Part shown: piece after piece, positions 1-64,000 of the stretch | How the letters are laid out: each line of letters begins with the position of its first letter | Position numbering within the stretch: position 1 is the first letter of the stretch | Notes under the pieces: generated by a model | Database searches by the model: none | What the model saw: only the letters and a program-made list of their open reading frames with translations | What the model was told of the DNA's origin: nothing | DNA from: a virus | Taxonomy: Duplodnaviria > Caudoviricetes | Reading direction: 5' to 3' (one strand) | Length of the DNA stretch: 64,000 bases | Virus record (IMG/VR): IMGVR_UViG_3300049595_005065 | Position numbers and translations under genes: made by a program

Positions 1-339
1 CTCTCCCCGCGGCGCATCCGGAAGATCCGCTCGTTCTCCCAGCCGGTGGCCGAGGGCTCGACCATCATCGAGACCGGCGATGAGCTGAACGACGGCGGCG
101 TGGCCAGCACGATCCCCGGCAGCACCCGCGCCGCCGACGCCTGGCTCGATTTCGTGTACGACGATCTGGGCGCGACTGACAAGCTCATCATGGACATGAC
201 CCTGGGCCGGAACGGGCGGCGGCGAACCAGCACGCAAGAGATCGCCAGGCGTCTTAATATCACGCCCGGCGCCGTGAGTCAGCGCGCCGCCAAGATTCAG
301 GCCATGCTCGACAAGCGATACACCCAGGGAGGCTTCTGA
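1..339 (+). CDS. sigma70-family RNA polymerase sigma factor, C-terminal part (5' truncated by window)
   Basis: Frame 1 is open from base 1 (LSPRRIRKIR...). It ends in a region-4-like HTH: LIMDMTLGRNGRRRTSTQEIARRLNITPGAVSQRAAKI. Confidence 0.7.
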   Translation, partial: LSPRRIRKIRSFSQPVAEGSTIIETGDELNDGGVASTIPGSTRAADAWLDFVYDDLGATDKLIMDMTLGRNGRRRTSTQEIARRLNITPGAVSQRAAKIQAMLDKRYTQGGF

Positions 340-830
340 TGGCCCACGGAACACCCAAAGGCGTCGTTGACGACAAGTTCAAGGACCGGATCAAGGACCT
401 GGAGGATTACGCCCGGAGCTGCGCCGAGCAGATCAAGACTTGGAGCGAGCCGCGAAAGTGGGCCACTCCGGAGAAGATGAAGGACCGCGATCTGCTGGAC
501 GTCCCGAGCCTGCACGATCCTTGCTGGGACCGCAACAACATCAACCGGATCTACTCCGAGCAGATCCTCAACGACTACGGCGACAAAGGCGGCACGGTCG
601 GCGACCTGATCGCCATGAAGTGGCAAGCCGATTTCATGGCCGTCGAGGAGCGCGCCTTCCGGCTCCGGCACGCCTCGATGGCGCGCTGCATGGCGGTGGC
701 CCACGGGCGGCTGGACGGGCACGGCATCACCGAGCACGGGATCTTCTCGTACCTTCGGCGCACGGTACAGGCCTACATCGACACCGGGCGCGCCAACACA
801 GCACCCGACCCCAAAGACGATTACGCGTGA
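339..830 (+). CDS. hypothetical protein in baseplate operon
   Basis: 163 aa, GC3-biased codons, TGATG overlap with the upstream stop. Confidence 0.75.
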   Translation: MAHGTPKGVVDDKFKDRIKDLEDYARSCAEQIKTWSEPRKWATPEKMKDRDLLDVPSLHDPCWDRNNINRIYSEQILNDYGDKGGTVGDLIAMKWQADFMAVEERAFRLRHASMARCMAVAHGRLDGHGITEHGIFSYLRRTVQAYIDTGRANTAPDPKDDYA

Positions 831-838
831 GGTAAACC

Positions 839-1306
839 ATGAGCGTCGCAGACTACGCAAACCGCAAGTACGACTACCTGGCTTTCCGCGGCGTCAAGCC
901 GCTGGGCGACCAGCAGCTGCGGCTGGAGCTGTACGACCAGACTACCAGCGGTCAGATCGCCACGGGCATCCAGAAGCTCGCTCAGCGCTGGGCCCTGGAG
1001 TTTCTCACGGAGCTGGGCTCGATGCCGGGACTGCCCGCGCGTGGTTCGGATTTCATGACCGAGGTCCGGCTGGGCTACCTGCGCACGCAACTGGACGCAA
1101 TCATCGCTTTCAACACGGCTAACTTGTACATCACCCGCACGCTTCGCAACGAAGAGTACGAGGGAATGCCCGACGACGAGCGCTTCGAGTCGGCCACGCT
1201 GGAGGCCGTGGAATTCCTGCCCGGCTACATGAACCTAACTGTTAAGATCAACAGCGTCGCAGGCGACTCGCGCGCCGCGATTCTCCCCATTGAGACACTG
1301 GTGTAG
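839..1306 (+). CDS. baseplate wedge protein, gp25/GpW-like
   Basis: 155 aa; IQKLAQRWALEFLTELGS...RGSDF pattern; lies directly before the J-like gene. Confidence 0.65.
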   Translation: MSVADYANRKYDYLAFRGVKPLGDQQLRLELYDQTTSGQIATGIQKLAQRWALEFLTELGSMPGLPARGSDFMTEVRLGYLRTQLDAIIAFNTANLYITRTLRNEEYEGMPDDERFESATLEAVEFLPGYMNLTVKINSVAGDSRAAILPIETLV

Positions 1307-1314
1307 GTGCTGTT

Positions 1315-2958
1315 ATGGCTCTGGAAATTGGCAGCCTGTCGGAACTCGATAGCGGCAAGATCGACGCGATGTTCGCGACGTTTACGCAACTTATGCAGGA
1401 GCGCCACCCCGAGGTCGAGCTGACCCGCGGCGTCTTTCATGACCTGGTCGTCTATTTCAACGCGGCCCTGAACGCCTCGGTTCGGGAAAACATCGACCGG
1501 GTGCTCGCCAGCAACAGCCTGCTCTCCATCTCGACCAACCCCGAGCTGGCCAACGACACCCTGGTCGACAAAGTCCTCGCGAACTACAACCTGACCCGCG
1601 ACACGGGCAAGCAGGCCGTGGGCGAAGCGACGCTGGTGTTCAATTCGGACACCCAGACCACCATCCTGGAAAGCATCGTCTTCTCGGCCGACGGCATCCA
1701 GTTTCAGCCGACGCAGACGTTCACGGCGCTGCCCACCGGCTCGATTCCCGCCGACGACAGCCAGCGGGTCATGATCGCCGCGGGCGACGGCTCGTACGTC
1801 GTGAACATCCTGCTGCGCGCCGTTGCGGTCGGTGTTGCCGGTAACATCCGCCGGGGCACCAAGCTCGTTCCCGACAACATCATCAACAACACGGCCCAGG
1901 CGTTTGCCGCCGTGGATTTCATCAGCGGCGCCGAGCCGCTCACCAACGCCGAGTACCTCAGCAAGCTCTCGGCGGGGCTGGCTTCCAAGGCGATTGGCGG
2001 GCGGCAGAACTACATCGCTCAGATCCGCAACCAGGCGGCCTTCACGAATATCCCCCATTTGTCGATCCTGGGCTGCGGCGACGTCGAGCAGCAGCGGGAC
2101 CAGCACAGCCTGTTCCCCATCTCCGGCGGCGGCAAGATTGATATCTATGCCCAGACAAACCACGACGCCCAGGAGCAGGAGCACACGCTGGAGGCCGTCT
2201 ACGTCGGCCCGGGTCAGTCCGGGACGAGCTGGCAGGTCGTGCTGGACCGCAACACGGCGCCGGGCTTCTACGAGGTTGTCCGCATCGCCAAGCCGCTTGC
2301 TCCCAACGAGACCGGCTACGCGATCACACAGGACATCCGAAACTTCGACCTCTCGGACCTCGATTTCATCCCGGACGTCGTCAGCGTGCCCGAGGCGGCC
2401 TACACCCGCTACCAGACGGCCGTGATCCGCTTCGAGGACACCGACACCCAGCCGGGCACCCTGGTCCCCCAGACGAGCCGGGCAATCTACTCGGTCACGA
2501 CGACCGGCCTGCCGCTGATCGACGAGCTGCAGGATTACATGTCCGACCGGGACGTCCGCAGCCGCGCCGCCGACGTGCTCGTGAAGGCCGCCGTCCCCTG
2601 TTTCACAAAGATATCTTTCGAGATCCGCAAGGGCGCCAACGACCCGGCGATCGACACGGCGCCGGTCAAGACCGCACTGGTGGCCGCCATTCGGGAGATT
2701 GGCTTCACCGGGCAGCTCCACGCCTCGACAATCTCCGGCGTCGTCCACCAGTTTCTCTCGGGCCGCGCGGCGCTGGGGGCGATTGACATGTTCGGCCGCA
2801 TCCGCCGTCCGGACGGTTCGATCCAGTACGTTCGCGACAACACGCTCCTTCAGATCCCCAACGACCCGACGCGCCTGGTCACCGGGCGCACCACGGCGTT
2901 CCTGATCGGCGAAGAGGACATCGAGATCTCCTTTGTCGCCGCGGGCTTCACGAACTAG
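1315..2958 (+). CDS. baseplate J-like wedge protein (T4 gp6/P2 gpJ family)
   Basis: 547 aa; A.G.ATL.F motif, AVAVGVAGNI (the G..GN motif of Baseplate_J), GAEPLTNAEYL. Confidence 0.8.
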   Translation: MALEIGSLSELDSGKIDAMFATFTQLMQERHPEVELTRGVFHDLVVYFNAALNASVRENIDRVLASNSLLSISTNPELANDTLVDKVLANYNLTRDTGKQAVGEATLVFNSDTQTTILESIVFSADGIQFQPTQTFTALPTGSIPADDSQRVMIAAGDGSYVVNILLRAVAVGVAGNIRRGTKLVPDNIINNTAQAFAAVDFISGAEPLTNAEYLSKLSAGLASKAIGGRQNYIAQIRNQAAFTNIPHLSILGCGDVEQQRDQHSLFPISGGGKIDIYAQTNHDAQEQEHTLEAVYVGPGQSGTSWQVVLDRNTAPGFYEVVRIAKPLAPNETGYAITQDIRNFDLSDLDFIPDVVSVPEAAYTRYQTAVIRFEDTDTQPGTLVPQTSRAIYSVTTTGLPLIDELQDYMSDRDVRSRAADVLVKAAVPCFTKISFEIRKGANDPAIDTAPVKTALVAAIREIGFTGQLHASTISGVVHQFLSGRAALGAIDMFGRIRRPDGSIQYVRDNTLLQIPNDPTRLVTGRTTAFLIGEEDIEISFVAAGFTN

Positions 2959-2968
2959 CAGGTAAGCG

Positions 2969-4549
2969 ATGGCCTCCTTCCTCTATCCTGGATCGGATCT
3001 CGACCGCGGTCGCGTGCTGCTGTCCGTCCTGGGCAGCTTCTGGGCGCGGACCTACACCGCCGTCGACCAGGTGCGCTCCTACACCGCGGCCACGGCGCAG
3101 TCGGTGGCGCAGTCTCAGCGCAACTTGCTCGAGACGGCGGCCGCGCTAAGCCGCTTCGAGGTGCCGCTCTACCACACCGAGAACTGGGTGCCGATCCCGC
3201 TGCGCAAGAGCGAGATGAACACGGGCCTGGTGGGCGTGGCCCGGTTCGACGACGGGCTGGTCACCTTCAATGATTACCGGAACTCGTTCGACCGCCCCAC
3301 GGCCCGGAACACCTACGCGTTCCCGCGCCCGGAGAAGATGGCGGGCGCTGCGCAGATTTTCAACAAGCTGCTGTTTCCCACGGTGGGCCTGGCTGAGGGC
3401 GTCGATTACCTGTTCGACCAGCAGCGCGATGCCATCATCTTCGCCGCCGACCCGTTTGAGCGGCCGGACTTTCACAGACGCATCATCTACGAGAACGCGC
3501 AGCCCGTGGACGAGGAAATCACCGTCTGGGCGTTCCAGGGCCGCTTTGACTACGAGTACGTCTTCACGCAGTTTGCCTACGCCCTGGGCATGCGCCTAAA
3601 AACCAGCCAGGGCTTCAAGGACTTGATGAACGCCGTGATCGACGGCCTGGTGAACGGCGGCGCCACGGCGCTCGACCTGGACCTGGCGCTGTCGGCGATC
3701 ACCGGCGTTCCAGTGGTCGTGGAGCCCGAGGAGACCGTGGAGGTCGTGCAGCTCGACGCCCGCGGACTGTTCATCGCCACGGACAAGAACGTCTACCGCT
3801 TCCCCGAGGCCGCCACCCCGGTCGTGGCCGTAGGCGACCGTGTCCGAGCGGGCCAGTCGCTTGTCGACGCGCTGCAGATCGTGTCCCTGGGCGGCCGAGT
3901 TCCCGAGGAGGTTGCCGCACTGGCGCTGGACGAGGGCTACCTGTCGGCCTGCTTCTACGGCGACCTGGTGTTCGAGAACAAGGCACTGCCGCTCATCGTC
4001 GATACGAACCACCCGAGCGGGTACACCTACGTGTCATTTCCGGTGGGCGGGTTCCCGGCCGACGTCAAGCAGTTTTTCGACGAGATCCACGAGCGCGGTA
4101 TCTGCGCCGCCGAGTGCGACCTGGGCGACTGCAATCCGGCGCTGCGGGCCAAGATGGGGACGCTGGCGCAGGTGCTGGATCGACGGGCGCAGCCCAGCGG
4201 TGAACCCAACGCCAGCCATTTGCCCGCAACGATCAACCCGTTGCAGTTTATTGCGGCGAATATCTTGCGAAACAACGTCTTTTTGGTGCGTATCAAGTCG
4301 CCCTCGTTGGGACAAAATAGGCTCGGTTTATACAATATCAGACACCTGCGTCAGCTCCTGCCGCCCCAGTCCGCCATGATCGTGCTTTACGAAATTGGCG
4401 GCATTCGGGACGCGGTCAGCGGCGCGGACAATGTAACGACCAGCGCGAGCACGTTTACGGGAGCCGAACCGCTCGCCGACGCGGTGACCGAAAACATGTT
4501 GCGGGACGCCGGAGCGACCGCGCGGACGCTATCTGGGACGTGCCAATAA
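2969..4549 (+). CDS. baseplate wedge protein (gp7/P2 gpI-like position)
   Basis: 526 aa immediately after the J-like gene; assignment by synteny only. Confidence 0.5.
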   Translation: MASFLYPGSDLDRGRVLLSVLGSFWARTYTAVDQVRSYTAATAQSVAQSQRNLLETAAALSRFEVPLYHTENWVPIPLRKSEMNTGLVGVARFDDGLVTFNDYRNSFDRPTARNTYAFPRPEKMAGAAQIFNKLLFPTVGLAEGVDYLFDQQRDAIIFAADPFERPDFHRRIIYENAQPVDEEITVWAFQGRFDYEYVFTQFAYALGMRLKTSQGFKDLMNAVIDGLVNGGATALDLDLALSAITGVPVVVEPEETVEVVQLDARGLFIATDKNVYRFPEAATPVVAVGDRVRAGQSLVDALQIVSLGGRVPEEVAALALDEGYLSACFYGDLVFENKALPLIVDTNHPSGYTYVSFPVGGFPADVKQFFDEIHERGICAAECDLGDCNPALRAKMGTLAQVLDRRAQPSGEPNASHLPATINPLQFIAANILRNNVFLVRIKSPSLGQNRLGLYNIRHLRQLLPPQSAMIVLYEIGGIRDAVSGADNVTTSASTFTGAEPLADAVTENMLRDAGATARTLSGTCQ

Positions 4550-4558
4550 GGGAGTATC

Positions 4559-5203
4559 ATGGCCACGGACAAGATTGGAGCAAACGGTTCGGGTGTCCGG
4601 GGGCACGTCACGCTCTGGAGCGTCGACGAAGCCAGCGGCCTGCTCACGCCCCTGCACAGCCAGAAGAACCAGATCGTCCTCTCCTGGGGGCACATCGCGG
4701 CCCGGCAGCTCGGCTTTCGCCCCGGCGCCGGACGCCCCAGCTACCACATCTCGGCGATGTACATCGAGTACGAGAACGTGGGCGACCCGGAGGACCCGGC
4801 GACCGTGGCTTCACTGGGTCGGGACCTCGACCCGGATTACTACTACGGCGAGTTGCTCAGCAGCTCGACCCAGGGCTTCATCCGAGTGCCGCTGCGGACC
4901 GAGCCGGTTCTGGGCGTCTCCACGGTGACCGAGGGCGACTACCCCGGCTACTTCACCGAAGGGACCAACGGCAACCAGCTCACATTCTTCGCCCAGACGT
5001 CGAACGCCGAGGTACAGAACGCTGTGCCGTTTGGCGCCGCCTACAACAGCAAGGTGTACGCCGCAGCGCTGGTGGCCACGCCCGAGTTCTCCGACCACAC
5101 CCAGGACATCGTCTTTGCGCGCACGACCTTCTCGGCCCCCAACCAGGTCACCAAGGAAGCGTCCTCGCAGATCGGCATCACCTGGGACATCGCCTTTGAA
5201 TAG
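4559..5203 (+). CDS. baseplate/tail-fibre attachment protein
   Basis: 214 aa; KNQIV...VFARTTF...VTKEASSQIGITWDIAF resembles baseplate/tail-collar proteins of large phages. Confidence 0.5.
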   Translation: MATDKIGANGSGVRGHVTLWSVDEASGLLTPLHSQKNQIVLSWGHIAARQLGFRPGAGRPSYHISAMYIEYENVGDPEDPATVASLGRDLDPDYYYGELLSSSTQGFIRVPLRTEPVLGVSTVTEGDYPGYFTEGTNGNQLTFFAQTSNAEVQNAVPFGAAYNSKVYAAALVATPEFSDHTQDIVFARTTFSAPNQVTKEASSQIGITWDIAFE

Positions 5204-5210
5204 TCGTTAA

Positions 5211-5249
5211 TTCACACGGATGTGTGAAAGCCTGGGAGGACACGGATGT
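5211..5249 (+). promoter_or_regulatory. putative tandem CsrA/RsmA binding sites overlapping the RBS and start codon
   Basis: ACACGGATGT at 5214-5223 (in hairpin TTCACAC-GGAT-GTGTGAA) and again at 5240-5249 over the ATG; SD GGGAGGA lies between them. Confidence 0.6.
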
Positions 5250-7141
5250 CCAACAGCAACTGGTTCAACAACATCAAGCATGTCACGCCGGGCGAGCCGG
5301 TCAACGCGGGCGTCGTCTCGCGGCCAGACCAGGCGCTCGTCAGCCGCACGAACTATCTCAAGGAACGGCTCGATGCTGCCGCCCTGAATAGCGCGCTGTT
5401 CGACACCGACGCCACGGTGGCCTCCGACGTCCTGCCCGGCCAGCCGGTCTTCTGGAACGCCCAGACCCAGCAGTACGAGAAGGCGCTGGCCGGTGCTGAG
5501 ATCGAGCCCAACACGCAAGTCCCGGTGACGATCCCGTCGAGCGACGTCCTGGGCATCTGTTATCGCAAGAAGTCCGCCACGCTGGCGGATATCGTGCTCC
5601 GCGGCATCGTGCAGCTGCCCGAGATCACCAACGCCGTTGCGGGCACGGTCACGCCGGGCCGCTACTACCTCTCCGCCACGGAGCCGGGCAAGCTCGTCAA
5701 GCAGAAGCCGCCCGTGTCGGTCAACGTCTGCTTTGTGCAGGGCGTCAAGGAAAACTGCGCCGAAGCGCCCTGGGTCGTCGTGATGCCGCAGGTCCGGGAC
5801 TTCCTCGAGGATCACATCCACTACCGCTTTGAGCTGACGGCCCTGCCTGCGGGCGAGCACGACGGCACGACGGCCGCCGAGGACGGCTTCCACACGATCA
5901 CCGACGCCGACGCGGAGCTGCCGGGCTGGCTTCCCGCCGACCACGCGGTTTTCGAGGGCCGCGCGCCGACCGGCGCTAAGTTTGGCTACAACTTCTCCCA
6001 GCACGAGGCGCTTTCGCTTGTCTGGCCGCCGCAGCCGCTGCAGGCGGTGGCCATGCTCTGGGACAAGGGCATTAACCGCGTTGGCGCCACGGAGATCCCG
6101 CTAGGCGCCGAGGGCCTGTGCGTCGTCAACAAGGACGGCATCTGGTGGATGAGCGACTGCTACGCCAACGTGCCGTGGCCTGCGGATCTCGACACGGCAG
6201 ATCCAGGTTCGGAAAGCTCGCTGCCCGAATGCCCGCTGCCCGAGAGCATGCGGGTCGTCATCGTCTACCTGCGGATGCTCTACGGCAATGACCGCAGCGT
6301 AGTGACCAGCCTCAAGCCCGCAGAGGGCAGCCCGATCACGGTGGTCAACTGCGACGGCCTCCCGGCGAACGCGGACAACGCGCTCACCGGCGACCTGGAG
6401 CTGGGACTGAACCTTGAGCTGCTGGACGATCCCACCGAGGTTAACGGCGGCCGGGTCTACAAGCAGATCACCGAGGACTTCAAGTTTCGCAAGGGCTGGA
6501 TCACCGAGGGCGTGCGCCTGGGCGGCGGCCCGCTGGTGATCAGCGGCACGCGCAGCCGTGTGCTCACTGCCGCCGAAAAGACCGCGCTGGAGCTGCCGTC
6601 CAACGACACGTCGCTGCTCCACCAGGGCCTGGTCACCATCGCCTACGAGGACCAGCTCGTTGAGCGCGAGATCTCCCCGCAAATCATTCGCCTGGCCGAC
6701 ACGGTCGAGCGGCTTTACAAGGACATCCCGTACCTGGGGTTCCCCGAGAACTACAACTCGCTGCTCCGCGTCCGGCTCAACGTGCCCAGTTCAAACCTGG
6801 GCGCGCAGCTGGAGATGAAAGTCCGGGTGCAGCTGTTCGGTCGCACGACCGGCCTACTGCCCGCCATGTCGATGACCTACCGGCGGATCACGCGGCCCAC
6901 GACCGCCGCAGTGCCGCTTCCAACGGCCGACGACGAGTACGAACTGGCGTTCAACGTTCCCGGCACATCGCTTGCCGTGGACACAGTGGTTGAGGTCGAG
7001 AGCGAGGCGTTCTGCGTCAAGGAGGGCGACACGATCCTTGTCACGCTGGCGCGCAGCGGCACCGCGGACAGCTACAACGCTGAAGTCGGCATGCTGCGCA
7101 TGACCGGAGTGGTGACTGTATCGTCCACATGCACGGAATAA
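5246..7141 (+). CDS. virion structural protein (tail/baseplate)
   Basis: 631 aa, beta-rich, strong SD, within the structural operon. Confidence 0.6.
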   Translation: MSNSNWFNNIKHVTPGEPVNAGVVSRPDQALVSRTNYLKERLDAAALNSALFDTDATVASDVLPGQPVFWNAQTQQYEKALAGAEIEPNTQVPVTIPSSDVLGICYRKKSATLADIVLRGIVQLPEITNAVAGTVTPGRYYLSATEPGKLVKQKPPVSVNVCFVQGVKENCAEAPWVVVMPQVRDFLEDHIHYRFELTALPAGEHDGTTAAEDGFHTITDADAELPGWLPADHAVFEGRAPTGAKFGYNFSQHEALSLVWPPQPLQAVAMLWDKGINRVGATEIPLGAEGLCVVNKDGIWWMSDCYANVPWPADLDTADPGSESSLPECPLPESMRVVIVYLRMLYGNDRSVVTSLKPAEGSPITVVNCDGLPANADNALTGDLELGLNLELLDDPTEVNGGRVYKQITEDFKFRKGWITEGVRLGGGPLVISGTRSRVLTAAEKTALELPSNDTSLLHQGLVTIAYEDQLVEREISPQIIRLADTVERLYKDIPYLGFPENYNSLLRVRLNVPSSNLGAQLEMKVRVQLFGRTTGLLPAMSMTYRRITRPTTAAVPLPTADDEYELAFNVPGTSLAVDTVVEVESEAFCVKEGDTILVTLARSGTADSYNAEVGMLRMTGVVTVSSTCTE

Positions 7142-7144
7142 GCC

Positions 7145-8092
7145 ATGCCGATCGGGAACTGGAATCTACAGTGGCTTAACCACAACTCGCAGCGCTCCTA
7201 CCCGCTGACCGAGCGCGCTACCAAAACAGACGAACAGGGCACGATCCGGCTGCCCGACAGCTTCATCGTTGCACTCTACCTGCCGGTGCATGCGGGTCTG
7301 GGCCTGGAGCCCGGCAAGTTCTTCGTCAAGAGCGTGCTCATCGCGCCCACCGGGTACAACGTCACCATCGGCTACGACGACGGCGACGAGTACCCTGACG
7401 TCGCCGCGGCGAACATCGCCCGCAGCGCCTTCGCCCCGAACCGCTCTTTTGCGCTGCCCGGCGTCGACCAGTTCGTGGACTCACTGGGCGAAATCGTCAT
7501 TGGGCGCCTCGACGAGATCGACGCCCTGCCGCCTGGGCTGTACGCGTTCACGCCCGCCGCCGGAGAGCTGGAGACGGACGCCATCCGCCCGATGATCCGC
7601 GGCATTCCCCGGCTGCGGGTCGCCAACGGCTTCGAAATCAGCGAGGACATCTACGGTGACGTGACGCTGGTGGCGGGCGCCAACATGCGCATCACGGTGG
7701 AGAGCAGCGGGGGCTCCGACCCGCGGATCACCTTCAGCGCAATCAACGGCGAGAACCTGAACAAGAATTGCGAGTGCCAGACGCCGCGTACCGGAGAGTG
7801 CATCCGCTGCATCAACAACGTCTGCTCGGACGACGGCAACTTCACGTTCGACCCGGGCGACTGCGTTGAAATCGTGGGCACGCCCGGCGGCCTGCGCTTC
7901 AACGACCTCTGTGCCCAGCCCTGCTGCGGCTGCTCCGAGCTGGAGGCGCTGGCCACGGAAGTTGACCGCTTCAGCGACGGCGTGAACACACTTCAAAACT
8001 TCGTGACCCGGTTGAGTTCCGAGGTCACCCAGATGTCCCTGGTCGTACTGGGAAGCCGCCTTGGCGACACCGGTTGCAGCACCTGTAACTGA
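7145..8092 (+). CDS. Cys-rich structural protein, paralog 1
   Basis: N-terminal QWLNHNSQRSYPL, internal GDVTLVAG and INNV..DDGN, Cys-rich C-terminus. Confidence 0.65.
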   Translation: MPIGNWNLQWLNHNSQRSYPLTERATKTDEQGTIRLPDSFIVALYLPVHAGLGLEPGKFFVKSVLIAPTGYNVTIGYDDGDEYPDVAAANIARSAFAPNRSFALPGVDQFVDSLGEIVIGRLDEIDALPPGLYAFTPAAGELETDAIRPMIRGIPRLRVANGFEISEDIYGDVTLVAGANMRITVESSGGSDPRITFSAINGENLNKNCECQTPRTGECIRCINNVCSDDGNFTFDPGDCVEIVGTPGGLRFNDLCAQPCCGCSELEALATEVDRFSDGVNTLQNFVTRLSSEVTQMSLVVLGSRLGDTGCSTCN

Positions 8093-8100
8093 GGGACGCC

Positions 8101-9657
8101 ATGAGCTGCGAAGACTTCACCATTACGCCATCAGGCCGAGCGGGCATCGGCGTCGTTCAGCCCCAGAGCGGCCTTGACTATCCGCTGGTCGCCCCGTCGG
8201 ATGACATTAGATATCTAATCGCCGACTTCTACCTGGCCTACGACGATCCGGGGTTTTACCAGCCCGCCACGCCGCTGCGGCAACACCCGCTTCGCATCAA
8301 GTGGCTGTACGGCGTGGGCTGCGAGGCGGCCGTCAAACCAGTCTGGGCGCCGACGCCTGTGCATGCCGCGGACATCCTGGTCGTCGACGCCAATAACGTG
8401 ACCGTCTTCAATTCGACGCAGCTGGTGTCTCCCGGCGGCGACCCGAACTACTTCGAGTTTTCACAGCGCTCCTGGGGCAACGACTACGAGATTTACCAGT
8501 GGATCGGCTCCAACGTTGTCTGCCGCCTGGTCGTTTACAAGACCTGGCCGCCCTCGGCGATCGCCGCGGCCGATGCGGCGGACTTCTCAGTTGACGAACT
8601 GGTCAAGAAGAACTGGCCCAGCCACCTGTCGCCGACCAGCGCCGTGCTCGACGAGCGGGCCGTCTACAAGATGCCGCGCCGCGTGCGCTCGCTCCGTGTT
8701 GCGCCCACAGCGAGCCAGGGCGCCATTCGGCGGGCTGGGGCGGTTCTGGCCGCCGGGAACAACATGGTCATCGCCGCTGCGGCCCCTGAACTGAGCGGCC
8801 TGCGACGCAACACCGAGATCACCTTCAGCGTCGAGCCGGGCGCTGGGACAGGCAAGTACGAGGACTGCCCGGAGGATCCGACCACCCCCATCTACCAGAT
8901 CAACGGCGTCACGCCGAACCAGTACGGTGACCTAGTGATCGCCGGGCCGAGCTGTCTCTTCGTGCGGCAGCCCACGGCCATCGAGGGCGACGGCGTCCGC
9001 CCGGTGCGCACCTCCGGCGCCGCGACGCTGGCGATCAATACCGACTGTCCGCCCTGCTGCGACTGTTCAGACTACGTCGCCGTGGCGGAGTACATGACGC
9101 GCGTGGGCAATCAGTACGTGCGCATCGGCGAGCGAAGTCACGAAACCAAGCTGCTCCACGAAAGCAACATCGACCGCTGGGCGGAGCAGCGCGAGTGCCG
9201 CCTTTCGCGACCGCTGCGCGTCCTGATGACGCCGCAGAACTGTCCCTTTATGGACGTCGTGATCATGTTCTGCAACCAGTGCCAGACATGCGCCGAAGAC
9301 GTCAAACTGACCGTCCAGCTCAGCAGCTTTCCGGCGGTTAGCTCCGCCGAGATTGTGTGCGGGTACACGTTCCTCTACGCGCCAGGCTACCCCGGCGTGG
9401 AGTTCACGCTCCAGGGGACGTATCCGACCTTTGAAGCCCAGCTGCCCAAAGTCGACGTGGGCAACTCAGCGTACGTCAAGTTTCGCCTGCGCTTCTTACC
9501 AAAGACGTTCCCGTACACCATTACGGCAACGTTAACTGGTACAAACGAAGATCTTCCCATCCGCGCCGGGTGCGAGGTCGATAAACCTGTTGCCAGCGCA
9601 ACGACTGCGGCTTCGTTAAACTGCGACGCAAGCGGCGGCACGATCCAGAGCTGTTAA
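8101..9657 (+). CDS. Cys-rich structural protein, paralog 2
   Basis: SGLDYPL and INGVTPNQYGDL motifs; CPPCCDC. Confidence 0.65.
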   Translation: MSCEDFTITPSGRAGIGVVQPQSGLDYPLVAPSDDIRYLIADFYLAYDDPGFYQPATPLRQHPLRIKWLYGVGCEAAVKPVWAPTPVHAADILVVDANNVTVFNSTQLVSPGGDPNYFEFSQRSWGNDYEIYQWIGSNVVCRLVVYKTWPPSAIAAADAADFSVDELVKKNWPSHLSPTSAVLDERAVYKMPRRVRSLRVAPTASQGAIRRAGAVLAAGNNMVIAAAAPELSGLRRNTEITFSVEPGAGTGKYEDCPEDPTTPIYQINGVTPNQYGDLVIAGPSCLFVRQPTAIEGDGVRPVRTSGAATLAINTDCPPCCDCSDYVAVAEYMTRVGNQYVRIGERSHETKLLHESNIDRWAEQRECRLSRPLRVLMTPQNCPFMDVVIMFCNQCQTCAEDVKLTVQLSSFPAVSSAEIVCGYTFLYAPGYPGVEFTLQGTYPTFEAQLPKVDVGNSAYVKFRLRFLPKTFPYTITATLTGTNEDLPIRAGCEVDKPVASATTAASLNCDASGGTIQSC

Positions 9658-9660
9658 ATC

Positions 9661-11232
9661 ATGGCTGTTCGTAATCAAAACTGGTACGACCTGCAGGCTA
9701 CCCGGCGCTACCCGCTGGATGAGCGCAGCACCGGTCTGGACGACAACGGCCAGGTGATTCTCGACAGCATCCTGGTCGACTGCCACATCCGCTTTCCGGC
9801 GACGCTCGGCACCTACCTGTACGTGCAAGGGATCACTGTGGCCCCCGCGCTGGTGTCGCTTGTCTTCGGCGTCGCCAGCGCGCTGGATGACTCGAGCGGC
9901 ACGACCATTGCCGCCGTGACGCTGCCTCGCACAGCGCCGCAGAACGTGAATCACGAGATCACGCCGCTGCAGCCGGGCGTCGCGGGCTGGGTGGCGCTCG
10001 GTCCCGGGCTAGCCGAGGAGTTCGTGGGGCGGTACACCGCGCCGCTGCAGACGGTCATCTCGCAGCGGTGCGCCCGACCCTACCGGCCGCTGCCTGTTCC
10101 GAGCATGGGCAAGATCGGCTTGGCTGCCAGCCTGGAGGGCATCGTCAACATCACCGCCGCGGCCCCTGTGACGGCGCGGCACGAGAAGCTGACGATCAAC
10201 GACGAACAGGTCGACGCGATCGTCCTGCGCCTGGACGGCGAGCTGCCGGGCACAAACAACCCGCTGCAGTTCTTTCTTGGTCCGTGCGCTGAGCGGCCCG
10301 AGAGCGGCACCTGCCCGCGGCCACCCATCGAGACAATTAACGGCATGAGCCCCGACTGCGACGGCAACATCACGTTCATTGTCGAGGGTTTCGACGCGCT
10401 TTCCTACAACAACTGCGGGGGCGTGGACATTATCTCGAACACGGGCCTGGCGGAAACGTGCGACGCGCTGCGCGATCCGCGACGACGGCGGCCCGTCGAC
10501 GAATGCAACAGCAGCGAAAGCCTCGATGAAGATTACTGGTACAACCCGCTCGACCAGATTCCGCCGGACGTCGTGATCGACGAGGACCTGGAAGAGACCG
10601 CGTTCACCAACACGTGCGTCACCACGCCACTGTGCGTCGATTTCAGCGGCGGCACCGCGTCAAACTTCGTCGTGCGCGACGGTTTGTTCGTCTTTCAGTC
10701 GTTGCTTGCGCCGCCCATCTGCGGCAGCTCCGAAGAATTGTTTGACGAGCACTACGTCTACACCGCCGCTGATTTCGTGGGGCGGAACATCGCGCTGTTC
10801 CGAAACTGCTCCTCAAACTGGATCTTTAACAAAACCATTCGAACGCAGCTTGCGTTCACCAGCAGCGGACTGCGTCGCAATGGCGGCCTGCTGCTGAACT
10901 ATGTGCGCGGCAGCACGACGACATATCTGCTGGCCATGATCGACAACAATCTAAACAAGTTGCGGCTGCTGCGGTTCAACGGCACCGCGTTCATCGAGGA
11001 GTACAGCGCTAACTTTCAAACTTTTCCGGGCACCTGGTATGAGCTTGCTGTGTCGCCAACGCAGTCAGGCAGCAACCTTGTGCTCGCCGTCACGGCCAGC
11101 GCGCCCAACGGCGCCGTGTCGCCGGTCTCCTTCACGGTCACCCTTTCCAACTACGGAAACCCGCTCGGACTGGCAGGGCTGTACAGCGACCGCTCGTACA
11201 CCTACTTCAACAAGTTTTTGATCGAGGGCTGA
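9661..11232 (+). CDS. Cys-rich structural protein, paralog 3, with a C-terminal beta-sandwich (lectin-like) domain
   Basis: NWYDLQATRRYPL and INGMSPDCDGN motifs; C-terminal FPGTWYELAV..GLAGLYS resembles ConA/DUF1080-like folds (inference). Confidence 0.6.
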   Translation: MAVRNQNWYDLQATRRYPLDERSTGLDDNGQVILDSILVDCHIRFPATLGTYLYVQGITVAPALVSLVFGVASALDDSSGTTIAAVTLPRTAPQNVNHEITPLQPGVAGWVALGPGLAEEFVGRYTAPLQTVISQRCARPYRPLPVPSMGKIGLAASLEGIVNITAAAPVTARHEKLTINDEQVDAIVLRLDGELPGTNNPLQFFLGPCAERPESGTCPRPPIETINGMSPDCDGNITFIVEGFDALSYNNCGGVDIISNTGLAETCDALRDPRRRRPVDECNSSESLDEDYWYNPLDQIPPDVVIDEDLEETAFTNTCVTTPLCVDFSGGTASNFVVRDGLFVFQSLLAPPICGSSEELFDEHYVYTAADFVGRNIALFRNCSSNWIFNKTIRTQLAFTSSGLRRNGGLLLNYVRGSTTTYLLAMIDNNLNKLRLLRFNGTAFIEEYSANFQTFPGTWYELAVSPTQSGSNLVLAVTASAPNGAVSPVSFTVTLSNYGNPLGLAGLYSDRSYTYFNKFLIEG

Positions 11233-11235
11233 GCG

Positions 11236-12018
11236 ATGTCCGACGCGCGTATTCTTTATCCGCAGTTTCGCGACGAGCAAGCTGACTCGCGCTACCCCTT
11301 CGCGGACCGGGCGACGCTTGCATCGTCAACGGCGGGCCTGGAGATTGGCCGGGACACCTTCATCGACGCCAGCATCTACACGATCAATGGCGACCGGCAG
11401 GCTTACATCTCGGCCATCGTCGTGACGCCACAGTTGATCACAATCTACCTCGGTGACGTGGGCGACCCGCGCCGCGCCAGCGCGGAGTTTAACCCGTTGG
11501 CCGCCCCGGCCGACGGCGTGCTCAACGTGTTTGATATCTATGGCCGCCCCGCGGGCATGCTCCTGTCGACGCCGCTGGCTCTGGCTCGATTTTCCGGCTG
11601 GCCCACAGGGACGCACACGTTTCTACCAGCGGCCGCGGAATTCGTCTCTTCCGTGGTCATTCCCGCGCGCGAACCGGGCGTCCGCGGCCTGGTGGCCGAC
11701 GACGCGGCGCTCCTCACGGGAGACGTCTGGATCGTAGGTGGCCGCGGCGTCGTTGTGCGAAAAGAAGACGAGGAAATCATTCGCGTCGACATCATCGGCG
11801 AACCGCTGTTCAACCGCTATCTCTGCGACCCTGTGCAGCGTTTTGCGCCCAAGACGTTCCTGCAATCGATCACCGTAAACCGGGTCACGTGCGGCCCCAA
11901 CGAATACGGCGGCTTTAACATCACCGCGACCGATCACGGCGCAAGCGATTCCGTCCTGCGAATCTACCCGCAAGACGGAAACATTAAAATAGACACGATC
12001 GGCCGAAAGGTGGTGTGA
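11236..12018 (+). CDS. structural protein, paralog 4
   Basis: QFRDEQADSRYPF, LTGDVWIVGG and GPNEYGGFNI motifs. Confidence 0.65.
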   Translation: MSDARILYPQFRDEQADSRYPFADRATLASSTAGLEIGRDTFIDASIYTINGDRQAYISAIVVTPQLITIYLGDVGDPRRASAEFNPLAAPADGVLNVFDIYGRPAGMLLSTPLALARFSGWPTGTHTFLPAAAEFVSSVVIPAREPGVRGLVADDAALLTGDVWIVGGRGVVVRKEDEEIIRVDIIGEPLFNRYLCDPVQRFAPKTFLQSITVNRVTCGPNEYGGFNITATDHGASDSVLRIYPQDGNIKIDTIGRKVV

Positions 12019-12019
12019 G

Positions 12020-12973
12020 ATGCCCCGTCCAGGTTTCTACAACGACAACGAATACCGCGCCTACCCTTTCGTTTTTCGGACGAGCTATCCGGGGCCTGCG
12101 CTGCCGGACGCCGCGATCGTAGACGCCGGGCTGATCATGGGCCTGGACAGCGGCTACAACCCCGCCGAGCACAGCGTCTGGCTGTCCTCGATCTCCAGGG
12201 CGGGCGGCGTGCTGACGTTCACCTTTGCGTCCGACGCGCCCGGCGCAGCGACTCAAAACCTCTCGTTCGTGTGCAGCACCGCCGCGGAGGAGTGGCTGTC
12301 TGTGTTCGGCGAATCGGGCGTGATCGCCGGTGTTCCCAGCGCGTGCGACCCGGCGCCCATTTGGGAAGGTTTTCTCGTGGTCGGCGCGCTGGCGACGCTG
12401 CTGGAGCAGATCGCAGACAACTCAACGGTCACGTACCCCAGCCAGGCGCGCGTCCTCGAGCCGGGTCGCGTGCAGAGCCTGCTGAAGGGCTACCTGCGCA
12501 GCGTCAACGTGGGAAACTTCACGCGCGTCCGTGCGCTGCCCGCGCCAGAGTGCGACGACAGCTCGACCGCGGTCGACGAAAATGAAGTCGTCGTGAATGC
12601 CACGTGCATGCAGGGAAACATCCGTGTCAAGGAAGGCTACCACTGCCGCATTCGGCAGATCGAGCGAACCAACGAGATCAACATCTCCGCGGATCGCACC
12701 GCGGGTGACACCGAATTTAGCCCGCTGTGCGAGCACGGTGGAGACCTGCCCCTTTACGATGACGAACCGTTTGACGCAGCCACTGGTTTCTATGGCGGCG
12801 GCCCGGCGTGCAACCAGGTAATTTCTGCCATCAACGGCATCGGCGGCCCCAACGTTTCGCTGATTGCGGGGACGGGCGTAACAATCACCACCAACCCCAC
12901 GGATAAGACCATTACCATCGCGCTTGCGCAGAACAACCTCGTGGGTGGTTGCGGGACGGAGGCTGGGACGTGA
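12020..12973 (+). CDS. structural protein, paralog 5
   Basis: [12 protein letters not shown] and [11 protein letters not shown] motifs. Confidence 0.65.
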
Positions 12974-15534
12974 TGACCGGACCTGTCGATCCCATTTTCG
13001 ATCCGAACAAGTGCGGTTTGGGCCCGGTCCCCAAGCCTCCGGTGCAGTTCGTCATCGATTGCAACATCGATGAGCCGCCGCCGCCGATCTTCGACTGCGA
13101 ACCGCCGAGCATTCCGCGCGAGCCGCCACCGCCGCCGTGCCCCGAGTTCACCGGCGAGGTCACGGTCACCGCCGCGCCGCAAACCTGCTCCGGACCCAGC
13201 GAGCCTTCCGGCGCTCTGCTGATCACCAAGGTAGACAACGACCCGTGCCGCTTTTCGATTGACCTAGACCTGGACATTCCAATTCCGCCCGCGCCGTGCC
13301 CTGAAATCAAAGAGGGCGAGGTTACGGTCAACGTTGGTTACGCCGGAACAGGTGCTGGGTGCGTTTCTGAGGCTACCGGCGCCATTATTATCACGCCGCT
13401 TCCCGAAACTGATCCGTGCAGCGACAGCGATGAACCAAGGTGCCAATTCCAGATCGATCTGAACCTGGACATTCCGATCCCCCAGCCGGTGTGCCCCGAG
13501 ATTAACGAAGGCACGGTCAGCGTCAACGTTGGCTACAGCGACTGCGTGTCCGGCGCCAGCGGCGGGTTCACGATCACCAAGAACGAGATTGAAGGAGACT
13601 GCAACACTCCGCCGACCTGCTCGTTCACGATCGACCTGGATTTGGACATCCCAATCCCCAAGCCGGTGTGCCCCGAGATTAACGAAGGCACGGTCAGCGT
13701 CAACGTTGGCTACAGCGACTGCGTGTCCGGCGCCAGCGGCGGTTTCACAATTACCAAGAATGAGACCCCCGGAGATTGCGACACTCCACCGACCTGCTCG
13801 TTCACGATCGACCTGGATTTGGACATCCCAATCCCCAAGCCGGTGTGTCCAGAAATCAACGAAGGAACGGTCAGCGTCAACGTTGGCTACAGCGATTGCA
13901 TCTCGGGCGCTAGCGGCGGGTTCACGATTACCAAGAATGAAACCCCTGGAGATTGCGACACCCCGCCAACCTGCGATTTCACAATCGACCTAAACCTGGA
14001 CATCCCGATCCCCAAACCGGTGTGTCCGGAGATTAACGAAGGCGCGGTTAACGTTAACGTCGGCTACAGCGATTGCGTGTCGCAGGCAAGCGGTGGTTTC
14101 ACGATCACCAAGACGGAAACGCCGGGTGACTGCGATACGCCGCCGACCTGCTCGTTCACGATCGACCTCAACCTGGACATCCCGATTCCCAAGCCGGTTT
14201 GTCCCACGTTCAAGGAAGGTGCCGTCAGCGTAAACGTCGGCTACGACGACTGCGTGCCGCAGGCAAGCGGTGCGTTTACGATCAGTAAAACCGAAACAAG
14301 CGGCGACTGCGACACTCCACCCACGTGCGAGTTCACGATCGACCTTGACCTGGACATCCCGATTCCCAAGCCGGTTTGCCCGACATTTTCCGCATCGGGC
14401 ACCATTGCTTTTGGCGCGCCATCCATCTCCGTCAACGGAAACGTCAACTCAACGCCTGGCGACTGCGACACGCCGCCGACGTGCGACATCACGCTGGGCG
14501 TGGATGTTGTTGTTCCCAACCCCGCGTGCCCCGTCATCAGCGGCGCGATCAGCGTTTACGAAGCAGAAGAACCTACCGGCACGGTTACCGTTACCAAGAA
14601 CGAAGGTCCCAGCGGCGCGTGCGAATTCAACATTGAAATTGATATTGGGGTGCCCAAACCAAAGTGTCCCGAGATCAGCGGTTCAATCAGCGTTTATGAA
14701 ACGGAAGAAGAGCCAACTGGCACTTTTTCTGTTACTAGCGGTGAAACAGCGAGCGGCATTTGCGAATTCAACATTGAGATCGCCATCGGGGTACCCAAGC
14801 CGTCGGGCGTCACGGGCCCCACCGGCCCCAGTGGCCCGAGCGGGCCTAGCGGTCCTTCTGGACCTAGCGGCGCAAGCGGGCCGAGCGGCCCTTCCGGACC
14901 CAGCGGCCCTAGCGGTGTCGGTGGTGCTACAGGTCCAAGTGGACCTAGCGGACCCAGTGGTCCGAGCGGCCCTCAAGGTCCGAGCGGCGTGGATGGCATC
15001 CCAGGCGCTACAGGTCCAAGTGGACCTAGCGGCCCTCAAGGTCCGAGTGGCGTGGATGGCATCCCAGGCGCTACAGGTCCAAGTGGACCTAGCGGCCCTC
15101 AAGGTCCAAGCGGCCCAGAAGGCCCTAGCGGCCCCAAGGGCGACCCCGGCGAACCAGGACCGTCTGGCCCTGGCGGCCCCAGTGGCCCGCAAGGCCCCAG
15201 CGGCCCAGCAGGTCCAAGTGGACCAAAGGGCGACAAGGGAGACACAGGCGACCCCGGGCTGCCCGGACCTAGCGGTCCCAAGGGCGACAAGGGAGACACC
15301 GGCCCCAGCGGCCCGAAGGGCGACAAGGGCGACCAGGGCGACCCAGGCGCGCCTGGTTCGTCTATTGTGGGCCCACCCGGGCCGCCAGGGCCGCCTGGGC
15401 CGAGCGGGCCGAAGGGCGACAAGGGCGACCCGGGCGACGACTGCGTCAAGGTCCCGGTGACCGTGCTGACTGGCATGTCGTGTTCCGGCGGAAACTTGAT
15501 TGCAGACACGACGACCATCGAGGTGTGCGAGTAA
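12973..15534 (+). CDS. collagen-like tail fibre protein with 59-aa Cys/Pro repeats
   Basis: ATG overlaps the upstream TGA (TGATG). Contains the PVCPEINEG...[15 protein letters not shown] repeats followed by a long G-X-Y tract. Confidence 0.8.
13484..14368 (+). repeat. 5 x 177-bp in-frame tandem repeat, with degenerate copies on both flanks
   Basis: A(G/A)CCGGT-type unit starts at 13484, 13661, 13838, 14015, 14192 and 14369, an exact 177-bp period. Confidence 0.95.
14806..15441 (+). repeat. collagen G-X-Y repeat (about 70 triplets; GPS-rich, then GPKGDKGD)
   Basis: Seen directly in the translation. Confidence 0.95.
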
Positions 15535-15535
15535 C

Positions 15536-16231
15536 ATGCCTACGATCGATCTGGGCCCGTGCGGCTGCTGTTCGTCGTCGAGTAGTGCGCAGCAAGGCTG
15601 GGCGTGCATACTGGGCTGGGTTTGCGAGTCCTCGAGTAGCAGTAGTAGTAGCGCCAGCGGGTGTACAACTGACGCTGATTGTAAGTTTTGCCCGGCAAGC
15701 TACACCTATATTGAAGAGGCAAACACATGCTGCCCGCCAGGAACAGAGTGGGGCCCCTGGCCGCCAGACAATCCGAGCAATCCGCCCGCGTGCTACGGGC
15801 CCGGCGCGGTTACCTTCGGCGTTTCGCCGACAAATGGTTATTGCTGCAACGGTATTTGCAAAAATCCAGCGACTGATCTTGTTGGTTGCCAACCTGACAC
15901 AAGTCAACCGTGTTACGAGGCAACGTACGAAGATTGCGAGAGATCTGGAAACTCACCAACCATTTACCCGTGCGGTTGTCCCATTCCGTGTATTGATGGC
16001 GTCCTAGAGTGCCCAGAGGGTAATTGTCCGTGCGAAAATTATGTTTGCTGCCCGGACGGCTTTAACTGCGCAGCAACACTTGCCGAGTGCCCAGGTGTTG
16101 CGCCATTTACGGCACAAGTTGAGCAACAGCAACAGCTCACACATACACAAAATCCTCGTGTGCTCCCACTGCGCAAGGCGCCAGTGGTAAACTTGCCGAC
16201 AGACCGAACCGTCTACATTTGCAACGATTGA
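15536..16231 (+). CDS. Cys-rich protein with Ser runs (tail-tip module)
   Basis: [17 protein letters not shown]...; dense Cys; more A/T at third codon positions than the neighbours. Confidence 0.7.
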
Positions 16232-16234
16232 TTT

Positions 16235-19200
16235 ATGGGCTGCAGACAAGTCAACTGCGACGAATACCCGGACCAGCCGTGTTTCGACACCGAGCAGCAG
16301 TGCCGGTGCAACTGCCCGGGTAGCGGTGTCGACCCGGAAAGCCCAGAGTGCCAGAGCTCTACCTCTAGCGGTTCCAGTGACTCCAGCGGCTCCAGCGATC
16401 CTTGCGGCGATCCGCCAAAAAAGTGCGTCGGCGGCACGCTTGACCGAACAGCCACGACTTGCGTGTGCGTTTGCCCCGATGGTTCAACCGACCCGGCGGG
16501 CGGTAATTGCCCATGCGATAATCCAAATCATAAGCGCAACGCGAACGGGGAATGCGTCTGTGACCCAAACCCACCTTGTCTGGGCGGTTCTGTAAATCAA
16601 CTCGACTGCTCGTGTCAATGCCCTGACGGCGGAGAAGTAGCAAATGGTGCGTGTCCGTGCCCAGAAGATCTTTATGGCCCTGGTCACGTACGCGACGCAG
16701 ACGGCGAATGCGTTTGCGAACCACCACTTGTCTGCCTGCCGCCGTATAAACAGGCGACAGAAATAGGCGTTGACGGAGACGGCAACCCGATTAGCAAGTC
16801 CTTGTGCCGCTGCGATTGCAACACCAACGCTGTTACATGTGTGGGCGGCACCGTCGATCCCGCTCTTTGCGAATGTCGCTGTCCGTTTGGCACTACCCTT
16901 AAACCAACACAAAACGTCAACGGCCTTGGCGGCGAGTGCGTGCCGTGGACTTTCAATTGTGTTAACGGCGGTTGTTACGCCGTGGCAGAAGGAGGCGCGT
17001 ATCCCGACCTTGGTGCCTGCGGCGCCGCCTGCGGTGGCGGTGGCGGTGGAGGCGGCGGTGGAGGCGACCCACCTCCGCCGCCGTGCGTGAACTGCTGCGA
17101 CCCGATACCACTTCCGCCGCAGCCTGAGCCGCTGACCTGCCCAGACGGCACGGTATACGGCGCCATTGTTTACGAGACGTTTGACAAAGACGACTGCTCC
17201 TGGATCCCGACAACGCAGGAGTGGGGCACTTGCAATGGCAGCAGCAGTTCTACGTCGTCGTGCGATTGCAGCGCCGCCAATCCCGGACCGACCGAGTATG
17301 GAACAGCCTGCGGGCGCGCGGTTCCAATCAAACAGGGTGGCAGCACCGGCTGCTTTGGCGCTTACGCAAATTTGACGTGGTGTGATACTTGCGGCAACAA
17401 CGGTGTGCCGCAACTGAAGCGCGCTGATTGGTTCTATTTCAACAAAAACACCTGCGAGTTTGAACCGTCTCCAGGAAACGGCAACGGCGAGTTGCCCTGC
17501 CCCGGCGAGTCGTCATCCTCTTCGAGTAGCGGTGTTTCTTTATCGTCCACGAGCAGCGTCCAGTCCTCGTCCTCTGAGAGCAGCTACTCCAAGAGCAGCG
17601 AATCGTCCGACAGCAGCGCCTCTTCGTTGAGCAGCGCGTCTGACAACAGCGGCTCCTCGTTGAGCAGCACGTCTGACAACAGCGCCTCTTCATTGAGCAG
17701 CGCGTCCGACAACGGCGGCTCCTCACTGAGCAGCGCGTCTAACAGCAGCAGCTCCTCACTGAGTAGTACCGTATCTTCCAGCAGCGCCGTATCCTCCAGC
17801 AGTTCTTCCAGCAGCTCCTCCTGCGCGCTTGCCGAGCCGGTGGCCGTGTCGTTCGCCGGTTCAAGCGTTGGCGGCGTGCCGCTCAACTCGTTGATCGCTG
17901 GCAGCAAATATCGCGTCCTGGTGGCGACCACAAACGCCACGGCCATCGCCCAGGCTCAGGGCGAGTGGCAGCTGTATTCCAGCGCGGTGCCTGGCACCCC
18001 GATCAAGTCAGGCGATTTCACGCCCGGGCAGAATTCATTCACGTTTGAAGTGACGGCCGAGGAGATGCTCGCCACGCTGGGGTTGACGTTTGCGACGGCT
18101 TCGCCGGGGTCGTACTATTTTCCGCTCTGCGCCCGCTTGAACATTTGCGGCGCGGAGTACACAACCAAATGTCCTGAAGGGCAAAGCGTCACGGTCGTTG
18201 TTGGCAGTAACGTTGTTGCACCTAGCAGCTCTAGCAGCTCCAGCAGCGCAAGTGGCGCGTCGAGCAGCTCGGGCAGCAGTGTCGTCGCGATCAACTACGA
18301 GGCGGCGCAGCAGCAGTGGCTGGAGTACGGCACGGTGATCACGGGCGTGGTTAAACTCAGCACCGGGGAACTGTCTGCCGTTAACACCTATAACCGCAAC
18401 GCGTCTTTTTGCTCAGGCGCCGGGGCTCCCACGGTGTGCCGTTTGTGGGATGAAAACCTCAGCACCTCATTCACGCTCATGGCTTCGCTGCAGGCAGGAT
18501 ACGGATACTTTATCGAGCTGCGTCCCAACGCATCCGCGGGCGCGCCGGTTCGGGGCGTTCGCTGGTCCCCGGTGGGCCTCAGCAGTTTCTACAACGTGAA
18601 ACTGGAGTACCAATACCGTGCTTACGGAACCACCGGGCCGTGGCAAACCGCTTCCACAACGTTGACCGATAGCGGCGCGACCTACTACACCTACGCGTTT
18701 CCAGCCAACGTGGAAATTCTCAGCGTCCGTTTCATTGCCAGCGAATCGTACAGCGGCGGCGCGGTCCAGATCGGACTGCGCGAAATGGACCTGCAGTTCT
18801 TTATTTCAGGCGGTTCCAGTTCGTCCAGCAGCGCGACGCTGCCAACGATCGACTGGACCGCGGCCAAGCAGACGTGGCTGGGTTCCGGTCTCGTGCTTGC
18901 AGGCACGTGCCAGGTGAAGCACAACGGCACGTTTGTTACGGAAGAGGCCAGCACCAACTTTACAGGCCCAGTTTACAACTACCAGAACTGGCGCCGTTCG
19001 CTTTGCCCCGTCGCGGGCCCAACCTACTGTGTTTTGTTTGACGGAAATGAAAACACTGGCTGGTCGATGAACGCAAGCATGTTGAACACGGCAACTGAAT
19101 TGCAAGGTTACGGCGTCGAGGTGCGCCCCGCGGACGACAACGGCGAGCTTGGCGTGCCAGCGCTCGGTTTGGCATATCGCTTCGATGATCTGCCTGCGGG

Positions 19201-19483
19201 CGGAGAGAATGTGTCCAACCCGCCGCGCATTTATGTTTCGTATCAGTACCGCGCATACGGCAGCAATAACAGCTGGCAGTCGCAGTTTTTTGCGGTAGCC
19301 AGCCGCTCTACAAACGAAAGGTACAGGTACATCTACTTCCAACCCAACTCCGAGGTGCGCAAGATTCGAATCATGCAGATGTCCCCCGTTAAAAACATGA
19401 GCAACGTGGCGATCACCTATCACACCCAGCTGTTTTATCTGAACTCGCTTGACCTGTATTTCTTCTGGAATGAAATACCGTGA
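16235..19483 (+). CDS. large Cys-rich/Ser-rich putative receptor-binding protein
   Basis: 1082 aa: CXCXC-like repeats, Gly/Pro linker, Ser-rich spacers, two homologous C-terminal domains (YQYRAYG..WQ). Confidence 0.7.
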   Translation: MGCRQVNCDEYPDQPCFDTEQQCRCNCPGSGVDPESPECQSSTSSGSSDSSGSSDPCGDPPKKCVGGTLDRTATTCVCVCPDGSTDPAGGNCPCDNPNHKRNANGECVCDPNPPCLGGSVNQLDCSCQCPDGGEVANGACPCPEDLYGPGHVRDADGECVCEPPLVCLPPYKQATEIGVDGDGNPISKSLCRCDCNTNAVTCVGGTVDPALCECRCPFGTTLKPTQNVNGLGGECVPWTFNCVNGGCYAVAEGGAYPDLGACGAACGGGGGGGGGGGDPPPPPCVNCCDPIPLPPQPEPLTCPDGTVYGAIVYETFDKDDCSWIPTTQEWGTCNGSSSSTSSCDCSAANPGPTEYGTACGRAVPIKQGGSTGCFGAYANLTWCDTCGNNGVPQLKRADWFYFNKNTCEFEPSPGNGNGELPCPGESSSSSSSGVSLSSTSSVQSSSSESSYSKSSESSDSSASSLSSASDNSGSSLSSTSDNSASSLSSASDNGGSSLSSASNSSSSSLSSTVSSSSAVSSSSSSSSSSCALAEPVAVSFAGSSVGGVPLNSLIAGSKYRVLVATTNATAIAQAQGEWQLYSSAVPGTPIKSGDFTPGQNSFTFEVTAEEMLATLGLTFATASPGSYYFPLCARLNICGAEYTTKCPEGQSVTVVVGSNVVAPSSSSSSSSASGASSSSGSSVVAINYEAAQQQWLEYGTVITGVVKLSTGELSAVNTYNRNASFCSGAGAPTVCRLWDENLSTSFTLMASLQAGYGYFIELRPNASAGAPVRGVRWSPVGLSSFYNVKLEYQYRAYGTTGPWQTASTTLTDSGATYYTYAFPANVEILSVRFIASESYSGGAVQIGLREMDLQFFISGGSSSSSSATLPTIDWTAAKQTWLGSGLVLAGTCQVKHNGTFVTEEASTNFTGPVYNYQNWRRSLCPVAGPTYCVLFDGNENTGWSMNASMLNTATELQGYGVEVRPADDNGELGVPALGLAYRFDDLPAGGENVSNPPRIYVSYQYRAYGSNNSWQSQFFAVASRSTNERYRYIYFQPNSEVRKIRIMQMSPVKNMSNVAITYHTQLFYLNSLDLYFFWNEIP
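17621..17785 (+). repeat. 5 x 33-bp in-frame Ser-rich repeat (SSLSS[AT]S[DN]...)
   Basis: Unit starts at 17621, 17654, 17687, 17720 and 17753. Confidence 0.9.
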
Positions 19484-19512
19484 TTGACGCTACAGGCGCG
19501 CTGCGCTACGGT
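19484..19512 (+). promoter_or_regulatory. possible sigma70-type promoter
   Basis: TTGACG-N17-TACGGT upstream of SD GAGGAGG and ATG 19543. Confidence 0.4.
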
Positions 19513-19542
19513 ATAGCCGTCGCGGTTTGAAGAGGAGGCACC

Positions 19543-20073
19543 ATGAACTGCGCGTTTGAACCGGCTGACTGCCCGCAGCTGTTGAAGACCTACAAATGCT
19601 ACCGCTGCCAGCACTGCGGCAAGACCGTGTCGCTCGCGGCCGACGCGCAGGTCGACGTGTCGGTGCTGTTCAGCAAGTTTGAGTGTCCCACGCTCAAGGC
19701 GCAGGCCGCCCCAGTCCCGGAGCCCGCGCCCAACACGAGCCACGTCATGCTGGAAGCCCCGGCGCCGTACGTCTGGGACCCGTCCGGTCCCGGCACCCAG
19801 CTGAAGAAGCTGCTGTCAAAGGTGGGCATCAAGGCAACGGAAAACTGCAGCTGCAACGCCCGCGCCAAGCTCATGAACGCGCACGGCGTCGAGTGGTGCG
19901 AACAGCACGTCGACGAGATCGTCGGGTGGCTCAAGGAAGAAGCTGGAAAGCGGAAGCTGCCGTTCCTGGCCTGGCCCACGAAAATCCTCGTCCAGCGCGC
20001 CATCAAGATTGCCAAACGGAATCGCGATCGCAGCGCCCCTGAAGCCGAGGCGGCGGACGACGCGGCGGATTAG
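19543..20073 (+). CDS. small Cys-motif protein
   Basis: Strong SD; CxxC motifs plus KKLL..VGI....CSCNARAKLMN..GVEWCEQH. Confidence 0.75.
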   Translation: MNCAFEPADCPQLLKTYKCYRCQHCGKTVSLAADAQVDVSVLFSKFECPTLKAQAAPVPEPAPNTSHVMLEAPAPYVWDPSGPGTQLKKLLSKVGIKATENCSCNARAKLMNAHGVEWCEQHVDEIVGWLKEEAGKRKLPFLAWPTKILVQRAIKIAKRNRDRSAPEAEAADDAAD

Positions 20074-20081
20074 GGGGCACC

Positions 20082-21992
20082 GTGGCGCAGCCCCGACGGT
20101 TCGTGCTCAGCCACAAGCGTGCGCCCGGCGACACGATCGTCATGACGGCGCTCGTTCGGGACCTGGCGCTGGCCTACCCCGGCCAGTTCGAGATCGCCGT
20201 GGACACCAACGCCGCGGCCTTCTGGGAGAACAACCCCTACATCGTCCCCATGCGGGACATGAAGGCGCACTCGGGCGTGCGCAACGTCCGGCTCACCTAC
20301 GGCCAGGGGCTGCGGGACCAGCGCCAGGAGACTGTTCATTTCCTTGCCTATTTTCACAGGGACTTCAAAGCCCAAACCGGCATCCAGGTCCCGCTGACTC
20401 TTCCATACCCGGACATCCATCTGAGCCCCGAGGAACGCGCCCAGAGCCCCGTGGAGGGCCGCTACTGGGTGTTTCTCTCCGGGGGCAAGTCGGACTTCAC
20501 CACCAAGGTCTGGGGCGCCCAGGCGTGGCGCCAGACGGTCCAGGCGCTGACCGGCCTGGGGATCCCCCTGGTCCAGATCGGGGCGGCCAGCCAGGGGCAC
20601 TGGCACCCCGAGATCCCCGGCGCGCTGAACCTGGTCGGACGCACCGACCTGCGCGACTGGGTGCGGCTGGTTTACCACGCCGACGGGGTGATCTGCGGTG
20701 TTACCGGCGCCATGCACCTGGCGGCTGCCCTGCAGCGCCCCTGCGTCGTTCTGGCGGGCGGCAGGGAAGCCTGGTGGTGGGAGGCCTATGTCCGGGAGAA
20801 CGCCGGTCTGGGAGGCCTCCAGACGGCGCAGCAGCTCGCCATGCCCCACCGATTCCTCCACACGATCGGCCAGCTGGACTGCTGCCTGGCGCACGGCTGC
20901 TGGAAGAACAAGGTCCTGCCCATGAACAGCGACCCGTCCATCTGCAAATACCCGGTCGTCCAGCCGGGCCAGGCGGTGGCAAAATGCCTGGACATGATCA
21001 CCCCGGAACACGTCGTCGAGGCCGTCATGAGCTATTACGAGGACCGCAGCCTACCGCCCCTGAAGCCCCTGGATGAGGTTGTACGCTACCGTTCACCGGC
21101 CGTGAACGATCCCGTTCATCCGGCCGTGTATCCGAAACTCGCCGCCGATGCCCGCCTGGCCGTAGAAGCGCCGCCCGCGCAGGCCGCTAGCCGCCCGGGG
21201 ACGGCCGAGGACAAAGATATCTTTGACCACCCGATCATCGGCGGGAAGTTCACGGTCTTCGTCCTGTTCTACGGCCCCAAGGAGTTTCACCCGCTCCACA
21301 TGCGGTGCCTGAACTCGATCATCTCGACCTGCCCGCCCAACCGGATCGACCTGCGCGTCGGCTCGAACGAGCTGTGCGAGGAGACCTGCGCCGTGCTGGA
21401 CCGCCTGGCCGAGCACGGGATCATCACCAACCACTACTGTCACCCAGAGAACGCCCTGAAGTACCCCGTGATGCGCGAGATGTTCCACGACCCGGAGCTG
21501 CCGATCACCACGAACTACCTGCTCTGGTTCGACGACGACTCGATCGCCGACCGGAACCCGCAGTGGCTCACGCTGCTCACCCAGGCGATCCTGGCCAATC
21601 CGGAGGCCGGGCTGTTCGGCGCCGACATGACGATCCGGCTGGCGGGCGCGCAGCAGCAGCTGTTTCGCGCGCGGCCCTGGTATCGGGGCAAGCCGTTCCG
21701 TCTGAAGAACAAGACCCCCGCGCCCAACGGCGACCACGCGGTGTTCGTGGCGGGCGGCTTCTGGTGCATGAAGACCGAGGCGATGCGCGCCGCCGATGTA
21801 CCGGACCCGGAGATCACGCACAACGGCGGGGACTACACGATCGGCGAGCAGCTCTATCAGGCCGGGTATGACGTTGTCGGTTGGAACCGCCAGAAGCAGT
21901 ACATTTACACGTCGAGCGTGCCGCGGCGGGGAGCGTCGCAGCCGCACTTCGGAACGACCAACTGGCAAACCCAGATACGAGGCCAACGATGA
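20082..21992 (+). CDS. bifunctional glycosyltransferase: GT9 (ADP-heptose heptosyltransferase-like) fused to a GT-A/GT2-like domain
   Basis: GT9 motifs: PGDTIVMTALVRDL..AYP, TKVW, LVGRTDLRD...GAMHLAAALQRPCVVL. C-terminal GT-A domain with YLLWFDDDS (DxD). Confidence 0.85.
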   Translation: MAQPRRFVLSHKRAPGDTIVMTALVRDLALAYPGQFEIAVDTNAAAFWENNPYIVPMRDMKAHSGVRNVRLTYGQGLRDQRQETVHFLAYFHRDFKAQTGIQVPLTLPYPDIHLSPEERAQSPVEGRYWVFLSGGKSDFTTKVWGAQAWRQTVQALTGLGIPLVQIGAASQGHWHPEIPGALNLVGRTDLRDWVRLVYHADGVICGVTGAMHLAAALQRPCVVLAGGREAWWWEAYVRENAGLGGLQTAQQLAMPHRFLHTIGQLDCCLAHGCWKNKVLPMNSDPSICKYPVVQPGQAVAKCLDMITPEHVVEAVMSYYEDRSLPPLKPLDEVVRYRSPAVNDPVHPAVYPKLAADARLAVEAPPAQAASRPGTAEDKDIFDHPIIGGKFTVFVLFYGPKEFHPLHMRCLNSIISTCPPNRIDLRVGSNELCEETCAVLDRLAEHGIITNHYCHPENALKYPVMREMFHDPELPITTNYLLWFDDDSIADRNPQWLTLLTQAILANPEAGLFGADMTIRLAGAQQQLFRARPWYRGKPFRLKNKTPAPNGDHAVFVAGGFWCMKTEAMRAADVPDPEITHNGGDYTIGEQLYQAGYDVVGWNRQKQYIYTSSVPRRGASQPHFGTTNWQTQIRGQR

Positions 21993-22345
21993 GCTGGATC
22001 ACGCTGAGCCGCGATGACTTCTTCAAAATCGTCGCGGCGCCGGATTTCATTGAGCACAATCCGGCCTTTGCGCCGGTGCAGGAAAACCTGGCGCAGTGCA
22101 AGGCGGCCTACGACGAAAGCGCCAAGAAAAAAAGCTGCAGCTGCGGCGGATCTCCGCAGCTGATCTTCGGCTGCCTTGACGCCACCGTTGAGTTGCTGGA
22201 GCGCTTTCGGGAAGAGAACCCCGCGGCCGTTGCGGCGCTGCTGGCGTACGTGCAGCAGAAACGGAACGACCCGAGAATTAACGGGTTTACGTTATACTAT
22301 CGCAAGACGGCGCAGGAACCGTTGCGTAAGGTCAAGATCCCATGA
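21989..22345 (+). CDS. hypothetical protein (CSC motif)
   Basis: ATGA overlap with the GT stop; 118 aa. Confidence 0.7.
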   Translation: MSWITLSRDDFFKIVAAPDFIEHNPAFAPVQENLAQCKAAYDESAKKKSCSCGGSPQLIFGCLDATVELLERFREENPAAVAALLAYVQQKRNDPRINGFTLYYRKTAQEPLRKVKIP

Positions 22346-22647
22346 GCCAACCAGATCCGGCGCAGTCCAAGCTGTATTTCGGCAACCGGCATCAGGCCCT
22401 GGCCGACGGCGAGGCGGCGATCGCCATCAAGGTGCGGCTGCGGGATTTCAAGGGTCGCCCGGTGCCCGGTCGCCTGGTCGAGCTGGCCGCCGATCGCGCA
22501 GGCGTCGAGATCGAGCAGCCGCAGCCGACCGACAACACGGGCCTGGCGCTGGGCTACGTCCGCGCGACAACGCCTGGGCCAGTCAACATCAGCGGCACCG
22601 TGCTGCCAGAGGACGAAGCAGGAAGCTCGTCCATGGCGTTTATTTAA
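22342..22647 (+). CDS. bacterial Ig-like (Big_1) domain protein
   Basis: ADGEAAIAIKVRLRDFKGRPVPG..V..A......TDNTGLA matches the invasin/intimin group-1 Ig pattern. Confidence 0.7.
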   Translation: MSQPDPAQSKLYFGNRHQALADGEAAIAIKVRLRDFKGRPVPGRLVELAADRAGVEIEQPQPTDNTGLALGYVRATTPGPVNISGTVLPEDEAGSSSMAFI

Positions 22648-22678
22648 CGCGCTTGTGTGAAATGCCAGGGAGGGCAGT

Positions 22679-23218
22679 ATGAGTTGCGACCAGTCTTCGT
22701 CCTACGGCGGCGCGATCGATCTGAACGAGACGATCGGGATCAACTTCTACGCCCCCGATCCGCCGGTCACGCCGCCCAACGGCAGCGGACGGCGCATCCA
22801 GCTCACCTGGAGCGTGAGCCGTTACTACTTCCACGGCACTGACGGCGTGCGGGTGCGCATCGAGGCGGCCGAGGCCGCGCTGATGCCCGACAAGGTCTTC
22901 GCGTATTTGCTGCTCCCCATGAAGCCCGCGGCCGGTGAGCGGGAGGGCGCGTTCAGCCACATCTGTTCGCCCACCGACCTGGCCGAGTATCCCGAGGACG
23001 ATCCGCTTCCAGGCGTCCGCCCGGAGTTCTTCCGGCTCAACTACGTCGACGTGCAGCTCCGCTCGCGCTCCGAGGCCAAGGCGTTCATCCAGGATGTCTG
23101 CGACGACGTGCAGCGCCTCAAGAACACACTCGACCTCATGGACACGCTGCAGACCGGCGGCTCGCTTTGGATCGGCGGCGCACCTGCCCCCGACGTTTCC
23201 TCCTCGGAGAGCCTGTGA
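22679..23218 (+). CDS. hypothetical (probably structural) protein
   Basis: 179 aa, SD GGGAGG, ends in SSSESL. Confidence 0.7.
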   Translation: MSCDQSSSYGGAIDLNETIGINFYAPDPPVTPPNGSGRRIQLTWSVSRYYFHGTDGVRVRIEAAEAALMPDKVFAYLLLPMKPAAGEREGAFSHICSPTDLAEYPEDDPLPGVRPEFFRLNYVDVQLRSRSEAKAFIQDVCDDVQRLKNTLDLMDTLQTGGSLWIGGAPAPDVSSSESL

Positions 23219-23520
23219 TGACGGAGCTCGCAATCATCGAAGATAGCACGATCCTGACCATGATCCGCAACCCGCAGTTCACCGAGACGGTGCCGTGCCT
23301 CTACAACAAGGCCGGGCTGTTCCAGTCGACCGGCGCCGGGTGCGGCAGCTGCGCGCGCAAGCGCCAGGCGAAGCAGCGCGCGGAGCTGGCGCGGATCAAG
23401 ACGTGCCTCGCGAGCATGAGCTCCGAAAAGAAGATCGCGCTCAAGCAGCTGCTCAACGCGAAGAAGGTGCGAGTCAGCTACGTGAACGCGTCCGGCAACG
23501 TGGTGCAGCACACGTTCTAA
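23218..23520 (+). CDS. small basic CxxC protein
   Basis: TGATG overlap; GCGSCARKRQAK. Confidence 0.7.
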   Translation: MTELAIIEDSTILTMIRNPQFTETVPCLYNKAGLFQSTGAGCGSCARKRQAKQRAELARIKTCLASMSSEKKIALKQLLNAKKVRVSYVNASGNVVQHTF

Positions 23521-23595
23521 GCCGCAGCTAAATTTTGACACAAATCACGGCATATAAGGTGTACCACCAATATTGGTTTTGGCGGTACTTCCTTC

Positions 23596-23982
23596 ATGGA
23601 GGTTTTTGCCGTGACCACTGTCACCTGGACTGAGCTGGAAACGATCGAAGGGATTATCAACGGGGCCATCATGCCCGAAGCCCTGCCGTTTGCGGCACTC
23701 TCAATCGACGAGCAGGCGGCCGTGATTTCTCAGATCGACGACGCCTGCGACGACATCGCCGCCGCGGTCGTCGAGGCCTATCCGGATCTCGACGATCCGG
23801 CGCAGCGGAATGAACGCCTCCGCCGCTACAAGGCCGAGGTCGTCCGGCGCCAGGACCCAGCGGTCCGGGCCATGTACGCGGAGTACTTCGACACCATCAT
23901 GGGTGTCTGTCTCCGGAACGCTTCTGGGCCGCGCGCTTTTGTCTCTGACGAGAGCGGCTGCCTGGATCCTGTCGCGGCCTGA
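23596..23982 (+). CDS. hypothetical protein
   Basis: 128 aa, typical codon bias. Confidence 0.7.
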   Translation: MEVFAVTTVTWTELETIEGIINGAIMPEALPFAALSIDEQAAVISQIDDACDDIAAAVVEAYPDLDDPAQRNERLRRYKAEVVRRQDPAVRAMYAEYFDTIMGVCLRNASGPRAFVSDESGCLDPVAA

Positions 23983-23985
23983 GCT

Positions 23986-24107
23986 GCGACAAAACTCCTC
24001 ACCACCCGTTCGTGGCGCGGCTGCGTAGCCGGGCACGAGCATATCTTTCTCTGATATGTTCGTGCTCCGGTTACGCAGCCCCCACGCTAGTTACCTTGTC
24101 GCTTTTT
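23986..24107 (+). ncRNA. long intergenic stem-loop (candidate structured RNA or processing site)
   Basis: 27-bp stem, 24019-24045 with 24053-24080, containing two G.U pairs and one bulge. Outer pairings: CGTGG/CCACG and GCGACAA/TTGTCGC, then TTTTT. Confidence 0.5.
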
Positions 24108-24126
24108 CCTTTGCTATCAGCGATTC

Positions 24127-24636
24127 ATGAAGAAACACACGCTTCCCAAAGGGCCGCCTGTCAAACGCCTGCCCTTCAAGATGAAAGCGCCGAACGACAA
24201 TCTCGAGGCGTACGGTTGGTCGCTGCAGTGGCTGCGCTACCCGGCGGCCGACGACCCGCAAATCGCCGGTCGCCCGGTGTTTCATCTGGCCACGGATCTC
24301 AGAACGATCAAGAAATACGGCGTCGACCTGTCGTTCATCGACCCGAAGTACATCCAGTACATGCTCGACCAGCGCCCCGAGATCAAGAAGGGCGTAGAAA
24401 AAGTCAGGGCCGCGGGTTACACGCCCGAGGCCCTGGAGAAGTTTCGCGATACGGTCGTCAAGACGTTCGAGAACCACGTCCTGATCGACATCTGCCAGCA
24501 GTTCTTCAAGGTTGCTCCGCTCGTCGCCGAGTTCTACGCCGCCAAGCTTGCCTACGAGGGCGTGCATGGCGCGGAAAAGGACGAGGAGGAAGACGAGCCT
24601 CAAAGAGAGGCCAAGACCACGAAGTCCCGGCGGTAG
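24127..24636 (+). CDS. hypothetical protein
   Basis: 169 aa, typical codon bias. Confidence 0.75.
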   Translation: MKKHTLPKGPPVKRLPFKMKAPNDNLEAYGWSLQWLRYPAADDPQIAGRPVFHLATDLRTIKKYGVDLSFIDPKYIQYMLDQRPEIKKGVEKVRAAGYTPEALEKFRDTVVKTFENHVLIDICQQFFKVAPLVAEFYAAKLAYEGVHGAEKDEEEDEPQREAKTTKSRR

Positions 24637-24878
24637 CCAACAACCGGGCCGCGCTTGCCCAGAAGCAGCTCGTCGTCGGTCTTGCCGTCGGCGTCGACAG
24701 GGTACGGACCGCTGGCGTTTGAGACACCCGGGCGATTCAGCCCAGCCTCGGCGGCCTTCTGCAGTACCATGTTTGCGGTGCTTGCGGCGAGCAGCGGCTC
24801 GATGCTTTTGCTCGTCACCACGTAGTCGGCCCGACCGTTCGTGACCTTCGACAACTCATCCAGAATGGAAACACTCAT
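24600..24878 (-). CDS. hypothetical protein
   Basis: 92 aa, strong GC3 bias, SD GGAGGT upstream of the ATG at 24878. Confidence 0.7.
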   Translation of the reverse strand: MSVSILDELSKVTNGRADYVVTSKSIEPLLAASTANMVLQKAAEAGLNRPGVSNASGPYPVDADGKTDDELLLGKRGPVVGYRRDFVVLASL

Positions 24879-25353
24879 GGAAACCTCCGAGAACCAGGAA
24901 CTAACCGTAACGCTGGCCAGTCTAGCGCCGATTCTGAAGCTCGACAAGTTGCAACTGCGCTCGGCGGCCCGCGTTTACAACTACGCCGACGAAAGCGCCG
25001 CCCTGCCCAGATTCGTCACCCTGCGGTTGCTTCTGACCGACCTCTTGGAGCGGCTGGCATTTTTGAAACCCAGCCAGCGCCAGGCGATTCTGGAACGATA
25101 CGATCAGGACATCGACGACAACCAAGACCAGTGGGAGACCCTGGCTTTCGCAGACGGCAACTGGGTCACCTGGACCGGCCATTACGGCTGGCTGGACTTA
25201 ACAACCGGCGACGTCGTGACCGCTCTCCCCGACGCTCCGGTGGAGACCATTGGGTACAATCTGGTGACACTGCATCACCGGGCGATCGCCCAGCTCAGGA
25301 AAAGGATTTCCGATGGCCAAGAACATTCTGCAGGAAGCGTGGACCAGCCGTGA
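24877..25353 (+). CDS. hypothetical protein
   Basis: 158 aa; alternative ATG at 24865. Confidence 0.7.
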   Translation: METSENQELTVTLASLAPILKLDKLQLRSAARVYNYADESAALPRFVTLRLLLTDLLERLAFLKPSQRQAILERYDQDIDDNQDQWETLAFADGNWVTWTGHYGWLDLTTGDVVTALPDAPVETIGYNLVTLHHRAIAQLRKRISDGQEHSAGSVDQP

Positions 25354-25987
25354 AACTTTTGCGACGGTCCTCCTGACTCTCTTCCTGGACCGCTTCGGCA
25401 TGGAGGCCCTCGACTGGGACCCGGCCACCGTCACGCTGGAGATAGAGGAAGAGTTCGACGTCGATCTGCCGCGGCTGAGCCTCGACAAGCTCATGGTGGC
25501 AATTCAAATCCTGACCACAGACCGTTTTCACAAGTCGCTCCCCGACTTCGTGGAATTCTGCAATGTACTAGGCGGCGACACCTACAGCCCCCAGACGTTT
25601 GACCCGGCCGACGCCGAGGAGGTCGCCTGGGGGATCACCGAGAGCATGCTCATCGCCCCACCGGACGACGCGGACACCGAGCCGTTCAGCGACGAGATCC
25701 GGGCCTACATCGGCGCCGTGCTCGACCAGGAAGGGATTATCAACGCCCCTGACGTCCTGCGGATCGCCCTGCGCCGCGCGCGCATCTCGCCGTCAATCGA
25801 GGACTTCTCGGACGACCCGGAGATGTTCAGCGCAGTTTACGGGCTCGAGTCCGCGAAGACCGACGAGATAAATCAAACTATCGTCACGAAGACGCAGATT
25901 CTGGCCGCTCAGCTAGCGGCGCTGCAGCTTCAGAACGGAAACACTCAATCAGTCGCCAAGATGCTGCATGACTCTGTGCAGCGCTAG
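25313..25987 (+). CDS. conserved phage hypothetical protein
   Basis: 224 aa acidic globular ORF with typical codon bias. Confidence 0.75.
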   Translation: MAKNILQEAWTSRETFATVLLTLFLDRFGMEALDWDPATVTLEIEEEFDVDLPRLSLDKLMVAIQILTTDRFHKSLPDFVEFCNVLGGDTYSPQTFDPADAEEVAWGITESMLIAPPDDADTEPFSDEIRAYIGAVLDQEGIINAPDVLRIALRRARISPSIEDFSDDPEMFSAVYGLESAKTDEINQTIVTKTQILAAQLAALQLQNGNTQSVAKMLHDSVQR

Positions 25988-26002
25988 GCAGAAGGGAACA
26001 TT

Positions 26003-26206
26003 ATGCTCGTCCTTTCTCGCAAGAGGAACGAGAAACTACTCATTGGCCACGACGTGAAGATTACGGTCGTCGAGATATTGCCCGATCGGGTTCGCTTAGG
26101 AATCGAAGCGCCAGAGCAGGTGAGCGTGGTGCGCGCCGAACTGGCCAAGAACTGGCACGGCCGCAAGAAGGCCGGAGAAAATGGGGTGGAACGACCGCCT
26201 GCCTGA
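26003..26206 (+). CDS. csrA: carbon storage regulator CsrA/RsmA family RNA-binding protein
   Basis: MLVLSRKRNEKLLIGHDVKITVVEILPDRVRLGIEAPEQVSVVRAEL is the canonical CsrA signature, including the R.E motif near position 44. Confidence 0.95.
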   Translation: MLVLSRKRNEKLLIGHDVKITVVEILPDRVRLGIEAPEQVSVVRAELAKNWHGRKKAGENGVERPPA

Positions 26207-26495
26207 CTGTGAAGCAGGCTGGCCCACAGAAGAAGAGCGCCAGTCATTCTTCGACTGGCAGGAATATCAGCATTATTGCGCGATGCTCGACGCGGAAATC
26301 GAGCGCGAGTCTGCGCCGCCTGTCCCCGAACGGATGGGCATCTCTTCGCAGACCATTGACCCCGACAGCTTCGAGGGCCTGTCCAAAGATATCTATTCAG
26401 ACCGCCCCCTCACACCAAAGGAGTTTGCCCATGCCCGCAACCAAGACCAAGGCCAAGACCAAGACCAACACCAAGATCAAGGCCAAGAAGAATAG
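26181..26495 (+). CDS. hypothetical acidic protein
   Basis: SD GGAG; overlaps the csrA end and the start of the next gene. Confidence 0.55.
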   Translation: MGWNDRLPDCEAGWPTEEERQSFFDWQEYQHYCAMLDAEIERESAPPVPERMGISSQTIDPDSFEGLSKDIYSDRPLTPKEFAHARNQDQGQDQDQHQDQGQEE

Positions 26496-26784
26496 GGTCG
26501 TCGCCCAGATCACGCCTGAGACCCTGCTCAAGGACGGCGGCCTGTTCGACGCCGTGGCGCTTTTGTGCGTCATCTTCAACCGCAAGCCCCGCCGCCCGTG
26601 CGTGCGTCAGGCCACGATATTCGCCATCAGGAACATCGCGACCATGCTGCTCGCGCAGGACAAGGACGTGCCGGATCTGATGCAGCTGCTGGATCAAGAC
26701 GCGCTGCAGGAAGGCACCGGACGCTCAACCACCAGCGAGTTCGTACAGACGTTCGAGGGGAAGAAGGTCGGACGTCGCCGCTGA
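26431..26784 (+). CDS. hypothetical protein with Lys-rich N-terminus
   Basis: SD AAGGAG; MPATKTKAKTKTNTKIKAKK. Confidence 0.7.
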   Translation: MPATKTKAKTKTNTKIKAKKNRVVAQITPETLLKDGGLFDAVALLCVIFNRKPRRPCVRQATIFAIRNIATMLLAQDKDVPDLMQLLDQDALQEGTGRSTTSEFVQTFEGKKVGRRR

Positions 26785-27897
26785 CTTCACAGCGGGCGCC
26801 AGCCCCTTCTCGGCCGCCAGGCGGTCGAGCGTCGAGGCCATGCCCCGGTCCAGGGTGGGCACGATCGCCGCGAGCTTGTCGCGGTCGAGGTACACGCCAC
26901 CGGCCGTGACGGCGTCCGCGAACTCGTCGCCCATCCAAGACCGGACATCGTCCTCGGCGAGCTTCTCGAGATCCTCGAGGTTGTAGACGTTGCCCGTGGT
27001 CGTCTCGACGTGCGCCTTCATGAAGTCCGCGGCCACCTTCTCGGTGATCGCGAACAGAACCTCTTCGGGCCGCTCCAGGCCGCCCTCGTCGTAGTAACGG
27101 TGCAGGCCGGTCGCCCGGTCGTACTCATCGACCGCGGCGGCCAGCTTGAGCCGCAGCTCCTCGCCCCGGGCTTCCTCGGGGTTGGATTCAACCACGGCGG
27201 CCAGCTTTGTCATCTCCGCGGCCAGTTCCTTCTGGCTGTGGGCGACGAGGTTGGCCCGGCCGCGCAGCATCTGGGCGGCCACCTTAGCTGCGCACGCGCC
27301 CCGGCCAGCGGCCAGCTCCAGGGTGTCGTCGGCCTCGCTCGTGTCGGCGCCGTACTCGGCCGCCTTCTCGAGGATTTTCGTGGCGATCGTGTGCCGGTCG
27401 GCGAAGGTGAACTGGTCGCGGTGCGCCTTAAAGTGGGCCGCCGCGAACTTCACCTCGGTGGCATTGCGCAGGGGCCAGTGGCGATCCTTGTTACCGGCCT
27501 CATCGGCCCACACGATGGCGAACTCGCTGTCCGGCAGACTGTTGAGGTCCGCTCCGGCAGCAGCAGCCACCTTGCCGCGGAGTTCCTTCACGAGGCCTGC
27601 GATGCCAAAATAGTTGGCAGCGGCGTCAAGCCGCTCCTCGATTTCGGCGGCCTGCTTCTCGGTGAAGGAGGCGCGCTTGTCTTCGAAGAAAAGCGCGCTG
27701 AGCCACGTTGCGGGGCCAGTGTGGCACGGATAGAGTTTGTTGAGCGGATCGGCGTACATGTGGCGCTGGAGGTTTTCACCCCCGGCAAGCCGGTCCTGGC
27801 TGGCGGACTTCACGAATTCCGGCGGCGGATAGAGAGAGGTCAGCCGATGAGTTTCCCGACCACTGATGTCTTGCGTCTGATCGAGCGGATTTAACAT
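26725..27897 (-). CDS. DUF6582-like repeat protein (possible head-associated protein)
   Basis: LPDSEFA...RHWPLRNATEVKFAAAHF...IATKILEKAAEYG, preceded by a degenerate copy. Confidence 0.55.
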   Translation of the reverse strand: MLNPLDQTQDISGRETHRLTSLYPPPEFVKSASQDRLAGGENLQRHMYADPLNKLYPCHTGPATWLSALFFEDKRASFTEKQAAEIEERLDAAANYFGIAGLVKELRGKVAAAAGADLNSLPDSEFAIVWADEAGNKDRHWPLRNATEVKFAAAHFKAHRDQFTFADRHTIATKILEKAAEYGADTSEADDTLELAAGRGACAAKVAAQMLRGRANLVAHSQKELAAEMTKLAAVVESNPEEARGEELRLKLAAAVDEYDRATGLHRYYDEGGLERPEEVLFAITEKVAADFMKAHVETTTGNVYNLEDLEKLAEDDVRSWMGDEFADAVTAGGVYLDRDKLAAIVPTLDRGMASTLDRLAAEKGLAPAVKSAATSDLLPLERLYELAGG

Positions 27898-30532
27898 GGC
27901 GTCGTTACCTGTTTCCCTGGTCCGCCGACACAATCATCTCAGCGCCCTGTCGGCATTGGGCGTCCTGCCGGAAAAGCCCGCTTTCCCAGCCGTGGTCGAT
28001 TGTCCTTTCTGCCAGCAGCCCCAGCTCTATCTGTTCGATGACGTGGTGACGGATGGCATCTGGGCGCACTGCGAATCCTGCCGTGCGCATGGAGATATCA
28101 TAACCTTTGGCTCGTTAATCTGGAACAATAGCCGCGCCGAGGCGCTGGCCCGGCTGGTGGACCTTGGCGCAGCCAGCCAGGGCGAGGCCGACCGTTTGTC
28201 AGGGGAGTACTTCCGCGCCATCAACCGCCTGGAAGCCACCGAAGCTTTCTGGGCGCAGGCCAGCTCGCAGGTCTGGAACCACCACGACGACGTGATCGCC
28301 TGCCGCCAGCGCGAGCTGGGGCTGGACAGCACGATTGACGCCTGCAGCGGCGTGGTCGGCGTGGCGCACGCGGACCAGGTTGCCGAGTTCTGCCGCGCTG
28401 TAGGCCGCGCCCCGCCGCCCCGGATGCGCGAGCACGGGCCGACCCTGGTGTTGCCCTATTACGACCTGCCGGGGCGGTTCACGGGCGTGCTGCTCATCCA
28501 GTACAACGATGAGTTCATGTCGCGGCGGACGTTTATCGCGCTGCAGGGCTGCCCGAAGCGCCGCGCCGACGCCGGGTACTTCATGCTTGACACGGTCCTG
28601 CGGCCCTGCAACCCGTCGCTGCGCAACTCGTACTTTGTTTCAGACGATCCGTTCTGGGTCATCAAGGCGCAGATGGCGCAGCGCAAGGCAGGCCTGGAAA
28701 CACTGCCCCTGGCGGCGAGCTACTCGGGCCCCGAGGCGGTCAGCACCGGATTGAACTGGCAGTCGTTTGCCCCCACGCCGCGGTTGTTTCACAGCGCCGT
28801 GTTAACGCCCGACGTGATCTCCCAGGCCTGCACCGCCAAGGGTTACGTCTGCGTCCTGCCCCACAAGAACGTCGAGCAGAGCGCCACGCCGATGCGCTCG
28901 CTGCAGCGCCTGGCCGTCATTCGGCGCCAGGCGCAGACCTGGCAGGCCGCGCTGGAGTCGGCCCTGGAGCGCACCAACGAGACGGCGGCGCAGTCGTTCG
29001 TGACCAAGCTCACCATCGAGCTGCCGCGTCTGCAGAACTTCTTCCAGCAACGCAAACACAACCTGCCGCCGGAGTTCTGCGCCCGGCTGCTCACGCAGAT
29101 CGAGGCCGCGCCGGGCATTCCAACGAAGGTCTACAAGAAGGCGACCATCATCGAGCGGGACGGCTGCTGGTGGACGCACACCAACCACCAGGTCTGCAAC
29201 GCCCGCCCGCAGATCCACAAGATCGTCCATTCCGAACAGGGCGAGCGGATGTACGTCGGCACGATCGCAATCAACGGCCAGGAGCTGGAGTTCGCCGACA
29301 GCGCCGCACGCATCGAGCGAATCGGGTTGCTGGCGTACGCCGCGCAGCACGCGGCAGCGCACGGCCAACTGCTCCTTTTTGACCGGCACTGGAACGCCAA
29401 GAGCCACTTGGCGGCGCTCCGGCTGCATGAGCCAGAGATTGTTCACGTCTCCGGCGAGGCGGGCTGGAACGAACAGGCCAGTCAGTTTTGCTTTCGGCGG
29501 TACGCGCTTAACAACGACGGCAGCGTCACGCCTTGCCCCTATCCGCAAATCCAGGCGACGTTACCGGACTTCCCTGAGCCGATCGAGGTGGCACCGGTGA
29601 CGGTGCATCACCTGCTGACGCCCTCATACGAACACGCCACCCTGTGGACCAGCTTTGCGGCGATCGTCGCTGACCTGCTGGCGCCCGTGCTTGGACAGAC
29701 ACCCGTGGCCAACGGGGTGGTCGGCAGCACGTTCGACACGGCCTTGTCGGTCGGCCTTGGTCTCGACTGCGGAGAGTACCGCTGCTCCAGCTCGCAGCGG
29801 CAGAACGCCTCAACCAGCGTGATCGCGCACCTGCGTGATGTGCGCTGGCCCCTGTTTGCGTTCCACGCTTTCGACGACCTGATGCTCTGCCGAACGGTGC
29901 TCCGGGTGCCCAGCGGGCCGCTCTTCGCCCGGCTCGCGGAACTGACGGCCCACCTGGCGCCTGGCTACGGCTGGCAGGTGATCCGCGGACCAAGCCTGGA
30001 CGTTCGCCCCGACCTGTCGGCGCTGCGGTACATTCTGCCGACCTACGTCCAAAGGGCGCTTACCCAGCGGATGCACCTGGCGACGCAGCGGACCAATCTC
30101 ACAACGGCGGTGCTGCAGGACCTGGCAGGGTGGCTCAAAGATATCTATGGCGCGACGTTCAACGTGGCCTACGCAACCAACAAGCTGGTCACCCCCGACC
30201 GGGCCCACGAGGCCCTGATGGCGGCGATCAACCTGGGAATTACCTCCGGCGCGCTCGACGTCCTTCCCCGGCCGCGGCGAAAGGACCAGAACGGCAACTA
30301 CCTGCTCCGGCAAAAAACAAGCTGGTGGTTGAATCAGAAGGCCATAGATCGTTACTGTATTTCTGCCGGTGGAGTGATTCCTAACTGGGCGGCAGTTACC
30401 GAGTTGCTGGCGCACCAGGGCTTGCTGAACGACGAACAGGTCGTCCACGGCATGCCGGGACTGCTGGTGAACCGAGACTGGTGTGATTCGTTCTGGAGCG
30501 ACTACACAGCAGATGCGCGCGAACTTGGATAG
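27896..30532 (+). CDS. Zn-finger, degenerate primase/helicase-like protein
   Basis: N-terminal CPFC-x19-CESC; DnaG-like LVLPYYDLPGRFTG; no clear TOPRIM EG or Walker A motif. Confidence 0.5.
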   Translation: MASLPVSLVRRHNHLSALSALGVLPEKPAFPAVVDCPFCQQPQLYLFDDVVTDGIWAHCESCRAHGDIITFGSLIWNNSRAEALARLVDLGAASQGEADRLSGEYFRAINRLEATEAFWAQASSQVWNHHDDVIACRQRELGLDSTIDACSGVVGVAHADQVAEFCRAVGRAPPPRMREHGPTLVLPYYDLPGRFTGVLLIQYNDEFMSRRTFIALQGCPKRRADAGYFMLDTVLRPCNPSLRNSYFVSDDPFWVIKAQMAQRKAGLETLPLAASYSGPEAVSTGLNWQSFAPTPRLFHSAVLTPDVISQACTAKGYVCVLPHKNVEQSATPMRSLQRLAVIRRQAQTWQAALESALERTNETAAQSFVTKLTIELPRLQNFFQQRKHNLPPEFCARLLTQIEAAPGIPTKVYKKATIIERDGCWWTHTNHQVCNARPQIHKIVHSEQGERMYVGTIAINGQELEFADSAARIERIGLLAYAAQHAAAHGQLLLFDRHWNAKSHLAALRLHEPEIVHVSGEAGWNEQASQFCFRRYALNNDGSVTPCPYPQIQATLPDFPEPIEVAPVTVHHLLTPSYEHATLWTSFAAIVADLLAPVLGQTPVANGVVGSTFDTALSVGLGLDCGEYRCSSSQRQNASTSVIAHLRDVRWPLFAFHAFDDLMLCRTVLRVPSGPLFARLAELTAHLAPGYGWQVIRGPSLDVRPDLSALRYILPTYVQRALTQRMHLATQRTNLTTAVLQDLAGWLKDIYGATFNVAYATNKLVTPDRAHEALMAAINLGITSGALDVLPRPRRKDQNGNYLLRQKTSWWLNQKAIDRYCISAGGVIPNWAAVTELLAHQGLLNDEQVVHGMPGLLVNRDWCDSFWSDYTADARELG

Positions 30533-30542
30533 CGACCCGCGG

Positions 30543-30860
30543 ATGTCCTTCGAGCAGTACAACGAGCTTGCCAAGCTCTACGCTCGGTACGACGACGGCC
30601 TCGACGACGACTTCGTTGAAGAGGAGTGGCAGTTCGTTCACGAGGACGAAGACGACGAGGACGAAGACGAGGATTACACCCCAACCTCGACGCCGAGCTG
30701 GTTTGTCGACGACGAAGAGGACGAGGACGACGAGGATTACGAGGACGAAGACGACGAGGAAGACGACGACCAGGACTGGGACGCCGGAACCGAGGATTAC
30801 GAGGACGAGGACGACGAAGACGATGACGACTGGTATGAAGCCGACGACCCCGAGGAGTAA
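30543..30860 (+). CDS. extremely acidic D/E-rich protein
   Basis: Long D/E tracts with interspersed aromatic residues; alternative ATG at 30513. Confidence 0.75.
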   Translation: MSFEQYNELAKLYARYDDGLDDDFVEEEWQFVHEDEDDEDEDEDYTPTSTPSWFVDDEEDEDDEDYEDEDDEEDDDQDWDAGTEDYEDEDDEDDDDWYEADDPEE

Positions 30861-30862
30861 AC

Positions 30863-31315
30863 ATTCAGACCTTTCTTCCGTACGCCCGCTTTAACAAGTG
30901 CGCGTACGTCTTGGACAACAAGCGGTTGTTCAAGCAATCTGTAGAATGCAAACAGATACTTCTGGCGCTCGGCGTATCGGTCGGCGCCCATAAGCCAACG
31001 GGCAGCAAGGCCTGGCAGAATCACCCGGCGGTCCGCATGTGGCGCGGACATGAGCTGGCCCTGGCGATCTACTCGGCACACATCGCGCTGGAATGTCGTC
31101 GGCGTGGCTACAAGGACAAGCTGCTCGAGGAGTTTCTTGAGGTTGTCCGGCGGCTGCGCAAACCCGACGAGCCCGCGCGTTATCCGCCATGGATGCGCGA
31201 CTGGGGTATCATGACCAGCCACCGGTCCAACCTCCTGCGCAAGGACAAGGACTACTACACCCGGTTTGGTTGGTTGGTAAAGCCGGACCTTCCCTACAAG
31301 TGGCCTGTACCATGA
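30863..31315 (+). CDS. pyrimidine-dimer DNA glycosylase/endonuclease V family (MSMEG_6728-like), ATT start
   Basis: (I)QTFLPY...LDNKRLFKQSVECKQIL...NHPAVRMWRGHE; SD GAGGAG 5 nt before ATT. Confidence 0.8.
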   Translation: MQTFLPYARFNKCAYVLDNKRLFKQSVECKQILLALGVSVGAHKPTGSKAWQNHPAVRMWRGHELALAIYSAHIALECRRRGYKDKLLEEFLEVVRRLRKPDEPARYPPWMRDWGIMTSHRSNLLRKDKDYYTRFGWLVKPDLPYKWPVP

Positions 31316-31512
31316 AAGAATTCCTGAAGGGCATGGCGCGTTGCCTTGACCTTTTCGGCCTGCTCGACGATCCAATTGATCTGCCGGAAACCGATGAAGA
31401 AGCGTTTGAACGCGATCGCCAGGCGCTGCAGCAAGATTGGCTAACTGTAATGCGCGATATCCACGGACCAGGCTGGACACCGGAGAATACTGATGAGCTG
31501 GATCGTAGTTGA
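31312..31512 (+). CDS. small hypothetical protein
   Basis: ATGA overlap; 66 aa. Confidence 0.55.
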   Translation: MKEFLKGMARCLDLFGLLDDPIDLPETDEEAFERDRQALQQDWLTVMRDIHGPGWTPENTDELDRS

Positions 31513-32011
31513 CGTAGAGGCCGACGGGCCGATTCCGCCGGAGTTCTCGATGATCTGCTTCGGTGCGGTCGTCGTGGACGAGAACCTGGACAAGACGTTC
31601 TACGGCGAGACGGCGCCGATCTCGGAGCGCACGAACCTGGCAGCCGCTGCGATTAGCGGGATCTGCCGGGCGCAGCACGAAACGTTCGAGGATCCGGCGG
31701 CTGTTATGGCTCGGTTTGCCGAATGGATTCGCGCCAGCTCTAAGGGCCGCCCGATCTTCGTGTCGGACAACCCGGCTTTTGACTGGCAGTGGATTAACTA
31801 TTACTTCCACAAGTACCTGGGCGAAAACCCGTTTGGCTATTCGGCCAGGCGAATTGGCGATCTGTACTGCGGCTTGGTGAAAGACCCGTACGCGCGGTGG
31901 AAGCACCTGCGCAAGACTAACCACGACCACAACCCAGTGAACGACGCCAAGGGCAACGCCGAGGCGCTGCTGGCGATGCGCAACCTGGGCCTACCACTAA
32001 GGTTTTCATGA
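31493..32011 (+). CDS. DEDDh 3'-5' exo(ribo)nuclease (Rv2179c/DUF5051-like)
   Basis: VDVEADG (ExoI), NPAFDWQW (ExoII), HNPVNDA (ExoIII). Confidence 0.85.
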   Translation: MSWIVVDVEADGPIPPEFSMICFGAVVVDENLDKTFYGETAPISERTNLAAAAISGICRAQHETFEDPAAVMARFAEWIRASSKGRPIFVSDNPAFDWQWINYYFHKYLGENPFGYSARRIGDLYCGLVKDPYARWKHLRKTNHDHNPVNDAKGNAEALLAMRNLGLPLRFS

Positions 32012-32316
32012 GCCTGAACTTGACCATCCAGACGCTCAAGCACGTGCCCCTGCTGGACGTGTGCGCCGAGCTGCCAGAAGAACTTTTTGAATTTGTCATG
32101 GAGCGCCTGCACGATAGCGACTTGTCCTGGGGCAGCAACGCTAACACGTTTGCGTACAAGAGCCACCTGCGCTATGTAATTGAAGCTGCCTGGGTGGACT
32201 GGCGAAGCGACGATGACAAGGATCCTGATATGCTCGTCGCCCACAGCGCCTTTCGAGACGCGCTGGCCGCCCTGGACGCGCTTCCCAACGACGTGTTTAT
32301 TTCTCTGGGAGGCTGA
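32008..32316 (+). CDS. hypothetical protein
   Basis: ATGA overlap; 102 aa. Confidence 0.7.
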   Translation: MSLNLTIQTLKHVPLLDVCAELPEELFEFVMERLHDSDLSWGSNANTFAYKSHLRYVIEAAWVDWRSDDDKDPDMLVAHSAFRDALAALDALPNDVFISLGG

Positions 32317-32317
32317 C

Positions 32318-32644
32318 GTGGAAACCGTTGAGCACGACAATTATCAGGTCTCTGAACGCGTCGTGCTCGTCAAGGGCGACGTGTTCCGGGCTAGCGGCGG
32401 GCCGTACTACGTCATGCGTGACGAAACCGGCAAGAAGGTAAAATCGTCTATGGCGGCCAAGGGGCCGTTCAAGTTTCAACGATACTGCGCTCGCGGCCGC
32501 AAAAAATGGATTGAGGCGATCAGTATCAAGGAAGGCGGGTTCGTCGTGCTGCCGCTGACCAAGTGGCGCACGCTCGACCTGCCGAACTTCGTCAACAGAC
32601 CGTACAAGATCCTCGGTAAGAAACGCCCACCCAAAAAGAGGTGA
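32318..32644 (+). CDS. hypothetical basic protein
   Basis: GTG start with SD GGAGG. Confidence 0.7.
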   Translation: METVEHDNYQVSERVVLVKGDVFRASGGPYYVMRDETGKKVKSSMAAKGPFKFQRYCARGRKKWIEAISIKEGGFVVLPLTKWRTLDLPNFVNRPYKILGKKRPPKKR

Positions 32645-32647
32645 CGC

Positions 32648-32812
32648 ATGTCTCGCACACGCAAGCGCCCCTACACAGGCTCGAAACGATTCGACACCAG
32701 CTGCCGCTGCCACGGCAGCTGCGGTTATTGCCGCAACAACCGGCTGCACAGCACGCAACAGCGGCGCAGCGCAGCCGACGAGCAGCTTCGCGACTACCGC
32801 CGCGCGGGCTGA
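32648..32812 (+). CDS. small basic Cys-motif peptide (absent from ORF track)
   Basis: SD GAGGTG; MSRTRKRPYTGSKRFDTSCRCHGSCGYCRNNR, 54 aa. Confidence 0.65.
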   Translation: MSRTRKRPYTGSKRFDTSCRCHGSCGYCRNNRLHSTQQRRSAADEQLRDYRRAG

Positions 32813-32869
32813 AGTTAACGCGCCTCCGTGCGATAAACTAATTATCGTACGGAGGTGTGCTATGAACTT
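32812..32869 (+). promoter_or_regulatory. putative phage promoter within an SD-sequestering hairpin (copy 1)
   Basis: GTTAACGCGCCT-N12-CTAAT; 15-bp stem GCCTCCGTGCGATAA/TTATCGTACGGAGGT covers GGAGG. Confidence 0.5.
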
Positions 32870-33314
32870 TGAGATTCGCATCAAAGATATCAATCGGTTG
32901 GCGCTCACGGACGTGACGGCCATCATGAGCCGCCTGTCCTGGCCGGACTCTGGTAGCGACAGTTCGATTCAAAAAGAGCTGATTAAACGCTACGTTCACC
33001 CAACACCGGGGCCACACCCGCCCATGTGGTTGGCGATGGTCTGGCAAAACGGTTTTTTCGTCAGCTGGGTCGGCACCCGGATGTGGCCCGAGAAGTTCAA
33101 GGGCAACCCCGTGATGGCGCAGACGGTCGAGTGCTTCACCGATCCTGAGTGCCGCCGCCACGGGCTTGCCCGGCTGGGGCTTCAAGCGCTGATCTCCGCA
33201 GGCCTGTTACATCGCGATAGGATCGTCTCGGTCTACGCCCCAGAGGTCGTCAAGATGGCCCAGCAGTGTGGCTGCAAGACAGTTATCCTCTGCCACCCCG
33301 AGGAGGAAACATGA
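32862..33314 (+). CDS. GNAT-family acetyltransferase-like protein
   Basis: Motif A-like CFTDPECRRHGLARLGL. Confidence 0.6.
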   Translation: MNFEIRIKDINRLALTDVTAIMSRLSWPDSGSDSSIQKELIKRYVHPTPGPHPPMWLAMVWQNGFFVSWVGTRMWPEKFKGNPVMAQTVECFTDPECRRHGLARLGLQALISAGLLHRDRIVSVYAPEVVKMAQQCGCKTVILCHPEEET

Positions 33315-33529
33315 AGCGTTACCACGAAGAACAGCACATCGTTGCGCGGCGAGAGCGGCAGTACGTCTCTGCGCACGAGCACTCCCCGCGCACTCCCGGC
33401 CGGTTCCGCAAGACGCACATCGGTTGCAACCGAGCGTCCTGCCAGCTGTGCCACCCCGAGAAATTTCCCCGAAGAATTCCCACCCGCAAGGAGCAGCAAG
33501 CTCTGCGCGACCTTAACCCGGAGGAATAA
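33311..33529 (+). CDS. small basic Cys/His peptide
   Basis: SD GAGGAGG; GRFRKTHIGCNRASCQLCH. Confidence 0.65.
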   Translation: MKRYHEEQHIVARRERQYVSAHEHSPRTPGRFRKTHIGCNRASCQLCHPEKFPRRIPTRKEQQALRDLNPEE

Positions 33530-34242
33530 TGGGCTCGCACTTTTCGAGCACCACGTTTGACGGCAAACTCAATAGCACAGAATTGCGGCGCCAGTACGAC
33601 GCCTATATCACCGAGCTCCTGCACGAGCGCGGCACCGACGCCTACAACGGCACTTTGACGACCACCAGCGGTTTGATCATCGAAGACCGTGTTTTTGACA
33701 CGGAACAGGCGGCCAGCGATTACGTGGCCAGCAACACGCAAAAGTGGCAAGAAGCGCGAGCCGTAAAGTTTCGCGACGTTCGCACTGAAGACGACAAGCA
33801 GCCGACCTACAACGGGCAGCCGTTGCGTTTTGGCATCGGATTGCTTGCAGGCGGCGTGACCCTGCGCAGCGTCACGGTGGCGTATGTCGACCGCGCGCGG
33901 CACCTCATTCCGGCCGATCAGCTTCCCGCGGCGCACAAGGCCAAGGCCGTTGCGCTGTACACGGACTACTCTGATAAGTCTGCGGCATACACCCGGCTGC
34001 GCGGACAAATTGACCAGCTCGTCACGGAAAAGATCCAGAACGTCAAGGCCGAGCTGCCGACCACCGCCGACTACGCCGAACTTAAGCGGTTGCTGAAGCA
34101 GCGCAAGCGCGCCTATCTCGCTATGGAGAAGGCCTGCACAAAGATGCAGGAGTTTGATATCAAACAGGCGGCCAAGATTTACAGCACCAAGCAGGTCGAC
34201 CACGGAATCAAATGGTTCGTGGGCGGCTGGGCTGCCGAGTGA
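33529..34242 (+). CDS. hypothetical protein
   Basis: 237 aa, SD GGAGG. Confidence 0.75.
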   Translation: MGSHFSSTTFDGKLNSTELRRQYDAYITELLHERGTDAYNGTLTTTSGLIIEDRVFDTEQAASDYVASNTQKWQEARAVKFRDVRTEDDKQPTYNGQPLRFGIGLLAGGVTLRSVTVAYVDRARHLIPADQLPAAHKAKAVALYTDYSDKSAAYTRLRGQIDQLVTEKIQNVKAELPTTADYAELKRLLKQRKRAYLAMEKACTKMQEFDIKQAAKIYSTKQVDHGIKWFVGGWAAE

Positions 34243-34270
34243 CCCTAACCACACACAGAAGGAGAACCTC

Positions 34271-34582
34271 ATGGACCCCGTGAAGCAAATTCAGGACTGC
34301 GGCCTCGCCCTGGCGGACGCCGTGAAGCGCGAGATGGACCTCGAGAACCGGCGGCATACTGTCAAGCTGGGCGCGATCGACCGTATCATGAAGTCGGGCG
34401 ACAACCCGCTCACCGGCAAGGCCCACAGCTACAGCTCGGCCGAGGCGCTGGTCACGACCGACCAGCAGTACGCCGAGTACCTGGATGAGATCGCCAACGC
34501 CGTGCGCGTGAAGATCATTGCCAAGGCCCAGTACGACGCGGCCCTCGCGGCGGCCCGGCTCGTGGCTGAGGTGGCGGCGTGA
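34271..34582 (+). CDS. hypothetical protein
   Basis: SD AAGGAG; 103 aa. Confidence 0.7.
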   Translation: MDPVKQIQDCGLALADAVKREMDLENRRHTVKLGAIDRIMKSGDNPLTGKAHSYSSAEALVTTDQQYAEYLDEIANAVRVKIIAKAQYDAALAAARLVAEVAA

Positions 34583-34926
34583 CGACCGAAACCAAGCCAG
34601 CTGCCGTCGGATTGCAGGCCGTCAAAGACGCCGTCAAGAATTTTGAGCAGGTGCAGAAAAAGTACCGCGAATACGGCGCGACCGACACCGAGCCAGACGC
34701 TATTTTCCAGGGCATCCTCTGGAAGGTGATCAACGACGAGGACACCAACATCCCGATGTCCGGCGCTGGTTGGGAGCTGTATGCCAGCAGCATGGACTGC
34801 ACCGAGGCGGCCGACGCGCTGCATCTGGCTGCGCTGGGCGCCGTGCAGGCGATTTTTGCCTGCCGGATGGCCGATCGGCGCGAACTGCGGAAGTATCTCA
34901 GGGACGTGTGCTGGAGGTACAACTAA
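34579..34926 (+). CDS. hypothetical protein
   Basis: GTGA overlap; 115 aa. Confidence 0.7.
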   Translation: MTTETKPAAVGLQAVKDAVKNFEQVQKKYREYGATDTEPDAIFQGILWKVINDEDTNIPMSGAGWELYASSMDCTEAADALHLAALGAVQAIFACRMADRRELRKYLRDVCWRYN

Positions 34927-34928
34927 CC

Positions 34929-35306
34929 ATGAACATCGCCATCGCCGAGCGCTGGGTCGAGGCCTTGCGCTCGGGTAAGTACACTCAGGGCAAGAACCTG
35001 CTCAAGCAAAAATACGAGTCTGGTCAGATCGCATATTGCTGCTTGGGCGTGCTCTGCGAACTGTATATGCACGACCACCCTGACAACCCGTTTCAGCCCG
35101 CGCTGCAGCTTGAAATGCCAAAAGCAGATTCAGACAACGGTGATCGGTACGTGTTTGGCTCTGATTGCGAGATCCCGCCAGCGGCAATTCAGAAGTGGGC
35201 GGGCATCTACAGGCCTTCCTGCGTAGAGCTGGCCGAATTTAACGACAGCGGCGAAAGCTTTGACGAGCTGGCCGACCGAATCAGCGAATACGCCGAGCGC
35301 CTCTAA
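34929..35306 (+). CDS. conserved phage hypothetical protein
   Basis: WVEALRSGKYTQG...CCLGVLCE, a motif common in phage ORFs. Confidence 0.75.
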   Translation: MNIAIAERWVEALRSGKYTQGKNLLKQKYESGQIAYCCLGVLCELYMHDHPDNPFQPALQLEMPKADSDNGDRYVFGSDCEIPPAAIQKWAGIYRPSCVELAEFNDSGESFDELADRISEYAERL

Positions 35307-35761
35307 TGCCCCGCGTCTCAAACAAAAAAGCACGGGAGTACGTGAAGCGCCAGCAGCCGTTTCGCGGCTCGAATATCTTCGCCCGCGATTTGCGCAACGG
35401 CGCGTATTGCGTCTGGTCCTACACAGAAGACTGGCCGCTCTATCTGCGCTGGCGCGGTAACTGGTTCGGCAACGACGGCTGGTATTCGCGGACAACGTAT
35501 CGGCACAAAACGCTGCTGTGTCCCAGCGACAAGGTCAACTGGCTGCCGCGCTCAGTGCTGCAGATGTTCGTGGCATATTGCAACGCAAATGGCTACCAAC
35601 ACCAAAGCTCGCCGCTGAATTACGTGCTCCAGGTTGCCGGGCTCGCCCCGGAAACTACGTCGCCGCCGAGCGAGCTGGAGATCCCCGAGATCACGACGCA
35701 CCCGGCCCGTACCGCAGTGGACTGGGGCGCGGTTCACCGGCGTCGGCTGATGCCGGTCTGA
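35306..35761 (+). CDS. hypothetical protein
   Basis: TAATG overlap; 151 aa. Confidence 0.7.
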   Translation: MPRVSNKKAREYVKRQQPFRGSNIFARDLRNGAYCVWSYTEDWPLYLRWRGNWFGNDGWYSRTTYRHKTLLCPSDKVNWLPRSVLQMFVAYCNANGYQHQSSPLNYVLQVAGLAPETTSPPSELEIPEITTHPARTAVDWGAVHRRRLMPV

Positions 35762-35773
35762 ATAGATATCTAT

Positions 35774-37699
35774 TCAGAACCCGCCGAAGAACCTGTCGCC
35801 CAGGTCATCATCGGCCCAGTTGTCCGGGTTCTCGGCGGCTACAGTCTGAGCACTGAGCCGACCGAGCCCGGCGATCTCGGCGAAGTTCGGCAGGGCCTGG
35901 TTGATATGCCAGAGCGCGTTCGTGCCGAAGTTCACGCTCTGGGCGAAGTCGTCCGAGAGCAGCACGTTCCGGGTGATCGTGTAGATGTCCCCGGATGACC
36001 GCGACTCGGTCTTGTTCTCGATGAGAGACAGGAAGTCGGCGATCAGTCCCGGGTTATCCTGCGCGATCCAGTCGTACTGAAAGAACCTGACCTGCTTGAG
36101 CTTGATCGCCTGACAGGTGTACAGGAGCGAACGCGTCTTGTCGAGCGAGTAATGCGCGCGGTGGTTGAACGCCGTGGGTGGCTTGTAAACCATTAGGTCC
36201 TGCGCCGCCGAGCGGCACAACCGAATCGCCATGACCCGGTCCAGGTTGAAACCCGCCTGGACCATCACTGTTTCGCGCACGGTTCCGGCGCCGGTGTAAT
36301 CGTGCGTGACAAAGTCGCACCGAAACATCTGCGAGTACTTCATGCACTCGACAGCTTCGGCCAGGTGTTCGCCGCCCAACATGAGCCGCTTGCCCCAGAG
36401 CACGTCGATCACGCCGTCGTGGCGGAAGCCCAAAATCGAGATCACCGTAAAGGAAACGCCCTCTTCGCCGCCGCCGCCCCAGTCGATTGCCAGGATCCGA
36501 TGCTTGTATTCGTCAAGATCTTTGAGGCACTCGGGCTCAGGCTCGCGCTTGTTCTCCCAAGGGAGCAGGCAGGCATTGCGCAGGTCGGTCTCTGTGACGA
36601 GCTTCTGCCCGGCGTCAATCGATTCGCCGAGCACCTCGTTGTAGAACTGCGCCTGCGTGTAGTTAAAACCTTCGCGCTTTTGAAGCAACGTCGCCCACTT
36701 GTCGGGATCGGCGTAGTGGAGCGGCAGTAGCAACTGCGGCACGTGATAACCCGCGAAGTTCCATCGGCGATCCGGATGCCGATGCACCCAGCGGCCGTGC
36801 CTCGGATTAATCGGCTTTTGGCACTTGGCGCAAACCGTGGCGGGAGCCTTCTCGCTGATGTCGTCCCGGTATGGGCCGATCATTGCGTCGAGGTCGTGCT
36901 CACGAGACGGGATGTTCCAGTGCCGACAGTGCGTGCATGGAATGAACCACTCGGCCGCCGAGCTGCGCTGGTACAGACCCTCGAGCGGGTTGTCCAGCGT
37001 CTTCGGAGTGCCAGTGAAATGGCTCATCGCAAAACGGGAATACGACATCGTCTCCTGGATAATCGGAATGTGGTCGGGGTCCATGTCCTGGACTTCGTCG
37101 ATGCACATCCGGTCGCTGGACACACCGCGCACCCGGTCCGCGTCGAGCATCGCGTAGCTGAACAGCATCATGCTCTTGTTCTTGAACGAACGTTGAAGCA
37201 CGTTGTTGTCGGTTTCGCTGCCGCACCACTGCGCCTTGATCGGGCTCTGCTCAATGAAGCTCCGCACGTAGTTGTTTGAGAAGCGGCGGATCTGCTCAAA
37301 GAGCGGCGTGACGTACAGCGTTTTGAAGAACGGAATCGAGTTGGCTACCACCACACCATGCGCCGCCAACGAGGTGGATTTTGAAAGCTGGCGCCCCGTC
37401 TTCCAGACCTGGCTCTTTGGCATCAGCACCCTGAACAGGGGCGCAAAGGGAAAGTGGTCGTGGATCGAGTACGGCTTGCCGTTCAGGTTCAGCACCAACG
37501 GTAGGATTGGCTCCAGAGACGGAAACGCACGCTGCTCGGCCAGCGCCTTGAGCACCTGCGTCCGCTCATTTGCAGACTTCTGGTCGGTCACGTTAATACC
37601 GGCCAGTTCTTCAAGCAGCGCCCGAACCCCGGTACCGGGAACTTTGTGCGCTGCAATATCTAGCGGGTTCACCGCCCGCGTATCTATCGATGGTGACAT
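35774..37699 (-). CDS. terL: terminase large subunit, lambda gpA-like (ATPase + Zn motif + RuvC-like nuclease)
   Basis: KTGRQLSKST (Walker A region), LYVTP, CIDEVQD (Walker B), GTPKT, CTHC/CAKC, ILAIDWGGG nuclease motif. Confidence 0.85.
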   Translation of the reverse strand: MSPSIDTRAVNPLDIAAHKVPGTGVRALLEELAGINVTDQKSANERTQVLKALAEQRAFPSLEPILPLVLNLNGKPYSIHDHFPFAPLFRVLMPKSQVWKTGRQLSKSTSLAAHGVVVANSIPFFKTLYVTPLFEQIRRFSNNYVRSFIEQSPIKAQWCGSETDNNVLQRSFKNKSMMLFSYAMLDADRVRGVSSDRMCIDEVQDMDPDHIPIIQETMSYSRFAMSHFTGTPKTLDNPLEGLYQRSSAAEWFIPCTHCRHWNIPSREHDLDAMIGPYRDDISEKAPATVCAKCQKPINPRHGRWVHRHPDRRWNFAGYHVPQLLLPLHYADPDKWATLLQKREGFNYTQAQFYNEVLGESIDAGQKLVTETDLRNACLLPWENKREPEPECLKDLDEYKHRILAIDWGGGGEEGVSFTVISILGFRHDGVIDVLWGKRLMLGGEHLAEAVECMKYSQMFRCDFVTHDYTGAGTVRETVMVQAGFNLDRVMAIRLCRSAAQDLMVYKPPTAFNHRAHYSLDKTRSLLYTCQAIKLKQVRFFQYDWIAQDNPGLIADFLSLIENKTESRSSGDIYTITRNVLLSDDFAQSVNFGTNALWHINQALPNFAEIAGLGRLSAQTVAAENPDNWADDDLGDRFFGGF

Positions 37700-37858
37700 A
37701 TGTCTCAATATCAGAACGGCGGTCGTTATCGCCAGTCAAAAAACGAGGGCGAACTGCAGTGGCTCGAAGACGGAATTCATATCCTGTTTTTCGTCGTCGG
37801 GGGTTCTGTGTCAACTTTGTTGCGTTGTTTGACGACGTTTCTTTTTGGCGCTCGCTAA
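37700..37858 (+). CDS. small membrane protein (absent from ORF track)
   Basis: 52 aa, one hydrophobic segment; its ATG abuts the terL ATG in CATATG. Confidence 0.45.
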   Translation: MSQYQNGGRYRQSKNEGELQWLEDGIHILFFVVGGSVSTLLRCLTTFLFGAR

Positions 37859-37935
37859 AAAGAGGCTGTAACAGCCGCTGCGCCTGGATGAGTATACTCA
37901 AGGGTGACTTGTCCGGGTCTTTTGGAGAACAAAGC

Positions 37936-38163
37936 ATGGCAAACATTGGGCACAGTGCAAAGCTGTATCAGGAGCGGCGACAACCGCAAATTCGGCCAAC
38001 GCTGCGCGGGCCTGGCCCGCAGATTTACTTGCCTGATAATGCGGCAAACCACCTCAAGTTAGAAGCGCCGCTACCGCTTCCCACACTGCTTCGCGATGAG
38101 CCTTGCAACCCGGCCGACACCAAGACGCAGGTGTGGCCACATGGAGATGAATACGCACCGTGA
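37936..38163 (+). CDS. hypothetical protein
   Basis: SD GGAG; 75 aa. Confidence 0.5.
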   Translation: MANIGHSAKLYQERRQPQIRPTLRGPGPQIYLPDNAANHLKLEAPLPLPTLLRDEPCNPADTKTQVWPHGDEYAP

Positions 38164-38348
38164 GTAACTCGACGGAATTTGTTGGTTCTTTTCTTTTTAT
38201 TGGTGGCGGATTATTGGCCGTCAGTACGCTCGGCTGGCTTTGCGGCATTCACACGTTTGTTGACTTTCTTGCCGCTGGTTTTGCGGTTTATATGCTGTTG
38301 CGGCTAACAAACGCTTTGGATGCCCAAAGCGCGCGACACCGGAGGTAA
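38160..38348 (+). CDS. small two-TM membrane protein
   Basis: Two hydrophobic helices. Confidence 0.6.
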   Translation: MSNSTEFVGSFLFIGGGLLAVSTLGWLCGIHTFVDFLAAGFAVYMLLRLTNALDAQSARHRR

Positions 38349-38350
38349 CC

Positions 38351-38764
38351 ATGCCCGCGCTGTTCGATTTTTGCGCGGTGGTCTTGGCAACGGGAGCAAT
38401 TATCGAATGCTGGCACAAAGGTTCGATCTTTGCTGATTTGCGCGCCCGGGCTCAGGCGCTCCAAGACGTGACCGACCCAGACACGATCAAAGGCAAACTG
38501 CTGGAGCTGCTGATGTGCCCGTTTTGCAAGAGCTACCACGCGCCGTTTTGGTTGCTCGGTGTGCTCTTGCTGTCCGACTGGACGGGCGCTACGATCGGCC
38601 TTTTGGCGCGCCTTGTGATCTACTCGCTCGCGGCGACGCGGGCTTCAAATTTGTTGGACGGTTTTTTGCCGCCCCGTATGCGTTACGACCCGCCTTTTGA
38701 AGGAGAAACCTATGTCCCAGTCCGAGAATCCGTCGGAGATTCAGCCCGAACGCCTGCCGTTTGA
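38351..38764 (+). CDS. DUF1360-like membrane protein
   Basis: ELLMCPFCKSYH flanked by TM segments; SD GGAGGT. Confidence 0.65.
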   Translation: MPALFDFCAVVLATGAIIECWHKGSIFADLRARAQALQDVTDPDTIKGKLLELLMCPFCKSYHAPFWLLGVLLLSDWTGATIGLLARLVIYSLAATRASNLLDGFLPPRMRYDPPFEGETYVPVRESVGDSARTPAV

Positions 38765-39095
38765 CGTCGAGCTGTACAAGCGCGCCGAAGAGTTTTGCAA
38801 CGCCGCGCTGACTGCCGTGCCCGAGCTGCACGGCATCGCTATTGTCCCGCTTTGGAACGGCCCCATGACGGAAGCACCACCCGGCATGGTCCGCTTGCGC
38901 AACCCGCAGCCGCCCTACCTCCCGAGCCTGATGCAGCTGCTCAAGCGCATGGCTGCGTTTAACGTCGAAGTTCATCGCGACCTGGTAAATCAGCTCCAGA
39001 TGTACGACCGTTACGCCGCTGAGCTGGCTCAGCAGATCAAGGCGCGACAGGACGAGCTCGCTGCTGCGCAGCAGGCAGGTTCAACCAATGCCTGA
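38712..39095 (+). CDS. hypothetical coiled-coil protein
   Basis: SD AAGGAG. Confidence 0.7.
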   Translation: MSQSENPSEIQPERLPFDVELYKRAEEFCNAALTAVPELHGIAIVPLWNGPMTEAPPGMVRLRNPQPPYLPSLMQLLKRMAAFNVEVHRDLVNQLQMYDRYAAELAQQIKARQDELAAAQQAGSTNA

Positions 39096-39390
39096 TCCAA
39101 ACCAATTGACTACCGAAATCAGCGTCGGCGCCGACAATGAGACGCTCGTCGATTTCCTGGAAAACCAATACGGGAAACTCGAGGCAGGCGAGGCCCGCGC
39201 CGCGTTGGAGGATCAGTATTCAACCGTCTGGAATGAAGACGAGTTGCAGGCTGCGTTTTCGGTGCACGAGATCGTGCCGCCGTACGTTTACGTCGTTCAC
39301 AAAGAAAGCGGCCAGACCGGCACGCTGATTTACGTGGACAGCCCGCGGTTCTACTTCCTGTTCAACCCCGAGATCAAAAATGGCGAGTGA
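39088..39390 (+). CDS. conserved phage hypothetical protein
   Basis: W..DEL...F.V..I.PPYV.V..K..GQ.GTL.Y...PRFYF. Confidence 0.7.
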   Translation: MPDPNQLTTEISVGADNETLVDFLENQYGKLEAGEARAALEDQYSTVWNEDELQAAFSVHEIVPPYVYVVHKESGQTGTLIYVDSPRFYFLFNPEIKNGE

Positions 39391-39838
39391 AGGACGGCAC
39401 CACTTCGACACCGGCGCAGTTCGTTCGGCGGACGTCGACGAGGAGCGCTGGGATCTGATCAGCCCGATCGGCTTGCGGGCCCTGGCCCGGACCTATGCCG
39501 AGGGCGCCCGGAAGTTCGGCGCGAACAACTGGGAGAACGGCATGCCCGTCACGGACCTGCTCAACCATGCGCTCGCTCACGTCTACAAGTTCTTGGCGGG
39601 CGACCGTGCGGAAGACCACCTTCCCCACGCTGCTTGGAACATCCTGGGCGCCATCCACTCGCTGGAGCAGTGGCCGGAACTGAATGAGGGCTTGCTGCGT
39701 GGGCCAGGCTGTACTTGCCCGCCCGCCGCCGCGGAGCTCTCGGCTAACGGTGAAAAGATATCTTTGGGCCCGGATGAGGTCAGGCAGCGGCTGGAGCAGC
39801 TTTCAAAGAAGCAGCCCAGCTACACCAGCTCAACCTGA
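39380..39838 (+). CDS. dATP/dGTP diphosphohydrolase domain protein (DUF5664)
   Basis: FDTGAVRS..RWDLI...EGARKFGANNWENG...EDHLPHAAWN. Confidence 0.85.
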   Translation: MASEGRHHFDTGAVRSADVDEERWDLISPIGLRALARTYAEGARKFGANNWENGMPVTDLLNHALAHVYKFLAGDRAEDHLPHAAWNILGAIHSLEQWPELNEGLLRGPGCTCPPAAAELSANGEKISLGPDEVRQRLEQLSKKQPSYTSST

Positions 39839-40750
39839 TCATTCGAGGTTGCCCTCCGCGTCAGCGCCCTTGAACTTCGAATCAGGCGTCAAGCGCGGAA
39901 TCTTGTCGCATGGCATATCGGTCCGCACGATTCGCGGATCGATATACTTCCGCGTCACCGAGGAGTTCGAGTGGTCCAGCAGCCGCGTCGCGTCGCCGCC
40001 TGCCTGCTCAAAGTAGGTTGCGACGGTGCGCCGGATGCGGTGGAACTTGCTGCGCTGGTCCCGCGGCAGCCCGGCCTGTTTGAGGATGTAGTTCAGCTTG
40101 TAGTAGATGTGCGTCGACCACTGCGGCCACTCGAAGACCAGCGCTCGCTGGGGCCGCCCCTCGGTGAGCTGACGGATCGTCGCCGTCGTGTCGGGCGCCA
40201 GCTCGAACAGCAGATCGCGCATCTTGTTCTTGCGCAGCTCGGCGGGGATGACCAGCACACCACGGTTCAAGTCGAGGTTGCGAACCCGCACACCCATCAG
40301 CGCGCCGATGCGTTCGCCCGTGTCCCAGATGGCCAGGATCAGTCCGCGCCACCAGAGGCTCGCCGGATAGTCGCCGACCTTGTAATTGAGCGCTGCGACG
40401 GCAGCCATGATGCGGGACATCTCTTCGATGGTCCACGCCTGCGGAACGCGCTCGGGAACCCGAATAGGCGGTAGAGTCGGAAAATCCGCTGTCTTGTGCC
40501 TTCTCGCCGCAAGGTTCCACAGCGCAGCGATCTGCGACCTATCCTTGGCTACCGTCCCCTGGCTTGCGCCCCTGGCAAGTCTTGCGCGCAGGAACTTCCC
40601 CACCGCGATGTCGGTGAGGTCGTCAAACGTGGGCGTGTGCCCAAGAAACTCACGGAAGCGATCGAGGGTTTGACGGTACAGCTCTGCGGTCCGCGGCGAC
40701 ACGTTGCGCAGCGGAACGTACACATCGTTCAACCAGTCGTAAAGGTCCAT
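39839..40750 (-). CDS. int: tyrosine recombinase/integrase
   Basis: Catalytic residues present: DTGER (R), KNK (K), FHRIRR (HxxR), LDH (H), RKY (Y); N-terminal SAM-like domain. Confidence 0.9.
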   Translation of the reverse strand: MDLYDWLNDVYVPLRNVSPRTAELYRQTLDRFREFLGHTPTFDDLTDIAVGKFLRARLARGASQGTVAKDRSQIAALWNLAARRHKTADFPTLPPIRVPERVPQAWTIEEMSRIMAAVAALNYKVGDYPASLWWRGLILAIWDTGERIGALMGVRVRNLDLNRGVLVIPAELRKNKMRDLLFELAPDTTATIRQLTEGRPQRALVFEWPQWSTHIYYKLNYILKQAGLPRDQRSKFHRIRRTVATYFEQAGGDATRLLDHSNSSVTRKYIDPRIVRTDMPCDKIPRLTPDSKFKGADAEGNLE

Positions 40751-41206
40751 GAAAATACCCGGGTTTACAGCGGCGCATGTTCACGGCATCAGCTCCTGTG
40801 CGCTGGTGGGTGCAGTATGGCACTGCGATCCGAGTAGGGTTTCTGCCTACCCCACACATTGCACAAGTATCGGCAGCCAAAACCGTGAAGTTTCGACAGC
40901 CATCCGTGTCGGCACCCAGCCTGGGTTATCCGGAGTAGGCCGCGTAAACGACCGACTCACCATCATGGATACAACCGGAACATCCGGCCAAAAAAGTTTT
41001 TGATCTGAGGTGAAAGCTTCAACTTTCTCTCAAGATCGGAAGATTGTCCTCTCCGTTCGAACCGCCCACAAGGGTGGAAGAGTCGGATATTCCCTTATCC
41101 GTTCCACCCAGAAGAGGCGGAAAACGGGCCTTTCCTGGCCCGGCGCGACCGGTACGCGCGCTTTCAAGCGCGCAATTCTAGCTCTCCGTTTCTAACGTTC
41201 AATCCC

Positions 41207-41464
41207 ATGCCGAAGAAAAACTCTGCAGCGGGAGTGGGGCTGAAGATCCAGGGCACGTTCGTGTCCACGGCGCAGGCAGCCGAGATGCTCGGCTACTCGC
41301 ACCGGAGCGGCACCGTCAATCGCCTCATCGAAGAGGGGCTCATCGAAGCGGAGCACGGCCCAGGCCGGAGCTTGCTGGTGTACGTCGATTCCGTGCACGC
41401 CTATCGCGAGCACCACCTCAAGAATCGCCACGGGCCGGGTCGCCCGCGGGGCCTGCAGCTCTAA
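41207..41464 (+). CDS. excisionase-like winged-HTH protein (HTH_17/MerR-like)
   Basis: VSTAQAAEMLGYS...VNRLIEEGLIEA; divergent from int. Confidence 0.7.
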   Translation: MPKKNSAAGVGLKIQGTFVSTAQAAEMLGYSHRSGTVNRLIEEGLIEAEHGPGRSLLVYVDSVHAYREHHLKNRHGPGRPRGLQL

Positions 41465-41504
41465 CGCAGGCCGCTTTTCACAGCATTAAGTGAAACATTT
41501 TCCT

Positions 41505-41537
41505 GGCGCCCCTTCTTTGAGGGCGCCCTTGTTTCTT
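41505..41537 (+). terminator. probable intrinsic terminator
   Basis: GGCGCCC...GGGCGCC stem followed by CTTGTTTCTT. Confidence 0.5.
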
Positions 41538-41643
41538 GCGTTTCACAGATTACTGTGGAACCAGATTTGACGCTGCGCACTGGAGTGCGCGGTTATCCCT
41601 CAAGCCAACCATGAAGGTTCTTTCTCGTACGCGGAGTTTTTCC

Positions 41644-42048
41644 ATGCCCTTCAAGACCTACCGGCCCAGCAAGGCCGACGCCGCCCGTGCCGTTGCCGCC
41701 CAGCTCAAGGCCGAAGGCAAGCCCGTGCGCCCGAAGACGGTGCTCGAGATCCTCGCCAAGCGCGGCATCGTGATGGACCCCGGCCAGTGCTCGGTGATCA
41801 CCGGCGAGTTCCGCAAGCGCCGCAAGCGCACCTGGACGCGCCGGGCCCCGAAGGTCCGGGCAGTGTCCAGCAACGGCCGCGCGACCCAGTCCAACGGCAA
41901 CGGCGCGCCCGGCGGCTGCACCCCTGCCAAGGTCTACAATCACCTCGTGCTCGCCGCGCAGTTCGCCAAGAGCTGCGGCGATATCCACAAGGCCCGACAG
42001 GCGCTGGCCGACCTGGCCACGATCGTCGATCCGTTCGTCAAGTCCTGA
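41644..42048 (+). CDS. basic HTH-like putative DNA-binding protein (paralog A)
   Basis: SKADAARAV...VRPKTVLEILAKRGI...L.LAAQFAKSCG. Confidence 0.65.
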   Translation: MPFKTYRPSKADAARAVAAQLKAEGKPVRPKTVLEILAKRGIVMDPGQCSVITGEFRKRRKRTWTRRAPKVRAVSSNGRATQSNGNGAPGGCTPAKVYNHLVLAAQFAKSCGDIHKARQALADLATIVDPFVKS

Positions 42049-42092
42049 TCTGATTTCACACATCACCGTAAAATACCCCCAGAGGATCCCCT

Positions 42093-42830
42093 ATGTCCGA
42101 CACCGAAGTCGACCCCATCTGGGACGCCACCGAGCCGTTTGCCGAGCAGACGCGCCCGGAACCCAAGTCATCCAGGAAGAAGAAGTCCGGCACGGAGGCC
42201 GAGATCGACCTGCCCGAAACCGACGAGCTGCCCGAGCCGGTGGAACCCGGCGAGCTGATCGATGGTTCAGAGGACGATCTTTCCGCGCTTGAGGAGTTGT
42301 CGAAAGACGCTCCGCTCGAGGTCGCTGTTGACCTCGAAGAACGTGCCCGCGGCAACGCTGAGAAAGCGGCTGTCCGCAAGAGGAGTGAACCCATGTCCGA
42401 AGAGAAGACCAAGACCAAGGCCGAGTGGATTCGCGACGAGATCGCTCAGCGCAAGGCCGACGGCGCCGAGACCATCCGCCCCCGCGACATTATCGCGGCG
42501 CTGGCGGAGAAGGGCGTTACGGTCACCGCCCCGCAGGTCAGCGTGACGCTGCGCGACTTTGACAAGCCGAAGACGGACAAGCCCGCTAAGACCATCAAGT
42601 CGGGCAAGCTGGCTGCGGCGACCAAGGCCGTAGAAAAGGCCAAGGCGCGGGAGCCCAAGCGTGCCACGGCCAAGGTTAGCGCCGTTGCGGCAAAGCCCGC
42701 GCCCGCGGCCAACAGGCCGTCTTACGAGGCGCTGGAAGCCGCGGCAGACTTCGTGAAGGGGAGCGGCGGCCTGGATACGGCCCGCCAGCTTCTCGACGCC
42801 TACGCGAAGCTGTTCAACCCGGCTGGTTGA
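42093..42830 (+). CDS. HTH-like putative DNA-binding protein with acidic N-terminus and K/A-rich linker (paralog B)
   Basis: TKAEWIRDE...IRPRDIIAALAEKGVTVTAPQVS...LEAAADFVKGSGG. Confidence 0.65.
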   Translation: MSDTEVDPIWDATEPFAEQTRPEPKSSRKKKSGTEAEIDLPETDELPEPVEPGELIDGSEDDLSALEELSKDAPLEVAVDLEERARGNAEKAAVRKRSEPMSEEKTKTKAEWIRDEIAQRKADGAETIRPRDIIAALAEKGVTVTAPQVSVTLRDFDKPKTDKPAKTIKSGKLAAATKAVEKAKAREPKRATAKVSAVAAKPAPAANRPSYEALEAAADFVKGSGGLDTARQLLDAYAKLFNPAG

Positions 42831-42846
42831 CCAAGCCTTCCTGTCG

Positions 42847-42960
42847 CCTGCGGAGCCGGTGTCCGGCGCGTGTCACCACACGTCTGCCCCACCCGGCCCG
42901 GCTCCGCAGGTCCCTTGATGCGGGCACTCTGCCCACTCGCGCGGCTTATCTGGCCGCGCT
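42847..42960 (+). ncRNA. multi-stem intergenic leader
   Basis: Perfect 13-bp stem CCTGCGGAGCCGG/CCGGCTCCGCAGG, plus three smaller hairpins. Confidence 0.4.
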
Positions 42961-42975
42961 GCCCACGGAGGTTCT

Positions 42976-43257
42976 ATGCCTACAGCATGCCCCCTGCGCC
43001 CACAACGCGCTTATACGCCGATGATCATGGCCGAGGGGACCATCAAACGCATTCATGTAAACCAGCACATTATCAAAGCCAACGTCTCCAACCAAACCGA
43101 CGACCACGCGGTCACTGTCCAGTGGAAGGGCAAAAGCTACATCGGCCGCGACGTTGTCATTCGAGGCGCGAGCCAGGTGAAGCAGCGCATGCAGGTGCCT
43201 CTTTCCTGTGGCGCCCGCATCTGGATAGAGACCGTTGCAGAAGTGGAGATTTTATGA
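42976..43257 (+). CDS. conserved phage hypothetical protein
   Basis: IKRIHVNQHII...PLSCGARIWIET; the start may instead be 43027. Confidence 0.7.
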   Translation: MPTACPLRPQRAYTPMIMAEGTIKRIHVNQHIIKANVSNQTDDHAVTVQWKGKSYIGRDVVIRGASQVKQRMQVPLSCGARIWIETVAEVEIL

Positions 43258-43565
43258 GCCGTTATCACGAAACTCAGCGCGACGAGGACCTCGGCAGTTT
43301 GACCAACGCGCTGCAGTACCTCGACCAGATTCGCGCGACTTTTGGCGACGTGCTCGCTATTCCCGAAGTGGTCACTATCCAGGACGTCATGGCCATCGCC
43401 CTGGACACGACTAAGGGACCCCAACTCATCGGCGACGTCTGCAGCCGCGACGAGATTGTCTATATCCTTCGGGCCTTCGCCGACAACCCCTGCGGCGACC
43501 CGGCCCTGATTGCGCAGTACGCGCTCAACGACTATCGCGAAACCCAACTCACCAACAAGGAGTGA
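43254..43565 (+). CDS. hypothetical protein
   Basis: ATGA overlap, SD GGAG. Confidence 0.65.
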   Translation: MSRYHETQRDEDLGSLTNALQYLDQIRATFGDVLAIPEVVTIQDVMAIALDTTKGPQLIGDVCSRDEIVYILRAFADNPCGDPALIAQYALNDYRETQLTNKE

Positions 43566-43568
43566 CCC

Positions 43569-43931
43569 ATGTCACACATCGTGCAGATCAAGACGGAAGT
43601 GAAGGATGAAATGGCGGTTCGCGCCGCCTGCCTGCGCCTGAAGTGGGAGCAGCCCACGTTCGGCAAGTTCCGCGTGTTCGGCGTCGATCGCGAGGGCCTT
43701 GGGGTTAAGATCCCCAGCTGGCAGTTTCCGGCGGTCGTCAACCTGTCGACCGGCGCGCTCGACTACGACAACTACAACGGCAACTGGGGCGAGCAGCGGC
43801 TGCTCGACCAGTTCCTCCAGGCTTACACGGTCGAGAAGGCCAAGCTGGAGGCGGCCAAGATGGGCTATAGCGCGTTCGAGGAGACGCTCCCCGACGGTTC
43901 GATCAAACTCTCTGTCACTGTGGAGGCCTGA
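43569..43931 (+). CDS. DUF1257 (Ycf35-like) protein
   Basis: MSHIVQIKTEVKD...DNYNGNWGE...AYTVEKAKLEA.K.GY..EE...DGSIKL. Confidence 0.85.
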   Translation: MSHIVQIKTEVKDEMAVRAACLRLKWEQPTFGKFRVFGVDREGLGVKIPSWQFPAVVNLSTGALDYDNYNGNWGEQRLLDQFLQAYTVEKAKLEAAKMGYSAFEETLPDGSIKLSVTVEA

Positions 43932-43936
43932 CCAAC

Positions 43937-44125
43937 ATGAAGACCATCGAAATCATTGTTTCCCCCAAGGGCGAAACTAAGCTCGAAACCAAGGGCTTTG
44001 CCGGAGCGGGCTGCCAGGAGGCCACGCGGGCCCTCGAGGCAGCGCTCGGCGCGAAGACCGGAGAATCGCTGACCGGTGAGTATTACACCGAGGTCAACAC
44101 CAACCACCTCGACGTCCAGAACTAA
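43937..44125 (+). CDS. DUF2997 protein
   Basis: IEIIVSPKGETKLETKGFAGAGCQEATRALEAALG...TGEYY. Confidence 0.85.
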   Translation: MKTIEIIVSPKGETKLETKGFAGAGCQEATRALEAALGAKTGESLTGEYYTEVNTNHLDVQN

Positions 44126-44134
44126 GGAGGAACG

Positions 44135-45628
44135 ATGAGTCTTTCCCAGCAGATCAAGGAACTCGTGTGCGCGGGCTTCAGCGGCATCTGGGTCGACACC
44201 CAGGAGTCGGACGACGCCGTGGCCACCGTCAAGAAGCTCTGCGAGGAGCGCGACTGGGGCTTCGAGGTCTGGGACCTCGACCGGCAGCTCTGCGTCCACA
44301 ACGCCACGCCCGCGCCCGGCCCCGTCCAGGCGCTCCGCTGGCTCGACACGCCGGACGCCCGCGCCAAGAGCACGCAGCTCCTGCTGCTCAAGAATTTCCA
44401 CAAGTACCTGCCCAACCCGGAGGTGATGCAGGTCCTCCAGAACCGCGTCATCACCGGCAAGGCGATCGGTCAGCACGTGATCGTGCTCAGCCCGGTGCTC
44501 CAGCTCCAGCCGGAGATCGAGAAGCTCTTCACGATCGTCCACCACGAGCTGCCGGACCGCGCGCAGCTCACGACGATTGCCAACGAGCTGTTCACCGGCG
44601 AGGGCAACACCTTCGAGAAGCCCGCCGAGGAGGTGATCAGCGCCGTGGTCGACGCCGCCAGCGGCATGACCCGCCTGGAGGCCGAGAACGCCTTCGCGCT
44701 CTCGCTCGTCCGCCACAACACGCTCAACCCGGACGTGATCTGGAACCTCAAGGCGCAGACCCTGGAGAAGGCGGGCACGCTCGCCCTCTACCGGGGCGAC
44801 GCCAGCTTCGACGGTTTGGGCGGCCTGGCCAACCTCAAGACCTTCTGCATGCGGGCCATGAAGCGCCAGGGCGCGCCGGATCCCGAGAAGCGTCCCCGCG
44901 GCGTGCTCCTGCTTTCGCCCCCGGGTTGCGGCAAGTCGCAGTTCGCCAAGGCGCTGGGCAACGAGGTCGGGCGGCCCACGGTCGTCCTCGACTTCGGCTC
45001 GCTCATGGGCAAGTTCGTCGGCGAGTCGGAGGGTAACATCCGCCGCGCGCTGGCTCTGGTCGACGCGATGGCCCCCTGCATCCTGTTCGCCGACGAGATC
45101 GAGAAGGGTCTCTCCGGCGTGGGCAGCTCGGGGCAGACCGACTCCGGCGTGACGGCCCGCCTGTTTGGCACGTTCCTCACGTGGCTCAACGACCACAAGT
45201 CGGACGTGTTTTTCATCGGCACCTGCAACGACGCCAGCAAGCTTCCGCCCGAGTTCACTCGCGCCGAGCGCTTCGACGGCTGCTTCTTCGTGGACCTGCC
45301 CAACGCCGAGGCCCGCAACTACATCTGGGGTCTGTACCTGGAAAAGTTCGGCCTCGACAAGACGCAGCCCCGGCCGGATGACAGCAACTGGACGGGCGCC
45401 GAGATCAAGTCGTGTTGCCGCCTGGCGGCGCTGCTGGACGTCTCGCTCATGGAGGCCGCCCAGAACGTGGTGCCAGTCGCGGTGACCAACGCCGAGTCGA
45501 TCGCCAACCTGCGCACCTGGGCCGACGGCCGCTGCCTGTCGGCCGACAACAAGGGCTACTTCAAGAAGGCCGCCGTGAAGGCGGCCGAGGCCGCCACCCG
45601 TCGCCGGGTTTCCCCCAGCGCCAACTGA
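44135..45628 (+). CDS. Ycf46-like AAA+ ATPase (degenerate D1, active D2)
   Basis: SPPGCGKS (Walker A), LFADEIEK (Walker B), TCND, RAERFD (Arg finger). Confidence 0.9.
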   Translation: MSLSQQIKELVCAGFSGIWVDTQESDDAVATVKKLCEERDWGFEVWDLDRQLCVHNATPAPGPVQALRWLDTPDARAKSTQLLLLKNFHKYLPNPEVMQVLQNRVITGKAIGQHVIVLSPVLQLQPEIEKLFTIVHHELPDRAQLTTIANELFTGEGNTFEKPAEEVISAVVDAASGMTRLEAENAFALSLVRHNTLNPDVIWNLKAQTLEKAGTLALYRGDASFDGLGGLANLKTFCMRAMKRQGAPDPEKRPRGVLLLSPPGCGKSQFAKALGNEVGRPTVVLDFGSLMGKFVGESEGNIRRALALVDAMAPCILFADEIEKGLSGVGSSGQTDSGVTARLFGTFLTWLNDHKSDVFFIGTCNDASKLPPEFTRAERFDGCFFVDLPNAEARNYIWGLYLEKFGLDKTQPRPDDSNWTGAEIKSCCRLAALLDVSLMEAAQNVVPVAVTNAESIANLRTWADGRCLSADNKGYFKKAAVKAAEAATRRRVSPSAN

Positions 45629-45652
45629 TAGATATCTATTGAGTTCCCACGG

Positions 45653-45672
45653 GCGTGACTGTGTAGTCGCGC
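45653..45672 (+). terminator. T-GTGT-A loop hairpin, copy 1
   Basis: GCGTGACT-GTGT-AGTCGCGC followed by TTT. Confidence 0.5.
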
Positions 45673-45691
45673 TTTCCCCTTGGAGAAATCC

Positions 45692-46651
45692 ATGAGCACA
45701 ACGCTTGAAGCCCCGCCGGAAGTACCGGCGGGCGAAGGCGCCCCGGTCGCCGAGGCTGCGCAGGAGATGCGCGCTTCAATGGGCGCCGTAGAGCTGAGCT
45801 TCACCTGGCTCGGCACCCAGCGCAAGCTGGCCGATAGCCAGACCCGCCAGGCCGCCGACACCTTCCACGCCGACGCCAAGAGCGTGCGGGCAAGCAAGGT
45901 CCTGATCGACGCCAAGCACCCGGCATACCGGGCTGCCACCGTGATTCGCAGCCAGGCCCGCGGTTTCCTCCGCGGCATCAGCCTGCCCTATCCCCAGGAA
46001 GGCATCCGCCTGATCAAGTACGACGACATCGCGCGCTTTGAGGCGCAGATGACGGAGTTCCGCGAGCGGCTCGACAACGCCGTCGCGACGCTCCAAGAGC
46101 ACTACGACGCGATCAAGGCCGACGCCCGCGAGCGGCTGGGCGACCTCTACAACGCGGCCGACTACCCGGCTAGCCTTGAGGGCGTCTTTAGCCTCACCTG
46201 GGACTATCCCAGCATCGAGCCGCCGGAGTACCTGCTCCACTACAACCCGAGCCTATACCGGCAGCAGCAGGCCCGCGTCCAGGAGCGCTTCGAGCAGGCC
46301 GTGGTCCTGGCCGAGAACGCCTTTGGCGAAAGGCTCCAGGAGCTGATCGAACACCTGCTCGAACGGCTGCGGGGCGTGGAGACGGGCGAGACCAAAAAGT
46401 TCTCCAACTCAACAGTGGAAAACTTCGCCGAGTTCGCCGCCGAGTTCCGCCGGATGAACATCCGCGGCAACACCCAGCTGGAGAACCTGATCAATCAGGC
46501 GCAGTCGATCGTGGCGGGCGTGGACTCCAAGGCCATCCGCGCCAACGGGGACCTCCGCCAGACGCTGTCGACCCAGATGGGCGAGGTGCGCGACGCGCTC
46601 GATACGATCCTGGCCAACCAGCCTCGGCGCCGCGTCATGCGGATGGACTGA
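45692..46651 (+). CDS. DUF3150-like coiled-coil protein of the Ycf46 module
   Basis: 319 aa; GIRLI...F..QM....L....DYP; directly follows the AAA gene. Confidence 0.55.
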   Translation: MSTTLEAPPEVPAGEGAPVAEAAQEMRASMGAVELSFTWLGTQRKLADSQTRQAADTFHADAKSVRASKVLIDAKHPAYRAATVIRSQARGFLRGISLPYPQEGIRLIKYDDIARFEAQMTEFRERLDNAVATLQEHYDAIKADARERLGDLYNAADYPASLEGVFSLTWDYPSIEPPEYLLHYNPSLYRQQQARVQERFEQAVVLAENAFGERLQELIEHLLERLRGVETGETKKFSNSTVENFAEFAAEFRRMNIRGNTQLENLINQAQSIVAGVDSKAIRANGDLRQTLSTQMGEVRDALDTILANQPRRRVMRMD

Positions 46652-47697
46652 TGGATTTGGCCGCCAAGATCCTCGACCCGATGGTGCCCGACCTTGCGAA
46701 TCCTCCCCAGGTTCGCAAGCGTCGGGCGCCCAAGCATGATTTCAAGGACGGCAAGGGGCGCGTATTTGCCCACCGCCACGACAACGGCGGCGGCTGGGTC
46801 GCCGACACGGCCTGGGTGGCTCCGACCGTAAAGGTCACCCGCAATGCCCAGGTTTTTGACTTTGCACGCGTCCATGACAACTGCGAGATTACCGGCCAGG
46901 GTCGCGTCTTTGGACGAGCGCGGCTGTTTGACGCCGTAACGCTCTCGCAGCGCGCGGCGGTGCATGGCTACGCCACGGTGCGTAACAGCGTCTTTATCAA
47001 AGACGACGGTCAAATCTTCGGCAGCGCGCACGTGTGTGGCGACACCCGTATGACGAACAACGTGAATATCTACGACCATGCCGTGGTCATCAACTCGAAC
47101 CTCTGCGGGCCGCTGCGAAAAGGATTGTGCAGCGTCATTCGCGGCGCCGCCCGGGTACTCAACTCGCGGCTGTGGAGCTGGAATCAGGTGTACGACGCGG
47201 CGATGTTGGAAAACGCCCAGATCCAGGACTGTTTGGTCTCGTATAGCGCCCGCATTATCAACTCCGCGGTATCAACCAACATCTCCTACTACCTCCGGGC
47301 GTACGTTGAAGGGCGCCTGGAAACGTTGCCAGACGGTCATTTGCCGTACACGCCCAGCGCGCTGGTCAACGTGAACGGCACGATCGTCAACTCTCACATC
47401 AGCACAACGCGATGGACTGTCAACGACCGCGCGCAGTTTGTGGGTTGCACGTTGGTGAGTTACAACTCCGGCAACGCAAGTGTCGATGTTACGTTGCTGA
47501 ACTCGCTGAACGCGTTTGATCGCGCCATGGTGGGCGTCACGGCACGGTCGGCGGAAGAGATCAACAACGCCGTAAACCGAATCATGAACCCGGCGGCGGC
47601 TGCGGCCGCGGTGCCGATCCCGGCAATTGCCGCCCGCGGAGAGGCCAATTTCGAAGCCGTGCGGCAGCGCCGCATCATGCGGATGGAGGAATCATGA
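46651..47697 (+). CDS. left-handed beta-helix (hexapeptide-repeat-like) protein
   Basis: Repeated A.V.G.A.V-type hexads (NAQVFD FARVHD QGRVFG RARLFD). Confidence 0.75.
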   Translation: MDLAAKILDPMVPDLANPPQVRKRRAPKHDFKDGKGRVFAHRHDNGGGWVADTAWVAPTVKVTRNAQVFDFARVHDNCEITGQGRVFGRARLFDAVTLSQRAAVHGYATVRNSVFIKDDGQIFGSAHVCGDTRMTNNVNIYDHAVVINSNLCGPLRKGLCSVIRGAARVLNSRLWSWNQVYDAAMLENAQIQDCLVSYSARIINSAVSTNISYYLRAYVEGRLETLPDGHLPYTPSALVNVNGTIVNSHISTTRWTVNDRAQFVGCTLVSYNSGNASVDVTLLNSLNAFDRAMVGVTARSAEEINNAVNRIMNPAAAAAAVPIPAIAARGEANFEAVRQRRIMRMEES

Positions 47698-47966
47698 ACC
47701 TATACATCCGACCGGACGGCACGCTGCAGGCGATCTACGGCGAGGACGTTGACCTGGGCGCGTTGGGCGCCGTGAACGTCCGCCGCGCGTCGCATGTCGA
47801 GCCCGCGGCCAACGGACCGGGCTGGACTGCCGACCTCACCCCGGTGGGCGGTCCAGTCCTGGGGCCGTTCCAGAAACGCAGCGAGGCCCTGGCGGCCGAG
47901 ATCGCGTGGCTGGACACACGCCTGGCCAACGGGCCGGTTGCGGTCAGCGGAGGCGCGAGTGAGTAG
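47694..47966 (+). CDS. conserved small protein associated with the Ycf46 module
   Basis: IRPDGT..IYGE..DL..LG....RASHVEP...WTADL.PVGGPVLGPF..RSEAL.AE..WL. Confidence 0.75.
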   Translation: MNLYIRPDGTLQAIYGEDVDLGALGAVNVRRASHVEPAANGPGWTADLTPVGGPVLGPFQKRSEALAAEIAWLDTRLANGPVAVSGGASE

Positions 47967-48300
47967 CTGCGTCCCGTGGAACTTCGCCGACAACGACGGC
48001 CTGAATCCGACGAGCGTGCCGGGCGATTTTGATTTCAACGTCTGGTACGAACTCGAATACCTACCGCCCGGCCAGGCCATCTACGACACACCCGGCTTTG
48101 AGATCGTCGGCGTCACCTGCCCCTACGTGCAATTCGACGGCGAACCGCGCCGCAGGCGCCCGTTTGCCGTGGAACACGAGCAGCTGTGCGACTGGTTTTC
48201 CAGCTATCTCGACAGCCATCCTGACGAGTATGAAGCTATTAAAAACCAGGCGTTTGAGTACAGTTTTGTCGAGCCAGACTGCGACGACCATGAAGACTAA
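47959..48300 (+). CDS. hypothetical protein
   Basis: GTG start with SD GGAGG; 113 aa. Confidence 0.6.
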   Translation: MSSCVPWNFADNDGLNPTSVPGDFDFNVWYELEYLPPGQAIYDTPGFEIVGVTCPYVQFDGEPRRRRPFAVEHEQLCDWFSSYLDSHPDEYEAIKNQAFEYSFVEPDCDDHED

Positions 48301-48305
48301 TAACT

Positions 48306-48358
48306 GTTAACGCGCCTGCAACCAGTAGACTAATAACGTACCTCTGGAGGGGGCGTTA
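48306..48358 (+). promoter_or_regulatory. putative phage promoter/leader (copy 2 of GTTAACGCGCCT-N12-CTAAT)
   Basis: Same 12-mer, same spacing and CGTAC as at 32814; the 5' arm can pair with the SD GGAGGGGCGTT. Confidence 0.5.
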
Positions 48359-49068
48359 TGTTAACACGCGTGCTACTGGCTGTGTGGTTGACGTTTGTTT
48401 GTCTCTCTGTTCCGGCCAACGAGCCGGAATTTGTGTTTTTGGAGCCGATGTGGGAGGAAGACGCGCAATTGCCGCGGAGCCTGCGCTGCATCGAGGCGCG
48501 GCTTGAGCGACAGCACGACTTGCGCGTCGAAGACCAAATCACCTGGGCACACGAAGGCACGCACTACATCGACGCGCGCCTCAGTCGCTCTCCGGTGAGG
48601 GCCTTCTATTGCCTCCGCGGCAGGGTTGCGCGATTTCGCAATCCTCGGATATCTATAACCCAAGTCGCGCTGGCCACGCCGCCTGCGCTGCGAGGAAGAA
48701 TCTACAACACGTATCTGACCAACTCGGACAAGTTGCGTGTGTGGGACGATGACCCGCTCTACATCGTTCACGAATGGAACGCCTACACCAACGGCTCTCA
48801 GGTCCGCAAAGAACTGGGCTGGGACCGGCGTGGTGAGACTTTGGCGTATATGGCGGAAATGGGGGTTTACGTCTCTGTCTTGATTTCCTTGACAGAAGTG
48901 AAAGACCCCACTTATGATCTCGGACCTCTCGTCACGTTCGTTCGATGGAACGCGCGGCGAGGAAAAGAGATCGCGGGCGACCAATGGAATGGTCTCCCCG
49001 CGTTCGTTGCGGCCGCTGAGCATACGTTTGCTCCGGCCTTGGATCTGATGTTTCTTGAAAAGGAGTAA
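48358..49068 (+). CDS. secreted putative zinc metallopeptidase (gluzincin-like)
   Basis: Signal-peptide-like N-terminus; AHEGTH (HExxH); downstream HEWNAY. Confidence 0.55.
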   Translation: MLTRVLLAVWLTFVCLSVPANEPEFVFLEPMWEEDAQLPRSLRCIEARLERQHDLRVEDQITWAHEGTHYIDARLSRSPVRAFYCLRGRVARFRNPRISITQVALATPPALRGRIYNTYLTNSDKLRVWDDDPLYIVHEWNAYTNGSQVRKELGWDRRGETLAYMAEMGVYVSVLISLTEVKDPTYDLGPLVTFVRWNARRGKEIAGDQWNGLPAFVAAAEHTFAPALDLMFLEKE

Positions 49069-49072
49069 TCCC

Positions 49073-49471
49073 ATGAAGTCCGTTTTCTTCACCCTCTGCG
49101 CGCTCGTCTGCGGTTCGGTCCTCGCCGGGGAGTACCCCAGCGTCGTCAACCACAATCAGGCCCCGGCTCCGGCCGTGGCTGCGCCTGCTCCCGCCCCGGC
49201 ACCCGCCGCTGCGCCGTGCGTCAACTGCCCGGCCAACGAAGTGCTCGTGGTTGAGAGCCAGCCCGCGCGACAGATCGTGATCGTCGATGGCGCGCCGCGG
49301 CGGTGCGTCAACGGCCGCTGCAGCTCGAGCTCCAGCAGCGTGTGCACTGGCCCGAACTGCCAGAAGTACGCGATCACCGAGAACAACACCGAGACGGTGC
49401 GCAAGCGCTGGGTCGGTGGCGGCTACGTGATCCGCAACAACGGCCGCACGGTCGTCAAGCCGGTTCGCTGA
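49073..49471 (+). CDS. small secreted Cys-containing protein
   Basis: Signal peptide, PA-rich linker, Cys pairs; SD AAGGAG. Confidence 0.7.
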   Translation: MKSVFFTLCALVCGSVLAGEYPSVVNHNQAPAPAVAAPAPAPAPAAAPCVNCPANEVLVVESQPARQIVIVDGAPRRCVNGRCSSSSSSVCTGPNCQKYAITENNTETVRKRWVGGGYVIRNNGRTVVKPVR

Positions 49472-49498
49472 TCCGGTCGATCTGACAATCTCCTTGCC

Positions 49499-49540
49499 AC
49501 GGAGGGCGCATGGGTGTGTACCTGTGCGCCCTCCGTCTTT
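49499..49540 (+). terminator. T-GTGT-A loop hairpin, copy 2 (intrinsic-terminator-like)
   Basis: 17-bp stem, 49499-49515 with 49520-49536, containing 2 G.U pairs and followed by CTTTT. Confidence 0.65.
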
Positions 49541-49564
49541 TCACCCCCAACTTCACGAGGCAAC

Positions 49565-49804
49565 ATGCCCACGTTTCGCATCAACGTGTCCGAACAGCAC
49601 CACAAGGAATTCGTCGTCAACTGCGATGACCGGCGAAAGGCCGAGGAGCTGGCCGCCAGCATCCTGACTGACGGAGAAATCATGTCGGCCCTGACGACAA
49701 AGCCGATTCTTCGCACGCACGACTCCAAGACGACAGACTGCCAGATCAGCGAAGAGCCGGAAGGCTACTACGACAACGCGGCTGAATCCGCGCTGAGCGG
49801 TTGA
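49565..49804 (+). CDS. hypothetical protein
   Basis: SD GAGG; 79 aa. Confidence 0.65.
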   Translation: MPTFRINVSEQHHKEFVVNCDDRRKAEELAASILTDGEIMSALTTKPILRTHDSKTTDCQISEEPEGYYDNAAESALSG

Positions 49805-49826
49805 TTCCCCCAAACCACAGGACCAC

Positions 49827-51374
49827 ATGTCACGACTGACCAAGCGCCAGAAGACGATCATCTCCGATGTCGTGAGCCGCTGGGCTCACACTATCAACGG
49901 CACCGAGCCCGAAACCGTCGAGCGGGTGCAGGCCATTCTGGATCCGGTTTATCTCAGAGAGAAAATCACCCGCCAGGTCAAAGTCAAGAAAAAGAGTAAG
50001 AACGACACGCGCTGGCGCGGCTGGCGAAACGTCACAAAGCGCCTGTCGGCACCCAAGATTCACGTCGTTCACTCGCCGATCGCCTTCCGGATTGCTGCGG
50101 GCGTGCTTCGCGGGCAACTTTCCAAGACCCGCGCCAAGGAGATCTGCCGGGCTTTCGGCATCACCGACACGTTCGTCAACGATTTGAAGCGCGACACACT
50201 GTTCCGCACCCGCCAGGACCCGCACTGGTACCGGAACTGCTCAGCGCTGACCCAAGCCTGGGACGAGACCATGCGCAACCCAATCCGTGGCGCCGTGGCG
50301 GCTCTGTTCGACGAAGACGAGGAGGGCGGCACCCAAAACGAAGCTCTAGCGCGCCGCGCAAGAGCCCGCCGAATCAGGCGGCTGGGCCGTGACGCAGATT
50401 CCCAGCAGGAAAAGTACCGCGGCGTTTTTGCCGAACTGTTTGGTGACCGCGTGCCAGCGTCGCACAACAAAGAGGCGCGTGACCTGGAAAACCACAATTT
50501 ATGGCAAGTGACGCGGCAAAGAGGCGGCAGTCGGTTGGGCGAAAGTACAGAAAACCTTTGGCTGGGTAACTTTTGGCAAAACGAAGACGGCAACAAGGCC
50601 TCGAGGGAACTGCTTGACATTCCGCACAGCAGTGGCGCCCGATCGGCGATGCACGTTCGCCTGGAGATCGCCGGATTAGACGACAGCTGGACAACAACCG
50701 CCATCGACGCCGAGGTCCTCTGCGCCGGGCTGCAGTTTGGCGCGCACGCTCAGACCTGGCGAAACGACCTGATGCACGCGGCGTCGGTCGTGATGACGTT
50801 CCACACGCAGGCTTTAGTGCTCCTGGGTCGCCCAACGCTTCACCGCAACCGCGACGGCGAGCTGCACAACGACGAAGGCCCGGCCGTGCTCTATGCCGAC
50901 GGCACCAAGCAGTACTACCTCGACGGCCACGCTCTGGGCGCACTCGGCGAAAAGATCGTCGAGAAGCCCGAGACCCTCACGCTTGCCGACATCAACAGCG
51001 AGCGCAACGAGGAGGTCAAGCGGCTGGCGATCGAGGCCTATGGTTGGTCGCGGTATCTCGAGGCGGTCGGAGCCGTGGTGCTCGACCGCCGCCAGAACGA
51101 CGTTGACAACACGGTCGAGGCGCTGGTCAGAATTGCGGAAAATGTTCCATCGTCGCGTTGGGACAGCTTTGATCGCCGCATGATTGAGGCTAACACCACG
51201 ATCTACAAGCACAAGCTGGTATTGGCTTGTCGCTCAACAGCTCGGCAGTATTTCCTGTCCGTGCCCGATTTCATTCAAACCTGCGCGGCGGGCCAGCAGT
51301 GGCTCCACGCAGGCGCTGCCACGGATGTCGTGGACGTGTTGAACCATCCCGTGCGCCTGATTGGCGCGTCCTGA
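49827..51374 (+). CDS. DUF6745-like domain protein
   Basis: C-terminal LHNDEGPAVLYADG...YLDG...I.SERNEEVKRLAIE.YGW.RYL. Confidence 0.65.
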   Translation: MSRLTKRQKTIISDVVSRWAHTINGTEPETVERVQAILDPVYLREKITRQVKVKKKSKNDTRWRGWRNVTKRLSAPKIHVVHSPIAFRIAAGVLRGQLSKTRAKEICRAFGITDTFVNDLKRDTLFRTRQDPHWYRNCSALTQAWDETMRNPIRGAVAALFDEDEEGGTQNEALARRARARRIRRLGRDADSQQEKYRGVFAELFGDRVPASHNKEARDLENHNLWQVTRQRGGSRLGESTENLWLGNFWQNEDGNKASRELLDIPHSSGARSAMHVRLEIAGLDDSWTTTAIDAEVLCAGLQFGAHAQTWRNDLMHAASVVMTFHTQALVLLGRPTLHRNRDGELHNDEGPAVLYADGTKQYYLDGHALGALGEKIVEKPETLTLADINSERNEEVKRLAIEAYGWSRYLEAVGAVVLDRRQNDVDNTVEALVRIAENVPSSRWDSFDRRMIEANTTIYKHKLVLACRSTARQYFLSVPDFIQTCAAGQQWLHAGAATDVVDVLNHPVRLIGAS

Positions 51375-51394
51375 ACACAAACCAAGGAACTACC

Positions 51395-51961
51395 ATGAGC
51401 ACTGCTACTCTCAAAAAGAGCCACGTTTCCCAGACCCTCAGCCAAATCGCCGAGGCGGTCGAGGCCGTCAAGAACGACGGCTTGCAGATCTTTAGCGAGG
51501 CCGCCAGCGTCGGCGACAGCCTCCGCCAGGGCGACGTCGTCCTGCAGTTCATCGGCAGCGACCCTGTCGAGATCCCGCCCCATATCTACCAAAAGCTTGA
51601 TACCCCGGTCCTTCAGCTTGCCCCCGGCAACACGAAGGGCAGCCGCCACATCCTCTCTAGCGCCGAAGGCGTCGAGATGTGGGAGCCGGTCCCCACGGAC
51701 GAGGCGTGCGCCAAGTACGTCTACGAGAAGCACGGCAAGAAGTTCCCCAGCGGTACCGCACGCTGGAATCTCGATTTCAGCGAGGAACGAGGAGCGCTCG
51801 AGACCGCCATGGCGATGGCCGGGCCGTTCTTCCGCCTCTCCCAGCCGACCGTGCTGACTCACCCCGAGCACGGTGACTGGCAGCTCCCCTGCGGCACTTA
51901 CCGCGTGATCTTCCAGCGGACGCTCGACGAGCAGGAGCGGATCCAGCGGGTCCTCGACTGA
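51395..51961 (+). CDS. DUF6745-partner protein
   Basis: RQGDV...LAPGNTKGSRHIL...LTHPEHG...LP.GTY.V..QR. Confidence 0.65.
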   Translation: MSTATLKKSHVSQTLSQIAEAVEAVKNDGLQIFSEAASVGDSLRQGDVVLQFIGSDPVEIPPHIYQKLDTPVLQLAPGNTKGSRHILSSAEGVEMWEPVPTDEACAKYVYEKHGKKFPSGTARWNLDFSEERGALETAMAMAGPFFRLSQPTVLTHPEHGDWQLPCGTYRVIFQRTLDEQERIQRVLD

Positions 51962-51972
51962 TAGATATCTTT

Positions 51973-52003
51973 GGGCGGGGTCCGTGTGTACGGGCCCCTG
52001 CTC
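51973..52003 (+). terminator. T-GTGT-A loop hairpin, copy 3
   Basis: GGGGTCCGT-GTGT-ACGGGCCCC. Confidence 0.5.
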
Positions 52004-52009
52004 ACCCCC

Positions 52010-52117
52010 ATGAACATCTCGTTCTCCATCGACCGCTGGGACGTTCTGGCATTTGTCGTGGGCAGCCTGCTCGCGACGCTATTTCACAATTGGTTCCACC
52101 GAAACTACGGGAGATAG
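52010..52117 (+). CDS. small membrane peptide (35 aa)
   Basis: Fills the gap between genes; one TM segment; no SD. Confidence 0.35.
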   Translation: MNISFSIDRWDVLAFVVGSLLATLFHNWFHRNYGR

Positions 52118-52119
52118 CA

Positions 52120-52641
52120 GTGGGAATCGACGTTTACTTGCAGTGGAAGGGACAGACCGAAGAGGAGACGCAGGCCCAGTACACCGGCTTCTCGATCGAC
52201 GCCGGACACACCGGTTATCTGCGGGAGGCCTATCACGGCGGCCCGTATGCGACGCACATTCTCGTGCGCGAGGCGTTTGAGAGCGAGAACCAGAAGGCGC
52301 AGATCCCCGCCGCCGTGATGCGCGAGCGGCTCACCAGCGTCACCGAGCCCGCCCGGGGCTGCGACGGCGGCAGCAAGGCTGCCGAATTGATCTACGAAAT
52401 GATGCGAGCTGCGCGGGGAGACGCCATCCAGTGCGACGGCGCTGCGCAGCCGTTCGCCACGCACCGCACCGACCCGCAGACGGTCGAGGAGTGCATCCGC
52501 ACGCGGTGCGCCCTGGTCTATCGCGATATGCCGCCCGAAGAGGTGGAAGAGTACGTCAAGAGTTTCCGGGACTTCGTCGCGTTGGCGGAGCAGAAGGAAG
52601 CCCAGACCGGCGAGCCCTGCACGGTCTACGCAAGCTACTAG
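52120..52641 (+). CDS. conserved phage hypothetical protein
   Basis: MGIDVYL...GYLREAYHG; GTG start with SD GGGAG. Confidence 0.7.
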   Translation: MGIDVYLQWKGQTEEETQAQYTGFSIDAGHTGYLREAYHGGPYATHILVREAFESENQKAQIPAAVMRERLTSVTEPARGCDGGSKAAELIYEMMRAARGDAIQCDGAAQPFATHRTDPQTVEECIRTRCALVYRDMPPEEVEEYVKSFRDFVALAEQKEAQTGEPCTVYASY

Positions 52642-52649
52642 GAGGCTTT

Positions 52650-52961
52650 ATGCCGCTGATGGATTTGCATGTCCAGGTCAAGAGCAACCTGGAACAGACC
52701 ACGTTCGATATTCATAATTTCAACCCGACGGTGCGCGCGTCTGACCGTTCGCCGGTCGGCCCGCGATACGACTACGTCGTGCTGTCCCAGGGCAAGTATG
52801 ACGCCCCGACCCATGTGCGGCTGTTCATCAACCGCGAGGAAGTGCTGGCGCTCTACGACCAGCTCACGCCAATCGTTGAGCAGTGGCGCGCCGACGCCCA
52901 GCCGGTTGTGGTGATCCCCTCTGCGGCAGCCGCTGACGCTCCGGAGGTGGCGCTGCTGTGA
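52650..52961 (+). CDS. hypothetical protein
   Basis: SD AGGAGG. Confidence 0.7.
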   Translation: MPLMDLHVQVKSNLEQTTFDIHNFNPTVRASDRSPVGPRYDYVVLSQGKYDAPTHVRLFINREEVLALYDQLTPIVEQWRADAQPVVVIPSAAAADAPEVALL

Positions 52962-53386
52962 GGGACTCAGGGGCAGATGATTTCTTCGCCAACTACCTCC
53001 GGCTAGCCGAGGAGCGAAAACAGGCGGCTGCGGCCCAGCTCAAGGCCGCCTGCGCTCCGCTGGCGTCGGTCGGAATCAAGCAGATCACCTGGTCGTACGA
53101 CGGCTCGGGCGACTCGGGCGACATGGAAGGGCGTTACATCACAAACGTCCACGGCCAGTGCTCGGAAAAAGACTACGCCGCCGCCATCAAGGGACTCGAC
53201 CAGGAACTTCAAAAACAGCTCACCCTGGAGGAGCTTGAAAAAGCCGTCTGGGAACTGCTCCCGGACGGCTTCGAGGTCAACGACGGCGGCTACGGTGAGG
53301 TGATTCTCGACACAGCCGCTCGGGCAATTAGCGTGCAGCACAACGCGCGCATTACGGAGACAGAGTATTCGGAAACGGAGTACTGA
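52958..53386 (+). CDS. DUF6878-like protein
   Basis: YDGSGDSG...FEVNDGGYGEV...HNAR. Confidence 0.7.
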   Translation: MRDSGADDFFANYLRLAEERKQAAAAQLKAACAPLASVGIKQITWSYDGSGDSGDMEGRYITNVHGQCSEKDYAAAIKGLDQELQKQLTLEELEKAVWELLPDGFEVNDGGYGEVILDTAARAISVQHNARITETEYSETEY

Positions 53387-53769
53387 TGGCGCACCCGTAC
53401 CATCACGCCGTCAGTTCTGCCCGGAAGTTCGGCGGCTTGCCCGAGGACTACATAAAGTTTCACGACTTTCTTGATGGTTCCAAGGCCCACGTCGCCGACT
53501 TCCGGCACCGCGCCCTCCGCCACCACACGGAGGGCATTTTCATGATGGAGCAGATATTTGGCTCCACGATGACCAATTCCGACGGCCGCGTCGTGCCGGT
53601 GCGCTACATCGGCGAGCAGCACGTCAAAGAAGACCTGGGACGCATTCCCACGGTTGCCGACTGGCTGCTTCACATCGAGCCCCAGCGCTGGATGCTTGGC
53701 CGCGGCAAAGACCTCGCCAAGGAGCTTGAGCTTGAAGAAGCCGAAAAGAACCCGAGTGTCGCTCAGTGA
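53386..53769 (+). CDS. DUF6915-like protein
   Basis: MAHPYHHAVSSARKFGG.PEDY...DFRHRALRHH..G...EQHVKEDLG.IP. Confidence 0.8.
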   Translation: MAHPYHHAVSSARKFGGLPEDYIKFHDFLDGSKAHVADFRHRALRHHTEGIFMMEQIFGSTMTNSDGRVVPVRYIGEQHVKEDLGRIPTVADWLLHIEPQRWMLGRGKDLAKELELEEAEKNPSVAQ

Positions 53770-54025
53770 AGACGACCTCAAAGATATCAATCCCGATTCG
53801 CAGCTTCACAAACGAGTAGTCGAAGAGCTCGCGAGCATTGAAGCCGGGCGCCCGTACGTCAAGTACGCCGAGGACCGGCTGCAGCGTGACGGCGACCTAG
53901 AGATCGACGACGACGCCGTGGTCAGCCTGGGCTTCGACGACGGCGCCTACATCATGTGCTGGAAGTGGATCGACCACGACACCATGCGCGCCGAAGGTTA
54001 CCTGGAGCCCGACAATGACGATTGA
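53756..54025 (+). CDS. hypothetical protein
   Basis: GTG start; DGDLEIDDDAVVS..GAY...W.W. Confidence 0.65.
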   Translation: MSLSEDDLKDINPDSQLHKRVVEELASIEAGRPYVKYAEDRLQRDGDLEIDDDAVVSLGFDDGAYIMCWKWIDHDTMRAEGYLEPDNDD

Positions 54026-54224
54026 AGAAGCGATCGAGAATCTCGAAGCCGCCAGGCAGCGCGGCGTGAAGAGCGTCATCCTGGCTTACTGGGAAGCCGA
54101 TCAGTTTCAGCGCGAAGACAACGAGGAGTGGGAGCACGCCGCCGAGCTTGTTGAGCGCAAAATGGACTGGTCTGGCACACACGATGACCTGGCCATGACG
54201 CTAGACCTTTACACAAACGAGTAA
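54015..54224 (+). CDS. hypothetical protein
   Basis: Overlapping-operon ORF, 69 aa. Confidence 0.65.
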   Translation: MTIEEAIENLEAARQRGVKSVILAYWEADQFQREDNEEWEHAAELVERKMDWSGTHDDLAMTLDLYTNE

Positions 54225-54227
54225 CAA

Positions 54228-54440
54228 ATGCCTGCACCGCCGATTGACCATTTTTCAGACGAGCTGGTCACGCTCCTGGAGTTCGTCCGGGTCGCCGTGA
54301 AGGGTTTCCCCAAGACGACCGACAAGATCCTGACCCACATGGACCTGTCCGACGAGGCCTTCATGGAGGCTGTCAACGCGCTCGCCGCCGAGGTCAGCTT
54401 CGACTTCGACGAGGAGCCGGACGACGTGGAGGACGAATGA
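54228..54440 (+). CDS. hypothetical acidic protein
   Basis: 70 aa, typical codon bias. Confidence 0.65.
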   Translation: MPAPPIDHFSDELVTLLEFVRVAVKGFPKTTDKILTHMDLSDEAFMEAVNALAAEVSFDFDEEPDDVEDE

Positions 54441-54676
54441 GCGACAAATCCAAGAAAACCAGCAAGAAGCAGCACACGATCCAGGAGCTGCTCAGCATGC
54501 GCGACCGCCTGGACGACCTGCTAGCCGAGCTGTGCCCGCCTTGCCCCGAGTGCTGTCCGCCCGACTGGCCCGGCGAACCGGGCGAGATCGTGGATCACGG
54601 CAAAGGCGAAATCAGCATCTGCGAGCACTGCTGGGGCCGAGGTTACATGGAACCCGACGAGGGCGACGATGGCTAA
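54437..54676 (+). CDS. small Zn-finger protein
   Basis: CPEC...CEHCWGRG. Confidence 0.65.
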   Translation: MSDKSKKTSKKQHTIQELLSMRDRLDDLLAELCPPCPECCPPDWPGEPGEIVDHGKGEISICEHCWGRGYMEPDEGDDG

Positions 54677-54863
54677 GAAACCTGTCGACCTTGCAAAGCA
54701 GCTCCGGGACTGCCAAAAGCGCCTCAGCGACGCCCTGGACGTGCTGGAGAACATCAAGTACGCGGCCGACAACGGCGACTGGGACATCCTGGACGCCGCG
54801 GCGATCGGCGCTGAGCGCGAGCTGAAGCGCAATGGCCGCAACACCAAAGATGAGGACAAGTAA
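54669..54863 (+). CDS. hypothetical protein
   Basis: 64 aa, overlapping operon. Confidence 0.6.
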   Translation: MAKKPVDLAKQLRDCQKRLSDALDVLENIKYAADNGDWDILDAAAIGAERELKRNGRNTKDEDK

Positions 54864-55246
54864 TGGCCCGTAGCGGCAAACGCAGTTTTGAAGTTTATCG
54901 ATTTCCGACCACAACCCCCGACAAGTTCATCGAGGTCAAGGTCGCTTATTGCGAGGGCGGCGCCAATAACTTCAGTGGCGTCACAAACTCTCGCGCTTAT
55001 TACATGCACGTTACGCCGATTACCGTGGAGCGGCTTGTTGGCGGCGTCGAAACCAAATCGTACAAGCTGTTTCACGGCTGCAAATCGCTAATTGAAGAAG
55101 TCAAACGCTATAGCGAAAAGCGGATTCTTGCGCTGGTCAACCAGGTTGGGCGGGATTGCGAAACCAGGGCGCCAAAAGTCATGCGGCTGGTTAACTTCGT
55201 GCTCAACGAAGAAGACCTGACCCTAGCCGAAACGGTGGCGGCGTAA
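54863..55246 (+). CDS. hypothetical protein
   Basis: TAATG overlap; 127 aa. Confidence 0.65.
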   Translation: MARSGKRSFEVYRFPTTTPDKFIEVKVAYCEGGANNFSGVTNSRAYYMHVTPITVERLVGGVETKSYKLFHGCKSLIEEVKRYSEKRILALVNQVGRDCETRAPKVMRLVNFVLNEEDLTLAETVAA

Positions 55247-55248
55247 TT

Positions 55249-55425
55249 ATGCCTCAACTGCGAATTGAAGCCGAGTACGGCTATGACGGAGAGATCAATT
55301 ACCACGTTATTGAGTTTGACGACGAACACGAAGAGGAAGTCGTGGCGGTCGTGTACGGCCGCGAGGACATCGCCGAAGCGTTGGTTAACGCCGTTCAAGC
55401 CTTTGAAGTACTGGGAAAAATGTAA
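55249..55425 (+). CDS. small acidic protein (absent from ORF track)
   Basis: 58 aa, MPQLRIEAEYGYDGEINYHVIEF...; fills the gap exactly. Confidence 0.55.
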   Translation: MPQLRIEAEYGYDGEINYHVIEFDDEHEEEVVAVVYGREDIAEALVNAVQAFEVLGKM

Positions 55426-55760
55426 TGAATCAATCGTATCGCAACATTTGTAGGGCGTTTTGGGCTGATCATATTGACGACGACCCTGTGTCGGATGACG
55501 TGCTTGACGCAATGAGCGACGCACTAGACGCCACAGCGCAAGATTGCGCGGCATTTTTTCTTGCTCACGGTACGCATCCTTGGCTTGTCAGCGAAGAACC
55601 AGACGAAAGGCTTATTGCGGTCGCGCCAAAACTTCTGGAAGCCGCAAAGCTGCTCGTGGTGCTCGAAGACAACGAGGTACACGACGCAGATACACGATGG
55701 AAAACAGCTCGTAAGCTATTGCGCAAAGCCATTGCGCAAGCAGAAGGAAAAACCACATGA
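55425..55760 (+). CDS. hypothetical protein
   Basis: TAATG overlap; C-terminal LIAVAPKLLEA..A..KAIAQA motif common in phage ORFs. Confidence 0.65.
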   Translation: MNQSYRNICRAFWADHIDDDPVSDDVLDAMSDALDATAQDCAAFFLAHGTHPWLVSEEPDERLIAVAPKLLEAAKLLVVLEDNEVHDADTRWKTARKLLRKAIAQAEGKTT

Positions 55761-56215
55761 CTGCAAGACTTGCCTACATCATGCGCCATGACGCGGAATT
55801 CGATCCCGCCCACATGCGCGAGATCATCTATGACCTGTATGCCGGGTCGTTCGAGAACGATTGCGGCAGCACCGACGAGATCGTGGACGTCCTGAGCACG
55901 GCGATTTTCAAGTACCGCTGCGCCACCGAGGACGACCTGGACACCGAGAAGGAATTCATCAAGGACGGCCACGCCGCGGAGCAGTACTTCTGCGACTGCA
56001 TGCGGAAGATCCTGGCGGCCAACGGTTGGCACCCCGACGGCCTGGAAGACTACGCCGTCTGGCCGGACAACCTCTCGGTCGAGACGACCTGGGAAAAGGA
56101 AGTCCTGCGCGAACTGGCGCAAATCCAGGCGGGCCACGACCTGGTGGTCCGGGACCAGCTCAAGAAGCTGTGGGAAGAAGAGAAAGCCAAGGAGGGCGCC
56201 GCCAAGGCGGAATAG
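55757..56215 (+). CDS. hypothetical protein
   Basis: 152 aa, strong codon bias. Confidence 0.7.
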   Translation: MTARLAYIMRHDAEFDPAHMREIIYDLYAGSFENDCGSTDEIVDVLSTAIFKYRCATEDDLDTEKEFIKDGHAAEQYFCDCMRKILAANGWHPDGLEDYAVWPDNLSVETTWEKEVLRELAQIQAGHDLVVRDQLKKLWEEEKAKEGAAKAE

Positions 56216-56221
56216 ATATCT

Positions 56222-56545
56222 ATGGAAGCACGCGTTTTCACCAAGGGCATCCTGAAGAGCGTCAACACCATGGCGCAGGTTCAGGGCTATAACCGGGTCA
56301 CCGACGAGAAGTTCCTCGACCGGCTGCCCGACGGGTTCTACACGCCCAAGTACACCCTGCTGCACGAGCACAAGGCAGGCAAGCCCTGCGAGCCGCACGT
56401 CCGCTGCGTGTTCGACCACGAGGGGGACTATTTCTTTATCGACGTCGAAATGGGCTGCTGGGAGAAGCTCCCAACGGCCAGCGGTTTCGCCGATATGATC
56501 GCGCATGTTCACAGCCGTCGGGCCATGGGAGACACCAGCGTATGA
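56222..56545 (+). CDS. hypothetical protein
   Basis: 107 aa; His/Cys cluster HEH...CEPHVRC. Confidence 0.7.
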   Translation: MEARVFTKGILKSVNTMAQVQGYNRVTDEKFLDRLPDGFYTPKYTLLHEHKAGKPCEPHVRCVFDHEGDYFFIDVEMGCWEKLPTASGFADMIAHVHSRRAMGDTSV

Positions 56546-56976
56546 GCGTCGAACTGATCAAGGCCCGGCAGCAGGAACTGGCTGCTGCCGAGGCTGCCCG
56601 CCGCAAGGCCATCCAGGACCGCGCCGACGCGGCCAGGGAGGCGTTTGAGCGCACGGGCATTCCCGAGGCCTGGAAGCAGCTCGCGGACGTCAAGGTGCCG
56701 CACTGGCGCGGAGACGGCAGTCGGCAGAACGTCGACAGCAAGAATCTGGTGCCGCTGGCCGAGCACGCCAAGAAGTTCACCGATACGGCGCTGATCCTGT
56801 ACGATTGGGACGGCGAGACGCGAATGGGCTGGGCCGTCGAGACCACGGACAAGGGCGCCGTGATCTTCGTGCGGCGTGAGCGCACCTGCACCACGTCGAC
56901 CTGGCACACGCCCGAAGAACTGCAGAAGGATTTCGTCGACTACATGGCGAAGTTCCTGCCGCCGCTGGAAAACTAG
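56542..56976 (+). CDS. hypothetical protein
   Basis: ATGA overlap; 144 aa. Confidence 0.7.
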   Translation: MSVELIKARQQELAAAEAARRKAIQDRADAAREAFERTGIPEAWKQLADVKVPHWRGDGSRQNVDSKNLVPLAEHAKKFTDTALILYDWDGETRMGWAVETTDKGAVIFVRRERTCTTSTWHTPEELQKDFVDYMAKFLPPLEN

Positions 56977-56985
56977 GAGGGACGA

Positions 56986-57261
56986 ATGACCGACTGCGAA
57001 CTTACCAATCTTCGCGCAGAGAACAAATTATTGGCGGCAGAATTAGAAAAGCACCGCGAAGCTATCTGCCGCCTCGCTGACCAAGACGCAACGCTGTCGG
57101 TGTGCAACGGCAACGTGACGGTGACGATGGATGGCACGCTGACCGACGAGGAGCGGGAGGCGCTGGATGACGCGGCACATGCTGTTGCGCAAATTTATGT
57201 TGGACCCAAAGGCGTAGGCATTGCCGCCACGCTCCGCTCGCTGCTGGAGAGAACCAAATGA
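56986..57261 (+). CDS. hypothetical protein with TLTDEEREA module
   Basis: SD AGGAGG. Confidence 0.65.
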   Translation: MTDCELTNLRAENKLLAAELEKHREAICRLADQDATLSVCNGNVTVTMDGTLTDEEREALDDAAHAVAQIYVGPKGVGIAATLRSLLERTK

Positions 57262-57488
57262 GAATCGACCCTGACGTAATTGAGGCATCCCGGCCCGATG
57301 ATCGCGAGATAGCGTTACTCGCGGCGGAAGTGCGGCGCCTACAGGCCGTAATTAACAGCGAAGAACCCACGCTCACCGACGAGGAGCGGGAGGCGATTGA
57401 GTTGGCGACGCAGGAAGCAGGAGGTGCCAACCTGCTCGCCGCCAGGCTCCGCGCGCTGCTTCAACGACTAGAAAAAGCCAATGGCTAA
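57258..57488 (+). CDS. hypothetical protein with TLTDEEREA module
   Basis: ATGA overlap; shares a 28-nt repeat with the previous gene. Confidence 0.65.
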   Translation: MRIDPDVIEASRPDDREIALLAAEVRRLQAVINSEEPTLTDEEREAIELATQEAGGANLLAARLRALLQRLEKANG

Positions 57489-57666
57489 CACGCGTGTTTG
57501 CACGCTCTCGCTCACCGTTCGGTACGATCCAGCGCTCACGGACCCCGAAGGGCTGTGCGGCGCCCTCGATCAGCTGCTGGAGACCGCGATGAGCACGCCG
57601 GGCATCATGGAAGAATACGGAGATCCAAGTATCAGTGGTTTTAACGTTGTGGAGTTCAACGAATGA
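57481..57666 (+). CDS. hypothetical protein
   Basis: 61 aa, overlapping operon. Confidence 0.6.
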   Translation: MANTRVCTLSLTVRYDPALTDPEGLCGALDQLLETAMSTPGIMEEYGDPSISGFNVVEFNE

Positions 57667-57863
57667 CTGTGGTTACGCTTAATCTTGAAAAGCGCGGCGC
57701 CAAAGTGCTGCGCGAGGTCCTTTCCTACGCCCTGTCGAACCTGGACGACCTGAACGAGGCGCTCGACAGCGACGTGCAGGAGGACGAGGTCAACTTCATG
57801 CTCAACGTGCTGAACAGCCTCGAGCTGGACGCGCCAAACACAGAAGACGAGCCGACCGAATGA
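57663..57863 (+). CDS. hypothetical acidic protein
   Basis: 66 aa, ATGA overlaps at both ends. Confidence 0.65.
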   Translation: MTVVTLNLEKRGAKVLREVLSYALSNLDDLNEALDSDVQEDEVNFMLNVLNSLELDAPNTEDEPTE

Positions 57864-58792
57864 TTCTGCTTACCGGCGCCGCGGGCTTTATCGGCTCAAA
57901 CGTCCTCAAGGCGCTCAACGCCCAGGGCCGCGACGACATCATCTGCGTTGACGACCTGACCGACGGGCGCAAGATGCAACACCTCGCCGGGAAGAAGTTT
58001 TACTATTACTGTGATTATCGCGACCTGGGAAAAGGTAAAACGCGCGAGGCCAAGCTTAGCGCGATTATTCACCAGGGTGCAAACTCGGACACCACCGAGT
58101 CAAACGGCCGTAACATCATGCTGGCCAATTACAGTTTTTCGGTGGATTTGTTCGACCTGGCGGCTGCCGCGGCCTGTCCGCTGATCTACGCTTCAAGCGC
58201 GGCGATCTACGGCCCGGGCAAGCCCCGGTGCGTCGAGTCGCACGAGCACGAGCACGAGCACCCGACCACGCCGTACGCCATCTCGAAGTGGGCGTTTGAC
58301 GAATACGTCCGCGGTCGATTGACGCAGGCGGCTAACAGGGTGGTCGGCCTGCGGTATTTCAACGTCTACGGCCCGGGCGAGGCGCACAAGGGCCGGATGG
58401 CCAGCGTAGCGCACCACCTGTTCGAGCAAGCCAAGCTGAACGGCGACTGCGTGCTCTTCGAGGGAAGCAAAGATATCTTTCGTGATTTTGTCTACATCGA
58501 CGACGTTGTACAGGTCGTCTTGTGGGCACTGAACGAAGCACCCTCGGGGATTTACAATGTCGGCACCGGCCAGGCTCGGTCGTTTCACGACGTGTTCGAG
58601 TGCGTGGCGCGGCAAACGAAGTATCCCGGCGCATGCCGCTGGGTTCCGTTTCCCGAGGAGCTGCGCGCCCAGTATCAGTTTCACACGCAGGCTGACCTTA
58701 CTCGCCTGCGCGCGGCCGGTTACGCCGAAGCGTTTCGGTCGCTGGAAGAGGGCATGACGGCGTACTGGCGCAACATCCAGTACGCAGCATGA
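57860..58792 (+). CDS. hldD: ADP-L-glycero-D-manno-heptose 6-epimerase
   Basis: TGAAGFIGSN, HQGANSDTTE, YASSAAIYG, YAISK (YxxxK), LRYFNVYGPGEAHKGRMASV, RDFVYIDDV, YQFHTQAD. Confidence 0.92.
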   Translation: MILLTGAAGFIGSNVLKALNAQGRDDIICVDDLTDGRKMQHLAGKKFYYYCDYRDLGKGKTREAKLSAIIHQGANSDTTESNGRNIMLANYSFSVDLFDLAAAAACPLIYASSAAIYGPGKPRCVESHEHEHEHPTTPYAISKWAFDEYVRGRLTQAANRVVGLRYFNVYGPGEAHKGRMASVAHHLFEQAKLNGDCVLFEGSKDIFRDFVYIDDVVQVVLWALNEAPSGIYNVGTGQARSFHDVFECVARQTKYPGACRWVPFPEELRAQYQFHTQADLTRLRAAGYAEAFRSLEEGMTAYWRNIQYAA

Positions 58793-58941
58793 GTTACCGC
58801 GCGACTTTACCCAATGTTTTGCAAACGTATTTCGTTTGCGTGTTACAGAGGCAACTAATGAAAGTTAGACGACTTGGTTTGTGTCCTGACCCCGCGCAAC
58901 TTGCGGCAAAGCAAAACACAACCATTCCCAAGGAAACGCCT

Positions 58942-59226
58942 GTGAAGACAAGAATTACCCGTACCAAGCAGGTAGCGCGCAAGGCTAGCGTGACGCTTGA
59001 AGACGGTTTTGTGATTATCAAACTTCCGTTTGTAACGGAAGGCAAGCCCAGCTCGACCGGTAAGACCAATATTCACGGCGCCACCCACGGCCCGCGGCGC
59101 GTGCTGCAAGAAACCGCCAACGGCATGGAGCCCGTGATCATTAACAATGGCTATCTTAAGGCCATTGCGTCTGTTTTTGCGGCACCAGACAGCCTTGACA
59201 ACAGCCAGAACGATTCCACCAACTGA
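58942..59226 (+). CDS. hypothetical protein
   Basis: GTG start, SD AAGGA; KPSSTGKT motif. Confidence 0.6.
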   Translation: MKTRITRTKQVARKASVTLEDGFVIIKLPFVTEGKPSSTGKTNIHGATHGPRRVLQETANGMEPVIINNGYLKAIASVFAAPDSLDNSQNDSTN

Positions 59227-59237
59227 CAGGAGGATTT

Positions 59238-60353
59238 ATGTCCAACACGGAACAGAGACGAGATCGCAACTTCCACCGCAGCGCGCCGACGAACGAGATC
59301 GCAGAGCAGCTGCTGATCGGCCTGCCTCGTGATACGTCGCTCAGAACGCTGCCTCATGTCCTGCCCGGCTGTTCGCTTGACGCAAACGGGCGCGCAATTC
59401 CCGAAGAGGAACGGCAGCCGCAGGTCTGGGAAGACGGCGTCTACATCGCGGTGTGCAACCGGGTCGCGCGCGAATTGCAGAAGTACAACACCTGCAATCG
59501 CAATCGCCGCGAAAACAACGTCACGCGACTTGTCGACGCGATGATGACCAACGCGTGGATGTACAACGGAAAGTCGAGCACGCTGGCCTGCTCGAACACG
59601 GCAATCCTCGACAGCCAGCATTTCCTCGAGGCAGCCGTGCGCTACTTCGAGGGGCCGGAGACCGAGCACGTCAAGCGACCGTTCTTGATGCGCGTCGAGA
59701 TGGGGCTGCCGCCAGAAACCTTCGCAACCTACGACAATGGCGCCAAGCGCACTGTCGCAGACACGCTGGTTGTCGGCGCGGCAACGGGATCGGTCGACTA
59801 CGGCGACGTTTCGGACACGTTGCTGGCGTCGTCGCAGAGGCTGCTGTTGCAGTATCTCAACAACGTCCATGATGACCTCAAGCCGACGGATCTCGAGTAC
59901 CTGCCCAACGAACGGGCCGGTCTCGTGAACAGCCGCGCTTGCGATATCCTCCGGGCATATCCAAACCTGGTGTCGTCCGCAGCGTTCATCACCACCCTTC
60001 GTGGCCTGCAGGCTTTTGTGAAGGGCCACGTTGCGGTGGTCGCGCACATGCTGATCTCGGAGATCCAGTCGACCAACGCCGCAAACAACTTCCTTCGCGG
60101 CCTGGCCACCGGTGTTAACCTCGAGGAAGGCAGCCCGGTGCTCGCATTGCGCAGCGTCTACATGAAGTCGCGCTCGCGAAAGCGTCGGATGGAAGGTCCC
60201 GAGGCGCTTGCGTTTTTCATCCGCGCCTGGAACTTTTTCGCAGAAGGAAAGACCATCTCGGCTGGTCGTCTGCGTGGGTTCGATCCGGAAAACAAGATCC
60301 CCGTGCCGCAGAGACTGTCTCGAGCGCGTCGAACTGAGGCTGTCGAGAGCTGA
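59238..60353 (+). CDS. ParB/Srx-like N-terminal domain protein with degenerate nucleotide-binding motif
   Basis: NRNRRENNVTRLVDAM...W...ILDSQHFLEA (cf. LDGQHRL.A)...YDNGAKRTVAD. Confidence 0.6.
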   Translation: MSNTEQRRDRNFHRSAPTNEIAEQLLIGLPRDTSLRTLPHVLPGCSLDANGRAIPEEERQPQVWEDGVYIAVCNRVARELQKYNTCNRNRRENNVTRLVDAMMTNAWMYNGKSSTLACSNTAILDSQHFLEAAVRYFEGPETEHVKRPFLMRVEMGLPPETFATYDNGAKRTVADTLVVGAATGSVDYGDVSDTLLASSQRLLLQYLNNVHDDLKPTDLEYLPNERAGLVNSRACDILRAYPNLVSSAAFITTLRGLQAFVKGHVAVVAHMLISEIQSTNAANNFLRGLATGVNLEEGSPVLALRSVYMKSRSRKRRMEGPEALAFFIRAWNFFAEGKTISAGRLRGFDPENKIPVPQRLSRARRTEAVES

Positions 60354-60371
60354 TCTTTCTAGATTGGGAGA

Positions 60372-60582
60372 TTGGGAGGGATGGCAGGGCTGTGTAGCCC
60401 TGCCTCCCAACCAAATCCTCTACTCCCTTATGGCCACCGAAGGTGGCCATCTAGGTCAGGGCAAATCGGACAGCTTTTTTTCTTAGCTGTCAACGTAAGT
60501 GCTCTGTTTGCAAAGACTTAAGTAGGCTGCGCGCAGCGTTTTTCGCAGCGCACTCTCAAAAAACTGCGCGTAAGTCTTTGCA
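60372..60582 (+). ncRNA. cluster of three intergenic hairpins, including T-GTGT-A loop copy 4
   Basis: GGCAGGGCT-GTGT-AGCCCTGCC; ATGGCCACC-GAA-GGTGGCCAT; TGCAAAGACTTA(60509)...TAAGTCTTTGCA(60582). Confidence 0.45.
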
Positions 60583-60616
60583 GTTCTTCAAGTTATGTCT
60601 CGTTTTGAGGAGCCGA

Positions 60617-61432
60617 ATGGCTGAGAGTCCGCGCTCACCACCCCGAAAGATATCTATTCGCCCGATCCGCCAGGCTGCTGTCGAGCCTGAAACCCGCGGC
60701 GTCGTGCTCTATCGCGGCGAAAGCCCCTTCTTGCCCGACGGCGATCGCTCGTACGCCGTGATCCTGACGTTCCAGTCTGACAACCGGAAGACCGGCGACA
60801 TGGCGCAGATCTGGCTCATCCCCGAGAACGAGTCACCGCTCATGGCGCGCCAGCTCGGTCTGCACCAGATCGTCTGCGGCGACTGTCCCGTCGTAGCTCT
60901 GTGCTACGTGAACCTCGCACACCGCCCCAGGACGCTCTACGAGGCCTACAAGCGCGGAGAGTACCCAGACGCCGGTCCAGCGCTCTACGAGCCCGTGGTG
61001 GCCTTCAAGGGCGTCCGGTTCGGCGCCTACGGCGACCCGGTCCTGATTCCGCTGCCGATGGTCGAGCGGCTGGTCGCCCTGGCGGGTCGGCGCTTCACCG
61101 GGTACACCCACCAGTGGCGCCGCCCGGAGTACCAGGTCTACCGGCCCTACTTCATGGCGAGCTGCGAGACCCTTGAGGACGCGCAGCTGGCCGAGAGCAT
61201 GGGCTGGCGCTGGTACATGGTCACGCTTGACGAGACCGTGCCCGGCGCCGTGCTGTGCCCCCACCAGAACGAACAGAACAAGTACGAGGTGAAGTGCAAC
61301 ACCTGCTGGGCCTGCAATGGCGCCAGCCGCCCTGTCGGTGCACGGCAGCGCGCCAACATCATCGCGCGGCCAACAGGCCACAACCACAGCGCCACACGTT
61401 GGCGCAAACACATGGAGAAACAAACTGCATGA
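60617..61432 (+). CDS. GP88-like Cys-rich phage protein
   Basis: SDNRKTGDMAQIW, CGDCP..CYV, VRFGAYGDP, TGYTHQW, MASCE, CNTCWAC. Confidence 0.65.
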   Translation: MAESPRSPPRKISIRPIRQAAVEPETRGVVLYRGESPFLPDGDRSYAVILTFQSDNRKTGDMAQIWLIPENESPLMARQLGLHQIVCGDCPVVALCYVNLAHRPRTLYEAYKRGEYPDAGPALYEPVVAFKGVRFGAYGDPVLIPLPMVERLVALAGRRFTGYTHQWRRPEYQVYRPYFMASCETLEDAQLAESMGWRWYMVTLDETVPGAVLCPHQNEQNKYEVKCNTCWACNGASRPVGARQRANIIARPTGHNHSATRWRKHMEKQTA

Positions 61433-61683
61433 TCATTAACTGCGTCGTTGCCTGCCGTAACGCGGAAGGCGTGTCTGATTTCTATTTCTGCAAGGTCGAT
61501 CTTCCGGAAGAAGAGTACGACATCGGCACGCATTACGAGCTGGCCGAAGACGCCGCTTTGAGCGAGGGTTACGAGGGGCCGATGGTTACGTTCGATGAAA
61601 ACGACGGCCCGGACTGGCTGTTTGAGCGTTTTGTCTGGGACTCTGCCGACATAGTTGCAGAAGGGGACGAGGAGGACGACTGA
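61429..61683 (+). CDS. hypothetical acidic protein
   Basis: ATGA overlap; 84 aa. Confidence 0.65.
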   Translation: MIINCVVACRNAEGVSDFYFCKVDLPEEEYDIGTHYELAEDAALSEGYEGPMVTFDENDGPDWLFERFVWDSADIVAEGDEEDD

Positions 61684-61871
61684 TGGCGCTGCGCAAGGAA
61701 GAACAGGCCCGCCTCGACGCGGAGCGCGACCGCCTCCCCGAGGAGGCCAAGCAGATGCGCCGAAATTTCGCTCTGATGATGCTGGAAAAGCTTGACGCGC
61801 AGATTCGGCGCGGTAGGATCACCAACTCTCCACGGAAGGATTCTCGCCATGGCTTGTCAGCCGGAAGCTGA
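61683..61871 (+). CDS. hypothetical protein
   Basis: TGATG overlap; 62 aa. Confidence 0.55.
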   Translation: MALRKEEQARLDAERDRLPEEAKQMRRNFALMMLEKLDAQIRRGRITNSPRKDSRHGLSAGS

Positions 61872-62121
61872 CCCCTTCTACGATCTGCGGCTCACGAACC
61901 CCGAGGCCCTGCTGGCCGACGGATTCGAGGCCGCCTATCTCGGCTTCACGATCAATCACCACCACGCGATGGTCGCCACGTACGACTACGACAAGTGCGT
62001 AACCGTGCTCGTAGAGCGCGACGGCATGACCGACGAGGAAGCCGAAGAGTTTCTGTCCTTCAACACGTTGGACGCCTACGTCGGCGAGAACGGTCCGTTG
62101 TTTATCAAGAGGCCCTCATGA
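61849..62121 (+). CDS. conserved phage hypothetical protein
   Basis: ADGFEAAYLG...YDYDKCV.VL..RDGMT.EEA.EF..FN...YVGE.GP.F. Confidence 0.75.
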   Translation: MACQPEADPFYDLRLTNPEALLADGFEAAYLGFTINHHHAMVATYDYDKCVTVLVERDGMTDEEAEEFLSFNTLDAYVGENGPLFIKRPS

Positions 62122-62684
62122 CCATCCGCAAGCGGTTTGACGTCCCCCGGCGCAATGACCGGTGTCCCTGCGGCAGCGGCAAGAAGTTCAAGAAGTGCTG
62201 CACGCCCAGTGCGCCGCATCAGTCAAACGGCCACCACAGCCGCGCCGTGGGCTATATCGACGACGGCGAGGATGCCGTGCGTTGGGTGATTACCAACGCG
62301 CGGGGCACGAGCTTCTTCTCGGACAAAGACAACAAAATCTTGGTGTTCACCGACAAGGCCGTGGCGTTCGCCATTGCGCATATGTCGGAGTTCTCCAGCC
62401 AGGAGCCGGGCGAGATCAACGTCGCTGCGGTCGGCGAAAGCAAATTCAAGCATCTATGTGAAATACTGCCCTACGTGGAGGTCTCGGACGTCGAGACTGG
62501 CGTGGAACTGGTCCTGCAGCGGATTGAGGCCCGGCAGGCAGAACTAAACACTCAAGAAGGAACGGAAGATGGCAACCAAGAAGAAAACCAAGCGGGCGGC
62601 GGCCAAGACGGCAGCGCCCCCGAAGAAGCGCCTGACCAAGGCCCAGAAGCTGGCGGAGGCGCGGCGGGAGATAGCCCGGCGTAA
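62118..62684 (+). CDS. SEC-C motif protein
   Basis: RNDRCPCGSGKKFKKCC. Confidence 0.8.
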   Translation: MTIRKRFDVPRRNDRCPCGSGKKFKKCCTPSAPHQSNGHHSRAVGYIDDGEDAVRWVITNARGTSFFSDKDNKILVFTDKAVAFAIAHMSEFSSQEPGEINVAAVGESKFKHLCEILPYVEVSDVETGVELVLQRIEARQAELNTQEGTEDGNQEENQAGGGQDGSAPEEAPDQGPEAGGGAAGDSPA

Positions 62685-63246
62685 CAAGATCTACGCCGAG
62701 GCTTCCGCGGCCGAGAAGCGCGTGCTGATCGCCAAAGACGTAATCGCTCAGCTCAAAGACAATCGAATCGTCGCCGAGTCGGGCACCTGGACGCGCATCG
62801 ACCTCAAGCGCGGCGCCAAGGATGTTGTGTACGGAGAGCAGGACGCGTTTCAGAAGACGTTCCTGACCACGCCGGAAATGTCGTGCAACTGCTGCGCGGT
62901 CGGTTCGCTGTTTATCGGCTGCACGCTCTACGCCAACAAGCTCACCAACGACGATGTTGACGACAACTGGCAGCTGGGCGACGACATTATTACCCGAAAG
63001 CGGTTCGCCAACGGCTTCAACAAGCTCTTCTCAGCGAAGCAGCTGGGCCTGATCGAGACGGCATTCGAAGGCTGCACGGAGTTCTTCACGGACGACGATG
63101 CCGTGGGCTACATGGCTCCGCCGGTGTCCGACGAAGAGCTGAATAGCGCTCTTATTGGCTACTACAACAAGTTCGCGTCGCCCAAGGCGCGGCTGGTCGC
63201 GATTATGGAAAACATCATCGCAAACGAAGGGGCGTTCAAGCCGTGA
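62569..63246 (+). CDS. hypothetical protein with K/A-rich N-terminus
   Basis: MATKKKTKRAAAK...; CNCCAVG motif. Confidence 0.75.
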   Translation: MATKKKTKRAAAKTAAPPKKRLTKAQKLAEARREIARRNKIYAEASAAEKRVLIAKDVIAQLKDNRIVAESGTWTRIDLKRGAKDVVYGEQDAFQKTFLTTPEMSCNCCAVGSLFIGCTLYANKLTNDDVDDNWQLGDDIITRKRFANGFNKLFSAKQLGLIETAFEGCTEFFTDDDAVGYMAPPVSDEELNSALIGYYNKFASPKARLVAIMENIIANEGAFKP

Positions 63247-63509
63247 GCAAGAACCAAAACAACAACAGTTGGAGCGGCGTCGCGATTGTCTTGTTCGTCA
63301 TCGCGCTGGTGCTGACGTTTGTGCAGTCGCTTTTTGACAAGTCGCCCAGCAGTAGCTCGAGCTACACTCCGCCGCGTGACAACTCGTTTGAGCGGCGGTA
63401 CGTCGAGGAGCGATTCAAGCAGGAGGGCTACAGCCGCAGCGAGTCCGCCCAGGCGGCCGACGCGATCCTGAAGTTCCAGCAGGCGCAGGAAGCGCGGCGC
63501 AACCGGTAA
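63243..63509 (+). CDS. single-TM membrane protein
   Basis: GTGA overlap; N-terminal hydrophobic helix. Confidence 0.65.
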   Translation: MSKNQNNNSWSGVAIVLFVIALVLTFVQSLFDKSPSSSSSYTPPRDNSFERRYVEERFKQEGYSRSESAQAADAILKFQQAQEARRNR

Positions 63510-63523
63510 CAGTCACAGGTGAT

Positions 63524-63596
63524 TGCCCAGTAGCTCAGTTGGTAGAGCTGGCGACTGTTAATCGCCCTGTCCCAGGTTCGAGTCCTGGCTGGGCAG
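63524..63596 (+). tRNA. tRNA-Asn(GTT), CCA not encoded
   Basis: Full cloverleaf: TGCCCAG/CTGGGCA, GGCGA-CTGTTAA-TCGCC, CCAGG-TTCGAGT-CCTGG, G73. Confidence 0.92.
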
Positions 63597-63615
63597 TTCA
63601 CCTGGCTAACAGATG

Positions 63616-63686
63616 AGCCCAGTAGCTCAGTGGCAGAGTCCGATATTGTATGTCGGAGGACCCAGGTTCGATTCCTGGCTGGGCGC
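63616..63686 (+). tRNA. atypical tRNA, anticodon TGT (Thr-like), possibly a pseudo-tRNA
   Basis: Acceptor and T arms nearly identical to tRNA-Asn; CCGAT-ATTGTAT-GTCGG; A1.G72 mismatch, A32, no nt 26. Confidence 0.6.
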
Positions 63687-63714
63687 ACCTTGTTTACCCC
63701 AAGGAAAGATATCT

Positions 63715-64000
63715 ATGAGTCCTGAACTTGAAGAAAAACTGGTCACGGATTTCTCGGAGCTGTTTCACCGCATCCGGACTCACCCCACAACAAATACGCG
63801 TTACTACGGCTGCGAAACGGGCGACGGCTGGTTTCAGCTTGTCTACCAGCTGTGCGACACAATCTCCAGCTACGTGAAGCACGAGAAGGAGCAGGGCCGA
63901 GACGTCGCGGTTAAGGTTTTGCAGGTCAAGGAGAAGTTCGGCGGCCTGCGGTTCTACATCGAGGGTGGCGACGATTTTGTGCGCGGCGCCATCGAGCTGG
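63715..64000 (+). CDS. conserved phage hypothetical protein (3' truncated by window)
   Basis: CETGDGWFQLV...VLQVKEKFGGLRFY. Confidence 0.8.
   Translation, partial: MSPELEEKLVTDFSELFHRIRTHPTTNTRYYGCETGDGWFQLVYQLCDTISSYVKHEKEQGRDVAVKVLQVKEKFGGLRFYIEGGDDFVRGAIEL

Follow-up and report, generated by a model that had tools for sequence, protein, structure and literature searches.

An evenly spaced, lineage-restricted array of exact palindromes in a large lake phage and its relatives: putative docking sites for a symmetric DNA-binding protein

Introduction

What maintains one exact palindrome of 12 nt throughout the genome of an uncultured lake phage of ~200 kb, inside genes as well as between them? 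In this phage and its closest relatives the palindrome occurs about once per 3.5–4 kb, and we analyzed it in a 64,000-nucleotide stretch of the phage genome (the window) and in related genomes. The most likely reading of the array is a lattice of putative sites at which a single DNA-binding protein with two symmetric parts would dock, and the evidence for this reading and for its rivals is presented below.

Results

Enrichment and symmetry of the palindrome

The window contains 18 exact WWWGATATCWWW sites compared to 0.01 expected from dinucleotide shuffles (shuffle maximum 1), and 13 of the 18 are WWAGATATCTWW. A first-pass annotation of the window had given the same 13 copies and the same 18 start coordinates and sequences, all exact; its expectation of fewer than 0.1 copy per window and its GC estimate of ~62% (computed 61.9%) also agree with our values. 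GATATC as such was observed 24 times versus 4.8 expected; the five occurrences previously listed without A/T flanks are correct, while a sixth at 31456 had been overlooked. The enrichment persists under the high-order Markov background that had been named as a check, with the motif family being by far the most enriched 8-/10-mer of the window at order 3/4 and heading the Markov-corrected k-mer ranking in the window and in the relatives G001, G002 and G003. The pattern in the window is all-or-none, with 18 exact sites, no one-mismatch site (0.9 expected) and seven two-mismatch sites (10 expected). The array is a genuine and very strong observation.

Both halves of the palindrome are equally constrained (half-site frequencies A(0.86–0.96) W A(0.83–0.92) G A T; total information ~22 bits), and intergenic copies are perfect palindromes reaching 16–22 bp. 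Because of this dyad symmetry and information content, we read the palindrome as the probable site of a dimeric protein, which fits the protein-binding array suggested by the first-pass annotation. Three perfect 14-bp palindromes (8206–8219, 21212–21225 and 34152–34165) had been correctly recorded, and a longer one placed at 35759–35776 really spans 22 bp (35757–35778).

Individual sites and selection at the DNA level

The baseplate-wedge-like gene 1315–2958 carries ATTGATATCTAT at 2137–2148, in the frame reading I-D-I-Y, and AAAGATATCTTT at 2607–2618, reading K-I-S. The former is ATAGATATCTAT in G001, and G002 and G003 spell the same D-I-Y peptide with the codons GAC-ATC/ATT-TAC, so this site was made by synonymous changes; the latter has no counterpart site in G001 or G003. 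Further downstream, TTAGATATCTAA at 8207–8218 (gene 8101–9657, R-Y-L) lies within the first 14-bp palindrome and is kept in G001, and TTTGATATCTAT at 11530–11541 (gene 11236–12018, F-D-I-Y) is not kept at the corresponding position in either G001 or G003. Sites kept in G001 also include AAAGATATCTTT at 21213–21224, in a glycosyltransferase gene (20082–21992, K-D-I-F) and within the second 14-bp palindrome; AAAGATATCTAT at 26385–26396 in ORF 26181–26495 (K-D-I-Y), 340 nt short of the 3' end of the minus-strand gene 26725–27813; AAAGATATCTAT at 30137–30148 in gene 27896–30532 (K-D-I-Y), identical in G001 and lacking in G003; and AAAGATATCTTT at 58469–58480 in an NAD-dependent epimerase gene (57860–58792, K-D-I-F). 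At the 5' end of gene 32862–33314, AAAGATATCAAT at 32883–32894 (K-D-I-N) is among the few sites common to the window, G001 and G003. The remaining sites within reading frames are TTTGATATCAAA at 34153–34164 (gene 33529–34242, F-D-I-K; third 14-bp palindrome), AAAGATATCTTT at 39754–39765 (K-I-S), close to the 3' end of ORF 39380–39838 and 85 nt short of the 3' end of the minus-strand gene 39839–40750, and AAAGATATCAAT at 53780–53791, at the 5' end of ORF 53756–54025 (K-D-I-N).

Five or six of the 18 window sites lie between genes or share bases with a start or stop codon. The 22-bp palindrome holds ATAGATATCTAT at 35762–35773, which fills the 12-nt gap between the convergent stops of gene 35306–35761 (plus strand) and the large terminase gene 35774–37708 (minus strand), a junction with a site in every array-bearing relative. 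Two sites begin on the final base of a TGA stop, namely ATAGATATCTAT at 45628–45639, after the AAA-ATPase gene 44135–45628 and ~25 nt ahead of a GTGT-loop hairpin, and ATAGATATCTTT at 51961–51972, after gene 51395–51961 and likewise followed by a GTGT-loop hairpin; the intergenic site after the ortholog of gene 51395–51961 is kept in G001 and G003. ATAGATATCTAT at 56212–56223 provides the TAG stop of gene 55757–56215 and the first two ATG bases of gene 56222–56545, and the same junction reads TTTGATATCAAT in G003 and the one-off ATAAATATCTAT in G001. Of two further AAAGATATCTAT copies, that at 60646–60657 lies either between genes or within the opening codons of an ORF whose start is uncertain (60578/60617/60704–61432), and that at 63705–63716 lies just ahead of and overlaps a candidate ATG (63715) with an AAGGA ribosome-binding site upstream.

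Shuffling synonymous codons within genes left a mean of 0.25 coding copies (maximum 2 in 200 shuffles) versus 13 observed. Wherever a [KIFNYL]-D-I-[FYNKIL] peptide occurs in the window (nine cases), it is encoded as the motif, and GAT, AAA and TAT each have only ~20% usage for their own amino acid. The codon-shuffle result and the relatives' spelling of the same peptides together support selection on DNA rather than on protein, as the first-pass annotation had maintained, and the codon-aware null it had named leaves the enrichment in place. Its statement that the motif is kept inside genes in all three frames stands as to genes, but frame use is unequal, with GAT-ATC in frame at 9/13 coding sites in the window, 19/32 in G001 and 22/24 in G003. 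Sites originate by point and synonymous changes, with no insertions.

Spacing, turnover and lineage restriction

Whole related genomes contain 40–49 copies each and no copy of a reversed control motif, bearing out the earlier view of a genome-wide motif. The complete 204-kb G001 has 49 sites with a spacing CV of 0.60 compared to 0.98 by chance (0/20,000 simulations as even) and a largest gap of 10.9 kb (P = 0.007); spacing in the window is also even (P = 0.03). Sites are sparser at 110–160 kb of G001 (~1 per 7 kb), a stretch containing the region that corresponds to the baseplate and tail genes of the window. The intergenic share of sites is 28–40% versus 8–11% non-coding DNA, and the ~2/3 of sites inside genes are uniformly positioned along them. 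Genes are almost entirely co-oriented.

Conservation at orthologous places, another check named beforehand, was found among close relatives, where ~65–75% of sites are kept at ~22% flank divergence. G003 represents a sister lineage with equal density and mostly new positions; since only 2/15 and 5/14 sites are kept in comparisons with it, the positions turn over under selection for density. Its half-site is ATTGAT instead of AWAGAT (extended form C-T-C-A-T-T-G-A-T), with A replaced by T at position −4 in 86% of half-sites and flank preferences reaching position 9. This shift between sister lineages would be the signature of a reader with changed specificity. The array is restricted to one lineage: all records with terminase identity of ≥81% have ~1 site per 3.5–4.2 kb, while outgroups at ≤77% have background counts and, in the k-mer ranking, no array and no substitute motif.

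Transcription signals and candidate binders

We found a separate family promoter, CTAAAT-N16-GGCATA, which is bipartite, oriented, strictly intergenic and also conserved in relatives that lack the palindrome; the palindrome is therefore not that promoter. In G003 it lies ≤40 nt upstream of the −35 element at 3/5 family promoters, and at two of these three and at 1/9 G001 promoters it ends 3–4 nt ahead of the −35 CTAAA (offset −15/−16). At least one G003 palindrome precedes a promoter whose G001 counterpart has none. Such promoter-adjacent sites are only a handful. Several sites come immediately after a stop codon. A gene for an RNA polymerase beta-like protein is present in all relatives.

Family scans of five relatives detected no HTH_3, HTH_17, RHH_1 or ParB_N (PF02195) domain, and 53 scanned of the 55 lineage-specific genes had no DNA-binding Pfam family. 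The two binders put forward earlier did not hold up. ORF 59238–60353, taken for ParB-like, has no Pfam ParB or other DNA-binding match (its sole match is a PHROG without assigned function), and neither G001 nor G003, both with full arrays, contains it. Genes 41644 and 42093, described as an HTH pair, are paralogues with a three-helix N-terminal domain and no family match or significant fold match; the short gene is not separate in G003, and the long gene is present in the array-less G004.

Discussion

Cluster O mycobacteriophages (Corndog and relatives) carry a 17-bp dyad repeat, TGTTCGG-N3-CCGAACA, that is invariant, present at >30 copies per genome between and inside genes without meaningful orientation, limited to one phage cluster, and assigned no function or binder (PMC4351075). 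It appears to be the closest published analogue, sharing with the array here one invariant inverted repeat in many orientation-free, lineage-confined copies within and between genes, while differing in sequence, in its 3-bp spacer, and in its setting of 70-kb siphovirus genomes with an actinobacterial host. Its description also lacks the even spacing, synonymous recoding and sister-lineage specificity shift found here.

Cluster A mycobacteriophage stoperators are dozens of exact sites spread genome-wide, transcribed regions included, at which the L5 gp71 repressor silences transcription by blocking elongation, and their sequence varies between sub-lineages together with the repressor. The dispersal and the sub-lineage differences resemble our array; however, stoperators are 13-bp, asymmetric, oriented with transcription and bound by a monomeric known repressor in temperate phages, whereas our array consists of strict palindromes with a predicted binder, in a ~200-kb phage that is probably lytic and encodes an RNA polymerase of its own. 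The KorB operators of plasmid RK2 (OB, TTTAGCSGCTAAA) are likewise palindromes with A/T-rich arms dispersed over a replicon (12 sites, ~every 5 kb), through which one dimeric protein, bound close to promoters or far from them, regulates many operons. KorB is, however, a ParB-family CTPase, a family undetectable in our five relatives by ParB_N, and OB sites are intergenic, whereas the palindromes here are also written into coding sequence. Noc NBS, SlmA SBS and MatP matS are short palindromes too (12–14 bp, tens of copies, dimer-read, with chromosome-wide function), but they are host chromosomal, tied to cell division, excluded from or limited to one region, unrelated in sequence and 50–100 times less dense. 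The P22 c2 (Cro/CI) operators are 18-bp dyads read by an HTH dimer (consensus ATTTAAG-N4-CTTAAAT); with central ATAT this consensus contains AAGATATCTT, and such a sequence is therefore a feasible HTH-dimer target. Those operators number only six, at two promoters, versus a genome-wide array here, and HTH_3 was not found in the relatives scanned.

A site-specific enzyme, and not a passive binder, could instead act on the sites. Candidates would be an endonuclease that nicks or cleaves, a type II topoisomerase cutting with a 4-bp stagger over the central ATAT, or a modifier such as a DNA methyltransferase whose marks are required at regular intervals for replication, supercoil relief or packaging. 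The all-or-none matching, the strict GATATC core (the EcoRV sequence) with flanks that are only A/T, the even spacing and the co-oriented genes, from which severe transcription-driven supercoiling is expected, agree with this. We nevertheless consider it unlikely: no Dam/EcoRV-type D12 methyltransferase was found in five relatives, a DUF1016/PD-(D/E)XK-like gene exists but is present in the array-less G005 too, the genome would be cut ~50 times if the palindromes were nicked symmetrically, public contigs (which cannot reveal nicks) span the sites without breaks or variants, and the G003 flank preference to position 9 is operator-like rather than hexamer-enzyme-like. Chi-like or self-identity marks, read by a travelling helicase-nuclease or recombination machine, would protect phage DNA or start recombination-dependent replication, and a palindrome would work in both travel directions. 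Such marks would match the density (~1 per 4 kb, similar to that of E. coli Chi), the turnover at constant density, the even spacing, the tolerance of sites anywhere in genes and the lineage specificity. Known Chi sequences, though, lack symmetry, are rich in G and are recognized in single-stranded form, whereas equally constrained halves and 16–22-bp dyads point to duplex recognition, and homology breakpoints between relatives are not associated with sites (P = 0.17–0.5), making this explanation very improbable.

At slightly lower odds still, the palindrome might be a promoter or terminator element, e.g. a T4-style late promoter (TATAAATA), used by the multisubunit RNA polymerase of the phage itself. 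About 50 copies per 200 kb would be a reasonable number of operons, the AT-rich element melts readily within 58–62% GC DNA, and the intergenic excess, the beta-like protein and the sites after stop codons and in the convergent junction are in keeping with it. Yet the separate promoter persists where the palindrome is missing, coding copies do not concentrate ahead of the next start, a palindrome would fire equally antisense in a one-strand genome, such a motif is missing from outgroups that have the same polymerase, and density falls to about one site per 7 kb at 110–160 kb of G001. Barely credible is the segregation or partition system analogous to parS, matS or NBS proposed by the first-pass annotation, with the window's ParB-like protein as binder; the parS-like size and the large phage genome suit it, but that ORF has the defects given above, ParB_N is undetectable, parS sites are few and clustered while these are evenly spread, and family scans, which were aimed at other families, returned no integrase or plasmid-maintenance gene.

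We favor, with a probability of about 0.6, high-affinity sites for one symmetric dimeric DNA binder that act collectively. Several observations count against this reading: enzymes show such strict all-or-none matching more typically than regulators do, ~2/3 of sites lie uniformly inside genes and not where operators usually sit, promoter-adjacent sites are few, 110–160 kb of G001 is sparse, and the family scans (five relatives; 53/55 lineage-specific genes) did not reveal the predicted binder. Our guess, about twice as likely as its converse, is that the binder is phage-encoded rather than host-encoded.

One homodimeric protein would recognize the half-site A-W-A-G-A-T, over up to 16–22 bp in unconstrained DNA, and selection would keep ~1 site per 3.5–4 kb across ~200 kb and not individual sites at specific genes. 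A new site would arise when several AT-ward substitutions, most of them synonymous, occur together where the coding sequence permits; preferred birthplaces would be x-D-I-x peptides, stop codons and short gaps between genes. Genome coating or architecture is a close second as the use of such an array. Most likely, we infer, the bound protein would control transcription of an almost wholly co-oriented genome, serving near promoters as an operator and at other places as a roadblock or nucleation point, in a mode that may be compared with Cluster A stoperators or KorB operators.

Enrichment of the palindrome in the window

We searched the window for the exact 12-bp palindrome, a GATATC core with A/T flanks, and recovered precisely all 18 WWWGATATCWWW sites listed in the first-pass annotation. 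Dinucleotide-preserving shuffles of the window give 0.01 copies against the 18 observed, in agreement with the earlier claim of an expectation under 0.1 copy, and the computed GC content of 61.9% bears out its estimate of ~62%. The bare hexamer GATATC occurs 24 times in the window versus 4.8 expected; as 18 of these lie in full sites, six hexamers have no A/T flanks rather than the five originally counted (the one at 31456 had been overlooked), and these six are at chance level (6 versus about 4.8). Markov and codon-aware backgrounds had been proposed as checks, and the enrichment withstood both. The motif family (AGATATCT, ATAGATATCT, AAAGATATCT) supplies by far the most enriched 8- and 10-mers over an order-3 background, and the 13 coding copies compare with a mean of 0.25 and a maximum of 2 in 200 shuffles in which synonymous codons were exchanged within each gene of a rough gene map of the window. 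We found that the array is real and strongly selected. The second-ranked k-mers, CCTAGCGG in the window and GGTACCTAGCAG in the complete relative G001, were rejected as signals because they derive from collagen-like tandem repeats in fibre genes; the source of CCTAGCGG enrichment in the window is the G-P-S repeats of a tail-fibre gene at 12973-15534 (+).

Matching to the palindrome is all-or-none, with 18 exact copies in the window, none with one mismatch (0.9 expected) and seven with two mismatches (10 expected). All nine [KIFNYL]-D-I-[FYNKIL] peptides of the window are spelled as the motif, although GAT, AAA and TAT each encode their amino acid in only about 20% of cases. The motif does lie inside genes as first described, but its three reading frames are not equally used, GAT-ATC being in frame at 9 of 13 coding sites, and 5-6 of the 18 either lie between genes or share bases with a stop or start codon. 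The extended perfect palindromes had been quoted correctly, except that the one at the terminase junction is longer, reaching 22 bp at 35757-35778.

Distribution of the array among related phages

Cultured phages gave no DNA match to the window and no match to its baseplate protein, and the nearest cultured large terminase, that of Salmonella phage Arash, is 30% identical. A terminase search of IMG/VR returned 18 contigs, several of them 150-230 kb long, and the public runs that contain the window are lake and freshwater metagenomes. The genes of the window include a baseplate wedge-like gene, collagen-like fibre genes and, on the minus strand (35774-37708), a large terminase of the gpA type, which is among the few opposite-strand genes in every relative; about 97% of genes share one strand in the window and in relatives G001, G003 and G004. 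Five of five large relatives carry an ORF of about 1,460 aa that resembles the beta subunit of a multisubunit RNA polymerase, and Sigma70_r2 was not detected in the relatives. The host-like epimerase gene of the window matches soil MAGs at only 25-32%, which does not inform on the host.

The array is genome-wide and lineage-specific. Its carriers are G001 (complete, with terminal repeats; 204 kb, terminase identity 90%, 49 sites), G002 (154 kb, 96%, 40 sites) and the sister lineage G003 (197 kb, 81%, 40 sites), together with the fragments G011 (46 kb, 90%, 11 sites), G012 (19 kb, 89%, 5 sites) and G013 (17 kb, 96%, 5 sites). G004, G006 and G007 (43-168 kb, terminase identity 77%) have 0-2 sites, G008 and G014 (14-38 kb, 74%) have none, nor have G005 and G009 (101-229 kb, 51%), and G010 (172 kb, 30%) has three. 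A reversed-letter control motif occurs nowhere in G001-G005 and once per strand in G010. When IMG/VR was scanned for the 14-mer CAAAGATATCTTTG, the GC-rich contigs among the matches listed were all relatives of the window phage and the remainder came from AT-rich contigs by chance. No replacement motif of comparable strength emerged from de novo k-mer enrichment in the outgroups. The 229-kb outgroup G005 (L056-L067) has an enriched element of its own, CGCGGGTATTGAA, probably its -10 equivalent, as well as a GC palindrome, GCGCCGGCGC, at 13 sites, and is without the AT-rich array.

Site anatomy and a half-site switch between sister lineages

With both halves folded together, the half-site in the window, G001 and G002 reads A(-6) W(-5) A(-4) G A T, where positions -6 and -4 are A in 83-96% of cases, -5 is A or T about equally often, and -7 disfavours T; the full site carries ~22 bits. 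Intergenic copies, which are free of coding constraint, are mostly perfect ATAGATATCTAT and are often lengthened to the 16-bp GAATAGATATCTATTC or more. The site of G003 (CATTGATATCAATG) is shifted and longer, C-T-C-A-T-T-G-A-T·A-T-C-A-A-T-G-A-G, with T at -4 in 86% of half-sites and additional information at -7 to -9. The equal constraint on both halves, the operator-like length and the discrete one-base change that separates the sister lineages are all predicted if the reader is a co-evolving dimer that recognises duplex DNA.

Turnover and spacing of the sites

Orthologous regions align across the sites without gaps, so the sites are not insertions. An origin from a mobile miniature palindromic element was therefore rejected: sites and non-sites differ by substitutions, often synonymous, and a typical non-site differs from a site at three or four synonymous positions (for example, ATT-GAT-ATC-TAT in the window versus GTC-GAC-ATC-TAC in G002 and GTG-GAC-ATT-TAC in G003). 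Comparison of the window, G001 and G002 shows about 65-75% of sites retained in place, and divergence is 21-25% in the flanks and 8-15% in the 12-mer with lost sites counted. With G003, which has an equal density, the shared positions number just 2 of 15 and 5 of 14. Each site is thus under purifying selection, yet on a longer time scale positions turn over at a held density, and the wholesale change of positions in G003 coincides with the change of half-site. An association with mosaic boundaries or recombination sites was also considered and rejected, as homology breakpoints between relatives are not enriched near the sites.

The sites are more evenly spaced than expected by chance. The 48 spacings of G001 (mean 4.1 kb) have a coefficient of variation of 0.60 versus 0.98 for random placement, a regularity that 20,000 simulations never matched; in 99.3% of simulations the largest gap exceeded the 10.9 kb seen in G001. 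In the window the coefficient is 0.64 (P = 0.03).

Position relative to genes, promoters and hairpins

The window has 28% of its sites at intergenic or boundary positions, G001 has 35% and G003 40%, where non-coding DNA makes up 8-11%; the 60-72% of copies inside genes are spread uniformly along gene length. Many intergenic copies overlap or adjoin the upstream stop codon, with TAG or TGA supplied by the motif itself. Since C-terminal residues are the least constrained, this overlap can be read as economy of placement, and we do not take it to prove that the motif acts at 3' ends. In every array-bearing genome, one site fills the space where the terminase gene and its neighbour converge.

From k-mers specific to intergenic DNA we recovered an oriented bipartite element, (G)CTAAAT-N16-(G)GGCATA(T), which is probably the promoter used by the phage-encoded RNA polymerase. 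Its forward-strand matches are intergenic in 9 of 9 cases in G001, 5 of 5 in G003, 6 of 8 in the array-less G004 and at the single match in the window (23528-23554), and only three reverse-strand matches occur across these four sequences. Upstream (5') of the element, a TTAGCTATCAG box and a GC hairpin are seen in several genomes. The palindrome lies no more than 40 nt upstream of the -35 at three of the five G003 promoters; at two of these three and at one of nine in G001 it ends 3-4 nt before the -35 CTAAA (offset -15/-16), and at least one G003 palindrome precedes a promoter whose G001 counterpart has none. These promoter-adjacent palindromes hint that binding affects transcription, and are the sole direct sign of it. 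Four strong intergenic hairpins with a GTGT loop and GC-rich stems of 9-17 bp (about 45652-45675, 49500-49537, 51978-51999 and 60384-60405, all +) may function in RNA processing or stability, or as terminators specific to the polymerase; two of them lie 25-33 nt past a palindrome, and a clear T-run is found in none.

Search for the binding protein

The ParB-like ORF at 59238-60353, put forward as a binder by the first-pass annotation, has no Pfam match, a PHROG of unknown function as its sole match and no relative among solved structures by sequence search, and it is missing from the array-bearing G001 and G003. ParB_N (PF02195) was likewise undetectable in G001-G005. The other two proposed candidates, 41644-42048 and 42093-42830 (both +), are paralogues that share a conserved three-helix N-terminal domain and a C-terminal helical hairpin, with a connecting region that is basic in the short form and acidic and extended in the long form. 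In the predicted structure of the short form (pLDDT 75), a confidently modelled three-helix N-terminal domain is joined to the hairpin by a basic, disordered linker; against PDB folds (Foldseek), its best matches were non-significant winged-helix resemblances to MntR and ArgR (E = 2-5), and sequence comparison of all three named candidates with solved structures gave nothing significant. The short gene is not separate in array-bearing G003, and the long gene is also present in array-less G004. HTH_3, HTH_17 and RHH_1 were undetectable in five relatives.

By phylogenetic profiling, we identified 55 G001 genes that are common to G003 and missing from four array-less genomes. Pfam annotation of 53 of these found no DNA-binding family; the families present include kinases, glycosyltransferases, MazG, HD, PAS and DUF1016_N, and the DUF1016_N and PAS genes are also present in array-less G005. 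Immediately upstream of one of the few universally conserved sites are two small neighbouring proteins (32318-32644 and 32648-32812), both very basic and lineage-specific, which have no family match, only 'hypothetical phage protein' look-alikes. Both were rejected as binders, and the former has distant homologues in unrelated phage contigs that carry no GATATC array. The reader of the palindrome could also be a host protein.

Other genes of the window were noted in passing. A 67-aa ORF at 26003-26206 (+) has the clear sequence of a CsrA-type RNA-binding regulator (MLVLSRK...GIEAP...V.R.E) and is conserved in G001 and G003 and missing from G004. A gene trio lies at 43569-45628 (+), comprising a weak DUF1257-like ORF, DUF2997 and an AAA ATPase (93% identical in G001); G004 lacks the block 43569-51961 at the corresponding syntenic position. 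The 115-aa ORF at 30513-30860 (+) is extremely acidic, with 62 D+E residues, and is built of GAx repeats, and the many length variants and joints at 30640-30810 in public contigs mark it as a hypervariable low-complexity region.

Interpretation of the array

The array is best read as a set of sites bound with high affinity by one symmetric, dimeric DNA-binding protein, with a function that needs coverage of the whole genome. We favour transcription control, in which the bound protein would act as an operator at some promoters and the sites elsewhere would serve as roadblocks or nucleation points in a genome read almost wholly one way; a coating or architectural role comes second. A more novel reading, a 'lattice code', is tentative and in our judgement unlikely: regular loading or nucleation sites would let an unrecognised phage protein, outside the known DNA-binding families that can be detected, coat, mark or organise the whole 200-kb genome, for self/non-self discrimination or global on/off control of virion-polymerase-driven transcription, with site specificity co-evolving lineage by lineage (AWAGAT to ATTGAT). 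If true, this would amount to a new type of system for organising phage chromosomes, not a set of operators.

The sites might instead be substrates of an enzyme that nicks, cuts, modifies or acts as a topoisomerase on them, a reading that their all-or-none matching favours. We regard this as rather improbable, and for an EcoRV-type restriction-modification system in particular, the D12 methyltransferase (PF02086, Dam/EcoRV-type) is undetectable in five relatives and the unit of selection is not the bare hexamer. Logan contigs from lake and freshwater metagenomes bridge the sites without differences, although such contigs are blind to nicks and modification. A Chi-like signal for a travelling enzyme is very unlikely: the Chi class is asymmetric, single-stranded and biased in orientation, whereas the site is a dyad, and the sites show no association with homology breakpoints. 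Tests contradicted both of the remaining proposals. That the palindrome is a promoter or terminator element has very little probability, as a sigma-dependent promoter would not be expected to be palindromic with 60-72% of its copies at uniform positions within genes, the palindrome is missing from outgroups that have the same polymerase, and the distinct, oriented CTAAAT-N16-GGCATA has the features of a promoter instead; this separate family promoter is also kept in relatives without the palindrome, and the palindrome is not that promoter. The ParB/parS model of the first-pass annotation is scarcely credible, given that no ParB_N protein was found in the genomes searched and that parS sites are few and clustered near parAB or the origin, versus 18 sites per 64 kb and 49 evenly spaced sites per 204 kb here.

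Cluster A stoperators are asymmetric and oriented and have a known repressor, and KorB of RK2 is a ParB-family protein. The stoperators and the RK2 KorB operators are the best mechanistic parallels. Like the stoperators, the palindrome has many exact genome-wide copies, transcribed DNA included; unlike them, it is a perfect dyad, and no repressor-like family was found in the relatives. In contrast to the KorB operators, the array has no ParB_N protein detectable alongside it in G001-G005. To our knowledge, dispersed exact phage repeats such as that of the Cluster O mycobacteriophages have been described but never explained. The Cluster O repeat is a 17-bp dyad with >30 invariant copies between and within genes and no known function (PMC4351075), and literature searches on the motif and on dispersed phage palindromes found nothing beyond that paper. 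Both systems consist of one invariant inverted repeat in 30 or more copies, intergenic and intragenic and restricted to a cluster, but the two repeats have no sequence similarity.

Any mechanism must account for all-or-none matching, spacing evener than chance, upkeep inside genes against codon bias, positional turnover at constant density, a clean one-base half-site switch between sister lineages and the gain of the whole array in a narrow clade of jumbo phages with their own RNA polymerase. The interest of the array lies mainly in these quantitative constraints and in the specificity switch, which make an open question experimentally approachable, and the switch together with the 55 lineage-specific genes offers a tractable route to the binder. 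Should the function prove to be collective, through coating, silencing or self-marking, the array would represent a new principle of phage genome management, and the protein and its palindrome would also form a portable, orthogonal protein-DNA pair.

Follow-up and report, generated by a model that had tools for sequence, protein, structure and literature searches.

Can a phage that encodes the bacterial regulator CsrA use it to control the synthesis of its own particle? The question is raised by a short intercistronic region in the stretch of DNA analyzed here, 64,000 nt of a virus of the Caudoviricetes (the window). An earlier note on this DNA had drawn attention to the sequence ACACGGATGT, present twice in front of a gene for a 631-aa protein, and had proposed that CsrA of the phage or its host binds both copies and gates the translation of a virion protein. 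We have examined this proposal by comparing the window with related phages. The 631-aa protein has 493 homologues, all of them unnamed, and 79 viral loci together with 8 close metagenomic loci were compared. A metagenome scan with the 631-aa protein alone returned only 4 loci.

A hairpin at the start codon of a tail-module gene

The two copies of ACACGGATGT are found on the + strand at 5214-5223 and 5240-5249, 26 nt apart. Reading along this strand, the stop codon of the 214-aa gene is followed after 7-8 nt by a hairpin (hairpin 1), a short spacer, the Shine-Dalgarno (SD) sequence and the ATG at 5246 (Table 1). The earlier description of this layout was accurate in its particulars. The first copy lies in the loop region of a 7-bp hairpin, as confirmed by RNAfold, the second spans the ATG (5246-5248) of the 631-aa ORF, and the SD sequence GGGAGGA is located between them. 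What was absent from that description is that the second copy is itself a hairpin (hairpin 2).

Table 1. Features of the window discussed in the text
Feature	Position	Strand	Remarks
Baseplate wedge neighbor	1315-2958		phrog_6
Upstream 214-aa gene	4559-5203	+	Stop codon 5201-5203
Hairpin 1, intercistronic (site 1)	5211-5228	+	TTCACAC-GGAT-GTGTGAA, 7 bp, -7.4 kcal/mol
SD sequence GGGAGGA of 631-aa gene	5234-5240	+	3' end paired in hairpin 2
Hairpin 2, conserved core element (site 2)	5238-5251	+	5' arm GGACA, loop CGGA, 3' arm UGUCC
631-aa gene, baseplate/tail-fiber module	5246-7141	+	No Pfam or PHROG family
Tail fiber neighbor	12949-15534		phrog_5073
Candidate weaker target hairpin	22663-22676	+	UGCC-AGGGAG-GGCA, SD in loop; before 179-aa gene 22679-23218
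Phage csrA, 67 aa, candidate reader of hairpin 2	26003-26206	+	PF02599, phrog_9500

The 631-aa gene lies within a run of tightly packed, co-oriented genes. Its designation as a tail gene is reasonable from the neighbors (phrog_6 and phrog_5073), but the gene itself belongs to no Pfam or PHROG family; from this context it can reasonably be regarded as a structural gene of the tail module. A model of the protein is of medium confidence (pLDDT 68.6). Its C-terminal part is a jelly-roll or CBM-like β-sandwich, for which Foldseek gave weak matches to Eph-LBD, CBM6 and Cry domains and no firm function. The window is part of an uncultured phage, and the protein is encoded on a 208-kb contig as well. 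A DNA search with positions 4000-8000 gave no match among cultured phages, and the sequencing runs that contain matching DNA are lake and freshwater metagenomes, some of which are possibly the source sample. The window also contains two tRNA genes (63524-63596 and 63616-63686; Rfam RF00005, 65.8 and 45.9 bits).

About four repeats of a 10-mer within 40 nt are expected in a random window of 64 kb, and ACACGGATGT with up to one mismatch occurs 6 times in the window compared with an expectation of 3.2. The fold of the region 5195-5275 is not unusually stable (z = -1.0 in a thermodynamic test). Because such repeats are expected by chance and the stability of the fold is ordinary, the repeat is real yet not significant by itself. 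Its weight comes from its position, its match to the CsrA consensus and its conservation. The exact 10-mer is present at no other gene start in the relative G034. A scan of 4900-5400 for promoters and terminators found nothing, and hairpin 1, which has no U-tract, was rejected as an intrinsic terminator.

Hairpin 2 has a calculated energy of -4.5 kcal/mol (RNAfold), and may alternatively be drawn with a 4-bp stem and an ACGGAU hexaloop. The A of the GGA in its loop is the A of the AUG. The hairpin takes in the last two G nucleotides of the SD sequence (5238-5239), the AUG and codon 2, and thus has the overlap with the SD sequence and start codon expected of a CsrA site that excludes the ribosome. 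Both sites present an unpaired GGA in the loop of a short stem-loop, and at site 2 covariation backs the pairing.

The consensus for CsrA binding derived by SELEX is RUACARGGAUGU (Dubey et al. 2005, summarized in PMC7652899). In the selected ligands ACA and GGA are invariant, the GGA is presented in a hairpin loop on stems that mostly do not exceed 4 bp, and AC and GU close the hexaloops (PMC7652899). The majority form of site 2 in the phages, GGACAAGGAUGU, agrees with this consensus at 11 of the 12 positions. The form found in the window, GGACACGGAUGU, agrees at 10 of the 12, and has the flanking sequence A(N)GGA(N) of a CsrA site. If hairpin 2 is drawn with the stem GGAC/GUCC and the hexaloop A(A/C)GGAU, its geometry is that of the SELEX ligand, and the stem is weak, at -4.0 to -4.5 kcal/mol. 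The phage element resembles both that ligand and RsmE-hcnA (PDB 2JPP) in its ACA..GGA..GU core, in the placing of GGA in the loop and in a stem of at most 4 bp closed by AC/GU, and it is like RsmE-hcnA in overlapping the translation start region. It differs from the ligand, which was selected in vitro, and from hcnA, which is a bacterial mRNA, in that a virion gene actually starts at the AUG of the consensus, and in a stem that is lengthened by GG/CC drawn from the SD sequence and codon 2. The octamer CACGGAUG is presumably the hcnA core.

Conservation of the two hairpins

When the orthologues are anchored at the start codon, GGAGGACA(A/C)GGATGTCC is seen to be kept in about 45 of them, down to 44% protein identity. 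Outside this element the spacer is divergent and cannot be aligned; the GGAGGA of the SD sequence is kept throughout the main clade. The orthologues that carry hairpin 2 are located in uncultured phages of ~200 kb. In the remoter orthologues both arms of the hairpin co-vary, giving GCC-AAGGAU-GGC, GCUC-AAGGAU-GAGU, GGUC-AAGGAU-GGCC and GGCA-AGGA-UGCC. The covariation was scored over five pairs in 56 distinct sequences, those lacking the element included. The score is 0.364 compared with 0.146 in shuffles, none of 500 of which reached the observed value, and slid controls gave at most 0.109.

The coding sequence is also affected. Of 36 distinct orthologues, 33 have TCC as codon 2; the other 3, in which the 5' arm is CUC, have AGT. 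In the remainder of these genes TCC is the rarest serine codon (9.7% of 1352), and codon 3 varies freely. Evidently the coding side has been bent to the structure of hairpin 2. Because the arms covary and codon 2 is constrained, we have little doubt that hairpin 2 is an RNA structure under selection, in which the NGGA loop is fixed.

The expectation that both sites would be conserved in relatives is borne out for site 2, but not for site 1. Hairpin 1 is confined to relatives above about 63% protein identity; it is missing in L138, L129, L029 and the whole of the 44-57% clade, and L139 has a different hairpin at this position (loop TGTCTGC). In the close relatives its stem is kept, with 88% of cells paired, G-U intermediates and three pairs that are changed on both sides, a count reached by 8 of 500 shuffles. 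This pattern argues for a hairpin formed in the sense-strand RNA. In the window its loop displays a second ACACGGAUGU. A GGA loop, in the form GGAU, GGAC, UGGAUU or UGGACG, is found in the window, L006, L019, L003, L034 and L136, and loops without GGA (CAUU, CUUCCC, UCCU, UUCC and CACU) in L133, L134, L135, L137 and L005. The two-site design is therefore not a conserved one: the upstream hairpin is restricted to close relatives, its loop has GGA in about half of them, and two bridgeable sites 26 nt apart are kept together in just the window and five close relatives. The earlier note took the absence of a site from an orthologue that keeps csrA as evidence against it, and this is what is found for site 1 in G001 (L005), a genome that is 96% complete and has a CsrA match with E 3e-20 beside the CACU loop. 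As judged from these comparisons site 1 fails as a conserved CsrA site, and hairpin 1 may be an optional accessory contact in this phage.

It is an even question whether the GGA of the upstream copy has any connection with CsrA at all. It could be a chance loop on a structural hairpin that serves as a stabilizer or processing signal of the mRNA. The stem is kept through G-U and compensatory changes while the loops of close relatives vary, with GGA or without, and G001 keeps csrA despite its CACU loop. Short 10-mer repeats are to be expected by chance, and hairpin 1 alone among 19 intergenic hairpins in the window has a GGA loop; a family of GGA-loop intercistronic hairpins was looked for in the window and none was found. 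On the other hand, in six distinct relatives the GGA lies ~26 nt from site 2, the spacing being constant wherever the loop of hairpin 1 has GGA, and ~26 nt reportedly falls within the range that is bridged by one CsrA dimer (Mercante et al. 2009). Free drift of the loop does not sit easily with three of the loops that lack GGA, since these carry its complement UCC, which hints at loop inversion.

Two further observations concern the sequence of hairpin 1. Among close relatives (L133-L137, L005; window 5218-5221) the loop alternates between GGA and its complement (UUCC, UCCU, CUUCCC). Small inversions of the loop could account for this alternation, as could base pairing between a UCC loop and the SD sequence. 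The heptamer TTTCACA, which makes up the arms of hairpin 1 as well as those of two hairpins at 41465-41643, occurs 16 times in the window, 13 of these on the + strand, compared with 5.2 ± 2.3 expected (none of 100 shuffles reaches 16). Examples are at 41476, 41541, 42054 and 52082 on the + strand and at 5223 and 22656 on the - strand, and several are intergenic.

Phage csrA and start-codon hairpins in related genomes

The presence of a CsrA gene in the phage is confirmed. The product of the 67-codon ORF matches Pfam PF02599 with E 6e-21 and 74.6 bits, well above the cut-off of 27. Compared with E. coli CsrA 1Y00 (E 1.7e-8), residues L2, L4, R6, V40, V42 and R44 are kept, and across 14 phage CsrA copies L2, R6 and R44 are invariant and L4 is nearly so. 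We take these positions of β1 and β5 to be the RNA-contact residues of CsrA, presumably those described by Mercante et al. in 2006. By the profile cut-off and these key residues, the ORF at 26003-26206 is a member of the CsrA family.

The element is present at this gene in 17 relatives with a completeness of 90% or more, and PF02599 was found in all 17, although the match in G022 is weak. Seven complete relatives lack the element, of which five have csrA and two (G010 and G011) do not. This is the pattern that the hypothesis predicts, whereby the element would need csrA but csrA would not need the element; the 2 × 2 test is not significant, and the co-occurrence is confounded by descent.

The sequence CA-NGGA-UG, with at least two further pairs, was sought in 11 whole sequences and in 3 incomplete ones, namely two part genomes and the window; G009, the remainder of G008 and the opening half of G021 lay outside the scan. 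In genomes with csrA it is found at 30 of 4398 ORF-start ATGs, compared with 61 of 48453 other ATGs (Fisher p = 2e-11). In those without csrA (G010, G011 and G013, two of them complete) the corresponding counts are 1 of 1375 and 13 of 14644. The contrast at ORF starts between genomes with csrA and the three without it gives p = 0.002.

The start-codon hairpins are concentrated in the distant relatives G029 (8; loci L170-L181), G025 (8; L182-L192), G023 (6; L238-L249) and G024 (4; L193-L204). The genes marked in this way include those for a tail fiber, the large terminase, an RNA polymerase β-like protein and several unknowns, together with the orthologues of the 631-aa gene and of the window gene at 22679. 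The hairpins usually come directly after a stop codon and a GGAGG SD sequence. Their arms vary (GGCA/UGCC, GUCA/UGAC, GCCA/UGGC, GUUCA/UGAAC) and they have unrelated sequences upstream, which ruled out a single copied cassette. In G029 the loop has GG in 7 of 10 start-codon hairpins, compared with a base rate of 6-9%. The pattern in these relatives looks like a lineage-specific regulon. Nearer to the window the element is sparse: G034 has CA-NGGA-UG at this gene and at one doubtful extra position, the window has it at this gene only, and G002 has a variant with a 3-nt loop. No canonical start-codon hairpin was found in G006 or G007, both of which have csrA. Clearly the CsrA of these phages also does other things.

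Hairpins with GGA loops are not enriched at ribosome-binding sites as a class (24 compared with 18.5 expected in the window, 32 compared with 45 in G034). The weaker CANGGANG matches that had been pointed out at other ribosome-binding sites are present at 22666, 42964 and 61831, but they amount to an SD sequence preceded by CA and are not above chance, CANGGANG occurring 50 times in the window where 40 ± 6 are expected. The related leader noted before 22679, TGTGTGAAA..GCCWGGGAGG, is real, and carries no hairpin at 22679. A candidate weaker target hairpin, with the SD sequence in its loop, is nevertheless located before this gene (Table 1); a like hairpin is found in G034, L140, L141 and L153 with arms of differing length, and in five distant relatives the 22679 orthologue instead has a CA-NGGA-UG start-codon hairpin.

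A candidate CsrA operator and its alternatives

From the sequence, its conservation and covariation, the match to the consensus and the co-occurrence with csrA, we infer binding, repression and which CsrA acts. The reading that we favor, with a probability of about 0.55, is that hairpin 2, placed on the start codon of a gene of the tail module, serves the phage's own CsrA as a translational operator of CsrA type, and that hairpin 1 provides a second site that is optional. A weak stem of 4-5 bp would hold the AUG and part of the SD sequence, and display A-C-G-G-A-U in the loop. A CsrA dimer would clamp hairpin 2 and keep the 30S subunit off the AUG and SD sequence, and this clamping would lower or time the synthesis of the 631-aa virion protein. 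The acting dimer would most simply be the phage's own 67-aa CsrA, possibly joined by that of the host, and hairpin 1 could give a single dimer its second contact, in the manner of the glgC and hag leaders. That second site is, on the comparisons above, a lineage-specific extra outside the conserved putative device. The low stability of the stem fits a protein-dependent operator better than a self-sufficient block; since it is weak, it should need a protein to block initiation. Of the original proposal that CsrA gates translation through these sites there remains hairpin 2, which covaries, matches the consensus and is accompanied by csrA in every near-complete carrier, but not the two-site design. 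Because dozens of related phages keep the start-codon hairpin, it is probable that a regulator borrowed from bacteria controls the synthesis of some particle proteins in these phages.

The hairpin might instead function in cis without any protein, tuning initiation down or coupling it to translation of the upstream gene, with the GGA incidental. A ribosome terminating 15-25 nt upstream would then melt the stem and set the ratio of neighboring baseplate proteins. The genes of the module are tightly packed, and in most relatives the upstream stop codon is indeed about 15-25 nt from the ATG; in the window, however, the distance is 42 nt with hairpin 1 in between, so that a terminating ribosome would not reach hairpin 2. 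While the stem does sequester the AUG and two bases of the SD sequence, at -4.5 kcal/mol it is a weak barrier. Relatives that have csrA but no such hairpins exist, as such a cis structure would allow, yet it leaves unexplained the constant NGGA loop, with GG at -2/-1 where an SD sequence cannot act, and the excess of GG loops in G029. We consider this explanation, the main rival, unlikely.

Phages often encode private translational repressors that bind start-codon hairpins, such as the MS2 coat protein and T4 RegA, and hairpin 2 might be the operator for another phage RNA-binding protein or nuclease (RegA-like, coat-protein-like or RegB-like) that recognizes a hairpin with a GGA loop. Most genes of these phages are without a known family. 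No such protein was identified, whereas every complete genome with the element encodes a CsrA that has kept the key residues. Moreover the agreement at 10-11 of 12 positions is with a CsrA consensus that was derived independently, and the RegB specificity is for GGAG, not GGAU. It seems to us improbable that a protein of this kind is the reader.

Interpreted as a CsrA operator, the locus can be compared with several known systems. As in the leaders of E. coli glgC and B. subtilis hag, the window has a GGA hairpin upstream and, some tens of nucleotides from it, another GGA in the initiation region, and bridging of two sites by a CsrA dimer is known in general (PMC7652899). The hag gene, in the CsrA-FliW-flagellin checkpoint, also has a self-assembling structural protein as the target. 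Unlike glgC and hag, the second phage site is on the AUG rather than on the SD sequence, the upstream site is not conserved among relatives, and the candidate regulator is encoded by the phage. The hag system also differs in its partners. No FliW (PF02623) was found in five phage relatives (G034, G002, G029, G025 and G023) in a search that matched the control genomes, and Pfam gave no FliW match at E ≤1 among the ORFs tested beside csrA. A partner switch of FliW type is thus not seen, and a non-homologous antagonist may be conceivable. Nor is there a known decoy RNA of the CsrB, RsmY or RsmZ type in the window, for which Rfam gives only the two tRNAs, and GGA-loop hairpins nowhere exceed 6 per 150 nt in the window, in G034 or in G029; a small decoy of a new kind could have escaped these searches. 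The proposed action of a phage protein on an AUG hairpin, shutting off another phage gene, is like that of the MS2/Qβ coat protein on the replicase hairpin and of T4 RegA. The protein folds and RNA motifs are different, and the phage CsrA is a captured bacterial global regulator.

CsrA homologues of mobile elements have been reported as rsmM-type genes of Pseudomonas phages (PMC7366521), in a survey of phage RsmA (PMC8450108) and as the plasmid protein RsmQ (PMC9928087). Knock-down of gp28, a CsrA-family protein of phage PTXU04, reduces plaque size, and the role of phage csrA in the phage life cycle is stated there to be untested (PMC11879866). The phages studied here are like PTXU04 and the Pseudomonas phages in carrying a gene of this family, but in contrast to the present case those four papers discuss the control of host genes (CRISPR-Cas, motility). 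A full-text literature search returned no paper describing CsrA sites in phage structural genes. Phage-borne csrA has been catalogued for years, and this locus offers a concrete, conserved and covarying candidate target in phage late genes. The candidate pair is small, a 14-nt RNA and a 67-aa protein, and is therefore directly testable by gel shift and reporter. If the reading is true, a virus re-uses a bacterial global regulator to self-regulate the synthesis of its particle, and a start codon embedded in the CsrA consensus would be a sequence rule for finding such regulons in other phages.

A more far-reaching scheme can be drawn, which we regard as decidedly speculative and improbable. A clade of ~200-kb lake phages would have adapted a captured CsrA to regulate the translation of its own virion genes privately, with CA-NGGA-UG hairpins as start-codon operators on one baseplate-module gene in the lineage of the window and on 4-8 late genes (tail fiber, terminase, polymerase subunit) in other lineages. 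Release would be coupled to assembly through a partner that grips the conserved C-terminal NG(L/V)ERP tail of CsrA, as a viral analogue of FliW-CsrA-flagellin.

Some features of the csrA neighborhood are recorded here in their own right. The NG(L/V)ERP tail is common to the phage CsrA copies (window 26170-26206), and the nucleotides that encode it also encode the start (MGWNDR...) of the overlapping downstream ORF 26181-26495; in one subclade CsrA continues in another frame to 96 aa. A hairpin GGAAA-AGGA-UUUCC (25298-25311) stands before the gene directly upstream of csrA, and was rejected as a further site because the nearest relative alone keeps a counterpart. The gene itself (25313-25987) encodes a 224-aa all-α protein without a known family, the model of which has a pLDDT of 52.8. 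It precedes csrA in at least 13 relatives (L081-L085, L104-L110 and L114), with a mean column identity of 85% compared with 54% for CsrA.

What the first reader, a model, noticed from the sequence alone, without database searches (positions are those of the whole stretch)
45653..60411. Four intergenic hairpins share an identical T-GTGT-A loop but have unrelated stems
Seen: 45653-45672, 49499-49536, 51973-52003 and 60384-60405. Stems are 8-17 bp with different sequences; three contain G.U pairs valid only on + RNA; all sit just after a stop codon. Two directly follow a WWWGATATCWWW site, and only one has a clear U-tract. A conserved loop on variable stems is the signature of a protein-recognised RNA element (cf. 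lambda boxB, MS2 operator). Inference: a phage antitermination, processing or stability signal. I do not recognise UGUGUA as a described element.
Basis: partly seen in the sequence, partly recalled or inferred. Interest (0 to 1): 0.7.

Follow-up and report, generated by a model that had tools for sequence, protein, structure and literature searches.

The report
Gene-end RNA hairpins with UGUGUA cap
Four RNA hairpins that follow stop codons in an uncultured 200-kb lake phage carry the same UGUGUA loop on unrelated stems, and relatives keep this loop while the stems change, so the loop seems to be under selection, but its reader and its function are unknown.

Summary
Four of the five sense-strand TGTGTA words in the window are loops of 8-17-bp hairpins (45651-45674, 49499-49536, 51972-52004, 60367-60418). 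Each starts 10-29 nt after a TGA stop, and three have G.U pairs that fit only the + strand.

Chance does not explain this. A shared hexamer in 4 or more of 53 intergenic hairpins has P of about 3e-4. The stems and flanks are not repeats of each other.

The window is part of a jumbo phage of about 200 kb with almost all genes on one strand. In four relatives the orthologous hairpins persist and their stems covary. Hairpins 1 and 3 keep UGUGUA at about 75% nucleotide identity. The loop is not invariant, though. Hairpin 2 shows UAUGUA, UACGUA or CGUAAA, hairpin 4 shows UAUGUA or an unrelated loop, and the most distant relative has no UGUGUA hairpin.

Hairpin 2 is a clade-wide terminator-type hairpin with a U-tract. 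The other three have no clear U-tract.

Best reading: these hairpins form or protect mRNA 3' ends and carry a lineage-specific selected cap, U-R-U-G-U-A. Recognition of the loop by a protein is plausible but not shown. I found no matching Rfam family, paper or partner protein. The scan noted this same stretch once before (e1-5378189), without follow-up.

The parts
45651..45674 (+). hp1: hairpin with loop TGTGTA at 45660-45665. It starts 22 nt after the TGA stop (45626-45628) of the AAA-ATPase gene. GGAG lies at 45682-45685 and the next ATG at 45692.
   Evidence: orthologs and covariation
49499..49536 (+). hp2: 17-bp hairpin (-33 kcal/mol) with loop TGTGTA at 49515-49520, followed by CUUUUC. 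It starts 27 nt after the TGA stop (49469-49471) of a 138-aa gene. The next ATG is at 49565. It is terminator-like.
   Evidence: orthologs with U-tracts
51972..52004 (+). hp3: hairpin (core 51977-51998) with loop TGTGTA at 51985-51990. It starts 10 nt after the TGA stop (51959-51961) of a 244-aa gene. An ATG lies at 52010. There is no U-tract.
   Evidence: orthologs
60367..60418 (+). hp4: extended hairpin (core 60383-60404, all Watson-Crick) with loop TGTGTA at 60391-60396. It starts 13 nt after the TGA stop (60351-60353) of a 371-aa gene. It is the first of four hairpins in a 227-nt structured spacer.
45628..45639 (.). Copy of the genome-wide 12-bp palindrome (ATAGATATCTAT). It overlaps the stop codon and lies 11 nt before hp1.
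   Evidence: conserved before hp1 in relatives
51961..51972 (.). Copy of the palindrome (ATAGATATCTTT). It overlaps the stop codon and abuts hp3.
62826..62831 (+). The only sense-strand TGTGTA in the window that is not a hairpin loop. It has no flanking pairs and serves as an internal control.

Best explanation
The four elements are real stem-loops of the sense-strand RNA, placed just beyond the stop codons of four genes in one 15-kb block of a jumbo phage that is transcribed in one direction. They belong to a small lineage-specific set of gene-end hairpins capped by U-R-U-G-U-A: mostly UGUGUA, with UAUGUA as a one-step variant.

Most likely they form or protect mRNA 3' ends. They could do this as partial terminators or as barriers to 3' exonucleases after cleavage, which would set different levels for the gene before and the gene after each hairpin.

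Shown: the structure, the strand, the position after stops, the covariation of the stems, and the recurrence and partial conservation of the cap.

Inferred: the 3'-end function, and that the cap is kept by selection. That selection could come from a trans-acting factor that reads the cap or from folding properties of the cap, as with the cUUCGg caps found on other hairpins of the same phages.
For: - Position and strand: all four start 10-29 nt after a TGA, outside the footprint of a terminating ribosome, on the coding strand. G.U pairs are frequent and A.C pairs are almost absent in 17 distinct hairpins. The sense strand folds better than the antisense strand for hp1 and hp3.
- Structure under selection: hp1 orthologs have 4 pairs changed on both sides, with a covariation score of 0.289 against 0.123 and 0 of 500 shuffles as high. 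In G004 the hp1 stem is entirely different but the loop is the same.
- Cap selected: by the automatic criterion 12 of 48 sense TGTGTA words in five genomes are hairpin loops, against 1 of 81 antisense words and at most 3% for control words. I later reassigned two of the 12 to the arm of a longer stem.
- uGUGUa ties with cUUCGg as the commonest cap among 292 intergenic sense hairpins, with 6 each.
- Terminator character: hp2 keeps its outer stem and a U-tract in every relative, including those with 77% TerL identity. hp1 has UUUUCUC in four relatives. A UGUGUA hairpin at 49289-49317 of G001 is followed by UUUU.
- Not copies of one repeat: no direct-repeat family links the four sites.
Against: - hp3 and hp4 have no U-tract, and the next start codon lies only 5-28 nt after hp1-hp3. 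Strong termination there would silence the downstream genes.
- No transcript ends could be examined.
- The cap is replaced in some orthologs (UACGUA, CGUAAA, an 8-nt loop, UUUCAC). It is therefore dispensable at least at hp2 and hp4.
- UGUGUA is not among the loops with a known stability bonus, from my knowledge of the Turner parameters. A purely structural reason for its recurrence has no support.
- There are only 3-5 such hairpins per 150-200-kb genome, and they cluster in one gene block. That pattern fits a local regulator as well as a general 3'-end device.
Confidence: 0.5

Rival explanations
1. The hairpins are docking sites for a specific RNA-binding factor that reads the UGUGUA cap. The factor could be an antitermination or termination cofactor of the phage's own transcription machinery, or a translational operator protein for the gene that starts just downstream.
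For: - The cap is the same on unrelated stems and is kept across relatives with different stems.
- The cap is lineage-specific. It is present in the window, G003, G004 and G001 and absent from G002, as expected for a co-evolving protein-RNA pair.
- There are few sites, clustered in one block.
- hp1-hp3 end 5-28 nt before the next start codon.
- The phage clade encodes its own RNA polymerase. Earlier notes report a sigma factor and a giant-virus-type helicase, which I did not check.
Against: - No RNA-binding domain was found in about 30 neighbouring proteins.
- Orthologous sites tolerate other loops.
- hp4 has no gene within 170 nt downstream, so a translational operator role cannot hold for all four.
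- TGTGTA is not avoided outside the hairpins: observed 74, expected 61.
Confidence: 0.27
2. They are plain intrinsic terminators or structural hairpins, and the shared loop has no function. It would reflect drift from near-palindromic centres (UACGUA to UAUGUA to UGUGUA by transitions that keep wobble complementarity) or a chance coincidence.
For: - hp2 orthologs show exactly this series: TACGTA, TATGTA, TGTGTA.
- All three variants are self-complementary if wobble pairs are allowed.
- Identity between the window and G001 summed over the four loops is about 18 of 24. That is no higher than the average for coding DNA.
Against: - The probability of 4 or more identical hexamer caps among 53 intergenic hairpins is 2.6e-4.
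- Four of the five TGTGTA words are loops.
- hp1 and hp3 keep all six loop bases while the surrounding intergenic sequence cannot be aligned.
- The enrichment is specific to the sense strand.
Confidence: 0.12
3. The hairpins act in single-stranded DNA. They could be priming or initiation signals on the lagging-strand template, or hairpin promoters for a virion RNA polymerase as in phage N4.
For: - A conserved loop on variable stems also describes the N4 early promoters (my own knowledge).
- The related phage Arash carries its RNA polymerase in the virion (PMC10585845).
- G.T pairs can also form in DNA.
Against: - N4-type promoters fold on the template strand. Here the template strand would carry C.A mismatches and folds worse.
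- The stems are 9-17 bp with 4-6-nt loops, not 5-7 bp with 3-nt loops.
- The position right after stop codons and the U-tracts at hp2 point to RNA.
- Three to five sites per genome are too few for lagging-strand priming.
Confidence: 0.06

Closest known systems
Intercistronic C(UUCG)G hairpins of phage T4 (Tuerk et al. 1988; cited from my own knowledge)
   Same: Many gene-end or intercistronic hairpins have different stems but one shared cap. They sit on the sense RNA of a large lytic phage. The same phage clade also uses cUUCGg on other gene-end hairpins.
   Different: It is confined to one sub-clade and to 3-5 sites per genome.
Rho-independent (intrinsic) terminators
   Same: They are GC-rich hairpins just downstream of a stop codon. 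hp2 and its orthologs have a U-tract.
   Different: hp3 and hp4 lack a U-tract, and hp1 has only UUU in the window. Intrinsic terminators have no loop-sequence requirement. Canonical terminators are rare in these genomes, at 3-12 per genome.
Lambdoid nut/boxB sites bound by N protein
   Same: They are small RNA hairpins read through their loop. They are few per genome, lie in untranslated RNA right after a gene (nutR lies after cro), and act on transcription elongation.
   Different: boxB has a 5-bp stem and a GNRA-like pentaloop with a boxA element nearby. Here the stems are 9-17 bp and the loop is a tetraloop or hexaloop. I saw no boxA and no N-like protein.
Histone mRNA 3' stem-loop with SLBP (eukaryotes)
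   Same: A short hairpin with a conserved loop at the 3' end of a set of mRNAs, read by a dedicated protein to form the 3' end.
   Different: It belongs to another domain of life, and its stem sequence is conserved there too. I offer it only as a functional analogy.

Membership tests
Intrinsic (Rho-independent) terminator | Stable GC-rich hairpin downstream of a gene | tested here: met
   dG is -13 to -33 kcal/mol, and the hairpins start 10-29 nt after stops.
Intrinsic (Rho-independent) terminator | U-tract of about 4-8 U directly 3' of the stem | tested here: inconclusive
   hp2 has CUUUUC, and its relatives have UUUUU or longer runs. hp1 has UUUCCCC, with UUUUCUC in relatives. hp3 and hp4 have none.
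Lambda-type nut site (boxA + boxB) | 5-bp stem with a GNRA-like pentaloop, plus a boxA element | tested here: not met
   The stems are 9-17 bp and the loop is UGUGUA. No boxA-like motif is shared upstream.
MS2/PP7-type coat-protein operator | Hairpin with a bulged purine that includes the start codon of the regulated gene | tested here: not met
   There is no conserved bulge. The start codons lie 5-28 nt beyond the stems, or more than 170 nt beyond for hp4.
RNase III processing site (T7-type) | About 20 bp or more of double-stranded RNA; an RNase III enzyme available | tested here: inconclusive
   Only hp2 (17 bp) and the extended hp4 come near that length. No RNase III gene was found in G001-G003. 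The host enzyme is unknown.
N4 virion-RNAP hairpin promoter | 5-7-bp stem with a 3-nt loop, formed on the template strand upstream of the start site | tested here: not met
   The wobble pairs fit only the non-template (+) strand, and the stem and loop sizes differ.
Dispersed repeat (REP/BIME or MITE-like) | Copies share stem and flank sequence | tested here: not met
   The stems are unrelated. No direct-repeat family joins the sites.
ANTAR-regulated dual hairpins | Two tandem hexaloop hairpins with A at loop position 1 and G at position 4 | tested here: not met
   These are single hairpins, and loop position 1 is U.
Any Rfam family | Match at or above the gathering score | tested here: not met
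   Only two tRNAs matched in the whole window.

The most novel reading that the evidence does not exclude
UGUGUA/UAUGUA-capped hairpins are the cis signal of a factor-dependent system for ending or passing transcripts, one that belongs to the phage's own self-contained transcription machinery (the fused/split RNA polymerase and its helpers). This would be a phage-specific termination or antitermination code that co-evolves with its reader and was re-tuned or lost in the sister lineage G002.
Probability: 0.2. Interest if true: 0.75.

Novelty: new variant of a known kind. Interest (0 to 1): 0.45.

Why it matters
Jumbo phages that bring their own RNA polymerase must end, process and balance very long one-directional transcripts. 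Almost nothing is known about the signals they use for this. A small set of gene-end hairpins with a selected, lineage-specific cap is a concrete and mutable candidate for such a signal. If the cap turns out to be a purely structural preference, it would instead add a new member to the short list of favoured hairpin caps such as UUCG and GNRA.

Tried and rejected
- RNA evidence: no RNA holder is listed among the public runs.
- Natural variants: I laid four lake-metagenome DNA runs on 45500-60500. None gave a variant at the hairpins, so I have no population-level covariation.
- Own genome: it is not held and is not in the viral contig collection. Only the G003 variant of hp4 was found. The rest of this phage could not be scanned.
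- More orthologs: searches with the genes before hp4 and hp3 added nothing new. The metagenome scan with the ATPase gave only distant relatives without the hairpin.
- Cultured relative: none closer than about 31% ATPase identity.
- A fifth locus ("hp5"): TGTGTA hairpins called in G003 (99007-99039) and G001 (107062-107084) are really part of the 5' arm of a 27-30-bp hairpin. That arm pairs with TACACA about 45 nt downstream. I removed both from the set.
- Pseudoknot between the loop and a downstream UACAC: this is seen only in some relatives of hp2 and hp3, not in the window. The linker is too short for a 17-bp stem (inspection).
- Mimic of the anticodon loop of the phage tRNA-Thr(UGU): the two share only UGUA. 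The loop has 6 nt rather than 7, and there is no U33.
- Avoidance of TGTGTA outside hairpins: none.
- Palindrome-hairpin coupling: it holds for hp1 and hp3 only. The other intergenic palindrome copies have no hairpin. My rough estimate is P about 0.07.
CsrA is present in the clade.
- Literature: I found no UGUGUA or GUGU loop element in bacteria or phages. The paper on phage Arash says nothing about terminators.
Full report
**1. The observation**

- hp1 is at 45651-45674, hp2 at 49499-49536, hp3 at 51977-51998 (extended 51972-52004), and hp4 at 60383-60404 (extended 60367-60418).
- The loop can be read as the hexaloop UGUGUA, or as a GUGU tetraloop closed by U-A.
- The stems are unrelated in sequence. 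hp1, hp2 and hp3 contain G.U pairs that would be C.A mismatches on the other strand.
- For hp1 and hp3 the + strand folds clearly better than the - strand.
- Each hairpin starts 10-29 nt after a TGA stop codon (ending at 45628, 49471, 51961 and 60353).
- The 12-bp palindrome WWWGATATCWWW precedes hp1 and hp3.
- Only hp2 has a U-run.

**2. Chance**

- TGTGTA occurs 12 times in the window, about the number expected.
- Four of the five + strand copies are hairpin loops, and none of the seven - strand copies is.
- It is the most frequent hexamer loop in the window. The runner-up is a tandem protein-coding repeat.
- I drew loops from the hairpins of outgroup phages. Any hexamer reached four copies among 53 intergenic hairpins in 2.6e-4 of trials.
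- No direct-repeat family links the sites, so they are not copies of one mobile element.

**3. What the window is**

- It is 62% GC with almost all genes on the + strand.
- It carries tail or baseplate genes, a large terminase gene on the minus strand, an AAA ATPase and many unknown genes.
- It has no close match among sequenced phages.
- It is collinear, at about 70-78% nucleotide identity, with a complete 203,910-bp viral contig with terminal repeats, which I call G001.
- Closer relatives are G003 and G004. More distant ones are G002, G005 and G006.
- G001 encodes an RNA polymerase beta-like protein, and the clade encodes CsrA.
- Public runs that hold the sequence are lake-water metagenomes.

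**4. Comparative evidence**

Orthologous intergenic regions give the following picture.

| Hairpin | Loops in the window and relatives |
|---|---|
| hp1 | UGUGUA in the window, four close relatives, G004 and G001; UGCGAA on a weak stem in G002 |
| hp2 | UGUGUA in the window and G003; UAUGUA in G004 and the clade with 77% TerL identity; UACGUA in G001; CGUAAA in G002 |
| hp3 | UGUGUA in the window, G003 and G001; an 8-nt loop in G004; UAAGUA in G002 |
| hp4 | UGUGUA in the window; UAUGUA in G003; UUUCAC in G001 |

- For hp1, the stem in G004 is entirely different and longer, and in G001 the flanks cannot be aligned, yet the loop is unchanged.
- hp1 covariation is significant: 4 pairs changed on both sides, score 0.289 against 0.123, and 0 of 500 shuffles as high.
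- hp2 keeps its outer stem and a U-tract everywhere. In hp3 the stems show compensatory changes.
- G001 has one more UGUGUA hairpin, followed by UUUU, at 49289-49317. That lies outside the region matching the window.
- Anchored on the loop, 17 distinct hairpins show about 1.7 bits per loop column against 0.2-1.1 bits in the stems. At the same time 14-16 of 17 are paired at each of the first eight stem positions.

**5. Genome-wide counts**

- In five genomes, 12 of 48 sense-strand TGTGTA words are closed hairpin loops. The figures are 1 of 81 on the antisense strand and 0-3% for twenty control words.
- Two of the 12, in G001 and G003, turned out to lie in the arm of a long hairpin and were removed.
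- UAUGUA is also enriched (3 of 23 against 0 of 22).
- Among 292 intergenic sense hairpins, uGUGUa and cUUCGg are the two commonest caps, with 6 each.
- There are only 3-5 such hairpins per genome, clustered in the block downstream of the ATPase. G002 has none.
- TGTGTA is not avoided elsewhere.

**6. Interpretation**

The consistent features are sense-strand RNA folding, placement just past a stop codon, covarying stems and a favoured cap. hp2 is a terminator-type hairpin. The others lack U-tracts, and canonical terminators are rare in these genomes.

I therefore read the set as gene-end hairpins that form or protect mRNA 3' ends within long one-directional transcription units.

The cap appears to be selected, because it recurs on unrelated stems and persists at hp1 and hp3. 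It is also replaceable at hp2 and hp4. Whether a factor reads it or it is a folding preference cannot be decided here.
- I found no RNA-binding domain nearby.
- The phage has no RNase III gene.
- There is no Rfam match and no paper on such a loop.
- The parallel use of cUUCGg in the same genomes shows that these phages do use structurally favoured caps. That keeps the structural reading alive.
- A template-strand DNA hairpin promoter of the N4 type is disfavoured by the wobble pairs.

**7. Context from earlier notes of this scan**

I treat these as leads only.
- The palindrome lattice is real in this window: 18 copies against 0.01 expected.
- Earlier notes also report that the phage's only RNA polymerase is probably packaged, with a sigma factor and a giant-virus-type helicase. 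I did not test those claims beyond.
- They suggest where a reader of the cap might be sought.
- The same stretch was noted once before (e1-5378189) without follow-up.

**8. Verdict**

This is a real, non-random and evolutionarily maintained feature. It is moderately interesting.

Noticed in passing
window 2137-63716 (18 sites, e.g. 2137, 8207, 21213, 35762, 45628, 51961, 56212, 63705): The 12-bp AT-rich palindrome WWWGATATCWWW occurs 18 times against 0.01 expected. It lies inside genes and between them, about every 3.5 kb. Earlier follow-ups of this scan have already described it.
   Followed up: partly
window 60354-60580: The 227-nt spacer after hp4 folds into four hairpins (-100 kcal/mol, z = -6.7). 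G001 keeps the layout, and the second hairpin there has a different stem. It may be a small non-coding RNA or a compound transcript-end region.
   Followed up: partly
window 24011-24086; L025 19018-19076; L015 (minus strand) about 7020-7080: A very stable hairpin of about 27-30 bp (z about -9). The base of its 5' arm reads GGCUGCGUAGCC in the window and GGCUGUGUAGCC in G003 and G001, with the matching change in the 3' arm. This arm could also fold locally into a small hairpin with a U-R-Y-G-U-A cap.
   Followed up: partly
window 45643-45690 and 49494-49563: The flanks of hp1 pair UUCC(C) with the downstream GGAG. The flanks of hp2 pair UUGCC with GGCAA just before the next ATG. Each hairpin therefore sits inside an outer helix that may mask the ribosome-binding site of the next gene.
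   Followed up: no
window 57023-57523: In four lake metagenomes this 0.5-kb stretch has 10-100 times the contig depth of its neighbours, with many loose ends at about 57170 and 57366-57408. The segment seems to be shared with many other genomes in the samples.
   Followed up: no
window 26003-26206: A small gene that corresponds by synteny to the CsrA match in G001, G002 and G003.
   Followed up: partly
window 63523-63597 and 63615-63689: tRNA-Asn(GUU) and tRNA-Thr(UGU) genes, followed directly by a palindrome copy at 63705.
   Followed up: partly
window 13480-13950: Three tandem 177-bp repeats inside the 861-aa ORF 12949-15534. Each carries the same internal hairpin (loop GTCAAC). This is a protein repeat, not an RNA element.
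   Followed up: partly
G001 17015-17053, 17860-17902, 11919-11945 (loci L010): Strong cUUCGg-capped hairpins followed by U-rich tails, two of them near-identical copies. These are the clearest canonical terminators of the clade.
   Followed up: no
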